Source: Octopus sinensis (lineage: Eukaryota). Taken from it: a stretch of DNA of 64,000 nt. This document shows positions 1 through 64,000 of this stretch, one piece after another. Under the pieces are notes generated by a model. That model was given only the letters and a program-made list of their open reading frames with translations, had not been told where the DNA came from and searched no databases. The DNA lies in contig NC_043021.1 of assembly GCF_006345805.1 (NCBI RefSeq), positions 26,350,001-26,414,000 of the forward strand. Direction: 5' to 3'. The first letter of the stretch is position 1. Each line of letters opens with the position of its first letter. Both the position numbers and the translations under genes were made by a program.

Positions 1-99
1 TTTTATATTTTCTTTTTGTAACATATTTCTACTATATATATATATATATATATATATATGTCAAAACGAATTTGTGTCAGTGTCATGCTTTGACCCCCT

Positions 100-450
100 C
101 TCTCACTATTCAATGACACTTCTTCTACTCCTCTTGCAGGGGTGAGAGTAATAGTAGGCATAGAGATGGTGAGGTGGGGTTGTAGATTGCCGGTTGTGAT
201 GGTAATGGGGTGATAGTAATAGTATGAGCAGTAGTTGAGATAGAGGCAGAGGCGAGAGTGCTGGTGGTGGTGGTAGTAGCTGAGGTGGTGAAGCATGCCC
301 GTGATAGTGAATGGTGTGAAAGACAGTGGTGATGGTGGTGGAGGAGACAGCCACGAAGTCAAAGGTGTTGATGGTGGTGGTGCCAGAAGTCTGAATGGTG
401 TGTGTATGGCAGTTGAGGTGGCGATGGTGGTGGTGCTGGTGATGGCTGAA
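100..450. repeat. Degenerate (GGT/GAT)n low-complexity tract
   Basis: Trinucleotide-rich sequence visible directly. Confidence 0.6.
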
Positions 451-983
451 AACAATCAACAGAAAGAAAGAGAGAGAGAAGGAAAGAGGTTAGACAGAAA
501 AAGAAATTGTACTGATCCCCCCCCCCCACGGGAAGGCAAAAAATGTTGTTTGTCATGAAGCTTTGCATATTATATCATTGTTTTGATGAAAATTGTTCAT
601 TGCTTGAAAAATATTGGTGAAGTTTAATAAAATTTAATATATACTCAATGCATAAAGTGTCATTGTTGGGCTCAAGGCCCAATGAAGAGCCCTCCACAGG
701 GGCTAGCCTATAGAGCAGCTTTTAAGCTAGTGCACACACACGTGTGTGTGTGTGTGTGTTTGTCCCCCACCACAGCTGGTGTTGATGTGTTTACATCCCT
801 GTAACTTAGTGGTTGAGCAAAAGAGATCGATAGACTAGGTACCAAGCTTAAAAGAAAACAAATAAGTCCTGGAGTCAACTCATTTGACTTAAAACTCTTC
901 AAGGCAGTGCCCCAGCATGGCCACAGTCCAATGACAAAAACATGTGAAATAGAAGGGGAAAAAAATTAAAATGGATTAAATCT

Positions 984-2114
984 ATGCAGTGTGTGCATGC
1001 GTGTGTGTGTGCATGTATGTGTGTGTGCATGTATGTGTGTGTGCATGTATGTGTGTGTGCATGTATGTGTGTGTGCATGTGTGTGTGTGTGCATGTGTGT
1101 GTGTGCATGTATGTGTGTGTGCATGTGTGTGTGTGTGCATGTGTGTGTGTGCATGTGTGTGTGTGTGCATGCGTGTGTGTGTGCATGTATGTGTGTGCAT
1201 GTATGTGTGTGTGCATGCATGTGTGTGTGCATGTATGTGTGTGTGCATGTGTGTGTGTGTGGTGTGTGTGCATGTGTGTGTGCATGTGTGTGTGTGCATG
1301 CGTGGTGTGTGCATGTATGTGTGTGTGCATGTATGTGTGTGTGCATGCGTGTGTGTGTGCATGTATGTGTGTGTGTGCATGTGTGTGTGTGCATGCGTGT
1401 GTGTGTGCATGTATGTGTGTGTGCATGTGTGTGTGTGTGCATGTGTGTGTGTGTGCATGCGTGTGTGTGTGCATGTGTGTGTGTGTGCATGCGTGTGTGT
1501 GTGCATGTATGTGTGTGTGCATGCGTGTGTGTGTGCATGTATGTGTGTGCATGTGTGGTGTGTGTGCATGCGTGTGTGTGTGCATGCGTGTGTGTGCATG
1601 CGTGTGTGTGTGCATGTATGTGTGTGTGCATGTATGTGTGTGTGCATGTGTGTGTGCATGTATGTGTGTGTGCATGTATGTGTGTGTGCATGCGTGTGTG
1701 TGTGCATGTATGTGTGTGTGCATGTGTGTGTGTGTGTGCATGTGTGTGTGTGTGCATGCGTGTGTGTGTGTGCATGCGTGTGTGTGTGTGCATGTATGTG
1801 TGTGTGCATGTATGTGTGTGTGCATGTGTGTGTGTGTGCATGTGTGTGTGCATGCGTGTGTGTGTGCATGTGTGTGTGTGTGCATGTATGTGTGTGTGCA
1901 TGTGTGTGTGTGTGCATGTGTGTGTGTGTGCATGCGTGTGTGTGTGCATGTGTGTGTGTGCATGCGTGTGTGTGTGCATGTGTGTGTGTGTGCATGTATG
2001 TGTGTGTGCATGTATGTGTGTGCATGCGTGTGTGTGTGCATGTGTGTGTGTGCATGCGTGTGTGTGTGCATGCGTGTGTGTGCATGCGTGTGTGTGTGCA
2101 TGCGTGTGTGTGCG

Positions 2115-2149
<35 letters not shown>

Positions 2150-2172
2150 ATGTGTGTGTGCGCATGTGCATG
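984..2172. repeat. Compound satellite (TG)n punctuated by GCAT about every 14-22 nt
   Basis: Direct reading; explains the HT/CV pseudo-ORFs. Confidence 0.95.
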
Positions 2173-3846
2173 CATATATCTGGCACTAGTTCTCCCATTT
2201 TTCTTTTTCCCTTCCTGCTCCTCCTCCTGCTCCTACACACACACTCTTCCTTTGTCCTTTCTTTTGCCATCCCCCACCACACATTTTCTACTCCACCCAC
2301 CTCTCTCATCCCTTCTACTAATCGTGACTGTAAAAACGTTCACAGAGTCTACCATTGTGCCTTATCCATTTCATGTTTCTTCTCTGCTGTTGCTTTATCA
2401 ACAACAATGGCAGAAGAGTCACTGAGGCAGAAAACCATTCATCAACTGTGTAATCCCCAGCAAAGGAGCCTCTAAACAGGTCATGGGTGACCCGCAGCCC
2501 ATGGAACTTTTTAATGTGACCTGTCAGATAATACACCATGTCTCGTGTAGTGGCTGGTGGCCCGGTTAATTGTAAAAGCTTGTCCATGTCTGCTCTAAAA
2601 TGTCATTCAGTCTGCTAGAAATAACAGTTAAATCCCCCTCACAACACACCCTACCATTTAAAATATAGTTTAAAGAAGGACACATTTGATGATGTCGCCA
2701 GGGAAACTCTATGTTTGAAGAAAAGGCATGACAGCCACGGCCAGTGGGATGCTTTGACCCTGCTGGATCAGGGGCAACTTGGGGGTTAAATAACAACTGT
2801 GAAGTAAGTCAGGAATATGTTGCTAGGGTTACTTGGCAAACAATTGGTGGGGCACTGGCCAGTCGGTTGGCTAGAAATAGCAGTGGTTAACTGCATTGAG
2901 GAAGTGGTTGGATGACTGTGAGGTGTGGAGACAATTTGGTAGAGATTAAGTATGGAGTCGGAGAAAGAGATGACAAACAGTTGAGGGGTGGGGAGTGAAT
3001 CTCAGTTCGTGGGGGGGGGTGAGACAAATTGATGAAGAGAGGGGAGGATTGCAAAAGATTCTGGAGGCATTAATGTGGGACGAGAGAGATTTGCAAAAAG
3101 TTGTGAATGTTGGCGTCAGAGAGGCTGAGTCTGGGGAAGGATGAAAAAATAGGTTGTCCTTGACACAAGAGAAGATATAATGACAGAACTGCTGATAGTT
3201 CAAGGAGTTAGAAGCAGAGCCAGATCTATACATGAACCAAAATAGGCCATAGCCCAGAGACCCCTTTAACACAGAGAAGCCTAAAGCTTGGAGTTAAACA
3301 TTAAAAAATATATTTACAGTGATCAAATAAATCATTTGTTAAATTTTTTTTACTTGTTTAAATTTAAGATCCAACAGGGTTCATTTAAGATTATTGAACC
3401 CTCTTTTGATTTATTGGGACCTTTTTAGATTAAAAAAAACCCCATCAAATTTAACTGAGATCCCCTGAATCTATCTTCACCCTTTTGAGTTTCAGAGCCC
3501 CTTCAATCTGTTTGGAGCCACTAGATTTAATGGAACCCAGTATATTTTGAATTAGCAAAATTGTAGCTCCAACAAAAAACCTTTTGGCCCAGTGGCCACT
3601 AGGTCTAAATCCAGCCCTGGATAGGAGAATGGTAGAGGGTATTAGGGGGCATGAAGGAGAGAAGCCTTTATTGACAACTATTCTATATTTATGACTCCTA
3701 TTTAGCCAGATATTTTAAGGGTCTCAGCAACTCTTTCTGAAGGACCAGCGGCTTTGCCTATCTTCACATTCTTACATAACCAGGAGTTGACATTGCTGAT
3801 ATCCAGATGAGAGGATGAGTTAGAGAGAGAGTGAAGTCAATGTCCC

Positions 3847-3878
3847 ATCCAGCATCACCTTCGAAGGTGATGCTGGAT
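3847..3878. repeat. Perfect 32-bp palindrome
   Basis: ATCCAGCATCACCTTC|GAAGGTGATGCTGGAT. Confidence 0.95.
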
Positions 3879-4696
3879 AAGAGAGTGTATAATCTGGACA
3901 GCTGAGATGGACTAGAGAGGTTTGTGTGAAAGGGGTCAAGATAAAGGGAGAAGTTTTTTGCTCAAAGCATAATCTGCCAACATCTATCAACATCATGTTA
4001 CATGTTAAACAGACTGGATGATCAGGGTTTAGGCATCTTTACTCACAAGTCAGCCTAATCAAAGCTAACCTAGGAATACACAACAACAACAACAACAATA
4101 TGTAGGAGAGGAGTGTGATGTGTCAAGGTGACACAAGACAACGAAGTCTTCCAATGGTAATTCTATCACCCAATGACACCAAAGTGGAACTAAGCAGCAG
4201 AATATCAGCTGTTTTAGCCCTTTTTTCTTCTATTCTGTCTGACACTGTTTCTGATTCTTAGATACAAACTCCCTAATTTAAAGGGATATGAATTAATATC
4301 TTCCATTGAAATCTAATGCTAATTTATGGTCCAAACACCAGCCTAATTAGGGCAAAGTTATTTTATTAAATTCAGTTTAATTGATTAATCTATAGACTCT
4401 ATAACTTATATTGAACACTCCTTTCTCATCAGTCCAATGCAAATTCAATATCTGTCTATGCTACGTAAAAGCATCTCAGTTGCCCTGAATGAAGTACCCA
4501 TTACACTCTGCGAAGTGGTTGGCATTAAGAAAGGAATCCAGCTGTAGAAACGATGCTAAAATGGACAATTAGAATCAGGACAGACCCAGAGCTGACCAGT
4601 TCCTGTCAAACTGTCCAAGCCATGATAGCATGGAAAGCAGATGTTAAATGGTGATGATGATATATACATATATATACACATGTACATGCATACATG

Positions 4697-5822
4697 TGGC
4701 AGATGCGCAGAAGCAATAAGCACTGGAAATGCGCAGAGAACAAATTCTGCCACATTCCAGGGAGAAAAACTAGAAGTAGTTGATAGCTTCCGTTACCTAG
4801 GTGACCATGTCAGTAGCAGGGGCGGGTGTGCTGAAAGTGTATCTGCTAGAGTAAGAATAGCCTGGGCAAAGTTCAGGGAGCTCCTACCTCTGCTGGTGAC
4901 AAAAGGCCTCTCGCTCAGAGTAAAAGGCAGACTGTATGACGCATGCGTACGAACAGCCATGCTACATGGCAGTGAAACATGGGCCGTGACTGCTGAGGAC
5001 ATGCGTAAGCTCGCAAGGAATGAAGCCAGTATGCTCCGATGGATGTGTAATGTCAGTGTACATACTCGACAGAGTGTAAGTATCTTGAGAGAAATGTTGG
5101 ACCTAAGAAGCATCAGCTGTGGTGTGCAAGAGAGATGATTGTGCTGGTATAGTCATGTGGCGAGAATGGATGAAGATAGGTGTGTGAAAAAGTGCCAATC
5201 CCTAGCGGTTGAGGGAACCTGTGGAAGAGGTAGACCCAGGAAAACCTGGGATGAGGTGGTGAAGCACGACCTTTGAACATTAGGTCTCACCGAGGCAAAG
5301 AATAGTGACCGAGACCTCTGGAAGTATGCTGTGCATGAGAAGACCTGGCAGGACAAGCGAGGCCATAACTCGTGGCCTCTACCTGGGATGTAGCCAACCC
5401 ACTTATGCATACCTTTCCTCCTTGGGACAAAAAACTCTGCTTGCGAAGACCTATTGAGGCAAGTGAAATCGGAATCGAAATCGAAATCGCTCAAAAATCA
5501 ATGGAAATTGTAGCTTTGATACCAGTGCCAGTGGCACGTAAAAGAACCATCCGAATATGGCCGTTGCCAGCCCCACCCCGACTGACCTCCGTGCCGGTGG
5601 CACATAAAAACCACCAACTGATCATGGCCGTTGCCAGCCTCGCCTGGCATGTAAAAAGCACCCACTACACTCACGGAGTGGTTGGCATAAGGAAGGGCAT
5701 CCAGCTGTAGAAACACTGCGAGATCAGATGGGCCTGGTGCAGCCTCCTGGCTTCCCAGACCCCAGTCGAACTGTCCAACCCATGCTAGCATGGAAAATGG
5801 ATGTTAAATGATGATGATGATA
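4697..5822 (+). mobile_element. 5'-truncated RTE-clade LINE (RT C-terminal region plus 3'UTR)
   Basis: LEVVDSFRYLGD, RIAWAKFREL, KGRLYDACVRTAMLHGSETW, RGRPRKTW. In-frame stop at 5136-5138; (GAT)n tail. Confidence 0.9.
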
Positions 5823-5947
5823 TATATATATATATATATATAAATTTTTGCTGAAAGTATGTGAATGTCCACTCCCCACCCCACTTGGAAAAATGAAGTT
5901 CTGTAATGCACAATAGAGCAAAATGGACATTAAAGGAAAAGACAGCG

Positions 5948-5983
<36 letters not shown>

Positions 5984-6189
5984 CACATTTTAAACAGAAA
6001 GTGAAACTGTACTCAAACAATTGTTTCTAATTTGGGCAAAAGGCCATCAATTTTGAGGGGAGGGGGTTTAATCAAGGGCTTCAATCCTCATGCCTTATTT
6101 TATTGACCCTGGAGAGATGAAAGGCAAAATTGATCTGTGTGGGGTTTGAACTCAGAATGTAAACAATCACGCAAACAATTCTATAATAA

Positions 6190-6400
6190 TAATCTTTTCT
6201 ACTCTAGGCACAAAGCCTGAAATTCTGTGCAAAGGGTCAATTGATTACTTTGAGCCCCAGTGCTCAGCTGGTCCTTAGTTTATTGACCTCAAAAGGATGA
6301 AATCAATCTTGGCAGAATTTGAACCCAAGATGCAAAAACAGATGAAGTGCCGCTAAGCATTTCGCCCAAGGTTTTCACAGTTCTGCCAACTCAGCAGTTT
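6190..6400 (-). mobile_element. SINE family 3 (degenerate copy)
   Basis: Similar to the copies at 26670-26897 and 30915-31110 (GGATGAAAGGCAAAGT..GGAATTTGAACTCAG). Confidence 0.55.
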
Positions 6401-7352
6401 AAAAGATTTACCAAAATATAATTAATATTTTCATTATTGAACAGTCATTGCTTTCCTTCTGCTGCTGGCAGACAATTACATGGCCTTATTTTCAATATGT
6501 CTTAGAACATAGAGTTCCAAATGAAAGTGCAATTTTCAAAGTAGACAGAATGATTTAGATAATACAGACAGATAGGCAGGCAGACAAACAGGCAGATGCA
6601 ACAACAGATAAAATATAATACATATTAAATATTAATATATAATTTTATTAAAAGACATCTATAATTAACTGTGTACATAAAAGTGTATGAATAAACTCTG
6701 TTTGCAATTGAAATTACGTTGAAGTGAAAACATCTGGCCTCATGAGAGATATGTGAATGATCATCATCATCATCATCATCATCTTCACCACAGGCTTTTA
6801 TTTCAAATGCAGAGAATTGAACTCGTGCATGTTTACCCACACACTGCTGATAACCCTTGTTTTCCAATCAAGTCAAAAACTTCAGGGTCCTACTCTTTAC
6901 CCAGGAGAGCTGATAGAAATGCTGAAGTGTAAACAAGTGGATGTGTGCTGTGTGTAGGAGGGAAGATGGAAGGGAGCCTCAACTAGATTCCTTACTGGCA
7001 TGGAACAGGTGTTACAAATTCTGGGTGGATAAGAGTGACACAGATAAATGGAATTAGTGTATTCCTATCTGTGAAATAGACATATGAGGCAACTGACCTA
7101 GTTTACACTAGAGTAATGGTGTACATGTGTGTGAGAAGATAATAAAGCTTAAATTGACCATAGGAACAATATTAGTGACAGTTATTTCTGAATTCACACT
7201 ACATTCAGAAGTTGTAGAACAATGAAACAACTTGTTTTATGAAGTTCTTCTGTAGGCTACATTCATAACTAATAATCGATTTCATTATCACAGCTGTACA
7301 TGAGGACATGGTTGGTGTTAGGTACGATGAAAGAAGTGAGGAAAGATCACAA

Positions 7353-7529
7353 TTTGTGGGATCCTCTGATACAAATGACCTGACTATCTGTAAGTTGACC
7401 CTTAGGAAGGCAGTGAGCCATTGATCAGCTTTCAGTCAGCCCTGACTGAAAGCTGATCAAGAGGCTCACTGCCTTCCTAAGGGTCAAGTTACAGATAGTC
7501 AGGTCATTTGTATCAGAGGATCCCACAAA
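7353..7529. repeat. Near-perfect 177-bp palindrome (87/88-bp arms, 2-nt spacer)
   Basis: TTTGTGGGATCCTCTGATAC...TTCAGTCAG|CC|CTGACTGAA...GTATCAGAGGATCCCACAAA, with about 2 mismatches and 1 indel. Confidence 0.95.
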
Positions 7530-7839
7530 AATATCAAATAACTAGAAGAGAAGTTAGACATCAGATATACATAAGGAAGGAGAGAGGCAGAAAGAAAGTA
7601 GTTTATACATGTTCCATGAGGTGGGGGTCAGAAGTGTGAGATGTTCTGGAGAAGTAGGCAGTGCATATGAGATGTTGGAGAGAATTACATACAGAATGCT
7701 AACAATGGACTTGAACTGGCTATCAGTGAAACGGGGAAGAAAGATACATGGAAATGATACTTTGAGAATATGAGAGAGAGAGAGAGAGAGACTCTACAAT
7801 AAGAGAGGGAGCAGCAATTTAAACTGATGGTAGCATTGT

Positions 7840-8340
7840 AGATAGAGCAATTAAGGATATGAAGGTAGAGAAAGCAGCTGGTTCTTTGGAGGTGGTTGCT
7901 GGGGTACTTAAATTTCTGGCTAAGTAGGATATAGGATAGTCGTCGATGCATAGTCAAAAGAAGGCATCATTCCCAAGGATTGGTAATGCAGTATCATTGT
8001 AAATTACTAAAAGAGCAAAAGAGAGATTTATTAGAGAGAAAGAAAGGAAAGAAGAGTCGTTATATTGTTGGACCAAGTTATGAAACTTAGAGAAAGAGTT
8101 TAGGAAGATTAGGAAGAAGAAGATTTAGTGGTTGAGATAGAGTTTGGGTGGGCACCAAAGGAGACAACTAAAAGAGAAGCATTTCGCTAGAAGTAAGCCT
8201 CAATACTTAGCTTTTATTAACCTCACTTGGTGGTCTGGTAGTTTCTAAGGAATCTGGGTGTAGATGAATGCCTTGTAAGGATCATAAAAGCCAGTATAGG
8301 GGTGCAGTTGACAGAAGAAGAGCCAGCAACTTAGAATTTA
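7840..8340 (+). mobile_element. Highly decayed RTE-like RT fragment
   Basis: IKDMKVEKAAGS, IPKDW, SIIVNY-like motifs with stops and frameshifts. Confidence 0.45.
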
Positions 8341-8737
8341 GGTAGGGGCTGATACAAAAGTATCTCGGGCAATAAAGAACCTCATTGATGATGCAAACTT
8401 ACAGTAAAACAATGCGATTTACTAGACAGGTGAAGCGAACAACATGTGTGTATGTTTACCTAGAATGTTCTAAACCTGCAAACACTCCACGCGCAGGATG
8501 TACAAGGTGTAGGAGGATCGCAAAAGCAGTCACAGTTCATAAATGGCCCCGAGGTGAATAGAAGTGGCAAAACAACTTTTCATGGACACATTACAAATAG
8601 GGCAAAAATGTGCAGAAACACAATGATCTTTTCTATCTTGTGGCCAGATAGAAAATTTAGTATATTTTTAATTCCATGCTACATGTTTCATTACAAGATA
8701 GGAACTACAAGGTATGTATACATACATACATACATGT

Positions 8738-8769
<32 letters not shown>

Positions 8770-9489
8770 TACTGTGTTTGAGTTTATCCCCCCCACCACC
8801 ACCACCACTTCACAACTGGCATTGGTGTATTGAAGTCCCTGTAACTTAGCGGTTCAGCAAAAGAGACTGATAGAACAAGTACCATGCTTTAAAAAGAAAA
8901 GAAGTGCTGGAGTCAATTCATGCAACTAAAAATTCTTCAACACAGTGCCCCAGCATGGCCACAGTCAAACGCCTGAAACACATAAAAAAGAAAAAAAAGA
9001 CTATGCATTTTCCTTTAGTTAACCTCTCTCTCTCTCTCTCTTTCTCTCTCCTCTCCTTCTTTCCTACTCTCACCACACCTTGTCTACTCATCCCTGCAAT
9101 ACACAACTCATTCCTCTCCAACAAAACATTCTCTTTGAAACATTAAACTCTTCTTCTTCTTCCTCCTCCTCTCCCACACCGAAACATTCCATTTCCTTCT
9201 TAAAACTCTTCACACTTCTGACAACCTCCTTTAATCCTTTTAAGCATTTTCAGACGTCTCCTGTCAAACGCTCACTGCTTACTGCTTTGGATTAACCATG
9301 CATTATCTTGTAACTTTGAGAGATTTTCACAATGTGACTGTTACTTTCAGAATGACATTGTAGGGTCAGTGGGAGAGGCCACATTTGGCTAGTCTAAACA
9401 TAAAACAAGTAGAATATCTGGGGTCTGATGTGGAGGGTTTAAAAGCCAAAGGGTTAATGTTTTAACATTGTTTTTATCTGTTTTCTTAC

Positions 9490-9862
9490 TCTTACTCGTT
9501 TTAGTCATTAGACCGTGGCCATGCTGGGGCACTGCCTTTCAAGTATTTTAGTCAACTCAAACAACCCCAGGACTATTTTGTTTTTTTAAAGCCTGGTGCT
9601 TATTCCATCAGTCTCTTTTGCTGAACTGCTAAGTTACACCAACACCCGTTGTCAAGCAGTGGTAGGGGACAAAAACACACACACACACACAAACAACAGG
9701 GTTTTTTTTTCAGTTTCTGTCCACCAGTTCCACTTACAAGGCTTTAGTCGGCCCAAGGTTATAAAAGAGAAGACACTTGCCCAAGGTGCCATATGGTGAG
9801 ACTGAACCTAGAACCATGTGGTTGAGATGTAAACATCTCCCCACACACCTACACTTGTGCCT
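9490..9862 (-). mobile_element. tRNA-headed SINE family 1
   Basis: Matches the other copies (GACACTTGCCCAAGGTGCCA, GAACCATGTGG). Confidence 0.75.
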
Positions 9863-10262
9863 TACCATTCTAATTAGAAACAAAACAAACCAAATACCAA
9901 ACAATAAAAATTCGTAAAACAATAGATTGTTTGCTTCTCATCTGGAATTTTTCATTTATTTTATTTTTCCTGTTTCTTTCTGTTACGTCTTTCAATTCAA
10001 TGACAAATAAATTTTAGAAAATTTTTAAAAATGATGTTTTTAATCAATATTAATCATTCAATTTCTTCCTTCCACAATTGTCATCAAAGCTATAACCTTA
10101 TTGCCTATCATCATCATCGTTTAACGTCTGTTTTCCCTGCTGGCATGGGTTGGACTGTTTGACAGGGGCTGGCAAGGCTGGAGAGCTGCACCAGGCTTCA
10201 GGGTCTCTTTTGGCAGGGATTTTATGGCTGGATGCCCTTCCCAACACCAACCACCTCACAAT

Positions 10263-10642
10263 CTTTTACCCTTTACTTGTTTTGGTCATTGGACTGTGGC
10301 CATGCTGGGGCACAGCCTTGCACGATTTAGTCAAACAAATCCACTTGTTTCTAATTTTTAAGTCTGGTACTCATTTTGTCGTTTTCTTTTGCCAAACTGT
10401 TAAGTTATGGGGATGTAAACAAACCAACATTGGTTGTTAAGTGGTGGTGGAGAACAAAGACAAGCACACACACACACATACATGATGGGCTTCCACACAG
10501 TTTCCATCTACCAAATTCGCTGAGAAGGCATTGGTCAGCCTGAAAGCAGAGGACACCTGCCCAAGGTGCCACACAGTGGGATTGAACCCAAAACCATACA
10601 GCTGCACAACAAGCATCTTAATCACGCAGCCATCTTTATGCC
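10263..10642 (-). mobile_element. tRNA-headed SINE family 1
   Basis: Same consensus blocks. Confidence 0.75.
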
Positions 10643-10819
10643 TCAAAGCAAATACTGCCCCTCAACCCCGCCTTCCCCAGAGTCTCCCATGGGGCAGGGA
10701 GGGATAGTTTCCGCTGAGGAGGACCAGCTATGTGTGCTGAAGCATCAAATGTAAACAATCAATAAATCAGTTTTTCACAGATTAATCTACAATTAAAGCA
10801 GTGTCTGAAGGTTCTCAAT

Positions 10820-11445
10820 TAGGGGTTCTCAGCGGGGGTGCACATGGCCCTTAAGGGTCCATATAAGATTTTGTTTTTAAAATATATCTTCATGAGCACA
10901 GGAATGGCTGTGTGGTGAGTAGCTTGCTTACCAACCACATGGTTCTGGGTTCAGTCCCACTGCGTAGCACTTTGAGCAAGTGTCTTCTACTATAGCCTCG
11001 GGCCGACCAAAGCCTTGGGAGTGAACTTTGGTAAATGGAAACTGAAAGAAGCTTGTCATGTGTGTATGTATGCATGTATGTGTGTATATGTTTATGTCTG
11101 TTTGTTCCCCCACCATTGCTTGACAACTGATGTTGGTGTGTTTACGTCCCCATAACTTAGCGGTTCAGCAAAAGAGACCAATAGAGTAAGTACTAGTCTT
11201 ACAAAGAATAAGTTCTGGGGTCAATTTATTCAACTAAAAGTGGTGCTCCAGCATGGCTGCAGTCAAATAACTGAAACAAAATACAATATATTTTAACCAT
11301 TTTTTTTCTATATATTTCCTAATAATATTTAACCATCAAAATATAATAGGGTCTTTTTTACACATCGAATGGCTACAGGGGTCCCGTGGAGCAGAAAAGG
11401 AACCAAAGGAGTCCGGAGAGAGAAAAATGGTTGAGAACCACTGCT
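10820..11445. mobile_element. hAT-like MITE interrupted by a SINE
   Basis: Inverted ends AGGGGTTCTCAGC and GGTTGAGAACCACTG; SINE at 10893-11283 inside. Confidence 0.55.
10893..11283 (+). mobile_element. tRNA-headed SINE family 1
   Basis: A-box-like TGGCTGTGTGG, B-box-like GGTTCAGTCCC, internal (TG/TA) microsatellite, CCAGCATGGC-containing 3' part. Confidence 0.85.
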
Positions 11446-12019
11446 TCACGTATTTCTTTCTTCAATGTACTGAATGCTAAATGTGTTCCTTTCTGCTGGC
11501 CAATTAGGCAAAGTTATTAAATGATAATTAATAACAAACTGGGGCAAATAAACAAACAAAAGTAAAGAGGGAAAAATGGCAATCTGAAGAGAAAATGGTT
11601 CGCATAGCAAACCATTGGGAAAGCAGTCGTATAAAAGACTAATGAGGAGATGCATGGGTTAGTGGTTGGGGATGTTGTGGTTTTCATGCCTGGACGAGGT
11701 GGTCTCTTATGTTCTCAAAGAAAACCTTTCACTGCATATTGCTTCAGTCCATTCAGATGTAAATGAGGTCTGAGCTGGGAAGTTAACCCTGTGGCAGACC
11801 AGCGTCCAGTTCACGGGATGGAGAGGGTAGTAATAGGCCACATATATATGTATGTGCGTGCATGTATGTATAAATATATATATACACACACACCCACACC
11901 CACAAACATGTCTATACCCCACACACACACCCATCCACCCATCCACATTGTCATCATTTAACATCTGTTTTCCATGCTGGCATGAGTTGAACAGTGTAAT
12001 AATAAAAATAATAAATGCG

Positions 12020-12257
12020 CCCTTTTAAAATCTAGCCAGGCTCATGGGCCCGGTTTCTCGGTTTCAATGGTGTATGTGCTCCCCAGCTGAAGGGGACGCC
12101 AGTCCATCGCAGCTCATTTTTGCCAGCTGAGTCGACTGGAGCAATGTGAAATGAAGTGTTTTGCTCAAGAACACAACGCGTCGCCTGGTCCAGGAATCGA
12201 AACCACAATCTTACGATCATGATGCTGACACCCTAACCACTAAGCCATGCGCCTCCA
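12020..12257 (-). mobile_element. tRNA-headed SINE family 2
   Basis: Minus strand GGCGCATGGCTTAGTGGTTAGGGTG...GGTTTCGATTCC. Relatives at about 13745-13865, 33750-33862, 53390-53525 and 55060-55245. Confidence 0.8.
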
Positions 12258-12539
12258 CGTATCAAATCAAAAGACAGCAGAAAGTTCTGCTGTCTACTTT
12301 GGTGTGGTTTCTATAGATGATGGATGCCCTTCCTCACAGCAACCACTTTACAGAGCATGCTGGGTGGGGGGAGCTTTTTGTGTGGCATCAGCAGCAGCAG
12401 TAAGGTCATCGAGTAGCTTGCAACACAAAACCCTTCAACCGTGGTGGACTGGGGAGGTATTGGGAGACAGGAAGGTGTCCTGTATTCAGGAAATATGGCT
12501 TTTTCAGATGGAGAAGAGGAAGATGTCGAAGATGTGACC

Positions 12540-12830
12540 GAGAGGGAGGACAGGGACTGTTCACCCACACAGAAGTGGACCAGGGACTGAAGAGGGTGGG
12601 TAGGTGGGTGAGTTCACAAGATTTTGAAAGAATAGGAGCTGGCAGTGTGGGTGAAGGGATTTGACAGGGGTTTATTGTGTGCAGGTAGGTAGGTTGACAC
12701 AACTGTGAGAAGGGAGTGGAGGTCATGGATGGTTTGTAGGAGAGAGAGGGAGTTATGAGCATGTCTTTCCAGGTTGTCTTGGTCCTTTGTCCTCTCCTTT
12801 GTGAGGCTCAACATCTAAACATCATTTTAA
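12540..12830 (-). mobile_element. Possible very decayed Penelope-like element coding remnant
   Basis: Pyrimidine-rich minus strand with weak resemblance to the PLE RT/EN linker. Similar debris at about 2330-2990 and 20920-21540. Weak. Confidence 0.25.
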
Positions 12831-14103
12831 CACCCTAATATCTTGTATGAGTGTGTATGTGTATAGTTTGAGGGAGAATTGGGTGTTATTTCTAGCATGT
12901 CGAACAACCACACTGAGGCATCTTTCCCTCATGATGCGTAAATGGATGGGTGAGTTTTGAAACGTGTGGATGCTTTGTATTTGGCAGGTGTAAATATTCA
13001 GAAAATTAGGAACAGAGAAGGGTTAGGGGTAGGGTAGATTTTTTTAAAAAATAAAAATTCATAAATATAATTTATTTACAGAATAGTAATCTCTGATGTT
13101 TAAATGTAGACATTCCTCACCAAAGAATTTTAAATTTCACGAAAATTTAAAAACAAAAAATTTGGGAGAGAGGAAAACCAAAATTAATATTTTGAAAAAC
13201 GGTTTTTATTTCTTTTTTGGCAAAATCATAATCTCTATTGCTAAAAACAAGAATCTGCAGAAAATTTTATTTTAAAATAGAAAAAAAAAAAAAGAAAGAC
13301 TAGGGGTGTGTGCCACACATCTGCCAATGCTTCTGACCTGTGCTGGAAATGGTAGAAAACGAGTGTAATTGGAATAAGAAAAGAGTAGAAAGATGTTCTA
13401 AGAATTGTCACTTATGCTGCTAACTTTCCAATGTGTCCTCCACCTCCTCCTCCTCTAATTCTTTTGCATCATTTTAACATCAACTCTCCAAGCTTGCATC
13501 TACAACTGGTGGTGGTGGCAGTAGTGATAGTAGCAGTAGTAGGGAAGGGCATGCACATCGCTGCATCTGTCATTTGTTGGTGACTCCTTACACCTGGCAG
13601 ATGACACCTTTGAACCACTCAGCTGACAACTCATGGGTCTGCTGCTGGTGAGGGTTTTACAAGGTTGGAGTGCAAATCCTACCTTGACTTCTTTTAGAGG
13701 AAACGTTGGGTCCATTGTTTGAGATGCTGGTCCTCACACAGCACTAGAGCAACACAAAAATGAAGTGTTTTGCTCAAGAACACAACATGCTGCCTAGCCC
13801 AGAAAGTGAACCCACAATCTAGCGATCATGAGTGCAACGCCCTAACCACTAAGCCAGGTGTCTTCACATGCTTGCATGGGTCAGATGGAATTTGTTGAGG
13901 CAGCTTTTCTATGGTTGGATGCTCCTCCTGTTTTTCAATCGAGGTAATATTTCCCCATGGCCAGACATGTTTTCATGGAAGACTGGATATGAAAGAGACC
14001 ACTGGTATTCAGTGTAACACTCATTCACAGCTGATGTCAACACAAACTGATACAAATACAGACATACCTACACATACATCTATGCTTAAATATATATATA
14101 TAT

Positions 14104-14322
14104 ATTCCTTTATTCTTGTGTTTCAGTCATTTGACTGTGGCCATGTTGGAGCACTACCTTTAGGCAAACACCTCGACCCCAGGACTTATTCCTTGTAAAC
14201 CTAGTATTTGTTCTATCGTTCTCTTTGGCTGAACCACTAAGTTACGGTATGTAAACACACCAACATCGGTTGTCAAGTGATAGTGGGGACAAACACAGAC
14301 ACACAAACATATACATACATAC

Positions 14323-14398
<76 letters not shown>

Positions 14399-14559
14399 TG
14401 GGCTTCTTTCAGTTTCCATCTACCAAATCCACTCACAAGGCTTTGGTCAGCCTGATGCTATAGTAGAAGACACTTGCCCTAGGTGGCATGCAGTGGGAAT
14501 GAACCTGGAATCATGTGGTTGGGAAGCAAACTTCTTACCATACAGCAACGCCTGTGCCT
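14104..14559 (-). mobile_element. tRNA-headed SINE family 1
   Basis: Consensus blocks and an expanded internal (TA)n. Confidence 0.8.
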
Positions 14560-14569
14560 ATATATATAT

Positions 14570-14942
14570 ATCATCATTTAACGTCCGCTTTCCATGCTAG
14601 CATGGGTTGGACGGTTCAACTGGGGTCTGGGGAGCCCGAAGGCTGCACCAGGCCAGTCAGATCTGGCAGTGTTTCTACAGCTGGATGCCCTTCCTAACGC
14701 CAACCACTCCGAGAGTGTAGTGGGTGATTTTATGTGCCACCGACACAGGTGCCAGACGAGGCTGGTGTTTTTTATGTGCCACCGACACAGGTGCCAGACG
14801 AGGCTGGCAGACGGCCACGCTCGGATGGTGTTTTTTATGTGCCACCGACACAGGTGCCAGATGAGGCTGGTGAACGGCCACGATCGGATGGTGTTTGTGC
14901 CCACAGCACGGAGGCCAGTCGATGCGGTACTGGCTACGGCCA
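14570..14942 (-). mobile_element. RTE LINE 3'UTR fragment with internal duplications
   Basis: Matches 5560-5820; TTTATGTGCCACCGACACAGGTGCCAGA occurs three times. Confidence 0.8.
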
Positions 14943-16904
14943 TATATATATATATTATATATATATATATATATATTAGAAGGTTTGGAGATGATGTACA
15001 GGTATTTTATATTAGAAGAAATGAGGTACTCAGAAATTCAGATGGTTTTATATTTACAGATATTTATTTGTATATTACATGTTTTTATACATCATATAAC
15101 TTAGATCATATATCATATATTAGCGCTTTCATCCATTCTGGTGGAGTTTTCAAATGGAACTGTATATATATATATAGAGAGAGAGAGAGTAGATATGGTT
15201 GTGTGGTTAAGATCTTTGCTTTGCATCCAGATAATTTCAAGTTAAGCTCCACTGCGTCTTCTAGAAGAAGCCCTGGGCTGATGAAAGCCTTCCAAGTGGA
15301 TTTGGTCGACGGAAACTGAAAGAAGCCTGTTGTGCATATACATTATGTTTTTACGTGTATGAGTATGTATATGATAGTTGTAAATGAGTGTCACTGTCAT
15401 ACAAGCAGTGTCATTCATTTTCAATATTCTGTGAGATCCATGCCTGGCCAGGGGAAACACTACCTTACTTGGAAACAGGAAGAGCACCCAGCAGTAGAAA
15501 ATCTGCCTGAATGAATTCCATCTACCCCATGCAAGCATGGGTAAGTGGATGTTAAATTGATGATGATGGTATGCACTGGGCTTCCTTCAGTTTCCATCTA
15601 CCAAACCCATTCACAAGGCTTTGGTCAGCCAAGGATAATGGTACAAGATACTTGCCCAAAGAGTCATACTGTGGGATTGAACCTAAAAACCATGAGGTTG
15701 AGAAGTGAACACAGCCCTTAAGCACACAGCCCTGCCATAAAGGGCTGACTGTATGAAGTGTGAAATGTATAGACAGACTACCATGTCTTGTATGGTAGCA
15801 AAGACCTTATTTACAGTAACTTCAGACACATCAGATGATGTTAGATGTGTAATGTCCACTTGGACGGAAGGCAGTAAGTGGTCAAGCATTAAAAGTGACA
15901 GTAAAACCAACAGCTCTGGTGATGGAGGTGGGGAATTTAGGCGGCAAATAAGTGGAATTGTTTGAGTTAAGGACCAAACACTTTATGGAGTTTGTTCAGG
16001 CTGCTGGTGTTCTAAGTTTGAATTCCATTAGACCTTTCAACTGTGCAAATTAAATATCATTTTTATTCCAGAATTGATATTAAATATCTACCAATAAATA
16101 TTGAATTTGTATCTTCTGAAATTCCTATTGTTTCAATAAATTTGTGAAATCACAACAAAAGAGTTTCAAACTAAATCGCGTTTGCACACCTCCACACATC
16201 CCAAGAAACCACACACACACACACTCCCCCCTACACCCATCGATATACACAGATGCCCTCTTGTATGTGTACACCCCACCCCATAGAACAGCTTCCCCAT
16301 TTGACCCCTAACTTCTATTTTTCAACCATCATTTTTCATTTCTCAGAGATTGGTAATATAAACCTGCTTTCTGCTGTTAGGGTTGATGAAATTTTAAGCA
16401 GCAATATCTGATTTCTGTAGTAAAAAGGTTCAGATCATCATTTCCTATCATCTTTTAGGGGCCAATACTTTGGGGGTATTTGTTCCTGCTGCTCCTTGTA
16501 TTCTGAATTCTTGGCTGGTAAACTTATTCCCCAAGCTGGTCCTGAGGCATCTTTAACAGAATCTTCCACTCTGTCAAAAGTATTTCAACCGGGTCCCTGG
16601 GGGTGGAGAGAACCTCCTCTTTTTTTATTTAACTGAATCATAACCAAAGCTTGTTTCACAACCATCAAGTCTCAGGCTCATTTCCACTGTGCAGTACCTT
16701 CAGCAAATGTCGTCTGCTCCAGTCCCAGTTTACCAATTCCCCACCTTTGGCCTTCATGTTCATACGAGAGCTGTTGGTTCTACTGTTACCGTTAACGTTT
16801 GACCACTTTCTCCCTTCCATCCAAGTGGACATTTGGTAGATAGAAACTAAGACACCCCACAAGGCACCCATCAAATACATACATACATACATACATATAC
16901 ATAC

Positions 16905-17472
16905 ACCTTTGTGGCCAATGCTAGGGGTGTAACCAGTCCACTTATGCGTGCCTCTTCTTCATTGGACACTAAACTCTGCTTGTGAAGACCAGTTGAGGCA
17001 AGTGAAATCGAAGTTGAAATCAAATTCGGTGACTGGCATCTGTTGCTAGTGGAGTGCTAAGGGTACCATATGAGTGAGATGGTTGCCAGAGCAACAAGCT
17101 AGCCTTCGTGCCGATGGCACGTTTAAGCACACCATTCGAGCGTGATTGTTACCGTGTCACTTTACTAGAACTTGTGCTGGTGGCACATGAAACATTCGAG
17201 CGAGGTCGTCGCCAGTGCCACTGGACTGGCTCCTGTGCAGGTGGCACATAAAAAACACCATTTGGGCGTGGCCGTTGCCAGTACCACCAAACTGGCCCTT
17301 GTGCTGGTGGCACGTAAAAGCACCCACTACACTCTCAGAGTGGTTGGCATTAGGAAGGGCATCCAGTTGTAGAAACACTGCCAGATCAGATTGGAGTCTG
17401 GTTCGCCAGACCTCAGTCAAATCATCCAACCTATGCCAGCATGGAAAGCGAACATTAAATGATGATGATGAT
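16905..17472 (+). mobile_element. RTE LINE 3'UTR fragment
   Basis: Matches 5370-5820; (GAT)n tail. Confidence 0.8.
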
Positions 17473-17518
17473 ACACATACATACACATACATACATATAT
17501 ATATACATATATATATAC

Positions 17519-17570
<52 letters not shown>

Positions 17571-18028
17571 CCTGCATTGGTTTGGATGAAGACAGCTGCA
17601 TAAAGATGTGCCTAGCTCTAATTGTGGAGGGAACCCGTGTAAGTGGGAGACCCAGGAAGACATTGGACAAGGTGATGAGAAAGGATTGTCAGATGCTGAG
17701 GATATGACAAGGGTCTGGGAATTGGGGACATTAAATGACGACGACGATGATGATGATGATGATATGTGTGTGTTTGTGTATTCAATACTCACACATACAG
17801 ACATATCTACATATATATATATATACACACACACACATAGGCGCGTGTGTGTGTGTGTGTGTGTGTGTCATTCCTCATTTCTTCCAACTGCTGACCTCAT
17901 TGCCTCCATTGTCTGTGCGTCACATATAATTAATTACTCATCAAGAGTCACAACAACAGCTGACAACCTGACTGAAGCAACACAAACCATTAATGGAACG
18001 AGTCAGTTGGACTGCGTAACATGTTGTC

Positions 18029-18059
<31 letters not shown>

Positions 18060-18340
18060 CATTTTAACATGATAACCACACGTGCACGCACACACACACA
18101 CACACACACAAAGAGGACGGCTATTGTAGTCTGAGTTGATCAAACCTACAAAACAGAATAACTGAACCCTTTATAAACCCTCTGCCATGTTTTAAAGAAG
18201 GAATTACATGTTTTTTGGACCCTAAAATTCTAGGCTTGCATATCTTATAATAAATATTAGTAAAACATACTTGAATCTACACACTTCAAACACAAGGCAT
18301 ACAATCATAGCGTTTAACTCAATCTATATATATATATATA

Positions 18341-18526
18341 TCATCATCATCATCATCGTCATTTAACGTCCGTTCTCCATGCTAGCATGGGTTGGACGGT
18401 TCGACCGGGGTTCTGGGAAGCCAGAAGGCTGCACCAGGCTCCAGTCTAATTTGGCAATGTTTCTACAGCTGGATGCCCTTCCTAACGCCAACCACTCCGT
18501 GAGTGTAGTGGGTGCTTTTTACGTGA
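18341..18526 (-). mobile_element. RTE LINE 3' end
   Basis: Near-identical to 42028-42210. Confidence 0.8.
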
Positions 18527-18588
18527 TATATATATATATATATATGCATGTATATGTGTGTACATATGTATATATGTGTGTGTGTGTA

Positions 18589-18628
<40 letters not shown>

Positions 18629-18656
18629 GTGTATGTATATATATATATATATATAT

Positions 18657-19043
18657 ACTCTTTTGTCTCTTTTACTTGTTTCAGTCATTTGACTGTGGCC
18701 ATGCTGGAGCACCGCCTTTAATCGAGCAACTCGACCCCGGGACTTATTCTTTTGTAAGCCTAGTACTTATTCTATTGGTCTCTTTTGCCAAACCGCCAAG
18801 TAACGGGGAGATAAATACACCAGCATCGGTTGTCAAGCAATGCTAGGGGACAAACACAAACACACACACGCATATATACATATATACGACAGGCTTCTTT
18901 CAGTTTCCGTCTACCAAATCCACTCACAAGGCATTGGTCGGCCCAGGGCTATAGCAGAAGACACTTGCCCAAGATGCCACACAGTGGGACTGAACCCGGA
19001 ACCATGTGGTTGGTAGGCAAGCTACTTACCACACAGCCACTCA
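18657..19043 (-). mobile_element. tRNA-headed SINE family 1 (young subfamily)
   Basis: Highly similar to 50110-50495 and 63612-64000. Confidence 0.85.
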
Positions 19044-19250
19044 TGTGTATGTACATATATATATATATATAGTATTACTCTTTTCTTTTACTTGTTTCAG
19101 TCATTTGACTGCGGCCATGCTGGAGCACCACCTTTAGTCGAGCAAATCAACCCCAGGACTTATTCTTTGTAAGCCTAGTACTTATTCTATCGGTCTCTTT
19201 TGCCGAACTGCTAAGTTACATTTTTTTCTCTCTTTGTTTTTTCTGTGTCC

Positions 19251-19286
19251 CTTTCTGTAGAAGAGCGTAGGCTCGAAACGTAAAAG
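19251..19286 (+). ncRNA. Minimal type-I hammerhead-like motif (variant core)
   Basis: CTTT-CTGTAGA-A-GAGC GTAG GCTC-GAAA-C-GTA-AAAG; palindromic ACGT at stem III. Confidence 0.55.
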
Positions 19287-19400
19287 GCTTTTTCTATTCC
19301 TGAGCATTATACTAATACATCTGTTTGTTTTGTACACCACCTGTCTTCGTCTTTTGCTTTTTTCGTGAACTCTCCCTATATATATATGTGTGTGTGTGTG

Positions 19401-19444
<44 letters not shown>

Positions 19445-19818
19445 AGTAAGTAAAAGAATAAAAGAATATATATATATGAGGCAAATCGTTGCTAAACCCT
19501 TAATTACTTAGTATTACTTAAACTTTCCTCGAACGAGGCTTTTACATGCCGAAATCTACTTGGTGAAATTAATGATTATTCCAAATTAATTAGTTTTACC
19601 CTATTTTATTACTGATATATATATATATATATATATATATTCTTTTATTCTTTTACTTGCTTCAGTCATTTGACTGTGGCCATGCTGGAGCATTGCCTTT
19701 AGTCGAACAAATTGACCCCAGGACTTATTCTTTGTAAGCCTAGTACTTATCCTTTCAGTCTCTTTTGCTGAACTGCTAAGTTACAGGGATGTAAACACAG
19801 ACACACAAATACACACAC

Positions 19819-19856
<38 letters not shown>

Positions 19857-19879
19857 CGATACATACGATACAGCTAAGG

Positions 19880-20300
19880 GTCAGACCCGATTCTGATTGG
19901 TCAACAAGTTGATGACGTCTAGCTCTGCTAGAATGGACAGGATACAAACAGGGACAATCATTAGTCAGAATATTGATGACGTCCTTTTCTGCTTGACTAG
20001 TCACCTAACAAGTACAGACAGGGGGCAGATCTAATGTAGTAGCTATAAGTCGTGATTGGGCAGAATCTGGATGACGTCCCGTTCTGCTTGACTAACGAAG
20101 CGACTGGTCAAAACAGAAACAAATAAGAGGCAGTTATAATGCAGCGATTGGTCAAAATGATGATGACGTCCCGTTCTGCTTGACTAAAGCCACCTAACGA
20201 AACGATTGGTCAAAACGTTGATGACGTCACGCTACGCTGGATTGACCACCTAACAGGCATTATAAAACCGAGCACTTCACAAAACTCACTAGAACCACCC
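19880..20300 (+). promoter_or_regulatory. Array of inverted CCAAT + CRE-like sites followed by a TATA box (LTR U3-like)
   Basis: Four ATTGG-N12-TGACGTC units plus one degenerate unit; TATAAAA at 20261-20267. Confidence 0.6.
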
Positions 20301-20706
20301 AGCGAACATCCACCATGGGTCATCACAATTGCTTAAGGTAAAAATGAATGATCCTCTGCTCTTTCGGAAACATCAATCTTCTGTATTGACCGCTTTCCAC
20401 CACTTTGATCTGTTTTTTGTATTGAATACGTATCGCCACCGTGGGCCACTGCATCGAACACTTTGAACATATACTTCAAACTATATATCAACTATACATG
20501 AACTATATATCAACTATACATGAACTCTAAGATGTCTGACTCCGTTGTGTATTATAAATGAATTTCTTGTGTTTGACGGCATGAGCTGTCTTTTTTTATA
20601 TATAACTTTTTTTGATAAGGTTCATTTCAGGAACTGAAACATGTTATAATGTATATATAAACATTAAAAATTGTATATACAGCAGCATTTTCGAACTTCA
20701 TTTTTT

Positions 20707-20757
<51 letters not shown>

Positions 20758-21892
20758 TTATATATATATACATGTATGTATGTATGTATGTATGCATATA
20801 CATATTTATACTTATATGTGTGTGTGTGTGTGTATATATCACATATATGTATATCTATATCATCATCATCATAGACATCATCATCATCATTTAACATCCA
20901 TGTTCCCTGCTGCCATAGAAAGAGAAAAATGATCAGCAGGAACTGCAAGGCATGGATGATGACAATCAGATACCCAGGTGTCCCCCACAAGGCATTCGGT
21001 GAGTAGAAGTGGGTGGGTAGTTAATTTGCAAGGTTGTATGGGAAGGAGGATGAATACAGCAAATAAACATCTAATGAATACGTAACCATGGTGATTGAAC
21101 AACTGATATTATCAAAACAGATGCGAGATTCATTTGCATATGACATCAGATTTACATGGCCAGGTGAGTTATGTCTTTTTTTATGTGAATTTTTGAATGC
21201 TTTGAATACACCTGTGACACAAAGAGTCTGGATTAGGATTATGTTAAGGATACAAGGATTTGTGGAATTTTCAACCGCATACAACAAGCCATCTGGCCCC
21301 TCCTCGTCCATTCTCTGTACCCTCTTTTAAGCTCACCTCCTTGCTCCTTGATGGCTTATCATGACACCTCATCACTATGGTCTTATTCTCTTCCCAGCTA
21401 CACCCACCCTTATAGCTATGTATCTTCTTTAGAGAAAGACATCTGTGCCCACCCCTCCAACACACCCCAATCTCTCAACCTGTGGCACAAAGCCACTTCC
21501 CCACCCCTCAAATACTCCCCCATCTCCACTTAGACAAAGACATTCTTTCTTTTTCTTGTTCTTTTCCTGTGCTACAAGTTACTCAGTGATCCCATTGATG
21601 CAAGTGCGATAAAAAAATGTACCTGGTACACTCTGCAAAGTGGTCGGCACCAGGAAGGCTCTCCAGTTGCAGACACCAAGCAGAAGCTATTGTTAGCACT
21701 AAATATAGCCCTGTGGCTTACCAGATCTTGTCAACCTATCCAACCCATGCTAGATTCGATAATGGATGCCAAATGAATCATCATCATCATTTAACGCCTG
21801 CTTTCCATGCTGGCATGTGTTGGACAGTTTGACTGAGGGCTGGTGAGCTAGAAGGCTGCACCAGGCTCCAATCCAATCTGGCAATGGAGCCT

Positions 21893-22535
21893 GAGGGGAA
21901 GTCGATAATTACCTGCACTTTCACCATAACATATCATTATTATTGTCTCCCTGCCTTCTACGCATGCAAGCTTATTACTGTTGGTATTACTGTGGTCACT
22001 TGATCGCAGTTTGAGCCTGATCACACCATTTTTCTTTCTGGTTTTACAGTGTAAGCCTGGCTGCTCCACTAGCAATGGGCACCAAAGAAGAACAAAGAGC
22101 AGTAATCCAAGAGATGGCAATGGGGAACCGGTTCTCCATTAACATCTCCAAGAGAACCGGTTCCCCATTAACATCTCTTAAGCTTGCTGAATCTTCTCGT
22201 CAGTGGTGGAGGTTGACAGACGTCCTTCTCCCTCTTCATGCATCATGCTTCTCTGGCCACTTGTAAACTTCTCGATCCACTCATACACACTTCTACGTGG
22301 TAGGGCACTGTGCTAAAGGCCTCCGATGAATTTCAGCACCTGACACACCATTTGACCAAAGAAATCTGACCACTGCGCTTTGTTCTTCTTTGGTGCACAT
22401 TGCTAGTGGAGCGACCGTGCTTACACTGCAAAAGCACAATTGTACCGACTTTAAACAGGCATCCGCAGAAAGCAGTGTGACAATAATAAAGTTAGGCTAT
22501 GGCAAAAGTGCAGATAATTTTTGACTTCCCCTCGT
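21893..22535. mobile_element. Fold-back mariner derivative made of two inverted 5' ends
   Basis: TIR-like GAGGGGAAGTC at both ends. Plus arm encodes MGTKEEQRAVI; minus arm encodes MCTKEEQSAVVRFLWSNGVSGAEIHRR..VYEWIEKF..EGEGRLSTSTTDEKIQQA (mariner HTH N-terminus). Confidence 0.8.
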
Positions 22536-22550
22536 GTATGTATGTATGTA

Positions 22551-22619
<69 letters not shown>

Positions 22620-22830
22620 GTATGTGTGTGTTTGTATCTGTGTTTGTTCTCCTCACGACCATTTGACAACTGGTGTAGGTGTGTTTATGTCCCTGTAACT
22701 TAGTGGTTCAGCAAAAGAGACCAATAAAATAAATACAAGGCTTGAAAAATAAGTACTCAGATCGATTCATTGACTAAAAATTCAAGGTGGTGTCCCAGCA
22801 TGGCCACAGTCTAATGACTGAAAAAAGATA

Positions 22831-22900
<70 letters not shown>

Positions 22901-23309
22901 ACATGTATATATATCTATATATATATATATATATATACTTATATTAAGGCATTAATTACTATACATAAATGCCTCACGCTAGGAGGGACTTTTAAAGTCA
23001 AAACTACCATAATAAATAAACACATTGTACCGAATTCGAGGAAATGCAACTCTTGAAATGAGCATTTTAAAAACAGAATTCAGCTGCATATCATATGATT
23101 TCATAATTAGTGCACAAAATGCACTTTTTAATCTTCAGTGCAAGCATAACTCAAGATACACAAAAATGAACAAAAAATCAACATACCAGATGAACACCAA
23201 ATGTATCCAGCATATATGCATACACACACACACACACACAGAAGTAGTAATAATGAAAGGTACTGAAACAAGAATTAAAATAAATGAATAAATAAATAAA
23301 TCTGCCTGT

Positions 23310-23315
23310 ACTCAC
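23310..23315 (-). other. Splice donor GTGAGT
   Basis: Consensus donor at the point where protein similarity ends. Confidence 0.85.
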
Positions 23316-24767
23316 CGCTTTATCTGCATGGTAATCCGAAACAAGGATAAAAGGAATGGTTGTTAATGTAGCATATCCGAAACCTGTGACTGCAGCCACA
23401 GCATTTACAATGATTATATTGTGACAGAAGACCATTATGAACATAGCGAGGGAGAAACTGGCCATTCCGCAAAGATAGGTGAGTCGGCAGCCATACCGTT
23501 CCACCAAACGCTCAATGAAAGGGGAATATGCAGCAGATGTCATGCAATGTAACAGGAGACCCCAGCTTCCCATTCGCACGCCTTCGTCGAAATTGTTCCG
23601 TGACAAGGAATTCTCAGGGGCATTAGGATTGCCATCGTAAACGGCTTGGCCAACATAATCGGTGTAGAAAAGTGTGAATCCCATCACGGCAGTCCAACTA
23701 CAGAAGTTGGCAGCAGCTAGCTGCCGAAGAACGAAGGGTATATCAAGTAAAGCTTGGATATTTTCAGGTAATCGATGATATATGCCTGTCCAGAGAGATT
23801 TAATAAGGCGTTTGCTATATTTACAAATATGACAAATGATTGGCAATTTAACAGTCAATAATGTTAAGCTGAGTATACAAGAAATTACTTTTGAGAGGAA
23901 CACAGGTGATGAGTTGATCAATCTGGTCTTTGATGCTGTCCTTTGACTTTTTAGTGATGTTGCAGAAGTTGTGTTATCGTCTGATATAGACTCGTTACTG
24001 CTTGTTTCATAACCAGACTCATGAATATTGTTCGTTACTAAAGGCACCCCTTCTACGTCTCCAGAATATAACAGTGATTGTTCTTGGCTATTCTGTAACT
24101 GCGGAGTCTCCTCTGCAATCATCAGAGTCGCAGCAGATGATAAAAGGTATAAAACTAAAAGAATTGCAAAAATGGATTGTTCCTGTCCCCCGAAATAGTG
24201 TCCTAGAGATGAGTTGCTCCAGTCTAGAGCTGTTATCAAATAACCAACACAGCCACCAAAGCTGACCATGAAAGAATAAATTGTAAAAATTCTCTCTTTC
24301 TGATCTGTGCCTTCTGAAGCATCTGAAAGAAGAGCCTCACATGGTGTTAGCAATGACTGTGTCGAGAAATCCAGTAAGATGACACCAGCAGTTAAAACAA
24401 AAATCCCTAAGTGGGAGGTGGTAATTACTTCACTCTGTTCTGTGAGATAAAGGTTATCACCAGACAGAATGAACACAAGAGATAATAAAATTAGCAGAGA
24501 TATCCAAAATATGAAAGGACGCCTTCTTCCATATTTACTTTTACACTGATCACTGGCTCGACCCATGAGGGGCACAATGATCAAACAGAGAAGTGGACCC
24601 ATTCCCAGAATGATGCTCATATTCTCTTCAGAGTAACCAACTTTGAGAAGCAGTGGAGAGATGCACGTGAAACCAGCACATGCACAGATTTCAACTCCAA
24701 AGACCACAGAGTTGAGCAGAACCATCTGAGAGAAGGACAAGGTTTTCCTGCTTTGCTGCGGCAACAT
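23316..24767 (-). CDS. SLC45A3: SLC45A3 (prostein)-like MFS transporter, main coding exon (484 codons, about TM1-10); C-terminal exon not located in window
   Basis: ORF has the SLC45/sucrose-transporter signature DQCKSKYGRRRPFI, plus LLDFSTQSLLTPCEALLSD, FTLFYTDYVGQAVYDGNP and FDEGVRMGSWGLL. The N-terminus LLNSVVFGVEICACAGFTCISPLLLKVG resembles vertebrate SLC45A3. Similarity stops at ...YHADKA, exactly at a GCG|GTGAGT donor (phase 0). Confidence 0.9.
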
Positions 24768-24812
24768 CTTCGCTTGTCTTGCAATTTCTCCAGAAGAAGA
24801 ATCAGTTGAAGC

Positions 24813-24893
24813 TCATAAATGTTTGTGTAACATGTACAGCTTTTCTTTCAATTTGCTTGTTGCATCGTGCTTCGCTTTCATTGTCCAGTCCAT
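24813..24893 (-). promoter_or_regulatory. Upstream ORF (MDWTMKAKHDATSKLKEKLYMLHKHL*) in frame with SLC45A3 CDS
   Basis: AAAATGG start at 24893 and TGA at 24815-24813. The start is 126 nt (42 codons) upstream of the main ATG at 24767. Confidence 0.7.
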
Positions 24894-24922
24894 TTTAAGG
24901 GTGGGAAGACAGGTCTTGAAAG

Positions 24923-24952
24923 CTGGACAAAGGAATAGAGAAAAATAAAAGA
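24923..24952 (-). other. Splice acceptor of the SLC45A3 coding exon
   Basis: Minus strand reads TCTTTTATTTTTCTCTATTCCTTTGTCCAG|CTTTC: a polypyrimidine tract plus CAG. Confidence 0.7.
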
Positions 24953-26294
24953 ATCATTTTAGAAAAATAATGAAGGACTGCAATGGAATATAAGAAATAT
25001 TCAATAATTGTAAAATTGTAAAATCTATGGTTAAGGACAGATGTTCTTTTGGAATGAGATGAGTGGATGCAGCTGCTTGGACATTTGGCATTTGGCATGG
25101 TTGACTGGACATTCAACTTGTTTGGGTGACAATATGTTTTGATGCTGAAGGCAAACACAGAGAGAGAGAGAGAGATACAGACAGAGAGAGGGAGAGGGGA
25201 GAAACATTAAAATGTCTGAAGTCAACTCTTTAGCATTCAAGCCGGCCATATCCGACCAAAATATTTAACCTGTTTTATGTTGAAACTGACCAGATCCAGC
25301 CTCTCACACCAACCCTGCAATGTCATTCCAAAACCAATTACATCATTGAAATTTCTAAATTACAAGACAATGCATGATTAATCCCAAACAATATAAATAA
25401 ACAAAAAGATTACATCCGACAATAATCCGAGTTCTAAAAGGTTAAGACAACATCAAATCAACGATGCCAAACAGGCAGCACTGAATCAGCCATGCCAAGA
25501 CATCTCATCCCCTATTCTTTTACCATTTCAGTGGACATTTGTATCACAACCAAAACTTTGGGGCAGGGCCTGCACTCTCCCCATCTTCATCAAACAGCCC
25601 TGTCTCTTCAAACTGATTGCATCCTCAACAAACTCTTCCCCCTCTCATAGTTTAGGGAACAGTCACAAGACGAGAAGAACTGGAGAGGAAACGTGGCAGA
25701 GCAGCATCGGATGAAGCCTGGCTTTTGTTTGTTTATAAAAGTGATGAATCAGAGCCGAGATAACTATGGATGTACGAGGGGAGGGGGGGAGAGAGAGAGA
25801 CAGACAGACAGACAGGCTGGCTGAGAGACAGAGAGAAAATGTTTGGTAGGGTGTGGTTTATATGGAGGAGAGAGAGAGTTGAAAAGATGTGTGTAGAGAG
25901 ACAGGGAGAGAGAAGGAGTTGATAAGGTATGGAGGGAGAGAGAGAGAGAGAGGGGGGGGAGTGAGAAGCAAGACAACAGCGAGAAACTTTTAATAAGATG
26001 TATGTTTGAATAAGAAGAGGTGAGATATCTTTGCAGTTCTAGATTTGCACCTGTGTATGCCAATGAGTGTGTAGCAAGGTAGAATTCTGCTTAATGCAAC
26101 AGAGACAGGGAGGGAGAGAGAGAGAGGGAGAGAGAGAGAGAGAGAGGGAGAGAGAGAGAGAGGGAGAGAGAATGTACTGTAGTAGAATTGGGCATAAAGT
26201 TAAACAGAAGTATGAAAGGGAGGACATGTTGTGGCAGGTTTTATATAAAAAAAAAAGGGGTCAAAAGGTGGGTGTTTTCTTGTCTTTCATTATT

Positions 26295-26495
26295 CCCCTT
26301 GTTTAAGTTATTTGGCTGCAGCCAAGGTGGGGCACCACTGTGAAGGGTTTTTTAGTCAAGCAAATCGACCCCAGGACTTATTTTCTTAAGCCTGGTACTT
26401 ATTCCATCAGTCTCTTTTGTCAAACTGCTAAGTTATGGGAATGTAAACACACCAACACTAGTTGTCAAATAGTGAGAAGGATACAAACACAGACA

Positions 26496-26529
<34 letters not shown>

Positions 26530-26668
26530 GAGCTTCTTTCAGTTTCTGTCTACCAAATCCACTCACAAGGCTTTGGTTGGCCCAAGACTATAGTAGAAGA
26601 CACTTGCCCAAGGACCCACAGAGTGTGACTGAACCAGAAATATGTGGTTGGAAAACAAGCTTCTTATA
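26295..26668 (-). mobile_element. tRNA-headed SINE family 1
   Basis: Consensus blocks. Confidence 0.75.
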
Positions 26669-26669
26669 T

Positions 26670-26897
26670 ATTTTTTTACTGCCCACAAGGGGCTACACAC
26701 AGTGAGGACAAACAAGGACAGACAAAGTGATTAAATTGATTATATCAACCCCAGTGCGTAACTGCTACTTATTTAACCGACCCTGAAAGGATGAAAGGCA
26801 AAGTTGACCTCAGCGGAATTTGAACTCAGAAAGTAATGGCAGACGAAATATCGCTAAGCATTTCGCCCGGCGTGCTACCGTTTCAGCTAGCTTCTTG
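26670..26897 (-). mobile_element. SINE family 3
   Basis: Minus strand ...GCACGCCGGGCGAAATGCTTAGCG...GAGTTCAAATTCCGC (B-box-like); multiple relatives in the window. Confidence 0.7.
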
Positions 26898-26932
26898 CCA
26901 CACAACCACTTCTCCACCTATATATATAAATA

Positions 26933-27295
26933 AAAATTATAATAAAAGGTTAATTGCAACAAGTTGCTCAAAACCACATACCGAAAATATTAGAAATAGC
27001 AGCCAAATTGATCACTATTTCTCCTACTAATAAAAGTCTCCACAAACAAACAGAATTTGTAACCCATATATGGTAAAAAGAAAGAAAATAACGAAATCTC
27101 ATCCTATGGATTAATTATAGATGAATATGGCTGCTATTTCTAATATTTTCGGTATGTGGTTTTGAGCAACTTGTTGCAATTAACCCTTTATTATAATTTA
27201 TATAATTCTTAGCAAATATGGTCTTTTCCATACCGATAAATCTACTAGGTGAAATTTATTAATTTTATTAAATTAATTACATTTCACCCTTTTTT
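26933..27295. mobile_element. Inverted pair of retrozyme-family module fragments
   Basis: 26935-27005 is the reverse complement of 27128-27198. Both are diverged relatives of 27535-27690. Confidence 0.7.
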
Positions 27296-27316
27296 TGTAT
27301 ATATATATATATATAT

Positions 27317-28191
27317 TGAAGAGAAAAGAAGTTTTGGTAAGGTAGAATTATTTAATATTTAATTCTTATGCTTTCCTAAAAACTTGATTTCGAAACGTGA
27401 GTCCGTAGATAACTTAAAATTGTATGATAGATTGCCGTCAATTCATTCTCTCTTACCTGTTTGTGTCTGCCTTCCAATTGCTGTTTTTACTGAGATCTCC
27501 CTTTTTAGTAGAAGAAATAGCTATAACTCTTTGACTGCTATTTCTAAATTCGGTATGTGGTAAGGCAATTCGTTGCTAAACCCTTTATTGCTTAGTATTA
27601 CTTAAATTTTCCTCGAATGAGGCTTTTACATGCCGAAGACTACTTGGTGTAATTGATAATTATTCCAAATTAATTAATTTCACCCTTCATTATTACGGAT
27701 AACCATATTTTATCTCAGTAGATGACCACAGCATCATGTTTTGGCTACACGCGGGTGGGAAGGGGCTGGTGACACAATCTTTTCATTCACACTTTGAATT
27801 TGGTGATACTAGTTGCGGATTCTAGCTCGCTCTGATGCTGAGTTGAGTTGGTGCCTTCTAGTATCTCAAAATTCAATATATAATCATTTATGATTATAGT
27901 ATTCTACGCTGAAGAGAAAAGAAGTTTTGGTAAGGTAGAATTATTTAATATTTAATTCTTATGCTTTCCTAAAAACTTGATTTTGAAACGTGCGTCTGTA
28001 GATAACTTAAAATTGTATGATAGATTGCCGTCAATTCATTCTCTCTTACCTGTTTGTGTCTGCCTTCCAATTGCTGTTTTTACTGAGATCTCCCTTTTTA
28101 GTAGAAGAAATAGCTATAACTCTTTGACTGCTATTTCTAAATTCGGTATGTGGTAAGGCAATTCGTTGCTAAACCCTTTATTGCTTAGTAT
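27317..28191 (+). mobile_element. Non-coding retrozyme/Penelope-like element, partial tandem (about 1.5 x 593 nt), inserted in (TA)n
   Basis: 27317-27598 is repeated at 27910-28191 with only 3 differences seen. Each repeat starts with a hammerhead motif. No ORF. Confidence 0.8.
27903..28002 (+). ncRNA. Type-I hammerhead ribozyme with long stem II
   Basis: TCTACG-CTGAAGA-[stem II]-GAAA-C GTGC G-TC-TGTAGA. Stem I is TCTACG/TGTAGA (CGTAGA in copy 1). Predicted GUC cleavage after 27996. Confidence 0.75.
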
Positions 28192-28653
28192 ATATATATA
28201 TATATATATTTGATAGACTTGGTCATTCTCTCTTTTGTAGTTATGGTATTCTAGAAAATTGCACCTTTGCAAACTCTGGCACTGTGGGCAGCCAGCAAGA
28301 TGATTTTTTCCCTGTCTTGTTTTAGCATTCTAAAGTAAGACATAGACTAAGCATAAGATTCTTCTATAATTTCCATGTGTGTGTTGAGTTGCAATGAGAG
28401 TAAGATTATCGATGTCTGAGAGTTCCAGTTCACAAAATGGTACAGAGGTGGCAATCGATATGAAGGTCAGCAGAGGTTTGGATCAAAACTGATGAGTTTT
28501 TAGACGAATGCATCTAAGCAGTCCTCAGTTTGGCTCATCCCTGCATTGGTAAGAGACCAAAATAAAGGACCTCAAAGGCATGTCTCACTTTCTCTGATTG
28601 GACATCCTCAAGTGGTGGTGATGGGGGACATTTTTGTAGATAAAAGAACCAAT

Positions 28654-29015
28654 ACAGGTGTAGCTATATATGGTAAGAAGTTTGCTTCCCAACCACATGA
28701 TTTTGGGTTCAGTCCCACCGCATGGCACCTTGGGCAAGTGTGTCCTACACCTCTGGCTGGCCAAAGCCTTGTAAGTGGATTTGGTAGATGGAAACTAGAA
28801 GAAGCCTGCTGTGTGTGTGTTTGTCCATCACCACCACTTGACAACCGGTGTTGGTGTGTTTACATCCCTACAACTTAACAGTTTGGCAAAAGAGACCAAT
28901 AGAGTAAGTACCAAGCTTTAAAATAGGAATAAGTCCTGAGGTCGATTCATTCAACTAAATATTCTTCCAGATGGTGCCCCAGTATGGGCACAGTCTAATG
29001 ATTAAAACAAATAAA
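28654..29015 (+). mobile_element. tRNA-headed SINE family 1
   Basis: Consensus blocks. Confidence 0.7.
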
Positions 29016-29896
29016 ATAAAATTGGAACTTTGGAATGTTCAGACATTTACTGACAAGATTTATCTTCTGGCCCCTTTTCAGGCCACCCTGCCTGAGACTA
29101 CCCTTGGTTCCATGATACAAGCTTCCAGCGTTTAAGAATTCTAAATTTAAACCTGGCATCAAAATTCCATCTTGTTTCAAATGTCAGCTGAAGAAGGACA
29201 AAGTTATTTTAGTGAATTCTTCACTATTTACAAAATCAGTCGAAGAAAGGCAGAGCATTTCAAGAGAGAAATGGTAAAAAAAAAAGAGGGGGGGTTAAAC
29301 AAGACCAGCTGGTGAGGGTGAATCGAAGGTATGTGACAGAGCAGAATTTTAGAGTGGTCATGGTAGGCTTGTCTGTGATGATCAGGTTGATAGATTTACA
29401 TGAATAAACAGGCTGACATTCATGATTGATGACTTGCAAATAAAAGGTTGTGTGTGTGTGCATGTAAGTATATAGTGTGCATGCACGTGTGCGTGTGTGT
29501 GTGTGTAAGTGTGTGTGAGAGTGTGTAAACTACAGTGCATAGTTGTGCATATAATGAAAAAGCAGAGAGAGAGAGAGAAAGAGGAATTAATTTTAATCCA
29601 TTGTTTGTGAAGCTGAAAAATGTATTTGTTCAGCTTAAAACCGTGCATCATTTGTATTGACTAGATTATAGGTAAATAGTAACATTGTAGAGTGTGTGTG
29701 TGTTGGAAGGGTTGGGGGCTGAATATGAAAAAGCTTAAAAAAAAAAACATGTACAGTAATTGAAGAAGATCATGAGCAGAAATATATAATTCCTACCAAC
29801 ATGGAATTATGATGGGTTACAGGGCTTCAAGTTAGAATCAAACCTGATTAAATTCATCTACAATCTTCTACTCTCAATGTTAATACAAGGCGGGGA

Positions 29897-30096
29897 GGGG
29901 GGGGGCTGAAAAGTTCCTGGATGTAAGGGGGCCACGAAAGGGCTGGTTGGAGGCCCAACCTTCCGAGTTCTTTTACAGGGCTTAGAAAAACTGAAGGACC
30001 CCTGCAAGAGGAATATGTTGAAGGAAATCATAATTAACTGATCCTCCTGCATTTACTTTTATCGAAAGCCAGGAACTTTTCAGCACCCCCTCATAT
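29897..30096. mobile_element. Mariner-derived MITE
   Basis: TIRs GGGGGGCTGAAAAGTTCCTGG and CCAGGAACTTTTCAGCACCCCC; residual GEYVE-like coding; TA at right flank. Confidence 0.7.
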
Positions 30097-30440
30097 ATAT
30101 AACCATCATCATCATCATCATCATTTTAACGTCCACTTTTCAGTGTTCACATCAGTCAGATGGAATTCTTTGAGACAGATTTTCTACAGCCAGATGCCCT
30201 TCCTGAGGCCAACCCTCACCTTTCCCTAAGCAAGAGATTATTTTCAGCATGACCCAAACAAATTTTCTCGAAAAAGTGGAAACAAATGATTGCCTGTATC
30301 ACCACGGCAACACTCGTTACAACAATCGGACAATGTCACAGCAAGGTGACACTCAAACACATACACACAGTCCATCTGTCCATTCATCCATACATACTCT
30401 TATATAATGAGCTTCTTTCAGTTTCCATATGCCAGGGGCC

Positions 30441-30647
30441 AGGAATCCCTCACCATATCACGGTTCACTATTTAAGCTTACACCGATTCCTCTCTGGTGT
30501 TGCTTTGCATTTAGAATAAAATAGATACAAATTATAAAAATAATTTTTAAAAACATACACTACAGTATTGTTTCTACTTCATGGATTTTCACCTATTCCG
30601 GTGGGGTTTTGGAACGTAACACCCACGATAGTCGAGGGATTACTGTA
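30441..30647. mobile_element. Tc1/pogo-type MITE nested in a SINE
   Basis: AATCCCTC and GAGGGATTACTG-TA ends; related to 41503-41715. Confidence 0.55.
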
Positions 30648-30914
30648 TACAGCAGAAGACATTTGCCCAAGGTGCCATACAGGAGGATTGACCCCAAGGT
30701 CGCATGACCAGAAAGTGAGCCGCCTAACCACACAGCCACACTTGCACCTATCTCATTATTAATAGAAACATTCATTAACTTTTGATACCAATCCACATGA
30801 GACCAACCACCCTGGTTGTTTAGTAAAGACTTTCTATTTTAAAAGTAATCTAAATTAAAACTTTCCATCAAAATTTTATGTTTAATATTTGTTCCAAAAG
30901 CATCACCTTAATAA

Positions 30915-31110
30915 TCCTTTCTATTATAGGCACAAGGCTTGAAATTGGGGGGGGGGGGGACATGATAGTGTGTGACCCCAGTACTCCACTGGTACTTAAT
31001 TTATTGATCCCAAAAGTATGAAAGGTAAAGTCCACCTCAGCGGAATTTGAACTCAGAACGTAGCTAAGCAGTTCGTCCAGCATGCCACCGATTCCGCCAG
31101 CTCCCCCACC
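30915..31110 (-). mobile_element. SINE family 3
   Basis: Matches 26670-26897. Confidence 0.65.
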
Positions 31111-31282
31111 CCGCCTTGCATCACTTTAATAATGACAAAGTTATTTCACCAAATTCTTCACTGTTTCCAAAATTGTTTGAAACAAAAATATTTCAATGGA
31201 AAAATGATAACAAAAAGATTGAAACAATGGTTTAATGATAGCAACGCCTAACGACAATGGAGAAGACGACAATGCAAGCAAA

Positions 31283-31467
31283 TCATCATCACCACCATCA
31301 TCATCATCACCACCACCACCACCACCACCACCACCACCACCATCACCATCACCATCACCATCTCCATCATCATCACCATCACCATCATCATCACCACCTC
31401 CATCATCATCATCATCATCACCACCACCACCACCACCATCATCACCACAATCACCATCACCATCATC
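31283..31467. repeat. (CAC/CAT)n trinucleotide tract, expanded LINE tail
   Basis: Direct reading; adjoins an RTE 3'-end sequence. Confidence 0.9.
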
Positions 31468-32667
31468 TTTTAATGTTCATTCTCCATGGCATGGGTTGGA
31501 TGGTCTGATGAGCTCCACTTGTCTGCTTTGACATAGTTTCTGCGGCTGAATGCTTTTCCTCACATCAACTGCCTTCATAGAGGGAGCCGGGTGCTTTTTA
31601 CCCGCCACTGGCATCCTCTTGCACTCATGTAACACTGGCACGAGTGTTACATGCACCAGCAGGAGTGCATCTTACATGGCACTGGCTGGAGCAGCATTTT
31701 ATGTCTGCAAGACAAAGACCTCTCACCTGGGAGAGGGAGTGGGGGAATGGCCATAAAGAATATGTCTGCATGGATGGATGGCCACAAATTTTTTTTAAGA
31801 AATGTAATGCTGAAAATTGCTGCCACCACCTCCATCATTACCATTGTTTTAATGCCTACTCGTCCATGCTCCAATGGGTCAGGGGAGAGTTTGTTGGGGG
31901 GGGGGGCTGATGTCTCTCACGTCACCAACCGTTCATTTGCTTCCCAGTAAGCAAATAGTCTTTAGACTCTTGAACAACAAAGAACCCGAACATGTTTATG
32001 GAGAACTGGAAACAATACGACTCTACATGAAGAGACGTTTTGTTTGCGAACATCAAGAACGGTATCAAGGAATCTGAAGAAGCTCACAGACAACACTTTG
32101 GACAAGACATTGTTTAGAAGCAAAGGAAATACAAATTCACATGCACACAGACACATAAACATACATATATATATACACACACACACACATATAGATGTAT
32201 AAATATATATATACAAAGCTGAGGTAGATGATGTCTACATCTGTACTATGAAAAGTTAAAACAGAATGGGGAAAATGAGTGAGGGACATAACCAAACCTG
32301 CAGACACTCTGTACTTGACAGAAAGTAGAGTAGGGAGTGAGAGAAAAAAAGAGAACGAGTTACATCAGTGTTCTTCGACCATTTTTTCCCTATGAACCCA
32401 TTATACTCTCGGAGTGGTTGGCATTAGGAAGGGCATCCAGCCATAGGACACCTTGCCAAGTTAGAATGGAGTCTGGTGCTGCCTTCCAACTTGCCAGCCC
32501 AGTCAAACCGTCCAACCCATGCCAGCATAGACAACAGATGATAAATGATGATGATGATGATGAACCTCCCGCCATTCCTATTTCACTCTACAAGACTATC
32601 ATAACCATTCTGTGTTTAAAAAAAAAATTGTATTTTTATAATTAAATATTAATTAAGAATTAAATAT

Positions 32668-33047
32668 TAGGTGCAGGAGTGGCTGTGTGGTAAGTAGCTT
32701 GCTTACCAACCACATGGTTCCGGGTTCTGTCCCACTGCATGGCACCTTGGGCAAGTGTTTTCTACTATAGCCTTGGGCTGACCAAAGCCTTGTGAGTGGA
32801 TTTGGTAGACGGAAACTGAAAGAAGCCCATCGTATATATGCATATATATATATATATATATATATGTATGTTTGTGTGTCTGTTTTTGTCCCACCAACAT
32901 TGCTTGACAACCGATGCTGGTGTGTTTACATCCCCATAACTTAGCGGTTTGGCAAAAGAGTAAGTCGTGGAGGCGATTTGCTCGACTGAAGGCAGTACTC
33001 CAGCATGGCCATAGTCAAATGAATGAAACAAGTAAAAGAGTAAAGAG
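32668..33047 (+). mobile_element. tRNA-headed SINE family 1
   Basis: Head, internal (TA)n and 3' part all present. Confidence 0.85.
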
Positions 33048-33282
33048 TAAATATTAATTAAATATTAATTAGGAATTAGAAATATTGAATTTCTAAATGT
33101 CTCAGAGAGATTGAGCGGTGGTGGAGCGATAGAGTGGTTGTATACTGTCAACATAACGTGCCAGTGGCGTAAAGGGAATCACTCCACCGCTATTTAGCCT
33201 CAACGCTTCCTGTCGGCTTTGACACATTTCCTGTGTCCTTATATTTGCAAAGGGGAGGCAAGCACCCCCACCCAGCCAGGGC

Positions 33283-33337
33283 CTGCCCCTAGAGACATGC
33301 ATGTTTGTGAGTCTTGCTCGTCATCAGTCCAGGGTAG
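33283..33337 (-). ncRNA. Type-I hammerhead-like motif (GAAA altered)
   Basis: CCCTGGA-CTGATGA-CGAG CAAGA CTCA-CAAA-CATGCATG-TC-TCTAGGG; 10-nt palindrome ACATGCATGT. Confidence 0.55.
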
Positions 33338-34402
33338 CAAGTCCTGCTAGTTGAGATGTTTGCCGAGACTTCGCAAATCTATATATTTTCAGTGAAATCT
33401 ATTCACTGATTACCAATTAGGAATTGTATAAAAAGAAATTGTTGAAACATTTTGGGTATTGTGGAAGTAAAAAGAATTTATTGCTTGTAAACTTTAACAA
33501 CAAGATCTCATACAGACCCCGAAGGATCATATGGATCCCTAAGGGTCGTATGAACCCTTATTGAGAACCACAGTGTTAGACCGTTGTCATGGACCCTCCT
33601 CTGTTGTTGTCCTGAACAGACGAGGGTCCCACAGTTTCTTGCTGATTTGTCCCCAGTGATCAAATAAATGAACTCCCTCTCTGCACCCAAACTGGCATGA
33701 CATGCAGAGGTTCCCCAATGTGCCATACGTCACATGTCAAAATGATCATAGAGTGACATGAGATGAAATGCTTTGTTCAAGAACACAATGCACTGCCTGG
33801 TCCAGGAATTGAAACCATGATATCTTGATTGTGACTGTAGCACCCTAACCACTGGACCATGCATTAGATCATAATAACGTTATAAACCAGAGCGTGCCAC
33901 ACTATTACCCCTGCCCCTTTCCGTTTACTGACATTTTCTTTTTTCAGTGCTTCCCCCCACTCCCCACAACCACTTGTTGTGACTCAACAATATTAGAGAC
34001 ACAACCAAAAATTTGCTGCCAACAGGTTGATTCTCCTTAAAGGACTTGGCATCAGAGTTATTTCATCAATATACAATGATACGGATTGTCAGAACAACAT
34101 TTTGACTCCTGATGTTAGCAGACAATTCACAAACAGAATAAGAAATTGAAAATGATCTATGGCATCCCCCACCCCCACCCCCTTTGTCCCCAGTAACCAT
34201 ATAAAAATTTTCTGCTGCAGTCAATGAGTGGTACCAGCCATTTTGAGTAGCATCGTTACAGAATAATCTGACAAGAAATTGCCAATTCAAGAGATGAGAG
34301 CCAAATGGAGACCAAAGACAGGCAACTCGGTCAAAGGTTTTGGTGAGAGGTCAAAGGTGGCAATATTGCTTTTACCAAAATCCTCGAGAGTAAAACACCA
34401 CT

Positions 34403-34433
<31 letters not shown>

Positions 34434-35224
34434 GTGAATGTGATGAAAGTAACCAGAGCTTAATACTGTTGATAGTTGGAAGTCTTGCACCACCAGACAG
34501 CAGGTTGGCTCTGGCCGCAGGAGCTGAAACTAACACGACTGTTAGAAGGTAGGTCTAGAGAGGGTGCAGGCCACAACTACGTGCCCTTCCCCTCCATTGG
34601 TCAATTGAAGCTTAGACAGTGTCACGTGACAGTTAGCTGGTGCTGGCTGCTGGAGGCTAGCGGTCAGTATTTAAAGAGATTTGGCAGGATGGTCAGTCGC
34701 CCGCTGACACTGCATCGAAGAAACCAAAAAACAAAAGGCCAAAGGAAAAAGAGGAAAGAAAAAACACACTCAACCACAGAGGTAGGGGTGGTGCCACATC
34801 AAAAATGGTAGAAGAGTAGGGCCCAAACCTGGACATGGTTCCTCCTGGTGATGTCCTTAGCCACTGGAGCCTATAAAAGAGCTGTTGAGGTAGCGAACCA
34901 CAAAAACGTGGTTGGAATTCCATCTATTGTTGCATGGAAAAAGTATCAGGTGGTTATTGAGAAGGAAATAAGAAAAAAAGTAGTTGTTCATAACAATGTC
35001 TGTCACTGATGAGATGTTGGAGAGAGAGAAATACTTGGCAGACTTAGAAACCTCATGAGTAAGGGCAGTGGTCCACAAATGATTTGAACCTGCACTCTAC
35101 TCCCCACCATCATTAACATCACTTAATGTCCACCTTTCCATACTTGCATTGGTCAGATGGAACGAAATGAGATGAATTTTCTGTTGTGATGCCCTTCCTG
35201 TCACTGACCCTCACTTGTTTCCAA

Positions 35225-35309
35225 CCAAGGTACTGTATATGCCAAGGTACTGTATATGCCAAGGTACTGTATATGCCAAGGTACTGTATATGCCAAGGTA
35301 CTGCATATG
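35225..35309. repeat. 17-bp minisatellite (GCCAAGGTACTGTATAT) about x5
   Basis: Direct reading. Confidence 0.9.
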
Positions 35310-36542
35310 ACACATTTCTTTTATTCTTGAATTGCCATGTGTTTAACGTGATCGCATTACAAACGGGATACTGAGTGTGTGAATGTATGATTAGACATAT
35401 TCAATTTGGGGTTTGTCCCAACTTGTAGGTGTCTCTCTTCTGTGGGTGCATCTTATACACCAGTGAACATGATTCTACTTCTGTATGGCCAGGCATGTTT
35501 CACAGATTAGAAAGAAATGACATTGTGTCCTGTCCCAGTTTCACATCATAAAACACTAAAAGCATAGTTTTAGATAAAATGGTTTCTTGAGCAGTCGTAA
35601 CCTATTTTACTATTAAATTAAACTTACATTTCTGCAGGCTTTGGAATCAATGCTTCATAACTCTACTTTTTTTTTTATACCTCTGCCCCCCACCCCCACC
35701 CTCACCCCCACCCCACCCCCCACACACAACTGCCTGCAAACAAAATATATAAAACTGGTCAGAAAAGCAAACAAACACACAAGAAGAAAAGATGATCAAT
35801 GAATATTTTTCAATATTTGAAGTAATTTTTTGTTTAAATATATGAATCTGAAAATGCATCATTGTTCAGCTGTGTTCATTCTTCTAACAACAGTCAAGCA
35901 AATGGACTTGACACAGGAGAAGCAGTGAAGACATAAAGGAATTATATATTACAACAAGTATATAAGATCTTTAATGCTGAATGCTCAAGTAATCAGTTTA
36001 TCAAGAACTGTAAAGTTACTGTCAACAATGTAAAACTGGAATGATGTGATGAGTGTTACTGTCAAATGAGCAGCGTTGGATGTGGAGAAATAATGCCTTG
36101 TTTGGAAACTGGTCACAGAAAATCTACCTCAATGAAATAAAGAAGCAATCTACCTCAATGAAATAAAGAAGCAGTCAAGTACTGGAGATAGGGGTCACTC
36201 TAATCAACTCGTCCCTTTGCCACAAATTCGAAATACTTGTTACCATGACAAACAGCTGCACATAGTCTTGGAGGTTGTTCGAGTTGCATTTCTGGCAATG
36301 ATCCTTTCTAAAATATGCACAAGGCCTGGAATTTTAAGAGAGAGGCCTAGTTGACTTGATCAACCTCATTATTTGATTGGTACTTATTTCATTGATGCTG
36401 AAAGGATGAAAGGTAAAGTTGACCTTGATGGAATTTGAACTCAGAACATGATCACAGACGTAAGGCCACTTTTGCCAGCTTGCCACTTTTATTCCTGGTT
36501 ATTTCCTTTTCAGCATTCCTTTAACTGTGTCAAGCCCTGACA

Positions 36543-36905
36543 CTTTTACTTGTTTCAGCCAGTAGACTGAGGCCATGCTGGATCACTGCCTTAGAGGGTT
36601 TTAGCAAAACAAATCAACCAGAGGACTTACTTTAAGTTAGGTACTTATTCTGTCAGTCTCTTTTGCTGAACCACAAAGTTAAGTGAAGCAGCGGAGGGAG
36701 CAAATACAAACAAAACATGCCCACCCCAACACACATATATCTGATAGGCTTCTACACAGTTTCCACCTAACAAATTACATAGAAGGCATTGGTTGGCCAG
36801 GAGCCAAAGCAGAAGGCACTTGTCCAAAGTGTTATGAAGTGGGATTGAACCCCAAACCAAAACCATGTCATTGTGAAGTAAACTTCTGGATCACACAGCC
36901 ATGCA
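36543..36905 (-). mobile_element. tRNA-headed SINE family 1 (old)
   Basis: Diverged consensus blocks. Confidence 0.6.
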
Positions 36906-37056
36906 AAAGAAAATCCTCATCATCATCATTGTTTAACATCTGCTTTCCATGCTGGCATGGGTTGGACAGTTTGACTGAGGACTGGTGAGCCAGATGGCTG
37001 CACCAGGCTCCAGTCTGATCTGGCAGAGTTAGGGTTAGAGTTATATATATATATAT

Positions 37057-37090
<34 letters not shown>

Positions 37091-37177
37091 ATATAAAGTT
37101 AATCCAAACATGGAAACACAACAACGTGAGGACGTGGAACAAGTATAGTGTTATTGGATGCTCAGGAAAGAAGGAGG

Positions 37178-37212
37178 ATTTAACATTTTGAGTGGAGCTC
37201 TTCGTCAGAAAC
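37178..37212 (-). ncRNA. Decayed minimal hammerhead motif
   Basis: GTTT-CTGACGA-A-GAG CTCCA CTC-AAAA-T-GTT-AAAT; same architecture as 19251. Confidence 0.45.
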
Positions 37213-37310
37213 ATAGGAAAAGGAAAGATCCAAGGAAGGGAAGACGGAGGGAAAAAAATCGCTAATGATACACATGTGGTCACATATTGAATGACCGGAA
37301 GGGTCATTAG

Positions 37311-37344
<34 letters not shown>

Positions 37345-37348
<4 letters not shown>

Positions 37349-38950
37349 TGGATTACTTAATGGTCAGAAGATTTTGCTTGCTGTTTTATTTTTTTGAACT
37401 GTTGACTGTTTTCTTCCCTTTTATCTTTTATTTGTGACTTTCTTTTTATTGAACAGTTTTCCTTTTTTTCTTCCTTTTGTTGAGATTTTCTTTTGATTTC
37501 TTTACTTTTCTTTTTTTTTTCTTTTTGAATTTTATCCTGAACTGTGTTTGAACTTTGTGTTAAAAAAAAAACATGGCAAAGAACAAGAACAATGTTTTAG
37601 AGTGGGAAATTGTTCCACCCAAACAGTGGTTGAAAGACCGTGAAGAGGACGGTGGTGTTGAGGACTTACTCCAAGTCGCTCGACACCATTGCCCTATTTC
37701 AAATTAATGTTATCGAAAGGGAGTTGGCAGAGTATCTGCCAACTATTAAATTCATATCCAAGGGAGTCAAATATGCAATGGTCTGGTTGCTATTTGACAC
37801 CCCTGAGGAGGCGTGCAAATTTGCAAGCCACCACTTGGAGGGCTAAGAGATTTTGTTCCTTCCCACGTATTGTGGGAGGAAGTTGACGAGGGCTTGGGTC
37901 TGTGGTTTGCCACCCAGAATAGAACCTGAGTGGATAGAGGACACTATCCGCCGGGGTCTGGGAGGCAGCAGAGCCAAGCTCTTCAATGTAAAAATGTGGC
38001 TGATTGGGTGGGGATAAAAGTGGTTTTGACCCTGTGGACCCAATCAGCCAAAAATCTGGTATTTCCCAATTTTTTGAAAATGGCCAGGTGAAAATGGCCC
38101 GGTAATTCTTGAGGGTGGCCCCCCCCCCCTTGTGTCATCAGTGCCTGGAGCCTGGCCATATAAAGAAAAACAGGAACAAAGTAAGGTCCTGCAGCAGTTG
38201 GTTGAGATTTCTGTAAAAGAGGGAATGAAGGTGGCCAAGGATTCCTCAAAGAAGGGTCGCAAGAGGAAGAAGGTGAGCAACAATAGGTGCTCACTGAAGG
38301 ATCCTAGGAATGAGGGAGGGGAGGCAAATCTACCAGTCCCGGAGGAGACACACCCTCCCTCAGATGAGAATAAAAAAAGAAGAAGAGAAGCGGGACATTG
38401 CCAGCAGTCGGTAACATAGTACCGGAATGTCCTAGAACCTCATGAGTGGGGGTTGTGCCACCGGCGGGGGAAGAGACACTGTCGGTGGGAATTGTGCTGC
38501 CAATGGTAGAAGCGACTGCCTCATCCCCAGAGGAAGACAAATTATTGGTCTTCGACAGAGGCGGAGAAGTGGAGAAGATGTTGGAAAAGCACCATAAGGG
38601 AGTACCTTTAGCCTGCACACAGGATCCCGAATGGCATCCGCAGATAGCTGTGGAGGTCATAATGTTGCCCGTGTTGCGTAGGCTGGAGGGACTCAACGAG
38701 GAATATTGCTTGTGGCTGGGGAATGCTGAAACGGCACCCACTTTGTGCTTGAATGAGGCATGGGTGATGGCAGAGGACGGGGTCACAAGTGATGTTGGGG
38801 AGGAATATGGAAAAGAGGTTGAAAAGCCTCAGTGTTATTGAAAATTCCTAGTTTGGGAAAAAAAAGATAAGAAGCTTAGTGCCTCATTTTGTTATTGAAT
38901 ATTGTGAACAGTGTAAGAGGTTTGTTGCCTCATGAAGAATATAAAAGATC
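37345..38950 (+). mobile_element. Decayed L1/Tx1-like ORF1 (gag-like) element lacking ORF2
   Basis: T-rich 5' region, ATG at 37573, RRM-like KRTVVLRTY..FDTPEEACKF..VCGLPPRIEPEWI, and zinc knuckle CHQCLEPGHIKKN at about 38131-38170. Stops and frameshifts present. Confidence 0.6.
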
Positions 38951-39103
38951 AATATTCTCGGGAAACAACGATCGGCGGGCGTCGCTTACCCCCCCCCCAT
39001 TAATCATCATTTTCATTTTTTCATTTCACATAACATTATGTCAGTGTCCAGCCCACAGCTTCCTATCTCTATGTAAAGCCTTTTATGGCCAATGTAATGA
39101 AAT

Positions 39104-39660
39104 AAAGAAGCTTGCTTCCCAACCACATGGTTCTGGGTTCAGTCGCACAGCATGGCACCTTGGGCAAATGTCTTCTACTATAACCTTGTGAGTGTATTTG
39201 GTAGATGGAAACTGGAAGAAGCCTGTTGTATACACACATACACATATATATATCATCATCATCATTGTTCGACCGTGGTCGAGACAATGGAATTTACCAT
39301 GCTACGCCAGACTTCACGGTCCATCATGGCATTATGGAGGTCCTGTTGCTGGATACCTGTATCCCTGGAGATTACATCAGGGTAGGAGAGTGTGCGCCCT
39401 CTGGTATTGCGAGTAGATACATATATCTGTGTCTATGTGTCTGTGTGTCTGTGTTTGTCTCTCCACCACCACTACTACTTGACAGCCGTGCTGGTGTGTT
39501 TACACCCCCATAACTTAGCAGTTTGGCAAAAGAGACTGATAGAATAAGTACCAGGCTTTTAAAAAATAAGTACTGGGGTGATATATTCAATTAAAAATTC
39601 TTCAGATCGGTGTTGCAGGATGGCTGCAGTCCAATGACTGAAACAAGTAAAAGATACAAG
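39104..39660 (+). mobile_element. SINE family 1 with internal insertion
   Basis: Head and 3' blocks separated by an unrelated insert at about 39250-39420. Confidence 0.6.
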
Positions 39661-40341
39661 ATTAAAGGCAGGTGTGTGTGTGTGTGTATGTTTGTCACCT
39701 GCAGCACCACTTGATAACTGGTGTCAGTGTGTTTACAAACCTGTAACTTAGCGGTTTGGCTAAAGAGAATAACAGAGCAAGTACCAGGCTTGAAATAAAA
39801 AAATTCAAAACTCACGTACCTCGGTCAGTTCATTTGACTAAAATTCTTGAAAAGCAGTGCCCCAGCATGGCCATAGCCTAATGACTGCAACAAGTAAGAA
39901 ATAAAAACTTTTTTTTAAATCTCCCCTTTGTTTTGTTTTTTGTTGTTTTGACATTTGATGACATCACTCAGTCATTGGCAACAACTGTTTAACTCCCTTC
40001 AATGACAGACTTTGGATCAATAACATAACGAGTTAGATTAAATCAAAGTGTAAACGACAATGAGAAGACTGTCACAGCAACACATGGAAGCACACATCTG
40101 GCAAAAGTCAAAAGAAACTTTGATTCAATCACAACACATTCTCCAATAAGTGAGAGGAAATTAGCTGAAAACAGGTTTCTTCTTGTAGTAAAGATTGTTT
40201 GCCAACATAACATGGCAGTCCTGGTTTAGGACGAATGTTGCTATAATTTAGCCCCAGGAGACAGCTGGCTATACGACACGATCTGTGTCCTTATATTTTC
40301 AAACAAGGGAATCTAGCACCCCTACTCAGCCCAAAACAATA

Positions 40342-40386
40342 TCTGTGTATCGTAATTTCCAGGTTATTTCCTTTCATCAGCACAGA
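40342..40386 (-). ncRNA. Type-I hammerhead ribozyme, intact catalytic core
   Basis: TCTGTG-CTGATGA-A AGG AAATAA CCT G-GAAA-T TACG A-TA-CACAGA; 6-bp stem I; AUA triplet. Confidence 0.7.
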
Positions 40387-40449
40387 ATAATTCCCGTGTT
40401 CGAAAATATAAGGACACATCGTATTGTATACCCAGCTGGAGATGATGTC

Positions 40450-40487
<38 letters not shown>

Positions 40488-40489
<2 letters not shown>

Positions 40490-41492
40490 CTTTGATAGAT
40501 TTCGGCCATTATAGGCCCAGGTAATGTATAGCTCAATAGCACCTTCTGGTGAAGTCTTTTAGTCACATATGAGGGCACCATGGCCCACTCTAGCAAAGAG
40601 GTATTATTTATGGAGACATATCCGGGTGTAGGAGGTTGGTCCAGCATATTTTGAAGAAATTTCTCAGGTGAACATTTGAATTTTATGGAATCAGTTTCCG
40701 TTTTGACGTATTTTGGTATTAAAGAGAGCTGGACTAGTTGAGGTAAAGTAATTGTGATGTAATGTTGCTATGTGTACAGAGTTCGATTTTTGAAGTGGAC
40801 GGATAGCACGAGGGTCAAGTCTTGGATGGATTTTATGCCAACATCATTTGTGCAATATTGATGGAATATTTTCCACATCATACAAATGATGTAACGCTCC
40901 TGGCGGCATTGGAGAGAGTAGAGATTGAGTTTTTTTAGTCGACCCAAATAAGCAATGCAATAATCATGCAGTCTGTCTTTCTTGTTATTGACCTCTGGAA
41001 TGCTTCTACTTTTACAATGAGTTGCTTCGCATGAGCGGACCACAGTGGGCAACAGTACTCAAGGTGGAGTCAGGCAAAAGTAGAGTAGAGAAGGATGATG
41101 GTGTAGGCATCTCTAGACCATAAAGTTCTCAGAATCCAAGAGCACATCTTGCTATTTACATGGGAACTCCAGCTTAGATAGTTATCAACAATTACTCCAA
41201 GATCTCTGGTGTTGTTGGACGACACTAGGGAGTTGCCTGAGGGAAGTGTATATGGTAATATCAGAGTTTCCTCTTTCCTGAAGTGGATCAAATCAAACTT
41301 ATTTTTGTTTAAAAGCATGTTGTTTTTTTTTCCTCGTACTGGACAATAGCAAATGGATCTGACTGGAGGCATGTTTGGTCTCCCATGCCATTTATGGCTT
41401 TCGGGAGTTTGAAATCATCTGCAAAGATTTTCAATGTAGAATGTTTGATGGCATCTACTATGTCGTTGATGTAAATAATGAATACACCCACC
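40488..41492 (-). mobile_element. Decayed CR1/L2-like LINE RT (5'-truncated)
   Basis: FIIYINDI, KIFADDFKL, RDLGVIVDNYLSWSSHV, LKKLNLYSLQCRQERY. Confidence 0.8.
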
Positions 41493-41502
41493 TACACATA
41501 TA

Positions 41503-41711
41503 CAGTAACCCCTTCACTATCGCAGGTATTACGTTCCAAAACACCCCACAACAGATGAAAATCTGCAAAGTAGAAACAGTACTGCACTGTATATTCTTTT
41601 AAAATTATTTTTATGATTTGTATATATTTATTTTATTATAAATGCAAAACAACACCCCATGGAGGAATCAACATAAGCTTAAATAATAAACTGTGAAATG
41701 GTGAGGGATTA

Positions 41712-41715
<4 letters not shown>
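41503..41715. mobile_element. Tc1/pogo-type MITE
   Basis: TA-CAGTAACCCCTTCACTAT ... ATGGTGAGGGATTACTG inverted ends. Confidence 0.65.
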
Positions 41716-41753
<38 letters not shown>

Positions 41754-41791
41754 TGATCAAAATAAAATAAAAACATGATGCGAAGGATTCA

Positions 41792-41869
41792 GCGGTAAAT
41801 ATGTTTCGGGCCTTTATTAGACAGATTTATAACAATGCATAATGTATGTCTGTGGCCTTCTTCAGCCGC
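41792..41869 (-). ncRNA. Type-I hammerhead motif
   Basis: GCGG-CTGAAGA-A GGCC...GGCC C-GAAA-CATATT-TA-CCGC; one change away from the palindrome ACATATGT. Confidence 0.6.
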
Positions 41870-42027
41870 GCACAACAGCTTCCACAATGACATGTGTTAC
41901 ATCAAAAATTCTTGGTTGGGGATGCAAATCCTCTCATTCACGTACGACATAATGCGGCAGCAGCATAGAGTTGAAGCGTCCATCTCTTTATAATATATAT
42001 ATATTATATATATATATATATATATAA

Positions 42028-43503
42028 TCATCATCATCATCATCGTCGTTTAACGTCCGTTCTCCATGCTAGCATGGTTGGACGGTTCGACCGGGGTTCT
42101 GGGAAGCCAGAAGGCTGCACCAGGCTCCAGTCTAATTTGCAATGTTTCTACAGCTGGATGCCCTTCCTAACGCCAACCACTCCGTGAGTGTAGTGGGTGC
42201 TTTTTACGTGCCACCTGCACAGGTGCCAGGCGGGGCTGGCAACGGCCACGGTCAGATTGGTGTATTTTATGTGCCACCGGCACGGAAGCCAGTCGAGGCG
42301 GTGCTGGCATCGGCCACGAGTCGGATAGTGCTTTTTACGTACCACCAGACCAGGGATCCGGCTGGTTCAATTCGATTTCGATTTCGCTTGCCCCAACATG
42401 TCTTCACAAGCAAAGGGGGTTGGCAGGGTGCCTGTCGTACGGTCGCATTGGAGTATTTACGTGCCACGGCCACGAGTCGGATAGTGCTTTACGTACCACC
42501 AGACCAGGGATACTGGCTCGTTCAATTCGATTTCGCTTGCCCCAACATGTCTTCACAAGCAAAGGGGGTTGGCAAGGGTGCCTGTCGTACGGTCGCATTG
42601 GAGTATTTTACGTGCCACGGCCACGAGTCGGATAGTGCTTTACGTACCACCAGACCAGGGATCTGGCTGGTTCAATTCGATTTCGATTTCGCTTGCCCCA
42701 ACATGTCTTCACAAGCAAAGGGGGTTGGCATGGGTGCCTGTCGTACGGTCGCATTGGAGTATTTTACGTGCCACGGCCCCGAGTCGGATAGTGCTTTTTA
42801 CGTACCACCAGGCCAGGGATCCTGGCTGGTTTCAATTGGTTTCGATTTCGATTTCGATTTCGCTTGCCCCAACATGTCTTCGCAAGCATGGGGGGTTGGA
42901 TGGGGGGGTGTCTGTCGTCGGATGAGGTTCTATATCGACTTCGCTTGCCTCAACCGGTCTTGTGTCCAAGGGAGGAAAGGCATTCATAAGTGGGCTGGGC
43001 TCACTTGTCCTGCCTGGTCTTCTCACGTACAGAATATTTCCAAAGGTCTCGGTCTCTGGTCATTTCCTCAGTGAGGCCTAAAGTTCGAAGGTCGTGCTTC
43101 ACCACCTCGTCCCAGGTTTCCTGGGTCTACCTCTTCCACGGGTTCCCTCAACTGCTAGGATTGGCACTTTCTCACACACCTATCTTCATCCTTCTGCCAC
43201 ATGACATAATACCAGCGCAATCGTCTCTCTTGCACACCACAACTGATGCTTCTTAGGTTAAACATTTCTATCAAGGTGCTAACGCTCTGTCGAGTATGTA
43301 CACTGACATTACACATCCATCGGAGCATACTGGCTTCATTCCTCACGAGCTTACGCATGTCTCAGCAAGTCACAGCCCATGTTTCGCTGCCATGTAGCAT
43401 GGCTGTTCGTACACACGCATCATACAGTCTGCCTTTTACTCTGAGCGAGAGGCCTTTAGTCACCAGCAGAGGTAAGAGCTCCCTAAAACTTTGCCCAGGC
43501 TAT
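42028..43503 (-). mobile_element. 5'-truncated RTE LINE with tandemly amplified 3'UTR
   Basis: MRKLVRNEASMLRWMCNVSVHTRQS, same family as 4697-5822. About four 151-156-bp repeats at 42311-42915. Confidence 0.9.
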
Positions 43504-43550
43504 TTATATAAATATATATATATATACACACACACATATACAGATATATC

Positions 43551-43584
<34 letters not shown>

Positions 43585-43597
43585 TATACAGATATAT

Positions 43598-43628
<31 letters not shown>

Positions 43629-43945
43629 TATATAATCTATATAATGTTTTCATACATTATATACGTACACATACATACGTATACATACATAAACATATAT
43701 ATACATTACATATATACATACATATACATATACACATACATATACATATATACATACATACATACATATATACATACATACATACATATACATACATATA
43801 TATATATGTATACATATATGTATACATACATATATATGTGTATACTTACATACATTTATATATGTATACATACATATACATATATATATATATATGTATA
43901 CATATATATATATGTATATGTGTGTGTGTGTGGTATATATGAATA
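43503..43945. repeat. (TA/CA) compound microsatellite
   Basis: Direct reading; a similar tract lies at 44417-44760. Confidence 0.9.
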
Positions 43946-44032
43946 TACATCTGCGTATATAATATCCGCCATGTTAGACCACTGAACTCAACCCGTCTCT
44001 TTCCTTCTCTCTCTGTTTATTTCCTCTTATTC

Positions 44033-44068
44033 CTTTCTGCAGAAGAGCATACGCTCAAAACATAAAAT
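44033..44068 (+). ncRNA. Decayed minimal hammerhead motif (family of 19251)
   Basis: CTTT-CTGCAGA-A-GAGC ATAC GCTC-AAAA-C-ATA-AAAT. Confidence 0.4.
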
Positions 44069-44871
44069 ACTTCTCCATTTTTCAAACCAATACAATTGTT
44101 TTCGTCTTAGTTTTATATATATATGATGATATACACACACACACACACCAGTGTCACAGCTGGATACACCAATAGAGTAGTAGTAGTAGTGTGTGGGCTG
44201 AAGCAATAGATTAACCAGCTGTGCCCTTCAAGACCCACTAAGGTGGTTCAGTCTGTCAATATTCAGCTGTAAATTGATCCGGCAGAAGAGGCACACAGAG
44301 CTCAGTGCTGTGGCCAGAGGAACACTTGAGGAATGAATAGCATTTGCTTTATTCAACTTTCTTCAAGGCCTTGATACATGACACTGTGAACCAGTACACA
44401 ACACTGACTACAATAAGTGTGTGTGTATATATATATACACATTCATTTATATTATGTGTGTACGTGTGTGTATACATATATACACACACATATATATAAT
44501 ACATATTTATATTGTTTATATATATATAATATATATATATATATACATACACTTATATACTACATATATATATATATACTTACATACATACATTTATATA
44601 CCACACACACACATATATATACATACACATACATTTATATACTACACACACAAATATATATATATATATACATACACATACATTTATATACTACACATAT
44701 ATATACATATATGTATATATACATATATGTATATATACATACATTTATATTGTTTATATATCATCATTGTTTAACGTCCGTTTTCCATGCTAGCATGGGT
44801 TAGACAGTTCAACAGGAGTCTGGGAATCCAGAAGGCTGCACCAGGCTCAGTCTGATCTGGCAGTGTTTCTA

Positions 44872-45416
44872 CAGAAAACCAAATCAGATCTTCTACTGGA
44901 TTTTTCAGTTTGAGTAAGGGCCTTTTAGATCTGACGTAGTGATTTTCTTTTGCTTTTTCTAACAAATTGACCTTCCCTCATCCTATAAGACTTATATCTG
45001 ATGCCTTCGTGGACAACATTTCTAACTGTTCCTTCTGACATATGGAGATCATTTGCAATTGACCTCACAGACTTTCTGGGCTTGTAATCAATTGTCTATT
45101 GAACTTGCTGGATAAATTCAAGGGTTCTGATGATTTCAGAGCATTTAGAATACTTTTCATACGCTAATACTGGGGACACGTTCCCATTTTCAGTCTCTAA
45201 CTCCTTACAAACTTTGCAGACGAAAATCTAGCAACTTTTAAAAATCGAGATATTTCTAAATCGCTATGCTTAGCCTTTATAACCACAATAACAGTATTTC
45301 TTGAGTAAGCTGAGGTTCTACCATTATTATTTTGTGAAACAAAGATTATAAAGAGTTAGCAAAAAAAATGCAGCAACGACCCAAAAAAGGTGTTCTCAAA
45401 TACCTTACACACCGTG
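44872..45416 (-). mobile_element. Tc1/mariner-superfamily transposase 5' remnant
   Basis: Manual translation: KHSDLEISRFLKVA..KELETENGNVSP..IIRTLEFIQQVQ..PRKSVRSIANDLHMSEGTVRNVVHEGIRYKSY..IWFS (HTH region). Confidence 0.75.
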
Positions 45417-45422
45417 TGTGTG

Positions 45423-45512
<90 letters not shown>

Positions 45513-45646
45513 TACACACACACACATTTATATTATATATTTTTTCTTTTTATGGAAGTTAAAAGTGATGGCCAGTCATAGAGTGACCACTGCTTTCGCA
45601 CTTATAAAGCACTCAACAGTATATGTGACTTGCACTTCATATTCAA

Positions 45647-45714
45647 AGCTCTGATGAAGCCATAAGGTGTTACTATGAGTCCACCACATCTTATAGCAAA
45701 AACAGCTGTAAGCT
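45647..45714 (+). ncRNA. Type-I hammerhead motif (GAAA>AAAA)
   Basis: AGCT-CTGATGA-A GCCATAAGGTGT...ACATCTTATAGC A-AAAA-CAGCTG-TA-AGCT; palindrome ACAGCTGT. Confidence 0.55.
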
Positions 45715-46448
45715 ACTGAAGTTCTTAAGACAATTGTTTCTTGCTTTGTCATCTTATTTTCTTAAATATACAAACATAGACATATATGCACATTATGATG
45801 AACAGCCATATAGCGCTTCTGGGCATCGTACAGTGACTGAAAAGCATAGGAAAGGTAATCTCTAAGTTCATAGTGTCGTCTGCCAAGTGTTTGTGACCAA
45901 TGAGGAGATAATTCCTCTGAAATGCTAGCATCTCAGTCTAGGTAGATGGCGCTGCAAGCTGATCTAGGTGTATACACAACATTTGTCAAAATGCAGTCAG
46001 TGGCTTGTTCCCCAGTTCAAATGTGCATCAAGCATATCGAGACATTGCTCCATATATGTACATACATATATGCAAGTATATATATGTGCGGCTATACACA
46101 CACAAGCATATATCAATGTGTTATAAGCTACACAATGGTGCCCGTTGGCCACAGAATTTCTATCTCTGTATCACAAAGAGGTTATTTACACAAGTTGTCG
46201 ATGCAAAAGAATGACATTGGATCACTGAGTGATAATGCAGTTGTGTAAGGCAGCCTGTTGTCGTAACACTGTTATATACCATTACATTGTTATACAACAT
46301 CAGCTTTAACAATAGCTACAAGCATTAGGGAAAAAATTGCTATTGTAATGTGAGAAACACAAGATCTACACTGACCTCAAAACAATCTTGCTTGACCTTT
46401 GAATTGTTGGGCAAATTTAGCTAAAAATCATTTGGGATATCTTTCTTT

Positions 46449-46802
46449 TACCTTCACCTTAGCAAAGGAGAAGGTGTTGTTTTCTGTCATGTTTGTTTGT
46501 TTGTCTGTGGACAAGATATCTCAAGAACTACTGGATGGGTTCGGACAAAACTTCCAAGGATGTTTGGCCTCGTGACTGGCATGAACTGATTAGATTTTGA
46601 GATCCATCCAGTACCGGACACAGATTCTGGATTATTTTTCCTGTTTTTTTAGTTAATTTTCGAGAGCGGTCGGGTTCATTTTTAGTATTCTCGTTTGTGA
46701 GAGCAGTCGAGTTTATTTCAGATATTCTCATTTTAAAAATCATCTCTGGCTAATTGTTGAGAGGACATTGGTGTTACCTTAGCTCTCTGAGTGCTCTTGT
46801 TT
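46449..46802 (+). mobile_element. Helentron-associated (HINE/DINE-like) non-autonomous element
   Basis: 5' TTACCTTCACCTT..AAGGAGAAGGT hairpin, GTTT/GTCT microsatellite, 3' AG..CTCTCTGAGTGCTCTTGTTT; T-rich flanks. Confidence 0.55.
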
Positions 46803-47054
46803 GTTTTTTGTTTTTTTTGTGTGCCTAACCCCTATTCCCAGTAAATTTGAGGAGGTGAAGGAGTCATTTTTCAATATTATTGGGTGATCCGTACTGGAAT
46901 CAACCAGGTGTAAAATTTAAAAAGTGGGAAGCAGAAAAAGGTTGATCATGGTAGAGACTTGACAAGCAGAGAGACAGAGTGATGCGAACCTTACACTTAG
47001 GGGGCTGGGCACAATGACGCTAATTAATTGAGGGAAGAAGTAGACACTTTTAGC

Positions 47055-47238
47055 TTTTGTTCGTTTCAGACTTTGGATTGTGGCTATGCTGGAGCACTGC
47101 CAAATCGATCCCAGAACTTATTTTAAAGCCTGATACTTATTCTATTAGTATTTTTTTGTCTAGCTTCAAAGTAACAGGGATGTAAATAAACCAGCACCAG
47201 TTGTCAAGAGGTGATGGGGACAAATACAACACAAACAG

Positions 47239-47272
<34 letters not shown>

Positions 47273-47364
47273 GCACATACAGACAGACAGACAGATAGAA
47301 AGCCATAGAAAGATAGACATAGATAGATAGACAGACAGATAGATAGATAGACAGATAGATAAAC

Positions 47365-47420
<56 letters not shown>

Positions 47421-47494
47421 GCAGATAGATAGACAGACAGATAGATAGATAGATAGATAGACAGACAGATAGATAGATAGATAGATAGACAAAC

Positions 47495-47526
<32 letters not shown>

Positions 47527-47540
47527 ATAGATAGACAAAT

Positions 47541-47628
<88 letters not shown>

Positions 47629-47820
47629 GGAGATAGAGAGATAGACAGACATTGATATATATATAATTATATATTACAGACATCTTTCAGTTCCCGTCTA
47701 CCAATTCCATTCGTAAGGTTTTGATCAGCCTGAGGCTGTAATAGAAGACACTTGTCCGAGGCACCATGCAGTGAGACTGAACCCAGAACCATGTAGTTGG
47801 AAAGCAAACTTCTTACTGCA
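47055..47820 (-). mobile_element. SINE family 1 with expanded internal (GATA/GACA)n at 47281-47650
   Basis: SINE blocks flank the tetranucleotide array. Confidence 0.75.
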
Positions 47821-48730
47821 GAGCGAGAACTGGAAATAGTATTCTGATAAGAAAGGTGTGGGGAGGGGGGAGTAGTCAGGTGATATGGTGGTAAGGCGGG
47901 GAAGTAGTGTTGTAATGTTGTGGTGGTGGTGGTGGTGGTGTGTCAATGTGTTAATACACAAGAGATAGTAAGTGAGGTTTAGCCTTTCGTTTGATCGGAA
48001 GGTGAGGAAATGAAGTAAGAATGTTTGTTGATATGGTTGAAGAGGGAAAAGTAAAAACATGCCCATGAATTCAGCACTGCCTAATTATTTCACACAATCC
48101 AGTGAAAGAAAGGTGACTATTTTAAATTTTACAAATGGCCACCACAATTACACAGGCAAAAATAAAAACACAAAAAACAAAAATATTTTATTAGTTTACA
48201 GTTTCTTTCCACATCTTGTGTTACATAACAAACCCAGAGAGCTTTTGTGATTCAGTTTAAACTCTTGTTTAGTTTAGGTTTTTTTGTGTGTGTGTGGTGT
48301 TTGTCAACACAGATAACATATTATTTAATTCTCAACCGCAAATAAATATAAATCTACTACTTTATAATTATAATAAAAGGCTCTGCTAATATTTCACTCT
48401 ATAACATTCATTGTTTTTGCTGTGGCCTACATTTGCTTTTTTATCTTCAATAGTCTGCAAGGAAAACTAGTTTTTCCGGCTATCCACTCCTTCAACCTTT
48501 CTTCACCTTGTTCACAAGATATTATTCAGGGAATTGTTTAAATTTTACATTCCTATTTTTTATTATTGTATCACTGCATGGGAAGAGTTAAATGGTGGTA
48601 AAAAAAATTGGAAACTTGTGCACATTGTTCAGTTTTGCCTTTGGCCACTGACAACTGTCCCACGCTTGAACGGGTCAAATGGTATTTATTGAGGCAGTTT
48701 TTTTTTTCTTTTTTATAGCTGGATATTCTT

Positions 48731-48793
48731 CCTGTTGCCAAGCCTCACCTGTTGCCACGCCTCACCTGTTGCCAAGCCTCACCTGTTGCCACG
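48731..48793. repeat. 17-bp minisatellite (CCTGTTGCCAAGCCTCA) about x3.7
   Basis: Direct reading. Confidence 0.85.
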
Positions 48794-49334
48794 CAAGGAC
48801 ATACTTCACCATGGCCAGACATGTTTTTTTTCAAGAGAAGATTAGGAAAATGAAGGACACTGGTTGTAAGAAGGTCACTCACATTTACAATCACCAAGGA
48901 CACACACACACACCTCACACATACATACACACATAACTACACCTCACACACAAATACATACACACGCACCTTACATAAACACACACTCACACACATATAT
49001 ATATATACACACATAAACACACCTCACACACATACATAAACACACACATATGCACACACACACACTTCACACTCACATAGATACACACACAACCACACCT
49101 CACACACAGACACGTCGCACTCACATACACATATAAACACACCTCACACACACGCCTCACATAAACACACACAAACACCTCACACACATATATACACACA
49201 TATACACATGCAAACACACACACACTTCACATGCACAACACACACACACCTCACACGCACATATACACACACCAACACCTCACACACACACACACAGTAA
49301 GCTTCTTTCAGTTTCTGTCCACCAAACCCACTCA

Positions 49335-49463
49335 CAAGACCATGGCCAGCTCAAGACCATGGTCAGCTCAAGACCATGGTCAGCTCAAGACCATGGTCAG
49401 CTCAAGACCATGGTCAGCTCAAGACCATGGTCAGCTCAAGACCATGGTCAGCTCAAGACCATG
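49335..49463. repeat. 17-bp minisatellite (CAGCTCAAGACCATGGT) about x7.5
   Basis: Direct reading; lies inside a SINE remnant. Confidence 0.9.
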
Positions 49464-50109
49464 TGATTAGCAAGTCAACCTCTTAAAAAACACCACTTCC
49501 ATGCTATATCGTGCGTGTGTGTGCATGTGTGTATACTCAGATCATCATCATCATCATCATTTAACACCCGTTGTCCGTGCTGGCAGCATGGTTTGGATGG
49601 TTTGACCAGAGCTGGCAAGATTGGGGAGCCGCACCAGACTCCACTCTCATTTGACCTGGTTTCTATGGCTGGATGCCCTTCCTAACATGCCAACCACTTC
49701 ACAGAGTGTACCTGGGTACTTTAACATGGCACTGCCACGAGTGCTTTTTATGTGGCACCGGCAGACGACTCTTGCAGGTCAATCTGCCGGTCACTACAAT
49801 GTGTGGTGGCTAGCGACCTCTCATGGCGGCCAAAGGTCAGCTGTCAGTAAATCAAACCCATTTAATTCCAAGATTTATTTATGTTTAACAACTGAAAGAA
49901 ATTAATAAAAGCATCTAAATATGAAACATCATGGAAATTCTTCAAACTGAAGTCCTTCTTCAGCGACACATTTTTCCATTTGAGTCAATACAGAATTACA
50001 GAGAGTATTTATGGAAATTTGACTTACTGTCGGGTGGCTCTTGGCCAACCCTGTATACGCACACACACACACATACAGAAAGATATATACACACACACAC
50101 ACACACACA

Positions 50110-50495
50110 CTTACTCTTTTACTTGTTTCAGTCATTTGACTGCGGCCATGCTGGAGCACCACCTTTAGTCGAGCAAATCGACCCCGGGACTTATTCTTTT
50201 GTAAGCCCAGTACTTATTCTATCGGTCTCTTTTGCCGAACCGCTAAGTTATGGGGATGTAAACACACCAGCATCGGCTGTCAAGCAATGCTAGGGGGACA
50301 AACACAGACACACAAACACATACACATATATACGACAGGCTTCTTTCAGTTTCCATCTACCAAATCCACTCACAAGGCATTGGTCGGCCCGAGGCTATAG
50401 CAGAAGACACTTGCCCAATATGCCACGCAGTGGGACTGAACCCGGAACCATGTGGTTGGTGAGCAAGCTACTTACCACACAGCCACTCCTATAGG
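50110..50495 (-). mobile_element. tRNA-headed SINE family 1 (young)
   Basis: Full length; near-identical to 63612-64000. Confidence 0.85.
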
Positions 50496-52560
50496 CACAC
50501 ATGCATAAAAGTCTCCTGTACTGCTTATCTTTTCCATGAGGTTCACACAACTGATGTGGCTTGTATGTTGTATGAAATGTCTTTGGGCAGGAAGTGAATA
50601 GTATATTTTGGGGTCCATTTTCCATAAGCTAAATGATTCTGGCAATGGAAAACCTTACACACTCAACACAAGCTCAAAAGAATCCCCTGACATCTCGAAA
50701 CAAGCTTTGCACATATTCTGTAAGAAATTGAAGATCTTTCTTTTTCCGGGTAATTCATCATCATTTATGATTTTCCATGTTGCCTTGGGTTGGATGGTTT
50801 GACAGAATTGGATGAACCAAAGTGCAGATGTCAGATTCCAGTGTTAGCTTTGACATTATCTTTTTTATATTGGGAGGGTCATTATATCAATAAAACACAC
50901 ACACACACACACACTTGTTTTATTTTACTTCTTTTTCATTATTATTAGTCAATTAGTTAACCAATAAACTAATTAACTAATCAATTGTTTGATTAACCAT
51001 CCAGTCAAACAATCAATCATTGGCAACTTCAAAATGACATGCTCTTACTACTTCAGGTCTGCGCCAGATGTGCCCATCCCTTGCTAACCAAATACAAAAA
51101 TGAAATAACTTACGACAAATGGACAAGCTGGATGTTCAGCTTGTGTCACAGAATAATTAATCTAATGACGTTGCTAATTAATTTAATGAGCAATACTCAA
51201 TTAGCAACTCTTCTGTGCATATTACTAATTATAATTATAATTTTCCTTTCTTTTCACCCCCCCCCACCCAATTGCAACTCCTTGAATATAAATGCTGTTT
51301 TAATTAGATTGGATGTACCTACCTGTCTATAAGTAATATATTACAGCAGGTGAATGCCATATTTTGCCAAACCAATGGATCAATAGAAAATAATGGTTTC
51401 GAATTTTGGCACAAGACCAATAATTCTGGCAGAGTGGGGGTACATTGAGCCTAAAAGGCTGAGAGGTGAAGTCAACCTCAGTGGAATTTGATCTCAGAAT
51501 GTCAAGACATGAAATGCCACTAAGCATTTTGTCTGGTGTGCTAATGGTTCTGCCAGCAGCTCACCACCTTAATCAGATGTTAATCATAACATTATTGGTA
51601 ATGTAATTATTATTGATTGAACAAGTAATTACTGAATATAATTACTGACTAAAGCTTATAATTCTACAACAGAATGTTCGTTACGACCCTCCACAGATGT
51701 AATACAAATATACCATTTTGGTAAAACTTTATATATTATGATCTTTTATCTTTAACTTGTTTCAGTCATTAGACTGTGGCCATGCTGGGGCACTGCCTTC
51801 ATTCTCGTTTTTAATCCTTACATCAGCAATCCTTAGTTTTTTTCTCTTTTTTTCAGCACCACTGACTGGTTTCATGCAAGACAATTCTCCCCTGTGCCAG
51901 AGGAAGCACACATACAACAAAACACAATAAACTCCATGGTACATGATGATTACCGCATCATCACAGATGGTTGCAGTTTGCTTGTGCTTCCTCATCAATA
52001 GCATTTTTGACTTTCCGTCCATGACCTTCCAGATGACTTCTTCTTCAATCCTGTTGCAGATCTGCATGGTTTGGCTCAGAGGTGACAGACGGAAGTTGTA
52101 ACTTACTGTGTGCTTCTCAACTTGCTTGGTACACACATGTTGCACATGAATGGCAAACAAGGTCACCATAAAGAGACATTTGTTTGGCACTGGATTAGAG
52201 TTACAAATGCTTATACAACACAAGCACCATTCACTAAGTCCCTGAGATTAGTACACAACGATAGGCCTGAACAGGAATCATGTGAAAATCTGGGTTTTTC
52301 ATAGGAATGTCCTTCTCCTAGAAGGATGCTGTGATAATACCAAGGGGTTCTTCATTCGCATGGGTTTTACTGCACGCCCCACATTCAGCTGGATTGTCAT
52401 CAGATATGTTAGTTAACCCATAGGTTGTACCCAAACAGGTGTTACAACTCCGGGTCAGAATAGAACTGGGAGCAATAGTGGAAAAGAGGTGGTTCCACAT
52501 TTCTCAAAACCCTGGAATTCCCAAACCAGACCTCCACTACCAGATGCGGTTTGATTTTTA

Positions 52561-52943
52561 CGTGGCTGTGCAGTAAGTAGCTTGCTTACCAACCACATGG
52601 TTCCGGGTGCAGTCCCACTGCATGGCACCTTGGGCAAGTGTCTTCTACTATAGCCTCAGGCCGACCAAAGCCTTGTGAGTGGATTTGGTAGATGGAAACT
52701 GAAAGAAGTCCTGTGTGTGTGTATGTATGTATATGTTTGTGTGTCTGTGTTTGTCTCCCCACCATTGGTTAACAACTGATGTTGGTGTATTTACATCCCC
52801 ATAACTTAGCGGTTTGGCAAAAGAGACCAATAGAATAAGCACCAGGCTTACAAAGAACAAGTCCTGGGGTCGATTTGTTCAACTAAAGCCAGTGCTCCAG
52901 CATGGTCACAGTCAAATGACTGAAACAAATAAAAGGAAAGAGT
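52561..52943 (+). mobile_element. tRNA-headed SINE family 1
   Basis: Consensus blocks. Confidence 0.8.
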
Positions 52944-53696
52944 AATATATATAATATGATAGCAAAACACTCTGCCAATGGATAAAGGCAATAAAATAGA
53001 AATAAAGTATTAAACTTTGTTCTCTCTCTCTGGTCTGGTACCACATGATCCAGGACCTGGTACAGGTCTGTGGCCCAGTCGGTTCCACAGAACTGTCTTT
53101 ATTCATTGTTAATCCTTTTTATTAATAAACATCACAAGTCTCAACACAACACTCCTATATTTGGATACTAAAACAATACATACACCAAACTCCAAACACT
53201 GTTAAATAATTATTAATAAAAGTGTAAAGACCCCCTTCGGTCATGAAGGACCATGAGATTGTGCCTAGAAAGTTACCCTCTGAGGCACAAGTCCAGGCAA
53301 GGTTGTTTATGGAAGACCAGCAGTCGCCCATGCGTGCCAGCCTCCCCCCTTTCCACACCACTGATGTCATCCAAGGGAAAGGCAATTCATTTCTACAGCT
53401 GAGTGAACTGGAGAAACGTGAAATAAAATGTCTTGCTCAAGAACACAACACGCAGCCTGGTCCAGGAATTGAACACACTACCTCATGATTGTGAACCTGA
53501 CGCTCTAACCACTGAGCCATGTGCCTTTAGTAATATTGTTCTGTTATTTATATGTGTGGGGCTGGGCCATGGGATTAAGAAGTTTGCTTCCCAACCCTAT
53601 GGCTTTGGGTTCAGTTCTAGTGCACAGCAAGTTTGGGCACATTATTTGGTAGACAGAAACTGAAAGAAGCCCACCATATGCATGTATATACATATA

Positions 53697-53761
<65 letters not shown>

Positions 53762-53967
53762 GTGTGCATATGTGTGTCTGTATACATACATATATTATAC
53801 ATACACACACATATATACATCCAACAAAACCTCTTTAATACCGCCTACCATAAAAAAAAAAGTTTAACCCTTACCAGAGTCAGAATCTCAATGAATGACA
53901 ACCACACAGTTCCAATATGTGGTGCAGCACAAAGGAAATGACCTTCATAAACTGCATACACATATAC

Positions 53968-54200
53968 CTCTTTTACTGGTTTCAGTCATCTGACTGCAGC
54001 CATGCTGGAGCACCACCTTTAGTCGAGCAAATCGACCCCAGTACTTATTCTTTGGAAGCCTAGTACCTATTCTATCAATCTCTTTTGCTGAACCACTAAG
54101 TTACGGGGGCATAAACACGCCATCATCGGATGTCAAGTGATGGGGGGTGGGGAGCAAACACAGACACACAAACATACACACACACAGATACATATATATG

Positions 54201-54239
<39 letters not shown>

Positions 54240-54398
54240 GACAAGCTTCTTTCAGTTTCCATCTACCAAATCCACTCACAAGGCTTTTCGGTTCGAGGCT
54301 ATAGTAGAAGACACTTGCCCAAGGCGCCATGCAGTGGGAATGAACCCGGAACCATGTGGTTGGTAAGCAAGCTACTTACTACTCAGCCACTCCTGCAC
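53968..54398 (-). mobile_element. tRNA-headed SINE family 1
   Basis: Consensus blocks. Confidence 0.8.
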
Positions 54399-55659
54399 TT
54401 ATTTTTCAATGTTATTATTATTATTATTGTTCAGGTCACTGCTTGGAATTGAACTTGGAATCTTGTGGGGTTAGTAGTCTGCATTCTTCACCACTATGCC
54501 ATATGCCCGTGGACATATGGCATAGAGATTAAGAGCCATATATATGTATGCTACATAAAAAGAAATGGTGCTGGTGCCACATAAAAAGCACCAAGTACAC
54601 TCTGTGGAGTGGCTGGCGTTAGGAAGGGCATCCAGCTGTAGAAACCATGCCAAAACAGACAATGAAACTCTTGTCAAACTGTCCAACCCTTGCCAGCATG
54701 GTAAACAGACATTAAATAATGATGATGATGGTGGTGTGTGTGTGTGTGTGTGTGTTACCATTTGTACTTCTCCAGATGTCTTGAGCAGTAAGCATCGATG
54801 TTGTTATGCTTCCTACCAACAAATCATCCGCTGGCTTTACTGCTTTGAAGATTTGTGAAAGAAGAGACCTCTTACTTGAGAAACAGCTGAGGGTTAGTGA
54901 CAGGAAAGGCATCCAGATATAAAACAAAGATATTCCTCAAACTCATGCAAGCATGGGGCAAACAGACATAAAAATAAACAAATGAATTCCAGTAAAAAGG
55001 GACCAGGGAGTTGACAGGGTCGGTAAAGGGACAAACAGGATGGTATGCAGTTGGTGGGTTTCCTGGCCTCTCTGGTATATATATTCCTCCCCTGGATGGG
55101 ACACCAGTCCATCGCAGGATTACTTCTTTTTGCCAGCTGAGTGGACTGGAGCAACGTGAAATGAAGTGTCTTGCTCAAGAACACAATGCATTGCTTGGTC
55201 CAGGAATAAGTCAATCACCCGAACCACTAAGCCTTGCACTTCCACGAAATGGCAGCATTTGGTTATAATCCTTGGTAATCTATACTAGAATCCGACTGCA
55301 GCTGGCTTTGCTTTCATTCTTCCCTGGGCAGAGCGTGAAATAAATACCAGTGAACTACTGGGGTTGATATGATGAAGCGTTCCCCTCTAAAAATTTGCAG
55401 TCTTACGCTCTTGTAAGGTTCAACGTTATTCCATGAAATATTTGAAAAGCTGATGATGTTGTAAGAGGAAGGTTTATTGTTACCCGTGATTTGAGACCAA
55501 CATACTGGGAAATATATATAACATACACACACACATGCATACACATATATATATACATGTATGCATGCATCTATATATATATGGAAAGAGATAGATAGAT
55601 ATGTGAATATATACACAAGTATGTATGTATATGTGTTTGTGTATGTGTGTGTATATATG

Positions 55660-55695
<36 letters not shown>

Positions 55696-55719
55696 TGTAT
55701 GTATGTATATATATATAAA

Positions 55720-56145
55720 AATAATTAAAAGGGCGGGCAACAGGCTGCTTCGCCGCATACCGAAGGAATTAGAAATGGCAGTCAAAGACTGTTTTTTCCA
55801 TTTTCTACAAGTGGAGGTTCCATATACGACAAAACCTGCGATTCACATATGCAAAATCGGAGTAGCAAATAAACGAAAACAATCTCTTACCATCAATGGT
55901 GAACATGTTTCTAGATCACAGGCTAGAAATTGCCTGATTTCCTTCGTCAACACCATATTCAATAGATTTAGCAAATGCCACAAGCCTTCACCTCTGACCA
56001 AGCGACATCAGAAAGTGGGGGGAGGTGTGCAGATGTTAAAACTAAGTAATGACTGGGACCGTAAATTTTCCCTCCAAAATTCTGCTATGCGCGCCGCCTG
56101 GGTGATCGCAATGGAATAAGAAATCCACATGGTAATACAATAAAA
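55720..56145 (-). mobile_element. Diverged relative of the 27.3-kb retrozyme-like element
   Basis: Carries a hammerhead and the TTTGACTGCCATTTCTA..TTCGGTATGCGG module; flanked by (TA)n. Confidence 0.6.
55896..55956 (-). ncRNA. Type-I hammerhead motif (C3>U)
   Basis: ATGGTG-TTGACGA-[..CAGGC AATTTCTA GCCTG..]-GAAA-CATG-TT-CACCAT; 6-bp stem I; palindrome ACATGT. Confidence 0.6.
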
Positions 56146-56165
56146 ATGATATATATATATATATA

Positions 56166-56276
56166 TATCATCATCATCATCATCATCGTTTAACGTCCGT
56201 TCTCCATGCTAGCATGGGAACCGTCCAACCCATGCTAGCATGGAGAATGGATGTTAAACGATGATGATGATGATAT
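56166..56276. repeat. Inverted pair of RTE 3' ends forming a hairpin of about 50-bp arms
   Basis: (TCA)n GTTTAACGTCCGTTCTCCATGCTAGCATGGG-AACCGTCCAA-CCCATGCTAGCATGGAGAATGGATGTTAAAC (GAT)n. Confidence 0.85.
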
Positions 56277-56788
56277 CTATATATATAAAACTGTAGTTGT
56301 ATGAGTGTCTGTCCCCTTCGATTTAGATTCCTAACTACTCCCACATTTTGCGGTGCAGTTTAACCAAATTCGGGTATCTTATAGTCGTGATTCATATCGA
56401 GCCCGTCTGAGTATTAGCGCGTGTCTACGATGAGTCTACGATTTTAAAAATAATTTAACATCATTTTTCATTCCATTTTAATGCATAATTTTTCGTGTGT
56501 CGATGGCGACGGAGTTGGCGTCTATGGTCACACCTGCACCTGTTTGCTTCTCCCCCTTCTTCCCTCCCTCGTGAAGCTGTGGGGAAGGGAGTGTAAGGAA
56601 ATCAACGTCGTAATGTGTTGTCGAGGAGACCAGCGTTCTTTTAGAACAATGACTTCATGGCTTGAAGACACCAAAACAGAAATGGCTAAGAAAGCCCGAA
56701 TTGGCATCTATAAGGGAAGTAACTCTCTAAAAATGCTTATATAGTTATTTCCCTTACAAACCCGAGCAACGCCAGGCGATACTGCTAG
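56276..56788 (+). mobile_element. Non-autonomous Helitron
   Basis: A|TC 5' end, GC-rich subterminal hairpin CCCGAGCAACGCCAGG, CTAG|T 3' end. Confidence 0.8.
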
Positions 56789-56835
56789 TATATATATATA
56801 TATATATATTTTTATATATATATATATATATATAA

Positions 56836-57254
56836 CCTGTGGCCTCTACCTGGGATGTAGCCAGTCCGCTTATGCATACCTTTCCTTCTTGGGACACAAA
56901 ACCCTGCTTGCAAAGACCTGTTGAGGCCAAATCGAAATCAATCAAAATCAATGGAAATTGTAGTTGTGATACCAGTGCCGGTGGCACGTAAGAGAACCAT
57001 CTGAATGTGGCCGTTGCCAGCGCCGCCCTGACTGGTCTCCGTGCCGATGGCACATGAAAAGCACCAACCGATGGCACGTAAAAAGCACCCACTACACTCA
57101 TGGAGTGGTTGGCGTTAAGAAGGGCATTCAGCTGTAGAAACACTGACAGATCAGACTGGAGCTTGGTGCAGCCATCTCGCTTCCCAGACCCCAGTTGAAC
57201 CGTCCAACCCATGCTAGCATGGAAAGCGGACGTTAAACGATGATGATGATGATG

Positions 57255-57256
<2 letters not shown>
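56836..57256 (+). mobile_element. RTE LINE 3'UTR fragment
   Basis: Matches 5370-5820; (GAT)n tail. Confidence 0.8.
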
Positions 57257-57288
<32 letters not shown>

Positions 57289-57302
57289 ATTTTATATTAT
57301 AT

Positions 57303-57335
<33 letters not shown>

Positions 57336-57355
57336 CATATATTATATATATATAT

Positions 57356-57388
<33 letters not shown>

Positions 57389-57755
57389 ATTATGTATACA
57401 TAAATCTAAGAGAGAGAGAGAGAGAAGATGGGTGTTATTTTGTTGAACAGCCTTTCAACTAAATAACGGAATAATAACTGAAATGAAACAATTGACAATA
57501 AAATCTGGCCTTGAAGTGAATGTGACTACTGTAACACTTGCAGCTAAATGCTCCCCGTTTAATAGGGGTCGGGCAAGGCTGGGGATGGCGTGCAGGGTGA
57601 GGGTGGGACGGTGAACAGCACATAACAATCCTCGACACCATTTGTGATCTTAGAGTCTTAAAGTACAGAAGCACCACCATTCAAACTCTAGATATTGCAT
57701 TACCGACACAGATTGTGTGTTGAAGAGAACTGGCTGCACTGCTCCAGATATGTAA

Positions 57756-57796
<41 letters not shown>

Positions 57797-57929
57797 GTAG
57801 AGTATGAAGGACAGGGGATTGACTGAGGGGCTCGGTTGGAAAGGGACAAGACAGTGTCTCTGAAGGCGGGAACAGATGCTGCATGCCCCACTGGTGTGGG
57901 TGTGAAAATATCTTAGAGTTTCATTAAAT

Positions 57930-58620
57930 AAAGGTAAAGGACCTGGGTATCTTGGTGGATTCCTCCTTTTCGCCTTCGGCCCAGTGCGTCCATGCTGCCA
58001 ACAAAGCACGCGGAATTCTGTTCTTGATTCGACGGTCATTCGGAATGCTCACAGCAGCCATATTCCTACCACTCTATGTCACGCTGGTGAGACCCATATT
58101 AGAGTATGGGATTCAAGCCTCTTCTCCTTATCTCCTCAAAGACATACAGCATCTCGAAAGAGTCCAGAAGCTGGCTACCCGCATGGTTCATAGTCTCAAA
58201 AATTTGTCCTACAAAGAAAGGCTGAGGACGCTCGACCTTTATTCTCTTGAAAAACGCCGCCGCCGTGGTGATCTCATTCTCGCCCACAACATCATAAGCG
58301 GAAAGTGTAACCTCTCGAAAGAGCTGTTCTTCACTCCTGCTCCAGAGCGTCGGCTGCGGGGTCATTCCGAAAAGCTCTACCTGTGACGATTTCATCTCAA
58401 TCGAAGGAGAGGAGCTTTCTCCGTCCAGCTTGCGGATCTGTGGAACAAGCTGCCAGACGAGATGGTGAAGATGCCGACGACCGCTTTGTTCAAAGCCTCC
58501 CTGGACCTCAAGTGGCCTGAACTCTTTACATGAACACCACCCTGTACTTAACTCCATGTCCCCCTACATGGCCTTGCTATTTGCTTTTGAGCCAAATTAA
58601 CTAACTAACTAACTAACTAA
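57930..58620 (+). mobile_element. 5'-truncated CR1/L2-type LINE with (TAAC)n tail
   Basis: VKDLGILVDS, LYVTLVRPILEYG, LERVQKLATRMV, LYSLEKRRRRGDLI; tail at 58598-58620. Confidence 0.9.
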
Positions 58621-60960
58621 GGATCTGTATAGACCCAAAAGATCCCAGTCGTGCCATAAAAAGAGAACATTGTCCCATGAGAACTGTTGAGGAAATCATG
58701 TCATGAATGCCAGGTGCCAAGATGTTTGGATTTTGGCAGAAACAACTTGATTAAAGCAGTTCCAAGTTGTGTAGCTTCAATACCCGGTTCAGCAGATACC
58801 GATTCACTCAACTACTTTTTGGAGTGAAGTCGGCACTGGAGGTATTTCAGAGAACAATGTTACAAATCCTAGAAGATTTATCTATCACAGAATGTATTAT
58901 GTCCAGCAACATGATGAAAAGCTGCCATGGTGTTCTGAACAGAATACAGTCAAGTGGCCTGAAACTGAATGCAGTGAAATGCAAGCTGAGAATGATGGGG
59001 GTCACATATGTAGGGCATCTTCTCACTGACATGGGACTGAAGCCAGATCCTGAAAAGGTGACGGCTATCTGACAAATGCCAGAGCCTGAAAACAAGACAG
59101 ATCCAATGAGATTCCTTGGTATGATACAGTATCTGGGAAAGCTTGTGCCAAATCTCTCCTGTGGAATTGCAGCTCCACGAGAGTTCTTGCCAAAGGACAT
59201 TGCATGGCACTGGGAAGGAAGGCAGCAAACATGTTTCAAGAATTTGAAACAAAGAGTGACAGAGATTCCAGTGTTACAGTACTTTGATGTTAGAAAGCCA
59301 GTAATGTTATCAGTGGATGCAAGCTCCAATGGAGCTAGGAGCAGTGTTGATGCAAGCTGACAAGCCTGTAGCATTCGCTTTGGGGGTCACTGACAAATGC
59401 GCAAAAGAAGTATGTACAGATTGAGAAAGAGATGCTCGGTATCCCAAATGGATGAGAGAAGTTTCATCAGTACATCTCTGGGAAAACAGTTCAAGAAGAA
59501 ACTGATCAGAAACCCCTTGAAGTCATATTTCAGAAACCCTTGATCTTCTCAGAGGTTGCAGAGAATGTTGCTGTGTTGACAGAAGAATGATCTTCAAGTT
59601 ACCTACAGACCCAGCAAAGAACTGATTGTTGCAGTTTCCTTGAGCTGGGCATATCTTAAAATCGGTAATGATTGATTCGATGAAACTGAGCGTGATGTGG
59701 ACTTAATATGACAACTGGCAATGAGCTCAGAAAAGTTGAGCGAATGAGCCACAACTGCAACAGCTGAAATCAGTGATTCAGTGTGGATGGCCAGAAAACA
59801 GAAATGATGTGTCCAGCAAGAGTGAGAGACTGCGGGAATATTCGAGGTGGAATGACTTTTGGTGATGATGGCCTCATCTTCAAAGCTGCCAAAGTTGTAG
59901 TTCCTGCAACACTACAAACAGAAACGTTGAAAAGAATTTGTGATGCTCATTTCGGAGTGACAAAGTGCATACTCAGAGCCAAAGATGCTATCATCTGGCT
60001 CGGAATGACTCTACAAATTGAAGATTCTGTATCACGATGTTCTGTGTGCAATGAGAACAGAAAGAGGAATCCGAAACAACCATTGAAGAGCCATGACATT
60101 CCTGACTGACCGTGGACTAAAGTCGGAGCCAACTTGTTTGTGTACAAGGACAATGACTACCTGGTGTGTGTGTGGACTGTCTCTCAAAGTACCCTGGAAT
60201 TGTGCAATTGTCTGGCCCATCAAGTAAAATGACAATCACAGCAGTGAAATCTGTCTTTGCCAGACACAGCATCCCAGGTGAGCTCATGACAGATAACGGA
60301 CTGCAGTTTACGAGTGCAGAGTTCTGTAACTTTGGTCTAAAATCAGAATTCAATCACACAACATCGAGTCTGACACACCCACAATCAAACAGACAAGCTG
60401 AGTGATTCAGACAGTAAAAAACCTGCTCAAGAAAACAGAAGCCAGTGGCTGAGATGTCTACTTAGCTCTACTCGAGTACAGAAATACGCCGGTTGACATG
60501 GTCAATCTATCACCAGCTCAAATGCTAATGAGCAGGTGCCTGAAGAGTCACTTACCTGTATCTGATGCCTTGCTGAAACCTCAGATACAGGACCAGAAAC
60601 AGCTACACGATCAGCTGAAAGCAGGTCAAGAACAACAGAAGTACGAGTACGACAGAGGCAGTAGAGAGTTGCCTTCCGCGACTCCTGGACAGCAAGTCGG
60701 GATTCAAGAAAAGCAGTCACAGAAGAAACCTGGAGTTATCAAATCAGTTGATGATACACCAAGATCCTACAACATAACCATGTCAGATGGAAAACAGTAT
60801 CGATGAAATTGCCACCGTCTGCGGACAGCTGCTGAGAATCCAACAACTCAACCAAATGGAGAATGTGAAGAGATTGTGAACTGTGATACAGATGAGTCCG
60901 AGACTACAGACTCTATCGTTAATCAAACTATGAGATCCAGAGGAAAAAATCAACATGTCA
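58621..60960 (+). mobile_element. Decayed Ty3/Gypsy pol (RT, RNase H, integrase)
   Basis: RYRFTQLLFGVKSALEVFQR, GLKLNAVKC, VDASSNG, QIEKEML, ETDQKPL, HFGVTKC..CSVC, TDNGLQF, HPQSNRQAE, LSPAQMLMSR, PRSY. Many stops; no LTRs recognised. Confidence 0.9.
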
Positions 60961-61249
60961 GAATGATGTCAATATTGGCATCAAGAACTGTTGAATTCGA
61001 GAAGTGCTCCATGAAAAGAGTGATTCACGAACCGTGTTAAATATTGAATTTTAAGTTAAACAAGTTCAACTGTGTTAATTACTAGAAAGCATATTTCATT
61101 ATTCTTTCCAATGAAAAATAAATTAATTTATGGACAGTTAAATTTAAAGAAGTTATATTCAGGGACTTTGAAGAAAGTTGCTTTATCAGAATGATAACGA
61201 ATATATAACTGAGTTTATTTGAAGTTGATAATCTGGGTTCCAAATAGTG

Positions 61250-61766
61250 CCAGGGAAGGCCATTCAAAGTAGACCTCACACATGGTTCCAGCAAAAGGGG
61301 GCAACTGCTCGTACTGCAAGAGAAACAATGCAGTTGCTATGGCAGGACTTTGGAGAGAGAACAATCTCCCATTACAGCAATGTCAACTGGCCTTCACACT
61401 CTTCTGACTAGGACTAGCCTGGATATTTTGTTGGGGGGGATAACTGAAAGGGAGGGTTTATGTCAACAACCCAGAGACCCTGGTGCAACTGAAGGAGAAC
61501 ATCAATAGAGAAATCAGAGAAGTAGGGTCTGAAACTCTTGAGGGTGTCATGGTGCAAGTTTCAGAAGGAGCACGGACGTGCAAAGCCGAAATTGGCAGCC
61601 ATTTAAGCGATGTCATTTTCCATAAGTGATGTAGTGGTGTTGCATAATTTGATTTTTGCATATTAATTTTCATTATGTCCTTTATATTGTATTGAAATTT
61701 CTTGCATTTAATTGTAAAGTTTAAGGAAGTTATTAAAAATTGAAACCCATCATTGACATCCGGGAC
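61250..61766 (+). mobile_element. Tc1/mariner transposase 3' remnant
   Basis: [41 protein letters not shown] (WPPRSPDL-type C-terminus). Confidence 0.7.
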
Positions 61767-61868
61767 ATATATATATGTACATACATGCATATATATACAT
61801 ATATACATATATACATACACATATATATACATACACATATATATACATACACATATATATACATACAC

Positions 61869-61919
<51 letters not shown>

Positions 61920-62354
61920 CATACATGTACATACATATATATACATACATATATATACATATATATACATACATATATATACATATATACATACATATAT
62001 ATACACATATATATACATACATATATATACATATATATACATATATATACACTCTCGGAGTGGTTGGCGTTAGGAAGGGCATCCAGCTGTAGAAACACTG
62101 CCAGATCTGACTGGCCTGGTGCAGCCTTCGGGCTTGCCAGACCCCAGTTGAACCGTCCAACCCATGCTAGCATGGAAAGCGGACGTTAAACGATGATGAT
62201 GATGATGATATACATACATATATATATATACATATATATACATATATATACATACATAAATATATATATATATACATACATATACATACATATATATATA
62301 TATATACATACATATATATACATATATACATACATATATATACATATATAATAC

Positions 62355-62385
<31 letters not shown>

Positions 62386-62479
62386 CATATAATATATACA
62401 TATATATACATACATATATATATATACATATATACATGCATATATACATGCATATATATATACTATATATATACATATA

Positions 62480-62510
<31 letters not shown>

Positions 62511-62523
62511 CATATATATATAC

Positions 62524-62590
<67 letters not shown>

Positions 62591-63230
62591 CATATATATA
62601 CATATATATACATGCATATATATACATATATATATACATATATATATAACGGGAAGCTTTATGAACATAAACAAAGACGAAGGCAGGTGGAAAAAAAACG
62701 AACAATTGTATTAGTATGTATGTATATATATACATATATATATACATGCATATATATACATATATATACATATACATATATACATACATATAATATATAC
62801 ATATATATACATATATACATACATATATATATACATACATATATATATATATACACATACATATATATACATATACATATAATATATACATATATATACA
62901 TATATATATATACTATATATATATACATATATATATACATATATATTATACATATATATATACATATATAATACATATATATACATATATTATATACATA
63001 TACATATATATACATATATATATATATACTATATATATACATATATATATACATATATAACATATATATATATACTACATATATTATATACATATATATC
63101 ATATATATATATACATATATATATACATATATATATATACATATATATATACATATATATATATACAATATATATACATATATATATACATATATATATA
63201 TACATATATATATACATATATAATATACAT

Positions 63231-63278
<48 letters not shown>

Positions 63279-63411
63279 ACATATATATATACAATACATA
63301 TATATACATATATGTATATATATATATGTATGTATATATATATATATATGTATGTATATATATATATATATATGTATGTATATGTATATATATGTATATG
63401 TATATGTATAT

Positions 63412-63457
<46 letters not shown>

Positions 63458-63480
63458 ATATATATATATATATATGTATG

Positions 63481-63537
<57 letters not shown>

Positions 63538-63590
63538 ATATATGTATATGTATGTATATATGTATATGTATATATATATGTATATATATT
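61766..63590. repeat. Long (TA)/(TACA) low-complexity array interrupted by an RTE 3' end (62050-62208)
   Basis: Direct reading. Confidence 0.95.
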
Positions 63591-63611
63591 TTTTCTTTTT
63601 TTTTTTCTTTT

Positions 63612-64000
63612 TTCTTGTTTCAGTCATTTTGACTGCGGCCATGCTGGAGCACCGCCTTTAATCGAGCAACTTGACCCCGGGACTTATTCTTTGTATGCCC
63701 AGTACTTATTCTATCGGTCTCTTTTGCCGAACCGCTAAGTGACGGGGACATAAACACACCAGTATCGGTTGTCAAGCAATGCTAGGGGGACAAACACAGA
63801 CACACAAACACACACATACATATATATATACACACATATATACGACAGGCTTCTTTCAGTTTCCGTCTACCAAATCCACTCACAAGGCATTGGTTGGCCC
63901 GGGGCTATAGCAGAAGACACTTGCCCAAGATGCCACGCAGTGGGACTGAACCCAGAACCATGCGGTTGGTTAGCAAGCTACTTACCACACGGCCACTCCT
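63612..64000 (-). mobile_element. tRNA-headed SINE family 1 (young)
   Basis: Near-identical to 18657-19043. Confidence 0.85.

Follow-up and report, generated by a model that had tools for sequence, protein, structure and literature searches.

A 64-kb stretch of Octopus sinensis DNA (the window, by which we mean the whole stretch that was analysed) contains about eleven hammerhead-ribozyme motifs, most of which have damaged cores. Judged by their sequences, these motifs are type I hammerhead folds of the minimal, dimer type and belong to several multi-copy octopus repeat families. We consider it likely that they are short and mostly decayed remains of the ribozyme-bearing ends (pLTRs) of Penelope-like retroelements. 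Sites are named throughout by the position of C3 of the hammerhead core (e.g., 27909, 40380).

A preliminary description of this DNA had listed 11 sites sharing one order of core elements. All of them bear a hammerhead-like arrangement, at the place then given or a few bases off, and eight (19255, 27909, 33327, 37208, 40380, 41865, 45651 and 55950) satisfy our descriptor, which allows at most one core change and asks for a helix I of at least 4 bp, a helix II and a self-complementary helix III; 44037, 27316 and 35006 fail it. It should be noted that the descriptor was tuned post hoc on the sites, and that the strict form of an earlier, tighter version passed 27909 only. As for the common order, both the CUGANGA and GAAA boxes are intact in four of the 11 (27909(+), 40380(-), 41865(-) and 35006(+)) but not in the other seven, among which 19255 (A6>U), 37208 and 45651 (both A at G12), 33327 (C at G12) and 55950 (C3>U) carry one core change each. 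A further motif with a perfect core, 23138(-), was absent from that list. No motif in the window is fully canonical. The motifs have a closing helix I, a helix II and a self-complementary helix III, except that helix II is missing from 35006 and the 5' strand of helix I from 27316, and that the palindrome is broken in 44037. Group A (see below) has both the G10.1-C11.1 pair and the additional base that the published consensus places after A9, as does 41865 when a bulge is permitted; 27316 and 27909 have a G-C or G.U pair at the foot of helix II without the extra base, and the foot of helix II is mismatched in 23138, 33327, 40380, 45651 and 55950.

The earlier assertion that the motifs come from unrelated families was too strong, as eight of them fall into three homologous groups, termed here A, B and C. 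The accompanying claim that the stems differ and yet pair stands for helix I and the palindrome, which vary but still pair between homologues in groups B and C; one of the stems cited for it, TCTACG/CGTAGA, combines two copies, copy 27909 reading TCTACG/TGTAGA. Multiple copies are indicated by homologues inside the window and, at 33287 and 41888, by summed contig depths of 10,138 and 591,080, respectively (run X1), as compared to 45-72 in unique flanking contigs; 35006 shows neither sign.

Group A consists of 19255, 37208 and 44037. The first of these (19250-19287, + strand) has an extra A after A9, a 4-bp helix II, the palindrome ACGU and a 5-bp helix I; it lies antisense within an intron of SLC45A3, and its element runs to (TA)n 122 nt downstream. 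A decayed homologue, 44037 (44031-44070, +; 79.7% over 59 nt to 19255), presents A6>C, G12>A and a broken palindrome. In 37208 (37178-37212, -), both the G12 change and the decay of the palindrome fall at CpG sites, and the element is short and bounded by TA runs.

The best copy of group B, 27909 (27903-28002, +), combines a 69-nt helix II region with a 6-bp helix I, an 8-nt self-complementary helix III and a GUC site. Within a 593-nt partial tandem, which (TA)n closes 280 nt downstream, it forms the second unit. The upstream unit, 27316 (27316-27409, +), duplicates it with 3 differences in 278 nt (99% identical) and is cut at C3 by a (TA)n run, but retains G10.1-C11.1 and the 3' strand of its helix I. 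Two 3'-end fragments akin to group B lie in inverted orientation at 26930-27296; their arms (26930-27020 and 27113-27203) are 92% complementary, each running out toward a TA run. Group B thus forms a cluster of partial-tandem and inverted copies (26930-28190) that ends at (TA)n. Elsewhere in the window, a 3'-end fragment without a hammerhead is found between two TA runs (19479-19617, +; matching the 27316 copy at 88% over 139 nt), and 55950 (55896-55956, -), with a 6-bp helix I, a 6-nt palindrome and (TA)n 233 nt downstream, has a downstream region in common with 27909 (72.5% over 91 nt).

Group C comprises 33327 (33287-33334, -), with a 10-nt palindrome and a 7-bp helix I inside a multi-copy element at about 33110-33390, and 40380 (40342-40386, -), with a 6-bp helix I and an imperfect 8-nt palindrome. 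Part of the sequence downstream of the latter recurs beside it as a 51-nt inverted copy (86%), which runs out to (TA)n. Among the ungrouped motifs, 41865 (41792-41869, -) has a 51-nt helix II region and one helix III mismatch, in an element of ~240 nt that has a TA run on either side and a very high summed contig depth, and 45651 (45647-45714, +) has a 41-nt helix II region, a perfect 8-nt palindrome and a 4-bp helix I. The newly found 23138 (23084-23143, -), with a 10-nt palindrome, a 5-bp helix I and (TA)n 201 nt downstream, is situated in an SLC45A3 intron; the host exon encoding SLC45A3 residues 1-485 (23316-24767, -) provides context and lies outside the elements. Finally, 35006 (34998-35043, +) has an 8-bp helix I and lacks U16 as well as helix II, and the contigs that span it are at single-copy depth. 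We regard it as doubtful, being either an old relic or a chance match.

Could part of this set have arisen by chance, or represent hairpins from MITEs or other unrelated repeats, with 35006, 45651, 23138 and group C being the candidates for dismissal? The looseness of a descriptor that was tuned on the sites speaks for such a reading, as do the results of Rfam, where no hammerhead family occurs among the 150 of 198 matches listed for the window or in three local scans. In addition, the fold energy of 27909 taken alone is not significant (z = -1.6), a match of the 35006 type is equalled in 3-9% of shuffles, and 40380 is placed between inverted repeats in a MITE-like manner. Against it, perfect-core type I hammerheads number 4 in the real window as compared to a mean of 0.01-0.04 in shuffled sequence, with no more than 1 in any of the 500 shuffles (5 x 100), and matches with at most one core change number 10 as compared to a mean of 0.47-0.92 and a maximum of 5 in the same number of shuffles, while the reversed window gave 0 and 1, respectively. 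The preliminary description had named a similar frequency in shuffled sequence as the outcome that would speak against it, and for this window we found an excess instead. The core, moreover, stays in register across homologous pairs despite changes in the stems, and the inverted repeat around 40380 is a copy of sequence common to 33327, where only one such arm is present. Chance should account for about one of the ten relaxed matches; this is probably 12928(+), a weak match that was not counted as real. We thus hold the chance or MITE reading to be very improbable. Another weak match, 45897(+), was likewise not counted as real.

Most motifs had been described as lying beside (TA)n, and 7 of 11 have (TA)n within 300 nt downstream as compared to 28% of background positions (p ~0.016); group C and 45651 have no downstream (TA)n end. 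Other repeats of the window likewise end at TA runs, and proximity to (TA)n is unspecific in a TA-rich genome.

Minimal hammerheads (min-HHR) have been published in the pLTRs of metazoan Penelope-like elements, molluscs included, and it was already reported in 2014 that one genome can hold many divergent min-HHR families (Cervera and De la Pena 2014, PMC4209133). The octopus motifs fit the published pLTR layout, namely a U-rich leader, CUGANGA, an optional extra base, helix II, GAAA, a palindrome and NUH. They resemble the published min-HHRs in type I topology, short helix I, palindromic helix III and U-rich leader, in the extra base after A9 (here in group A), in the many divergent families, and in copies that are mostly single and truncated, with inverted pairs. 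The available part of the alignment in that study includes Lottia and Crassostrea, and has palindromes of 8-10 nt and first helix II pairs other than G-C as well; relative to this part, five octopus motifs have longer helix II regions (29-69 nt). The octopus motifs also differ in that helix II of five of them has an unpaired base on each strand at its foot, which may be decay or a variant, and in the missing A6 of two group A copies. A supplement file of the same study has no octopus entry. Penelope-like insertions have also been drawn with partial tandem and inverted ends, and a preference for (TA)n is described for the Neptune clade and Naiad (Craig et al. 2021, PMC8557442); the octopus elements may share the microsatellite bias, and partial-tandem and inverted structures, a Penelope trait, were found at 26930-28190 and 40262-40438. 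As a point of difference, Naiads are without canonical hammerheads, and in cephalopods only remnants of them are present (PMC8557442).

Coding sequence connects this architecture with Penelope elements outside the window but not within it. Pfam analysis of 216 open frames of the window (most frames left of 19 kb being excluded) gave no RT/GIY-YIG remnant, and no Penelope coding remnant emerged from tblastn of 133 outside frames against the window or from a motif search of it; a 434-position Penelope profile scored 3.7 bits at best, as compared to 2.7 in the reversed control. The window elements keep 35-200 nt upstream of the motif, with no RT/GIY-YIG frame there. The outside set consists of 120 metagenome loci with group A architecture, retrieved by a pattern derived from group A. 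Helix I pairs over at least 3 bp in 79 of 122 of these matches, an unfiltered count, as compared to 0-7 of 122 when slid, and (TA)n follows downstream in 0 of 117. A Penelope-type protein profile matches at 17 of the 120 loci, 16 of them on the strand of the hammerhead, and at none of the remaining 103. At about ten loci the C-terminal end of the protein lies ~100 nt upstream of the hammerhead, and full-length homologues of these proteins carry RT and GIY-YIG. In the outside group A loci the hammerhead follows a GIY-YIG frame that bears a CxxC linker, a point of likeness to Neptune-clade and Naiad elements. When a covariance model built from them was run on the window, the three group A motifs ranked first (E 6e-6 for 19255, 0.005 for 44037 and 0.016 for 37208). 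The underlying alignment holds 47 of 76 distinct segments picked by eye, with many of broken helix I omitted, so its pair counts lean high, and as both the test and its source pattern are restricted to group A, the profile and covariance results are partly circular. An octopus-specific group A pattern had 0 matches in metagenomes, 0 in viral contigs and 4 in prokaryote genomes, about the number expected by chance.

The proposal of Penelope-type hammerheads in short repeat families is supported by the architecture, the cluster at 26.9-28.2 kb and the outside loci, but not by any coding remnant in the window, and the suggested search for autonomous Penelope elements found RT/GIY-YIG beside the same architecture only in the outside loci. 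Because the window is without such a remnant, Penelope membership and the term 'non-autonomous' are both what we infer, and coding elements truncated at the 5' end would leave copies indistinguishable from non-autonomous ones.

The lack of a coding remnant also agrees with independent non-LTR retrozymes or hammerhead SINEs that have no coding Penelope parent today and whose tandem transcripts would cleave themselves, form circles and reinsert. Mussels have about 5000 non-LTR retrozyme-type hammerheads (Cervera and de la Pena 2020, PMC7229834), the octopus elements are similarly short and non-coding with a type I hammerhead, and the 593-nt tandem falls within the range of 51-972 bp given in a recent preprint (Li et al. 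2026, bioRxiv 10.64898/2026.07.22.740005). However, the criterion of that study is two complete units, and no array in the window contains two complete hammerheads, the first of the sole two-unit tandem being incomplete. The remaining copies are single, and short helix I with palindromic helix III is of the pLTR type. As the same study proposes that non-LTR retrozymes stem from Penelope pLTRs, the difference is mainly one of degree, and we consider an independent retrozyme origin unlikely. Some copies might instead be regulatory ribozymes kept by the host to cut pre-mRNA, for which 23138 is the best example, with both boxes intact, a perfect 10-nt palindrome (self-duplex of -9.6 kcal/mol) and a sense orientation ~175 nt past the splice donor. 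The U.U mismatch at its helix II base, the neutral-looking decay of most copies (several at CpG) and the weak in vitro cleavage by pLTR hammerheads (PMC4209133) leave this hardly credible.

If the motifs are Penelope pLTRs, the RT/GIY-YIG protein of an autonomous element would nick AT-rich or (TA)n DNA, and reverse transcription of the element RNA would start near its 3' end, with early stops and template jumps giving rise to end pieces that are short, in tandem or inverted. Where a tandem is transcribed, the self-complementary helix III is predicted to join two hammerheads, which would then cut after NUH.

Hammerheads of this kind and their mechanism are already known, and what is added here is confined to the very long helix II and the density. 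The latter corresponds to about 60 perfect-core motifs per Mb, on the order of 10^5 per genome, if the window is typical. That the octopus load is among the densest known, with a lineage-specific long helix II and trans-pairing palindromes of 8-10 nt, and with sense intronic copies such as 23138 cutting pre-mRNA, seems to us quite improbable. We found no published report of octopus hammerheads, although Luense et al. 2017, a study of small hammerheads in Penelope elements, may include octopus. For another cephalopod, the giant squid, 235 'hammerhead 1' matches have been reported (PMC6962438), with no link to Penelope elements drawn in the available part of that report; in the listed matches and local scans described above, by comparison, Rfam models did not reach the octopus motifs.

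The pLTR reading extends Penelope-type hammerheads to the octopus. In the curated annotation of O. vulgaris, 190 Penelope-like families make up 6.83% of the genome and unknown repeats 15.12% (PMC13282606), and the hammerhead, as a structural tag, may sort part of the latter. The listing of so many Penelope-like families agrees with the pLTR reading, and it weakens the earlier suggestion that standard repeat annotation would label such elements 'unknown'. The diversity of stems in a single genome is a ready set for relating helix II length and palindrome strength to dimer cleavage, and bears on what the pLTR hammerhead does for its element.

Starting from the 11 sites listed in the preliminary description, we scanned both strands of the window for hammerhead motifs, each designated by the window position of C3 in its core and by strand. 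A strict descriptor accepted 27909(+) only. A second descriptor, drafted after the sites were known, allows helices II and III to be longer and tolerates a single change in the core; it yielded four motifs with a perfect core, with C3 at 27909(+), 23138(-), 40380(-) and 41865(-), and six with one core change, at 19255(+), 33327(-), 37208(-), 45651(+), 55950(-) and, weakly, 12928(+). As chance controls we used the reversed window and five shuffle sets, each of 100 sequences (2- to 6-mer, both global and local). Perfect-core motifs averaged 0.01–0.04 per shuffle (maximum 1) versus four in the window, and relaxed motifs (perfect core or one change) averaged 0.47–0.92 (maximum 5) versus ten; the reversed window held no perfect-core and one relaxed motif. 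Tuning of the descriptor cannot explain this gap. The hammerhead motifs are thus real and far above shuffled sequence, as the preliminary description had anticipated, although about one relaxed match is expected by chance. Strong matches are absent from 1–19 kb and 56–64 kb of the window. Rfam models did not reach these motifs, either among 150 of the 198 matches to the window or in three local scans.

Eight of the 11 sites first listed were accepted by the second descriptor, and that list had overlooked the perfect-core 23138(-). The three exceptions are 44037, a decayed homologue of 19255; 27316, a duplicate lying 593 nt upstream of 27909 (3 differences in 278 nt), in which a (TA)n run cuts off the motif at C3; and 35006, which has both boxes (CUGANGA and GAAA) and an 8-bp helix I without helix II or U16. 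A match as good as 35006 was found in 3–9% of shuffles, and this site is covered by contigs of single-copy depth. A weak candidate at 45894–45935(+), 246 nt behind the 45651 motif, shows two core changes, a 3-bp helix I and a perfect 10-nt palindrome after GAAA.

The elements had been regarded as belonging to unrelated families, but not all of them are unrelated, as sequence homology defines three groups. Group A (19255, 37208, 44037 and a tail fragment at 62673–62717) is united by its pyrimidine-rich leader, the surroundings of the core and a portion of the tail. Group B (27316, 27909, 55950 and fragments at 19479–19617 and 26941–27033) has a common downstream block, in which 27909 and 55950 are 72.5% identical across 91 nt. 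The two group C elements (33327 and 40380) align in register behind the motif, with 82% identity over 49 nt and weaker similarity beyond. 23138, 41865 and 45651 have no relative within the window. Copies within groups B and C diverge in helix I and in the palindrome while pairing is kept; such pairing within families is better evidence than the original comparison across families. Several changes fall at CpG sites, namely G12>A in the cores of 37208 and 44037, ACGU to AUGU or ACAU in palindromes, and two of the three differences between 27316 and 27909, and these are probably neutral decay. Both 19255 and 44037 lack A6 (U and C, respectively) and carry A at position 7. An exact 14-nt TATA-like word is common to group C (33233–33246, 40285–40298 and 40404–40417), some 50 nt past the cleavage site, and could be part of an internal promoter.

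A Penelope origin, as proposed in the preliminary description, is supported outside the window, where RT or GIY-YIG matches lie beside the group A architecture, but not by coding sequence within it. A core pattern modelled on group A, of which helix I was no component, retrieved at least 120 metagenome loci; among the matches listed, helix I pairing of at least 3 bp was present in 79 of 122, versus 0–7 when slid. Three of the 18 long frames tested from the loci listed matched RT or GIY-YIG, and all four full-length homologues tested of one such frame carried both. A Penelope profile built from 42 of its 150 homologues matched 17 of the 120 loci listed, 16 on the hammerhead's strand, and in about ten of these loci the match stops about 100 nt upstream of the hammerhead. 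A covariance model was built from 47 of the 76 distinct outside segments; it placed the three group A motifs at the top of the window ranking (E = 6e-6, 0.005 and 0.016), a result that is partly circular. Pfam on 216 open frames, tblastn, a motif search and the profile revealed no Penelope coding remnant within the 64 kb; as the window elements keep only 35–200 nt upstream of the motif, little coding sequence would be expected in them. The window hammerheads are most likely Penelope-type. We infer Penelope membership for the elements themselves, in the case of groups B, C and the single motifs from architecture and layout alone.

Two end fragments in inverted orientation, a run of TA and a partial tandem are clustered at 26.9–28.2 kb, and the 40380 element bears a second, inverted copy of its downstream sequence. 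Such tandem and inverted layouts are drawn for Penelope-like insertions, some clades of which show a (TA)n bias (PMC8557442). Outside loci L012, L024, L053, L055, L068 and L118 have two nearby hammerheads on opposite strands, an inverted arrangement known from Penelope insertions. The reported proximity to (TA)n holds for seven of 11 motifs, with a run at most 300 nt downstream, versus 28% of background positions (p ~0.016). TA adjacency is, however, not specific to hammerhead families, as other repeats of the window likewise terminate at TA runs, including fragments at 40490–41480(-) and 28190–28520(-) that adjoin hammerhead elements there; these lack a Pfam match and presumably represent LINE-like 3' ends. 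None of the 117 outside group A-pattern matches listed had downstream (TA)n.

Contigs of four of the 24 listed sequencing runs over 33100–41950 provided a summed depth that marks repeat status only and not copy number; in one run it was 591,080 at 41888 and 10,138 at 33287, with 45–72 for unique flanking contigs. By hand-set spans, hammerhead elements total 3.7 kb, or 5.7% of the window. Highly abundant families, which we take to be SINE-like, occur in many copies window-wide (e.g., 32670–33050, 39090–39900 and 50110–50490), and summed depth reaches millions at 39020–39900. A broken Ty3/gypsy-like pol remnant lies at 58750–60400(+), its RT, RNase H-like and integrase parts falling in different frames, and 7381–7530 holds a long, nearly perfect inverted repeat whose arms are separated by a short spacer. 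The window is animal DNA, microsatellite-rich and with about 40% GC. The large first coding exon of SLC45A3 (23316–24767(-), 485 of 582 residues) matches an Octopus sinensis protein cluster of that name at 100% identity across 485 residues, which identifies the host as Octopus. Its C-terminal 97 residues have no match within the window, and sequence left of 23.3 kb is thus read as intron. An acceptor-like site precedes the ATG by about 155 nt, so that motifs further right may sit in a 5' UTR intron.

In Penelope-like elements the end piece (pLTR) carries the hammerhead, the element protein cuts AT-rich DNA and reverse transcription starts inside the RNA; for an anole element, cleavage required protein and insertion in vitro was independent of cleavage (PMC11167929). 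Tandem copies allow two hammerheads to pair via helix III and to cleave, an activity that is weak in vitro (PMC4209133, PMC6765202). Self-duplex energies of the palindromes are -8.8 to -13.3 kcal/mol for 27909, 23138, 45651 and 33327, and -1.7 for ACGU. No motif in the window is fully canonical; 27909 and 23138 are the best candidates for cleavage. As the 3' helix I strand of the upstream copy is a perfect pairing partner for the intact 27909 core, half of a hammerhead dimer could form in a transcript of the group B tandem.

Such motifs have been described before, with thousands in a genome, several families and mostly single truncated copies; Lottia and Crassostrea figure in the alignment, and the pLTR hammerheads there already present 8–10 nt palindromes and first pairs other than G-C (PMC4209133). 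Further counts are about 5000 in a mussel and 126,247 in axolotl (PMC7229834), and 235 Rfam hammerheads in giant squid (PMC6962438); retrozymes are derived from pLTRs (bioRxiv 10.64898/2026.07.22.740005). In O. vulgaris, 190 Penelope-like families make up 6.83% of the genome, and the word 'ribozyme' is absent from the available portion of that text (PMC13282606). Our search of the literature on cephalopod hammerheads found no octopus report, although Luense et al. (2017) may cover them. Beyond the known kind, the window may add a motif density (about 60 with a perfect core per Mb, as extrapolated from one window chosen for richness) and, in five motifs each, helix II regions of 29–69 nt and a mismatch at the helix II foot. 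The missing A6 of two group A copies may be a further addition; a non-canonical core may already have been present when this family spread.

Follow-up and report, generated by a model that had tools for sequence, protein, structure and literature searches.

A multi-copy, hammerhead-bearing repeat of Octopus sinensis that is likely a non-autonomous Penelope-like element

A non-coding element that lies between (TA)n tracts, repeats its own beginning further downstream and carries a hammerhead ribozyme motif raises the question of what kind of mobile element it is, and whether its RNA was copied into the genome from a circle. Such an element is present in a 64,000-nucleotide stretch of the Octopus sinensis genome (NC_043021.1), referred to here as the window, whose own numbering is used for all coordinates. 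An original prediction, made from the letters of this stretch, proposed a cephalopod retrozyme with a 593-nt circular RNA replicon. A cephalopod host is corroborated by a 485-codon single first coding exon (24767-23313, minus strand) that is 100% identical to an MFS transporter, SLC45A3, named from Octopus sinensis, and the SLC45A3 start codon is about 2.5 kb from the element, which is situated upstream of it on the opposite strand. Penelope repeats have been reported in octopus genomes (PMC8967140). The element is a multi-copy, non-coding octopus repeat and likely a non-autonomous Penelope-like element (PLE), that is, a non-LTR retrozyme, for which an autonomous PLE would supply the reverse transcriptase and endonuclease that insert it in TA microsatellites.

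The predicted layout, a non-coding element between (TA)n tracts with 282 nt repeated 593 nt further on, is recovered from the sequence and from a repeat search of the window, in which two direct repeats on the plus strand, 27317-27598 and 27910-28191, share 99% identity. The genomic copy spans 1.48 units, or 875 nt in total. Repeat copy 1, which resembles a pseudo-LTR (pLTR), is 5'-truncated at U4 of the hammerhead core; it is followed by a single-copy 311-nt non-coding spacer (27599-27909, plus strand), and copy 2 stops at the short 3' end of the family, with a TAT microhomology to the adjoining (TA)n tract. The target tracts flank the element on both sides, at the 5' junction (27298-27316, common to the element and an adjoining relic) and at the 3' junction (28189-28209), and all three related insertions of the window likewise lie in (TA)n. 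The 593-nt unit contains a type I hammerhead and has no ORF in six-frame translation, Pfam returned nothing for its 66-aa open stretch, and its G+C content of 34.7% is below the 45% ceiling for retrozymes. The 5' truncation and the partial tandem arrangement that forms pLTRs are traits of EN+ Penelope-like elements.

Exactly three mismatches separate the two repeats (copy 1/copy 2: 27391C/27984T, 27400A/27993C and 27404C/27997T). Their number and their location in the ribozyme had been predicted correctly, but the clustering is unremarkable, because all three fall on CpG cytosines and four of the seven CpGs sit in the ribozyme (P about 0.15). The idea that selection had acted against the ribozyme here was rejected, as CpG decay is explanation enough and the element and SLC45A3 are on opposite strands. 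Each of the three differences is private to one copy, so the two repeats were probably identical when inserted, as would fit a circular template, a tandem transcript left uncleaved, or a jump between templates.

The complete type I hammerhead occupies 27903-28002 on the plus strand and consists of a 6-bp helix I (27903-27908 with 27997-28002), CUGAAGA (27909-27915), a 69-nt helix II (27916-27984), GAAA (27985-27988), helix III ACGTGCGT (27988-27995) and C17 at 27996, with predicted cleavage 3' of C27996. It thus contains the core elements CUGANGA, GAAA and NUH together with helices I-III, helix I being the open one. Helix II, anticipated at about 70 nt, is built of 4 bp, a 2x2 internal loop and a long interrupted hairpin (fold z-scores of -2.1 in copy 2 and -2.6 in copy 1, with variants across the family), and in the predicted fold the internal loops would sit where the usual loops 1 and 2 are expected. 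The upstream hammerhead (27317-27409, plus strand) keeps helix II, GAAA, helix III ACGTGAGT, C17 at 27403 and the 3' strand of helix I; as foreseen, the 5' strand of helix I is missing, and C3 is missing too, the copy starting at U4. C17 was located at both of the proposed GUC sites, 27403 and 27996. Without the helix I 5' strand and C3 in copy 1, the locus does not offer the two complete ribozymes by which retrozymes are recognized. Of the stem I that had been attributed to each repeat, TCTACG/CGTAGA, the 6-bp helix is real, but its perfect form occurs in no single copy, copy 2 having TGTAGA; the ribozyme of copy 2 therefore contains a G-U pair in helix I, and a further G-U pair at positions 10.1-11.1.

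A 6-bp helix I, a 4-bp base of helix II and a short palindromic helix III are described as the canonical hammerhead geometry (PMC4209133), and the octopus ribozyme, judged from its sequence, is of this canonical geometry, unlike the minimal PLE type. Invertebrate retrozyme hammerheads with a 2-bp helix III and a tetraloop are reported to be able to cleave as monomers (PMC7761336; PMC7229834), and most invertebrate motifs are described as doing so (PMC7761336); the earlier expectation that such elements cleave as dimers is therefore not imposed by the helix III seen here, although its palindrome allows dimers.

The complete motif is the sole match of a strict hammerhead descriptor in both strands of the 64 kb, and none of 5000 dinucleotide shuffles of the unit contained a comparable match. 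The Rfam model Hammerhead_1 (RF00163), proposed at the outset as a check, aligns end to end over all 45 model positions at 27903-28002, yet scores only 13.2 bits (E 1.6) against a gathering score of 34. The drop is attributable to the long helix II, which the alignment treats as a 65-nt insert. The hammerhead was reported neither by a gathering-threshold Rfam scan of the whole window, which gave no hit of any kind, nor by an E-value scan of 1.9 kb (26800-28700), which returned chance miRNA and sRNA matches only. Standard annotation misses this octopus family because its helix II is long.

The unit belongs to a multi-copy family. Family words were found in 20 of the 24 sequencing runs listed (58-79% of the sampled words per run), from 10 studies with 5 organism labels; one of these labels may be the source of the window itself. 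Ten of the positive runs are RNA by guess only, none being recorded as RNA. One exact period (27467-28059) was compared, at 80% likeness, with the contigs of 4 of these 20 runs, a comparison that is blind to RNA ends, and matched 1727, 2, 47 and 37 contigs. At 27984 and 27997 all of the depth is C in all four runs, giving a canonical G10.1-C11.1 pair and a perfect helix I, and the two G-U pairs of the complete ribozyme of the window are thus private CpG transitions. Among the 40 of 78 variants listed, none affects CUGAAGA, GAAA or GUC. A single-copy unit or an unconserved core would have spoken against the prediction; across the 20 runs and these 40 variants, the unit is instead multi-copy, with a conserved canonical hammerhead. 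The variant 27992A, which produces the perfect palindromic helix III ACGTACGT, accounts for 54% (X3), 100% (X8), 90% (X9) and about 100% (X10) of the depth. Variants in helix II include changes in the apical loop (27948, and a 7-nt insertion after 27941), two that on hand inspection fit an alternative register (27935A opposite 27962T, 27934C opposite 27963G), and 27928C, which costs one terminal pair.

In the deep DNA run X3, the summed depth is 0.4-1.4 M over 27487-27666 and about 0.1 M over the spacer; this depth includes relatives at 80% likeness and is not a copy number, but as far as can be read from contigs the profile points to a high-copy family rich in short 3' fragments from 5'-truncated copies. 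Coverage of the spacer is high in X3, and in each of X8, X9 and X10 individual contigs span it; one of these, 629 nt long and from X8, runs unbranched through a full period plus 22 nt. The common path is thus the 593-nt unit and not an ORF-bearing form. A joint going back 593 nt is present in all four runs. This joint and the 629-nt contig were considered as proof of circles and rejected, since the overlap is 22 nt and any partial tandem gives the same joint. No dimeric or longer form with two complete ribozymes was found in the window or in the four runs compared, and the joints listed for these runs include no splice joints, leaving an intron in the unit unsupported. Pattern scans for the family in metagenome contigs and viral contigs gave no match.

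The haplotype that dominates in X8 and in the RNA-guess runs X9 and X10 is rare in X3 and more often has the perfect helix III palindrome. It is marked by 27793A (72% in X10 and 97% in X9, versus 0.06% in X3) and 27928C (74% and 93%, versus 2.5%), in a comparison in which the RNA labels are guessed, the individuals differ, about 80% of X3 was read, and X3 shares its organism label with X10. The skew hints at transcription from one or a few source loci. The depth of the RNA-guess runs over the unit is discordant, nearly flat in X9 and peaked like DNA in X10, and these profiles were set aside. Changes in X9 comprise 20 A>G versus 10 T>C, an excess that could reflect A-to-I editing if judged by the base changes; the same contigs carry other changes as well.

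Cleavage at both GUC sites would release a 593-nt monomer (27404-27996, plus strand; 34.7% G+C), which has a strong predicted fold in which helix I joins both ends (z-score -5.4 on the plus strand, matched by none of 100 shuffles, versus -2.8 on the minus strand). The fold includes a predicted 48-bp long-range stem between 27421-27484 and, in the spacer, 27728-27789. When 39 family variants were placed on this fold, 13 kept a pair, 13 broke one and 13 fell on unpaired positions, with 56% of transitions expected to keep a pair by chance; the monomer fold remains a predicted one to which the variants lend no covariation support. In the same kind of modelling, the catalytic fold of copy 2 lies 4.3 kcal/mol above the local minimum, helix I within one copy has a predicted probability of about 0.001 in the whole element, pairing of helix I across copies is preferred by a predicted 5 kcal/mol, and a cross-copy helix III is predicted to be weak (-4.1 versus -8.8 kcal/mol). 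Given the decay at three CpGs and the loss of half of the first ribozyme, this copy is probably crippled and a poor or dead source.

How the element was inserted is clarified by its relatives, three of which were detected by BLAST of the unit against the window. The nearest (26925-27297, 71-75% identity) is a relic composed of an inverted 5'-truncated copy and a forward copy with a tail of about 100 nt at one end only; it directly abuts the element and shares its (TA)n tract. Relic and element together form a nested Penelope-type hotspot. An inverted 5'-truncated copy joined to a forward copy with a one-sided tail is described as a PLE signature (PMC8557442 and its preprint); it occurs here in the adjacent relative, not in the element, with a tail of about 100 nt versus 30-40 nt for PLEs. 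The second insertion (19479-19617, plus strand) is a 5'-truncated copy of the same family (88% identity, unit positions 247-385), with TA on both sides and the long 3' end. The third (55715-55960, minus strand) is a distant relative with (TA)n at the short 3' end and a decayed type I hammerhead (32-nt helix II, ACATGT palindrome), in which C3 and C17 are both T, followed by an intron-like stretch (GTAAGA ... TAG) and the shared 3' module. The relaxed hammerhead class to which it belongs gives about 0.2 matches per shuffled window; since such matches are fairly frequent by chance, the stronger argument is its place in a related element, where its spacing from the same 3' end is similar.

Common to the related relics is a structured 3'-terminal module (27505-27701, plus strand), which contains both insertion ends of the family and may be the region where reverse transcription starts. 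Two 3' ends are fixed within it, a short one at unit position 282 (27598), used by copy 2, the inverted arm of the neighbour and the 55.7-kb relic, and a long one about 100 nt further, at unit positions of about 375-385 (27690-27701), used by the forward arm of the neighbour and the 19.5-kb copy. A two-sequence consensus fold of the module has 27 shared pairs and a small covariation term, too little to count. In PLEs, tails have been traced to two internal start sites of the reverse transcriptase together with AT-rich nicking (Frangieh et al., PMC11167929). The original view that the element was inserted as a partial tandem repeat in the manner of Penelope elements is upheld by the TA targets, the 5' truncation and the more-than-unit-length copying, and in the relatives by the inverted head and the two fixed 3' ends.

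These features can be assembled into a tentative mechanism. A source copy would be transcribed on the plus strand across at least two hammerheads, and the predicted ribozyme would cut after GUC, as a monomer or, via the palindromic helix III, as a dimer. Cleavage would free a folded 593-nt RNA, the ends of which would be held by helix I and could be closed by a host ligase. A Penelope protein would nick (TA)n DNA and begin reverse transcription inside the RNA, at either of two sites flanked by hairpins (unit position 282 or about 385); at this locus it would have read 875 nt and passed the cleavage site two times. Copying of a linear monomer after cleavage could extend at most 195 nt from the 3' end, versus the 875 nt observed, and the template must thus have been a circle or an uncleaved tandem transcript, or else the reverse transcriptase jumped between templates. 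The circular template and the uncleaved tandem transcript appear about equally probable, and it is the likeness to mussel, coral and axolotl retrozymes that would incline us towards the circle. No match to a PLE reverse transcriptase or a GIY-YIG domain was found by Pfam among 118 + 8 frames of the window, and an ORF with both domains between the pLTRs is absent. Hammerhead predictions do not always translate into activity, 8 of 9 predicted Xenopus retrozymes being reported not to cleave in vitro (10.64898/2026.07.22.740005), and in the PLE of Anolis cleavage is described as needing protein, as dispensable for insertion, and as leaving no RNA-seq read ends (PMC11167929). The fullest version of the proposal, an active octopus retrozyme family that is hidden from Rfam by its 69-nt helix II, yields RNA circles from a minority subfamily with a perfect palindrome and preserves in its genomic copies the trace of a circular template on which Penelope-type initiation took place at two internal sites, is speculative, and we consider it doubtful. 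If true, it would give a direct handle on the hypothesis that Penelope reverse transcriptase rolls round retrozyme circles, and the extended helix II would be a docking or protein-binding arm.

A serious competitor, to which we assign somewhat less than an even chance, retains the element and the Penelope helper and dispenses with the circular stage: uncleaved partial-tandem transcripts would be the templates of a non-autonomous PLE (a 'solo pLTR' family), with a hammerhead that is weak, protein-dependent or otherwise used. Precedents are available, as the Anolis PLE is reported to use mainly unprocessed RNA, with hammerhead mutants that inserted normally (PMC11167929), and non-autonomous PLEs free of hammerheads are described as making pLTRs and head-to-tail insertions (PMC8557442); the presence of only a 1.48-mer here, and the variants that give the monomer fold no covariation support, point the same way. 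Against it, the ribozyme is canonical (6-bp helix I, 4-bp helix II base, 2-bp helix III) and not of the minimal PLE type, the family has kept both core and palindrome, the predicted whole-monomer fold is strand-biased with its ends joined, and purely linear copying would be expected to erode the 5' end in every generation. The locus may alternatively be a rare internal-deletion product of an autonomous PLE, with two pLTRs and nearly all of the ORF lost. Its pLTR-spacer-pLTR layout is that of a PLE minus the ORF, and a dip in X3 depth at 27687-27706 could mark where an ORF once began, but this origin is unlikely, as the spacer carries no ORF trace, has high depth in X3 and lies within individual contigs of X8, X9 and X10, and as none of the 20 of 115 loose ends listed exits the spacer, bar one 22-nt palindromic end on a single contig.

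The term 'replicon' in the original prediction implies more, namely a viroid-like circular RNA that replicates from RNA to RNA and of which genomic copies are fossils. It is unsupported: no hammerhead was found on the minus strand of the unit, nor any other Rfam ribozyme in the unit. Points in its favour are the scarcity in DNA run X3 of the haplotype (27793A, 27928C) that prevails in the RNA-guess runs, and the highly folded state predicted for the monomer, but one or a few transcribed source loci account for the haplotype skew more simply, and we regard an RNA replicon as very improbable. Least credible of all, to the point that it can practically be dismissed, is a local tandem duplication in which a hammerhead-like motif occurs by chance; the sub-threshold Rfam score and the helix II z-score of only about -2 are what such a coincidence would give, whereas the absence of comparable motifs from 5000 shuffles, the multi-copy family with its canonical core, and the related relic, which has a hammerhead too and has it about as far from the same 3' end, all contradict it. 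A non-autonomous PLE with a retrozyme-type ribozyme thus remains the preferred identity of the element.

Other features of the window include a second intact type I hammerhead-like motif (23138-23085, minus strand), with CUGAAGA, a 29-nt helix II, a 10-nt palindromic helix III, A at N17 and a 5-bp helix I. This motif lies about 175 nt into the intron that follows the large SLC45A3 exon, in sense orientation and about 150 nt upstream of (TA)n; its strict class gave no match in 60 shuffled windows. It is probably another Penelope-type relic, and from its sequence and orientation it could in principle cut SLC45A3 pre-mRNA. Besides the hammerhead of the element, two hammerhead-like motifs in the 64 kb are also below the Rfam threshold. 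The PLE cluster is bracketed by inverted copies (26351-26666 and 28674-28959, 78-84% identity) of a repeat that we take to be SINE-like, with more copies near 30.4-30.7 kb, and decayed pol remnants of Ty3/Gypsy type (58755-60402, plus strand) retain reverse transcriptase, RNase H, an integrase zinc finger and an integrase core in separate broken frames.

Among known systems, the closest are the non-LTR retrozymes of animals, which were proposed as a class (PMC7229834) and have lately been argued to be non-autonomous PLE derivatives (10.64898/2026.07.22.740005). Like these (Cervera and de la Pena 2020; Li, Clavereau and Pollet 2026, as far as their descriptions extend), the octopus family has a non-coding, low-GC, multi-copy unit with one canonical type I hammerhead each, a monomer that is strongly self-paired (by prediction here), and a short helix III with a palindromic loop, and a mollusc example has been described in mussel (350-390 bp). 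The 593-nt unit, at first held to be unusually long, exceeds the 170-400 nt reported for invertebrate units (PMC7229834) but lies within the 51-972 bp reported for consensus lengths of retrozyme families, which average 650 in ray-finned fish (10.64898/2026.07.22.740005). Unlike the short helix II hairpin described for non-LTR retrozymes, helix II is 69 nt here, and the octopus locus, known from its sequence, has one complete ribozyme. Compared with Rfam RF00163, all 45 positions, the core and helices I and III are matched, the difference being the 65-nt insert in helix II.

The manner of insertion resembles that of the hammerhead-bearing pseudo-LTRs of EN+ PLEs (PMC4209133; PMC8557442; Anolis PAc, PMC11167929), with a partial tandem, 5' truncation, an AT-rich or (TA)n target and a hammerhead upstream of fixed 3' ends, and with an inverted head and a one-sided tail in the octopus relatives. 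By contrast with the elements described in those papers, the octopus family lacks an RT-GIY-YIG ORF, its hammerhead is canonical and not minimal, and its two 3' ends are about 100 nt apart versus 30-40 nt. It also resembles the non-autonomous PLEs of Chlamys, e.g. MRC1 (PMC8557442), which are non-coding, form pLTRs, are arranged head-to-tail and depend on an autonomous PLE, whereas those elements are green-algal and, as described there, mostly without hammerheads. No cephalopod retrozyme was found in the literature searched, and repeat libraries (Repbase/Dfam) or supplements may already list the family; 235 Rfam hammerhead hits are given in the giant squid genome paper (PMC6962438), in a passage that carries no analysis of them.

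The octopus family probably works like, and is, a non-LTR retrozyme, and it would extend this group to cephalopods without defining a new kind of system. It illustrates that Rfam can overlook canonical hammerheads even where they are abundant, if their helix II is very long. Its long helix II and two mapped 3' ends are the features that merit attention. Since a ribozyme of retrozyme type is here combined with insertion ends of Penelope type, a tally of the 3' ends of the copies and of their lengths could reveal whether Penelope reverse transcriptase copies RNA circles.
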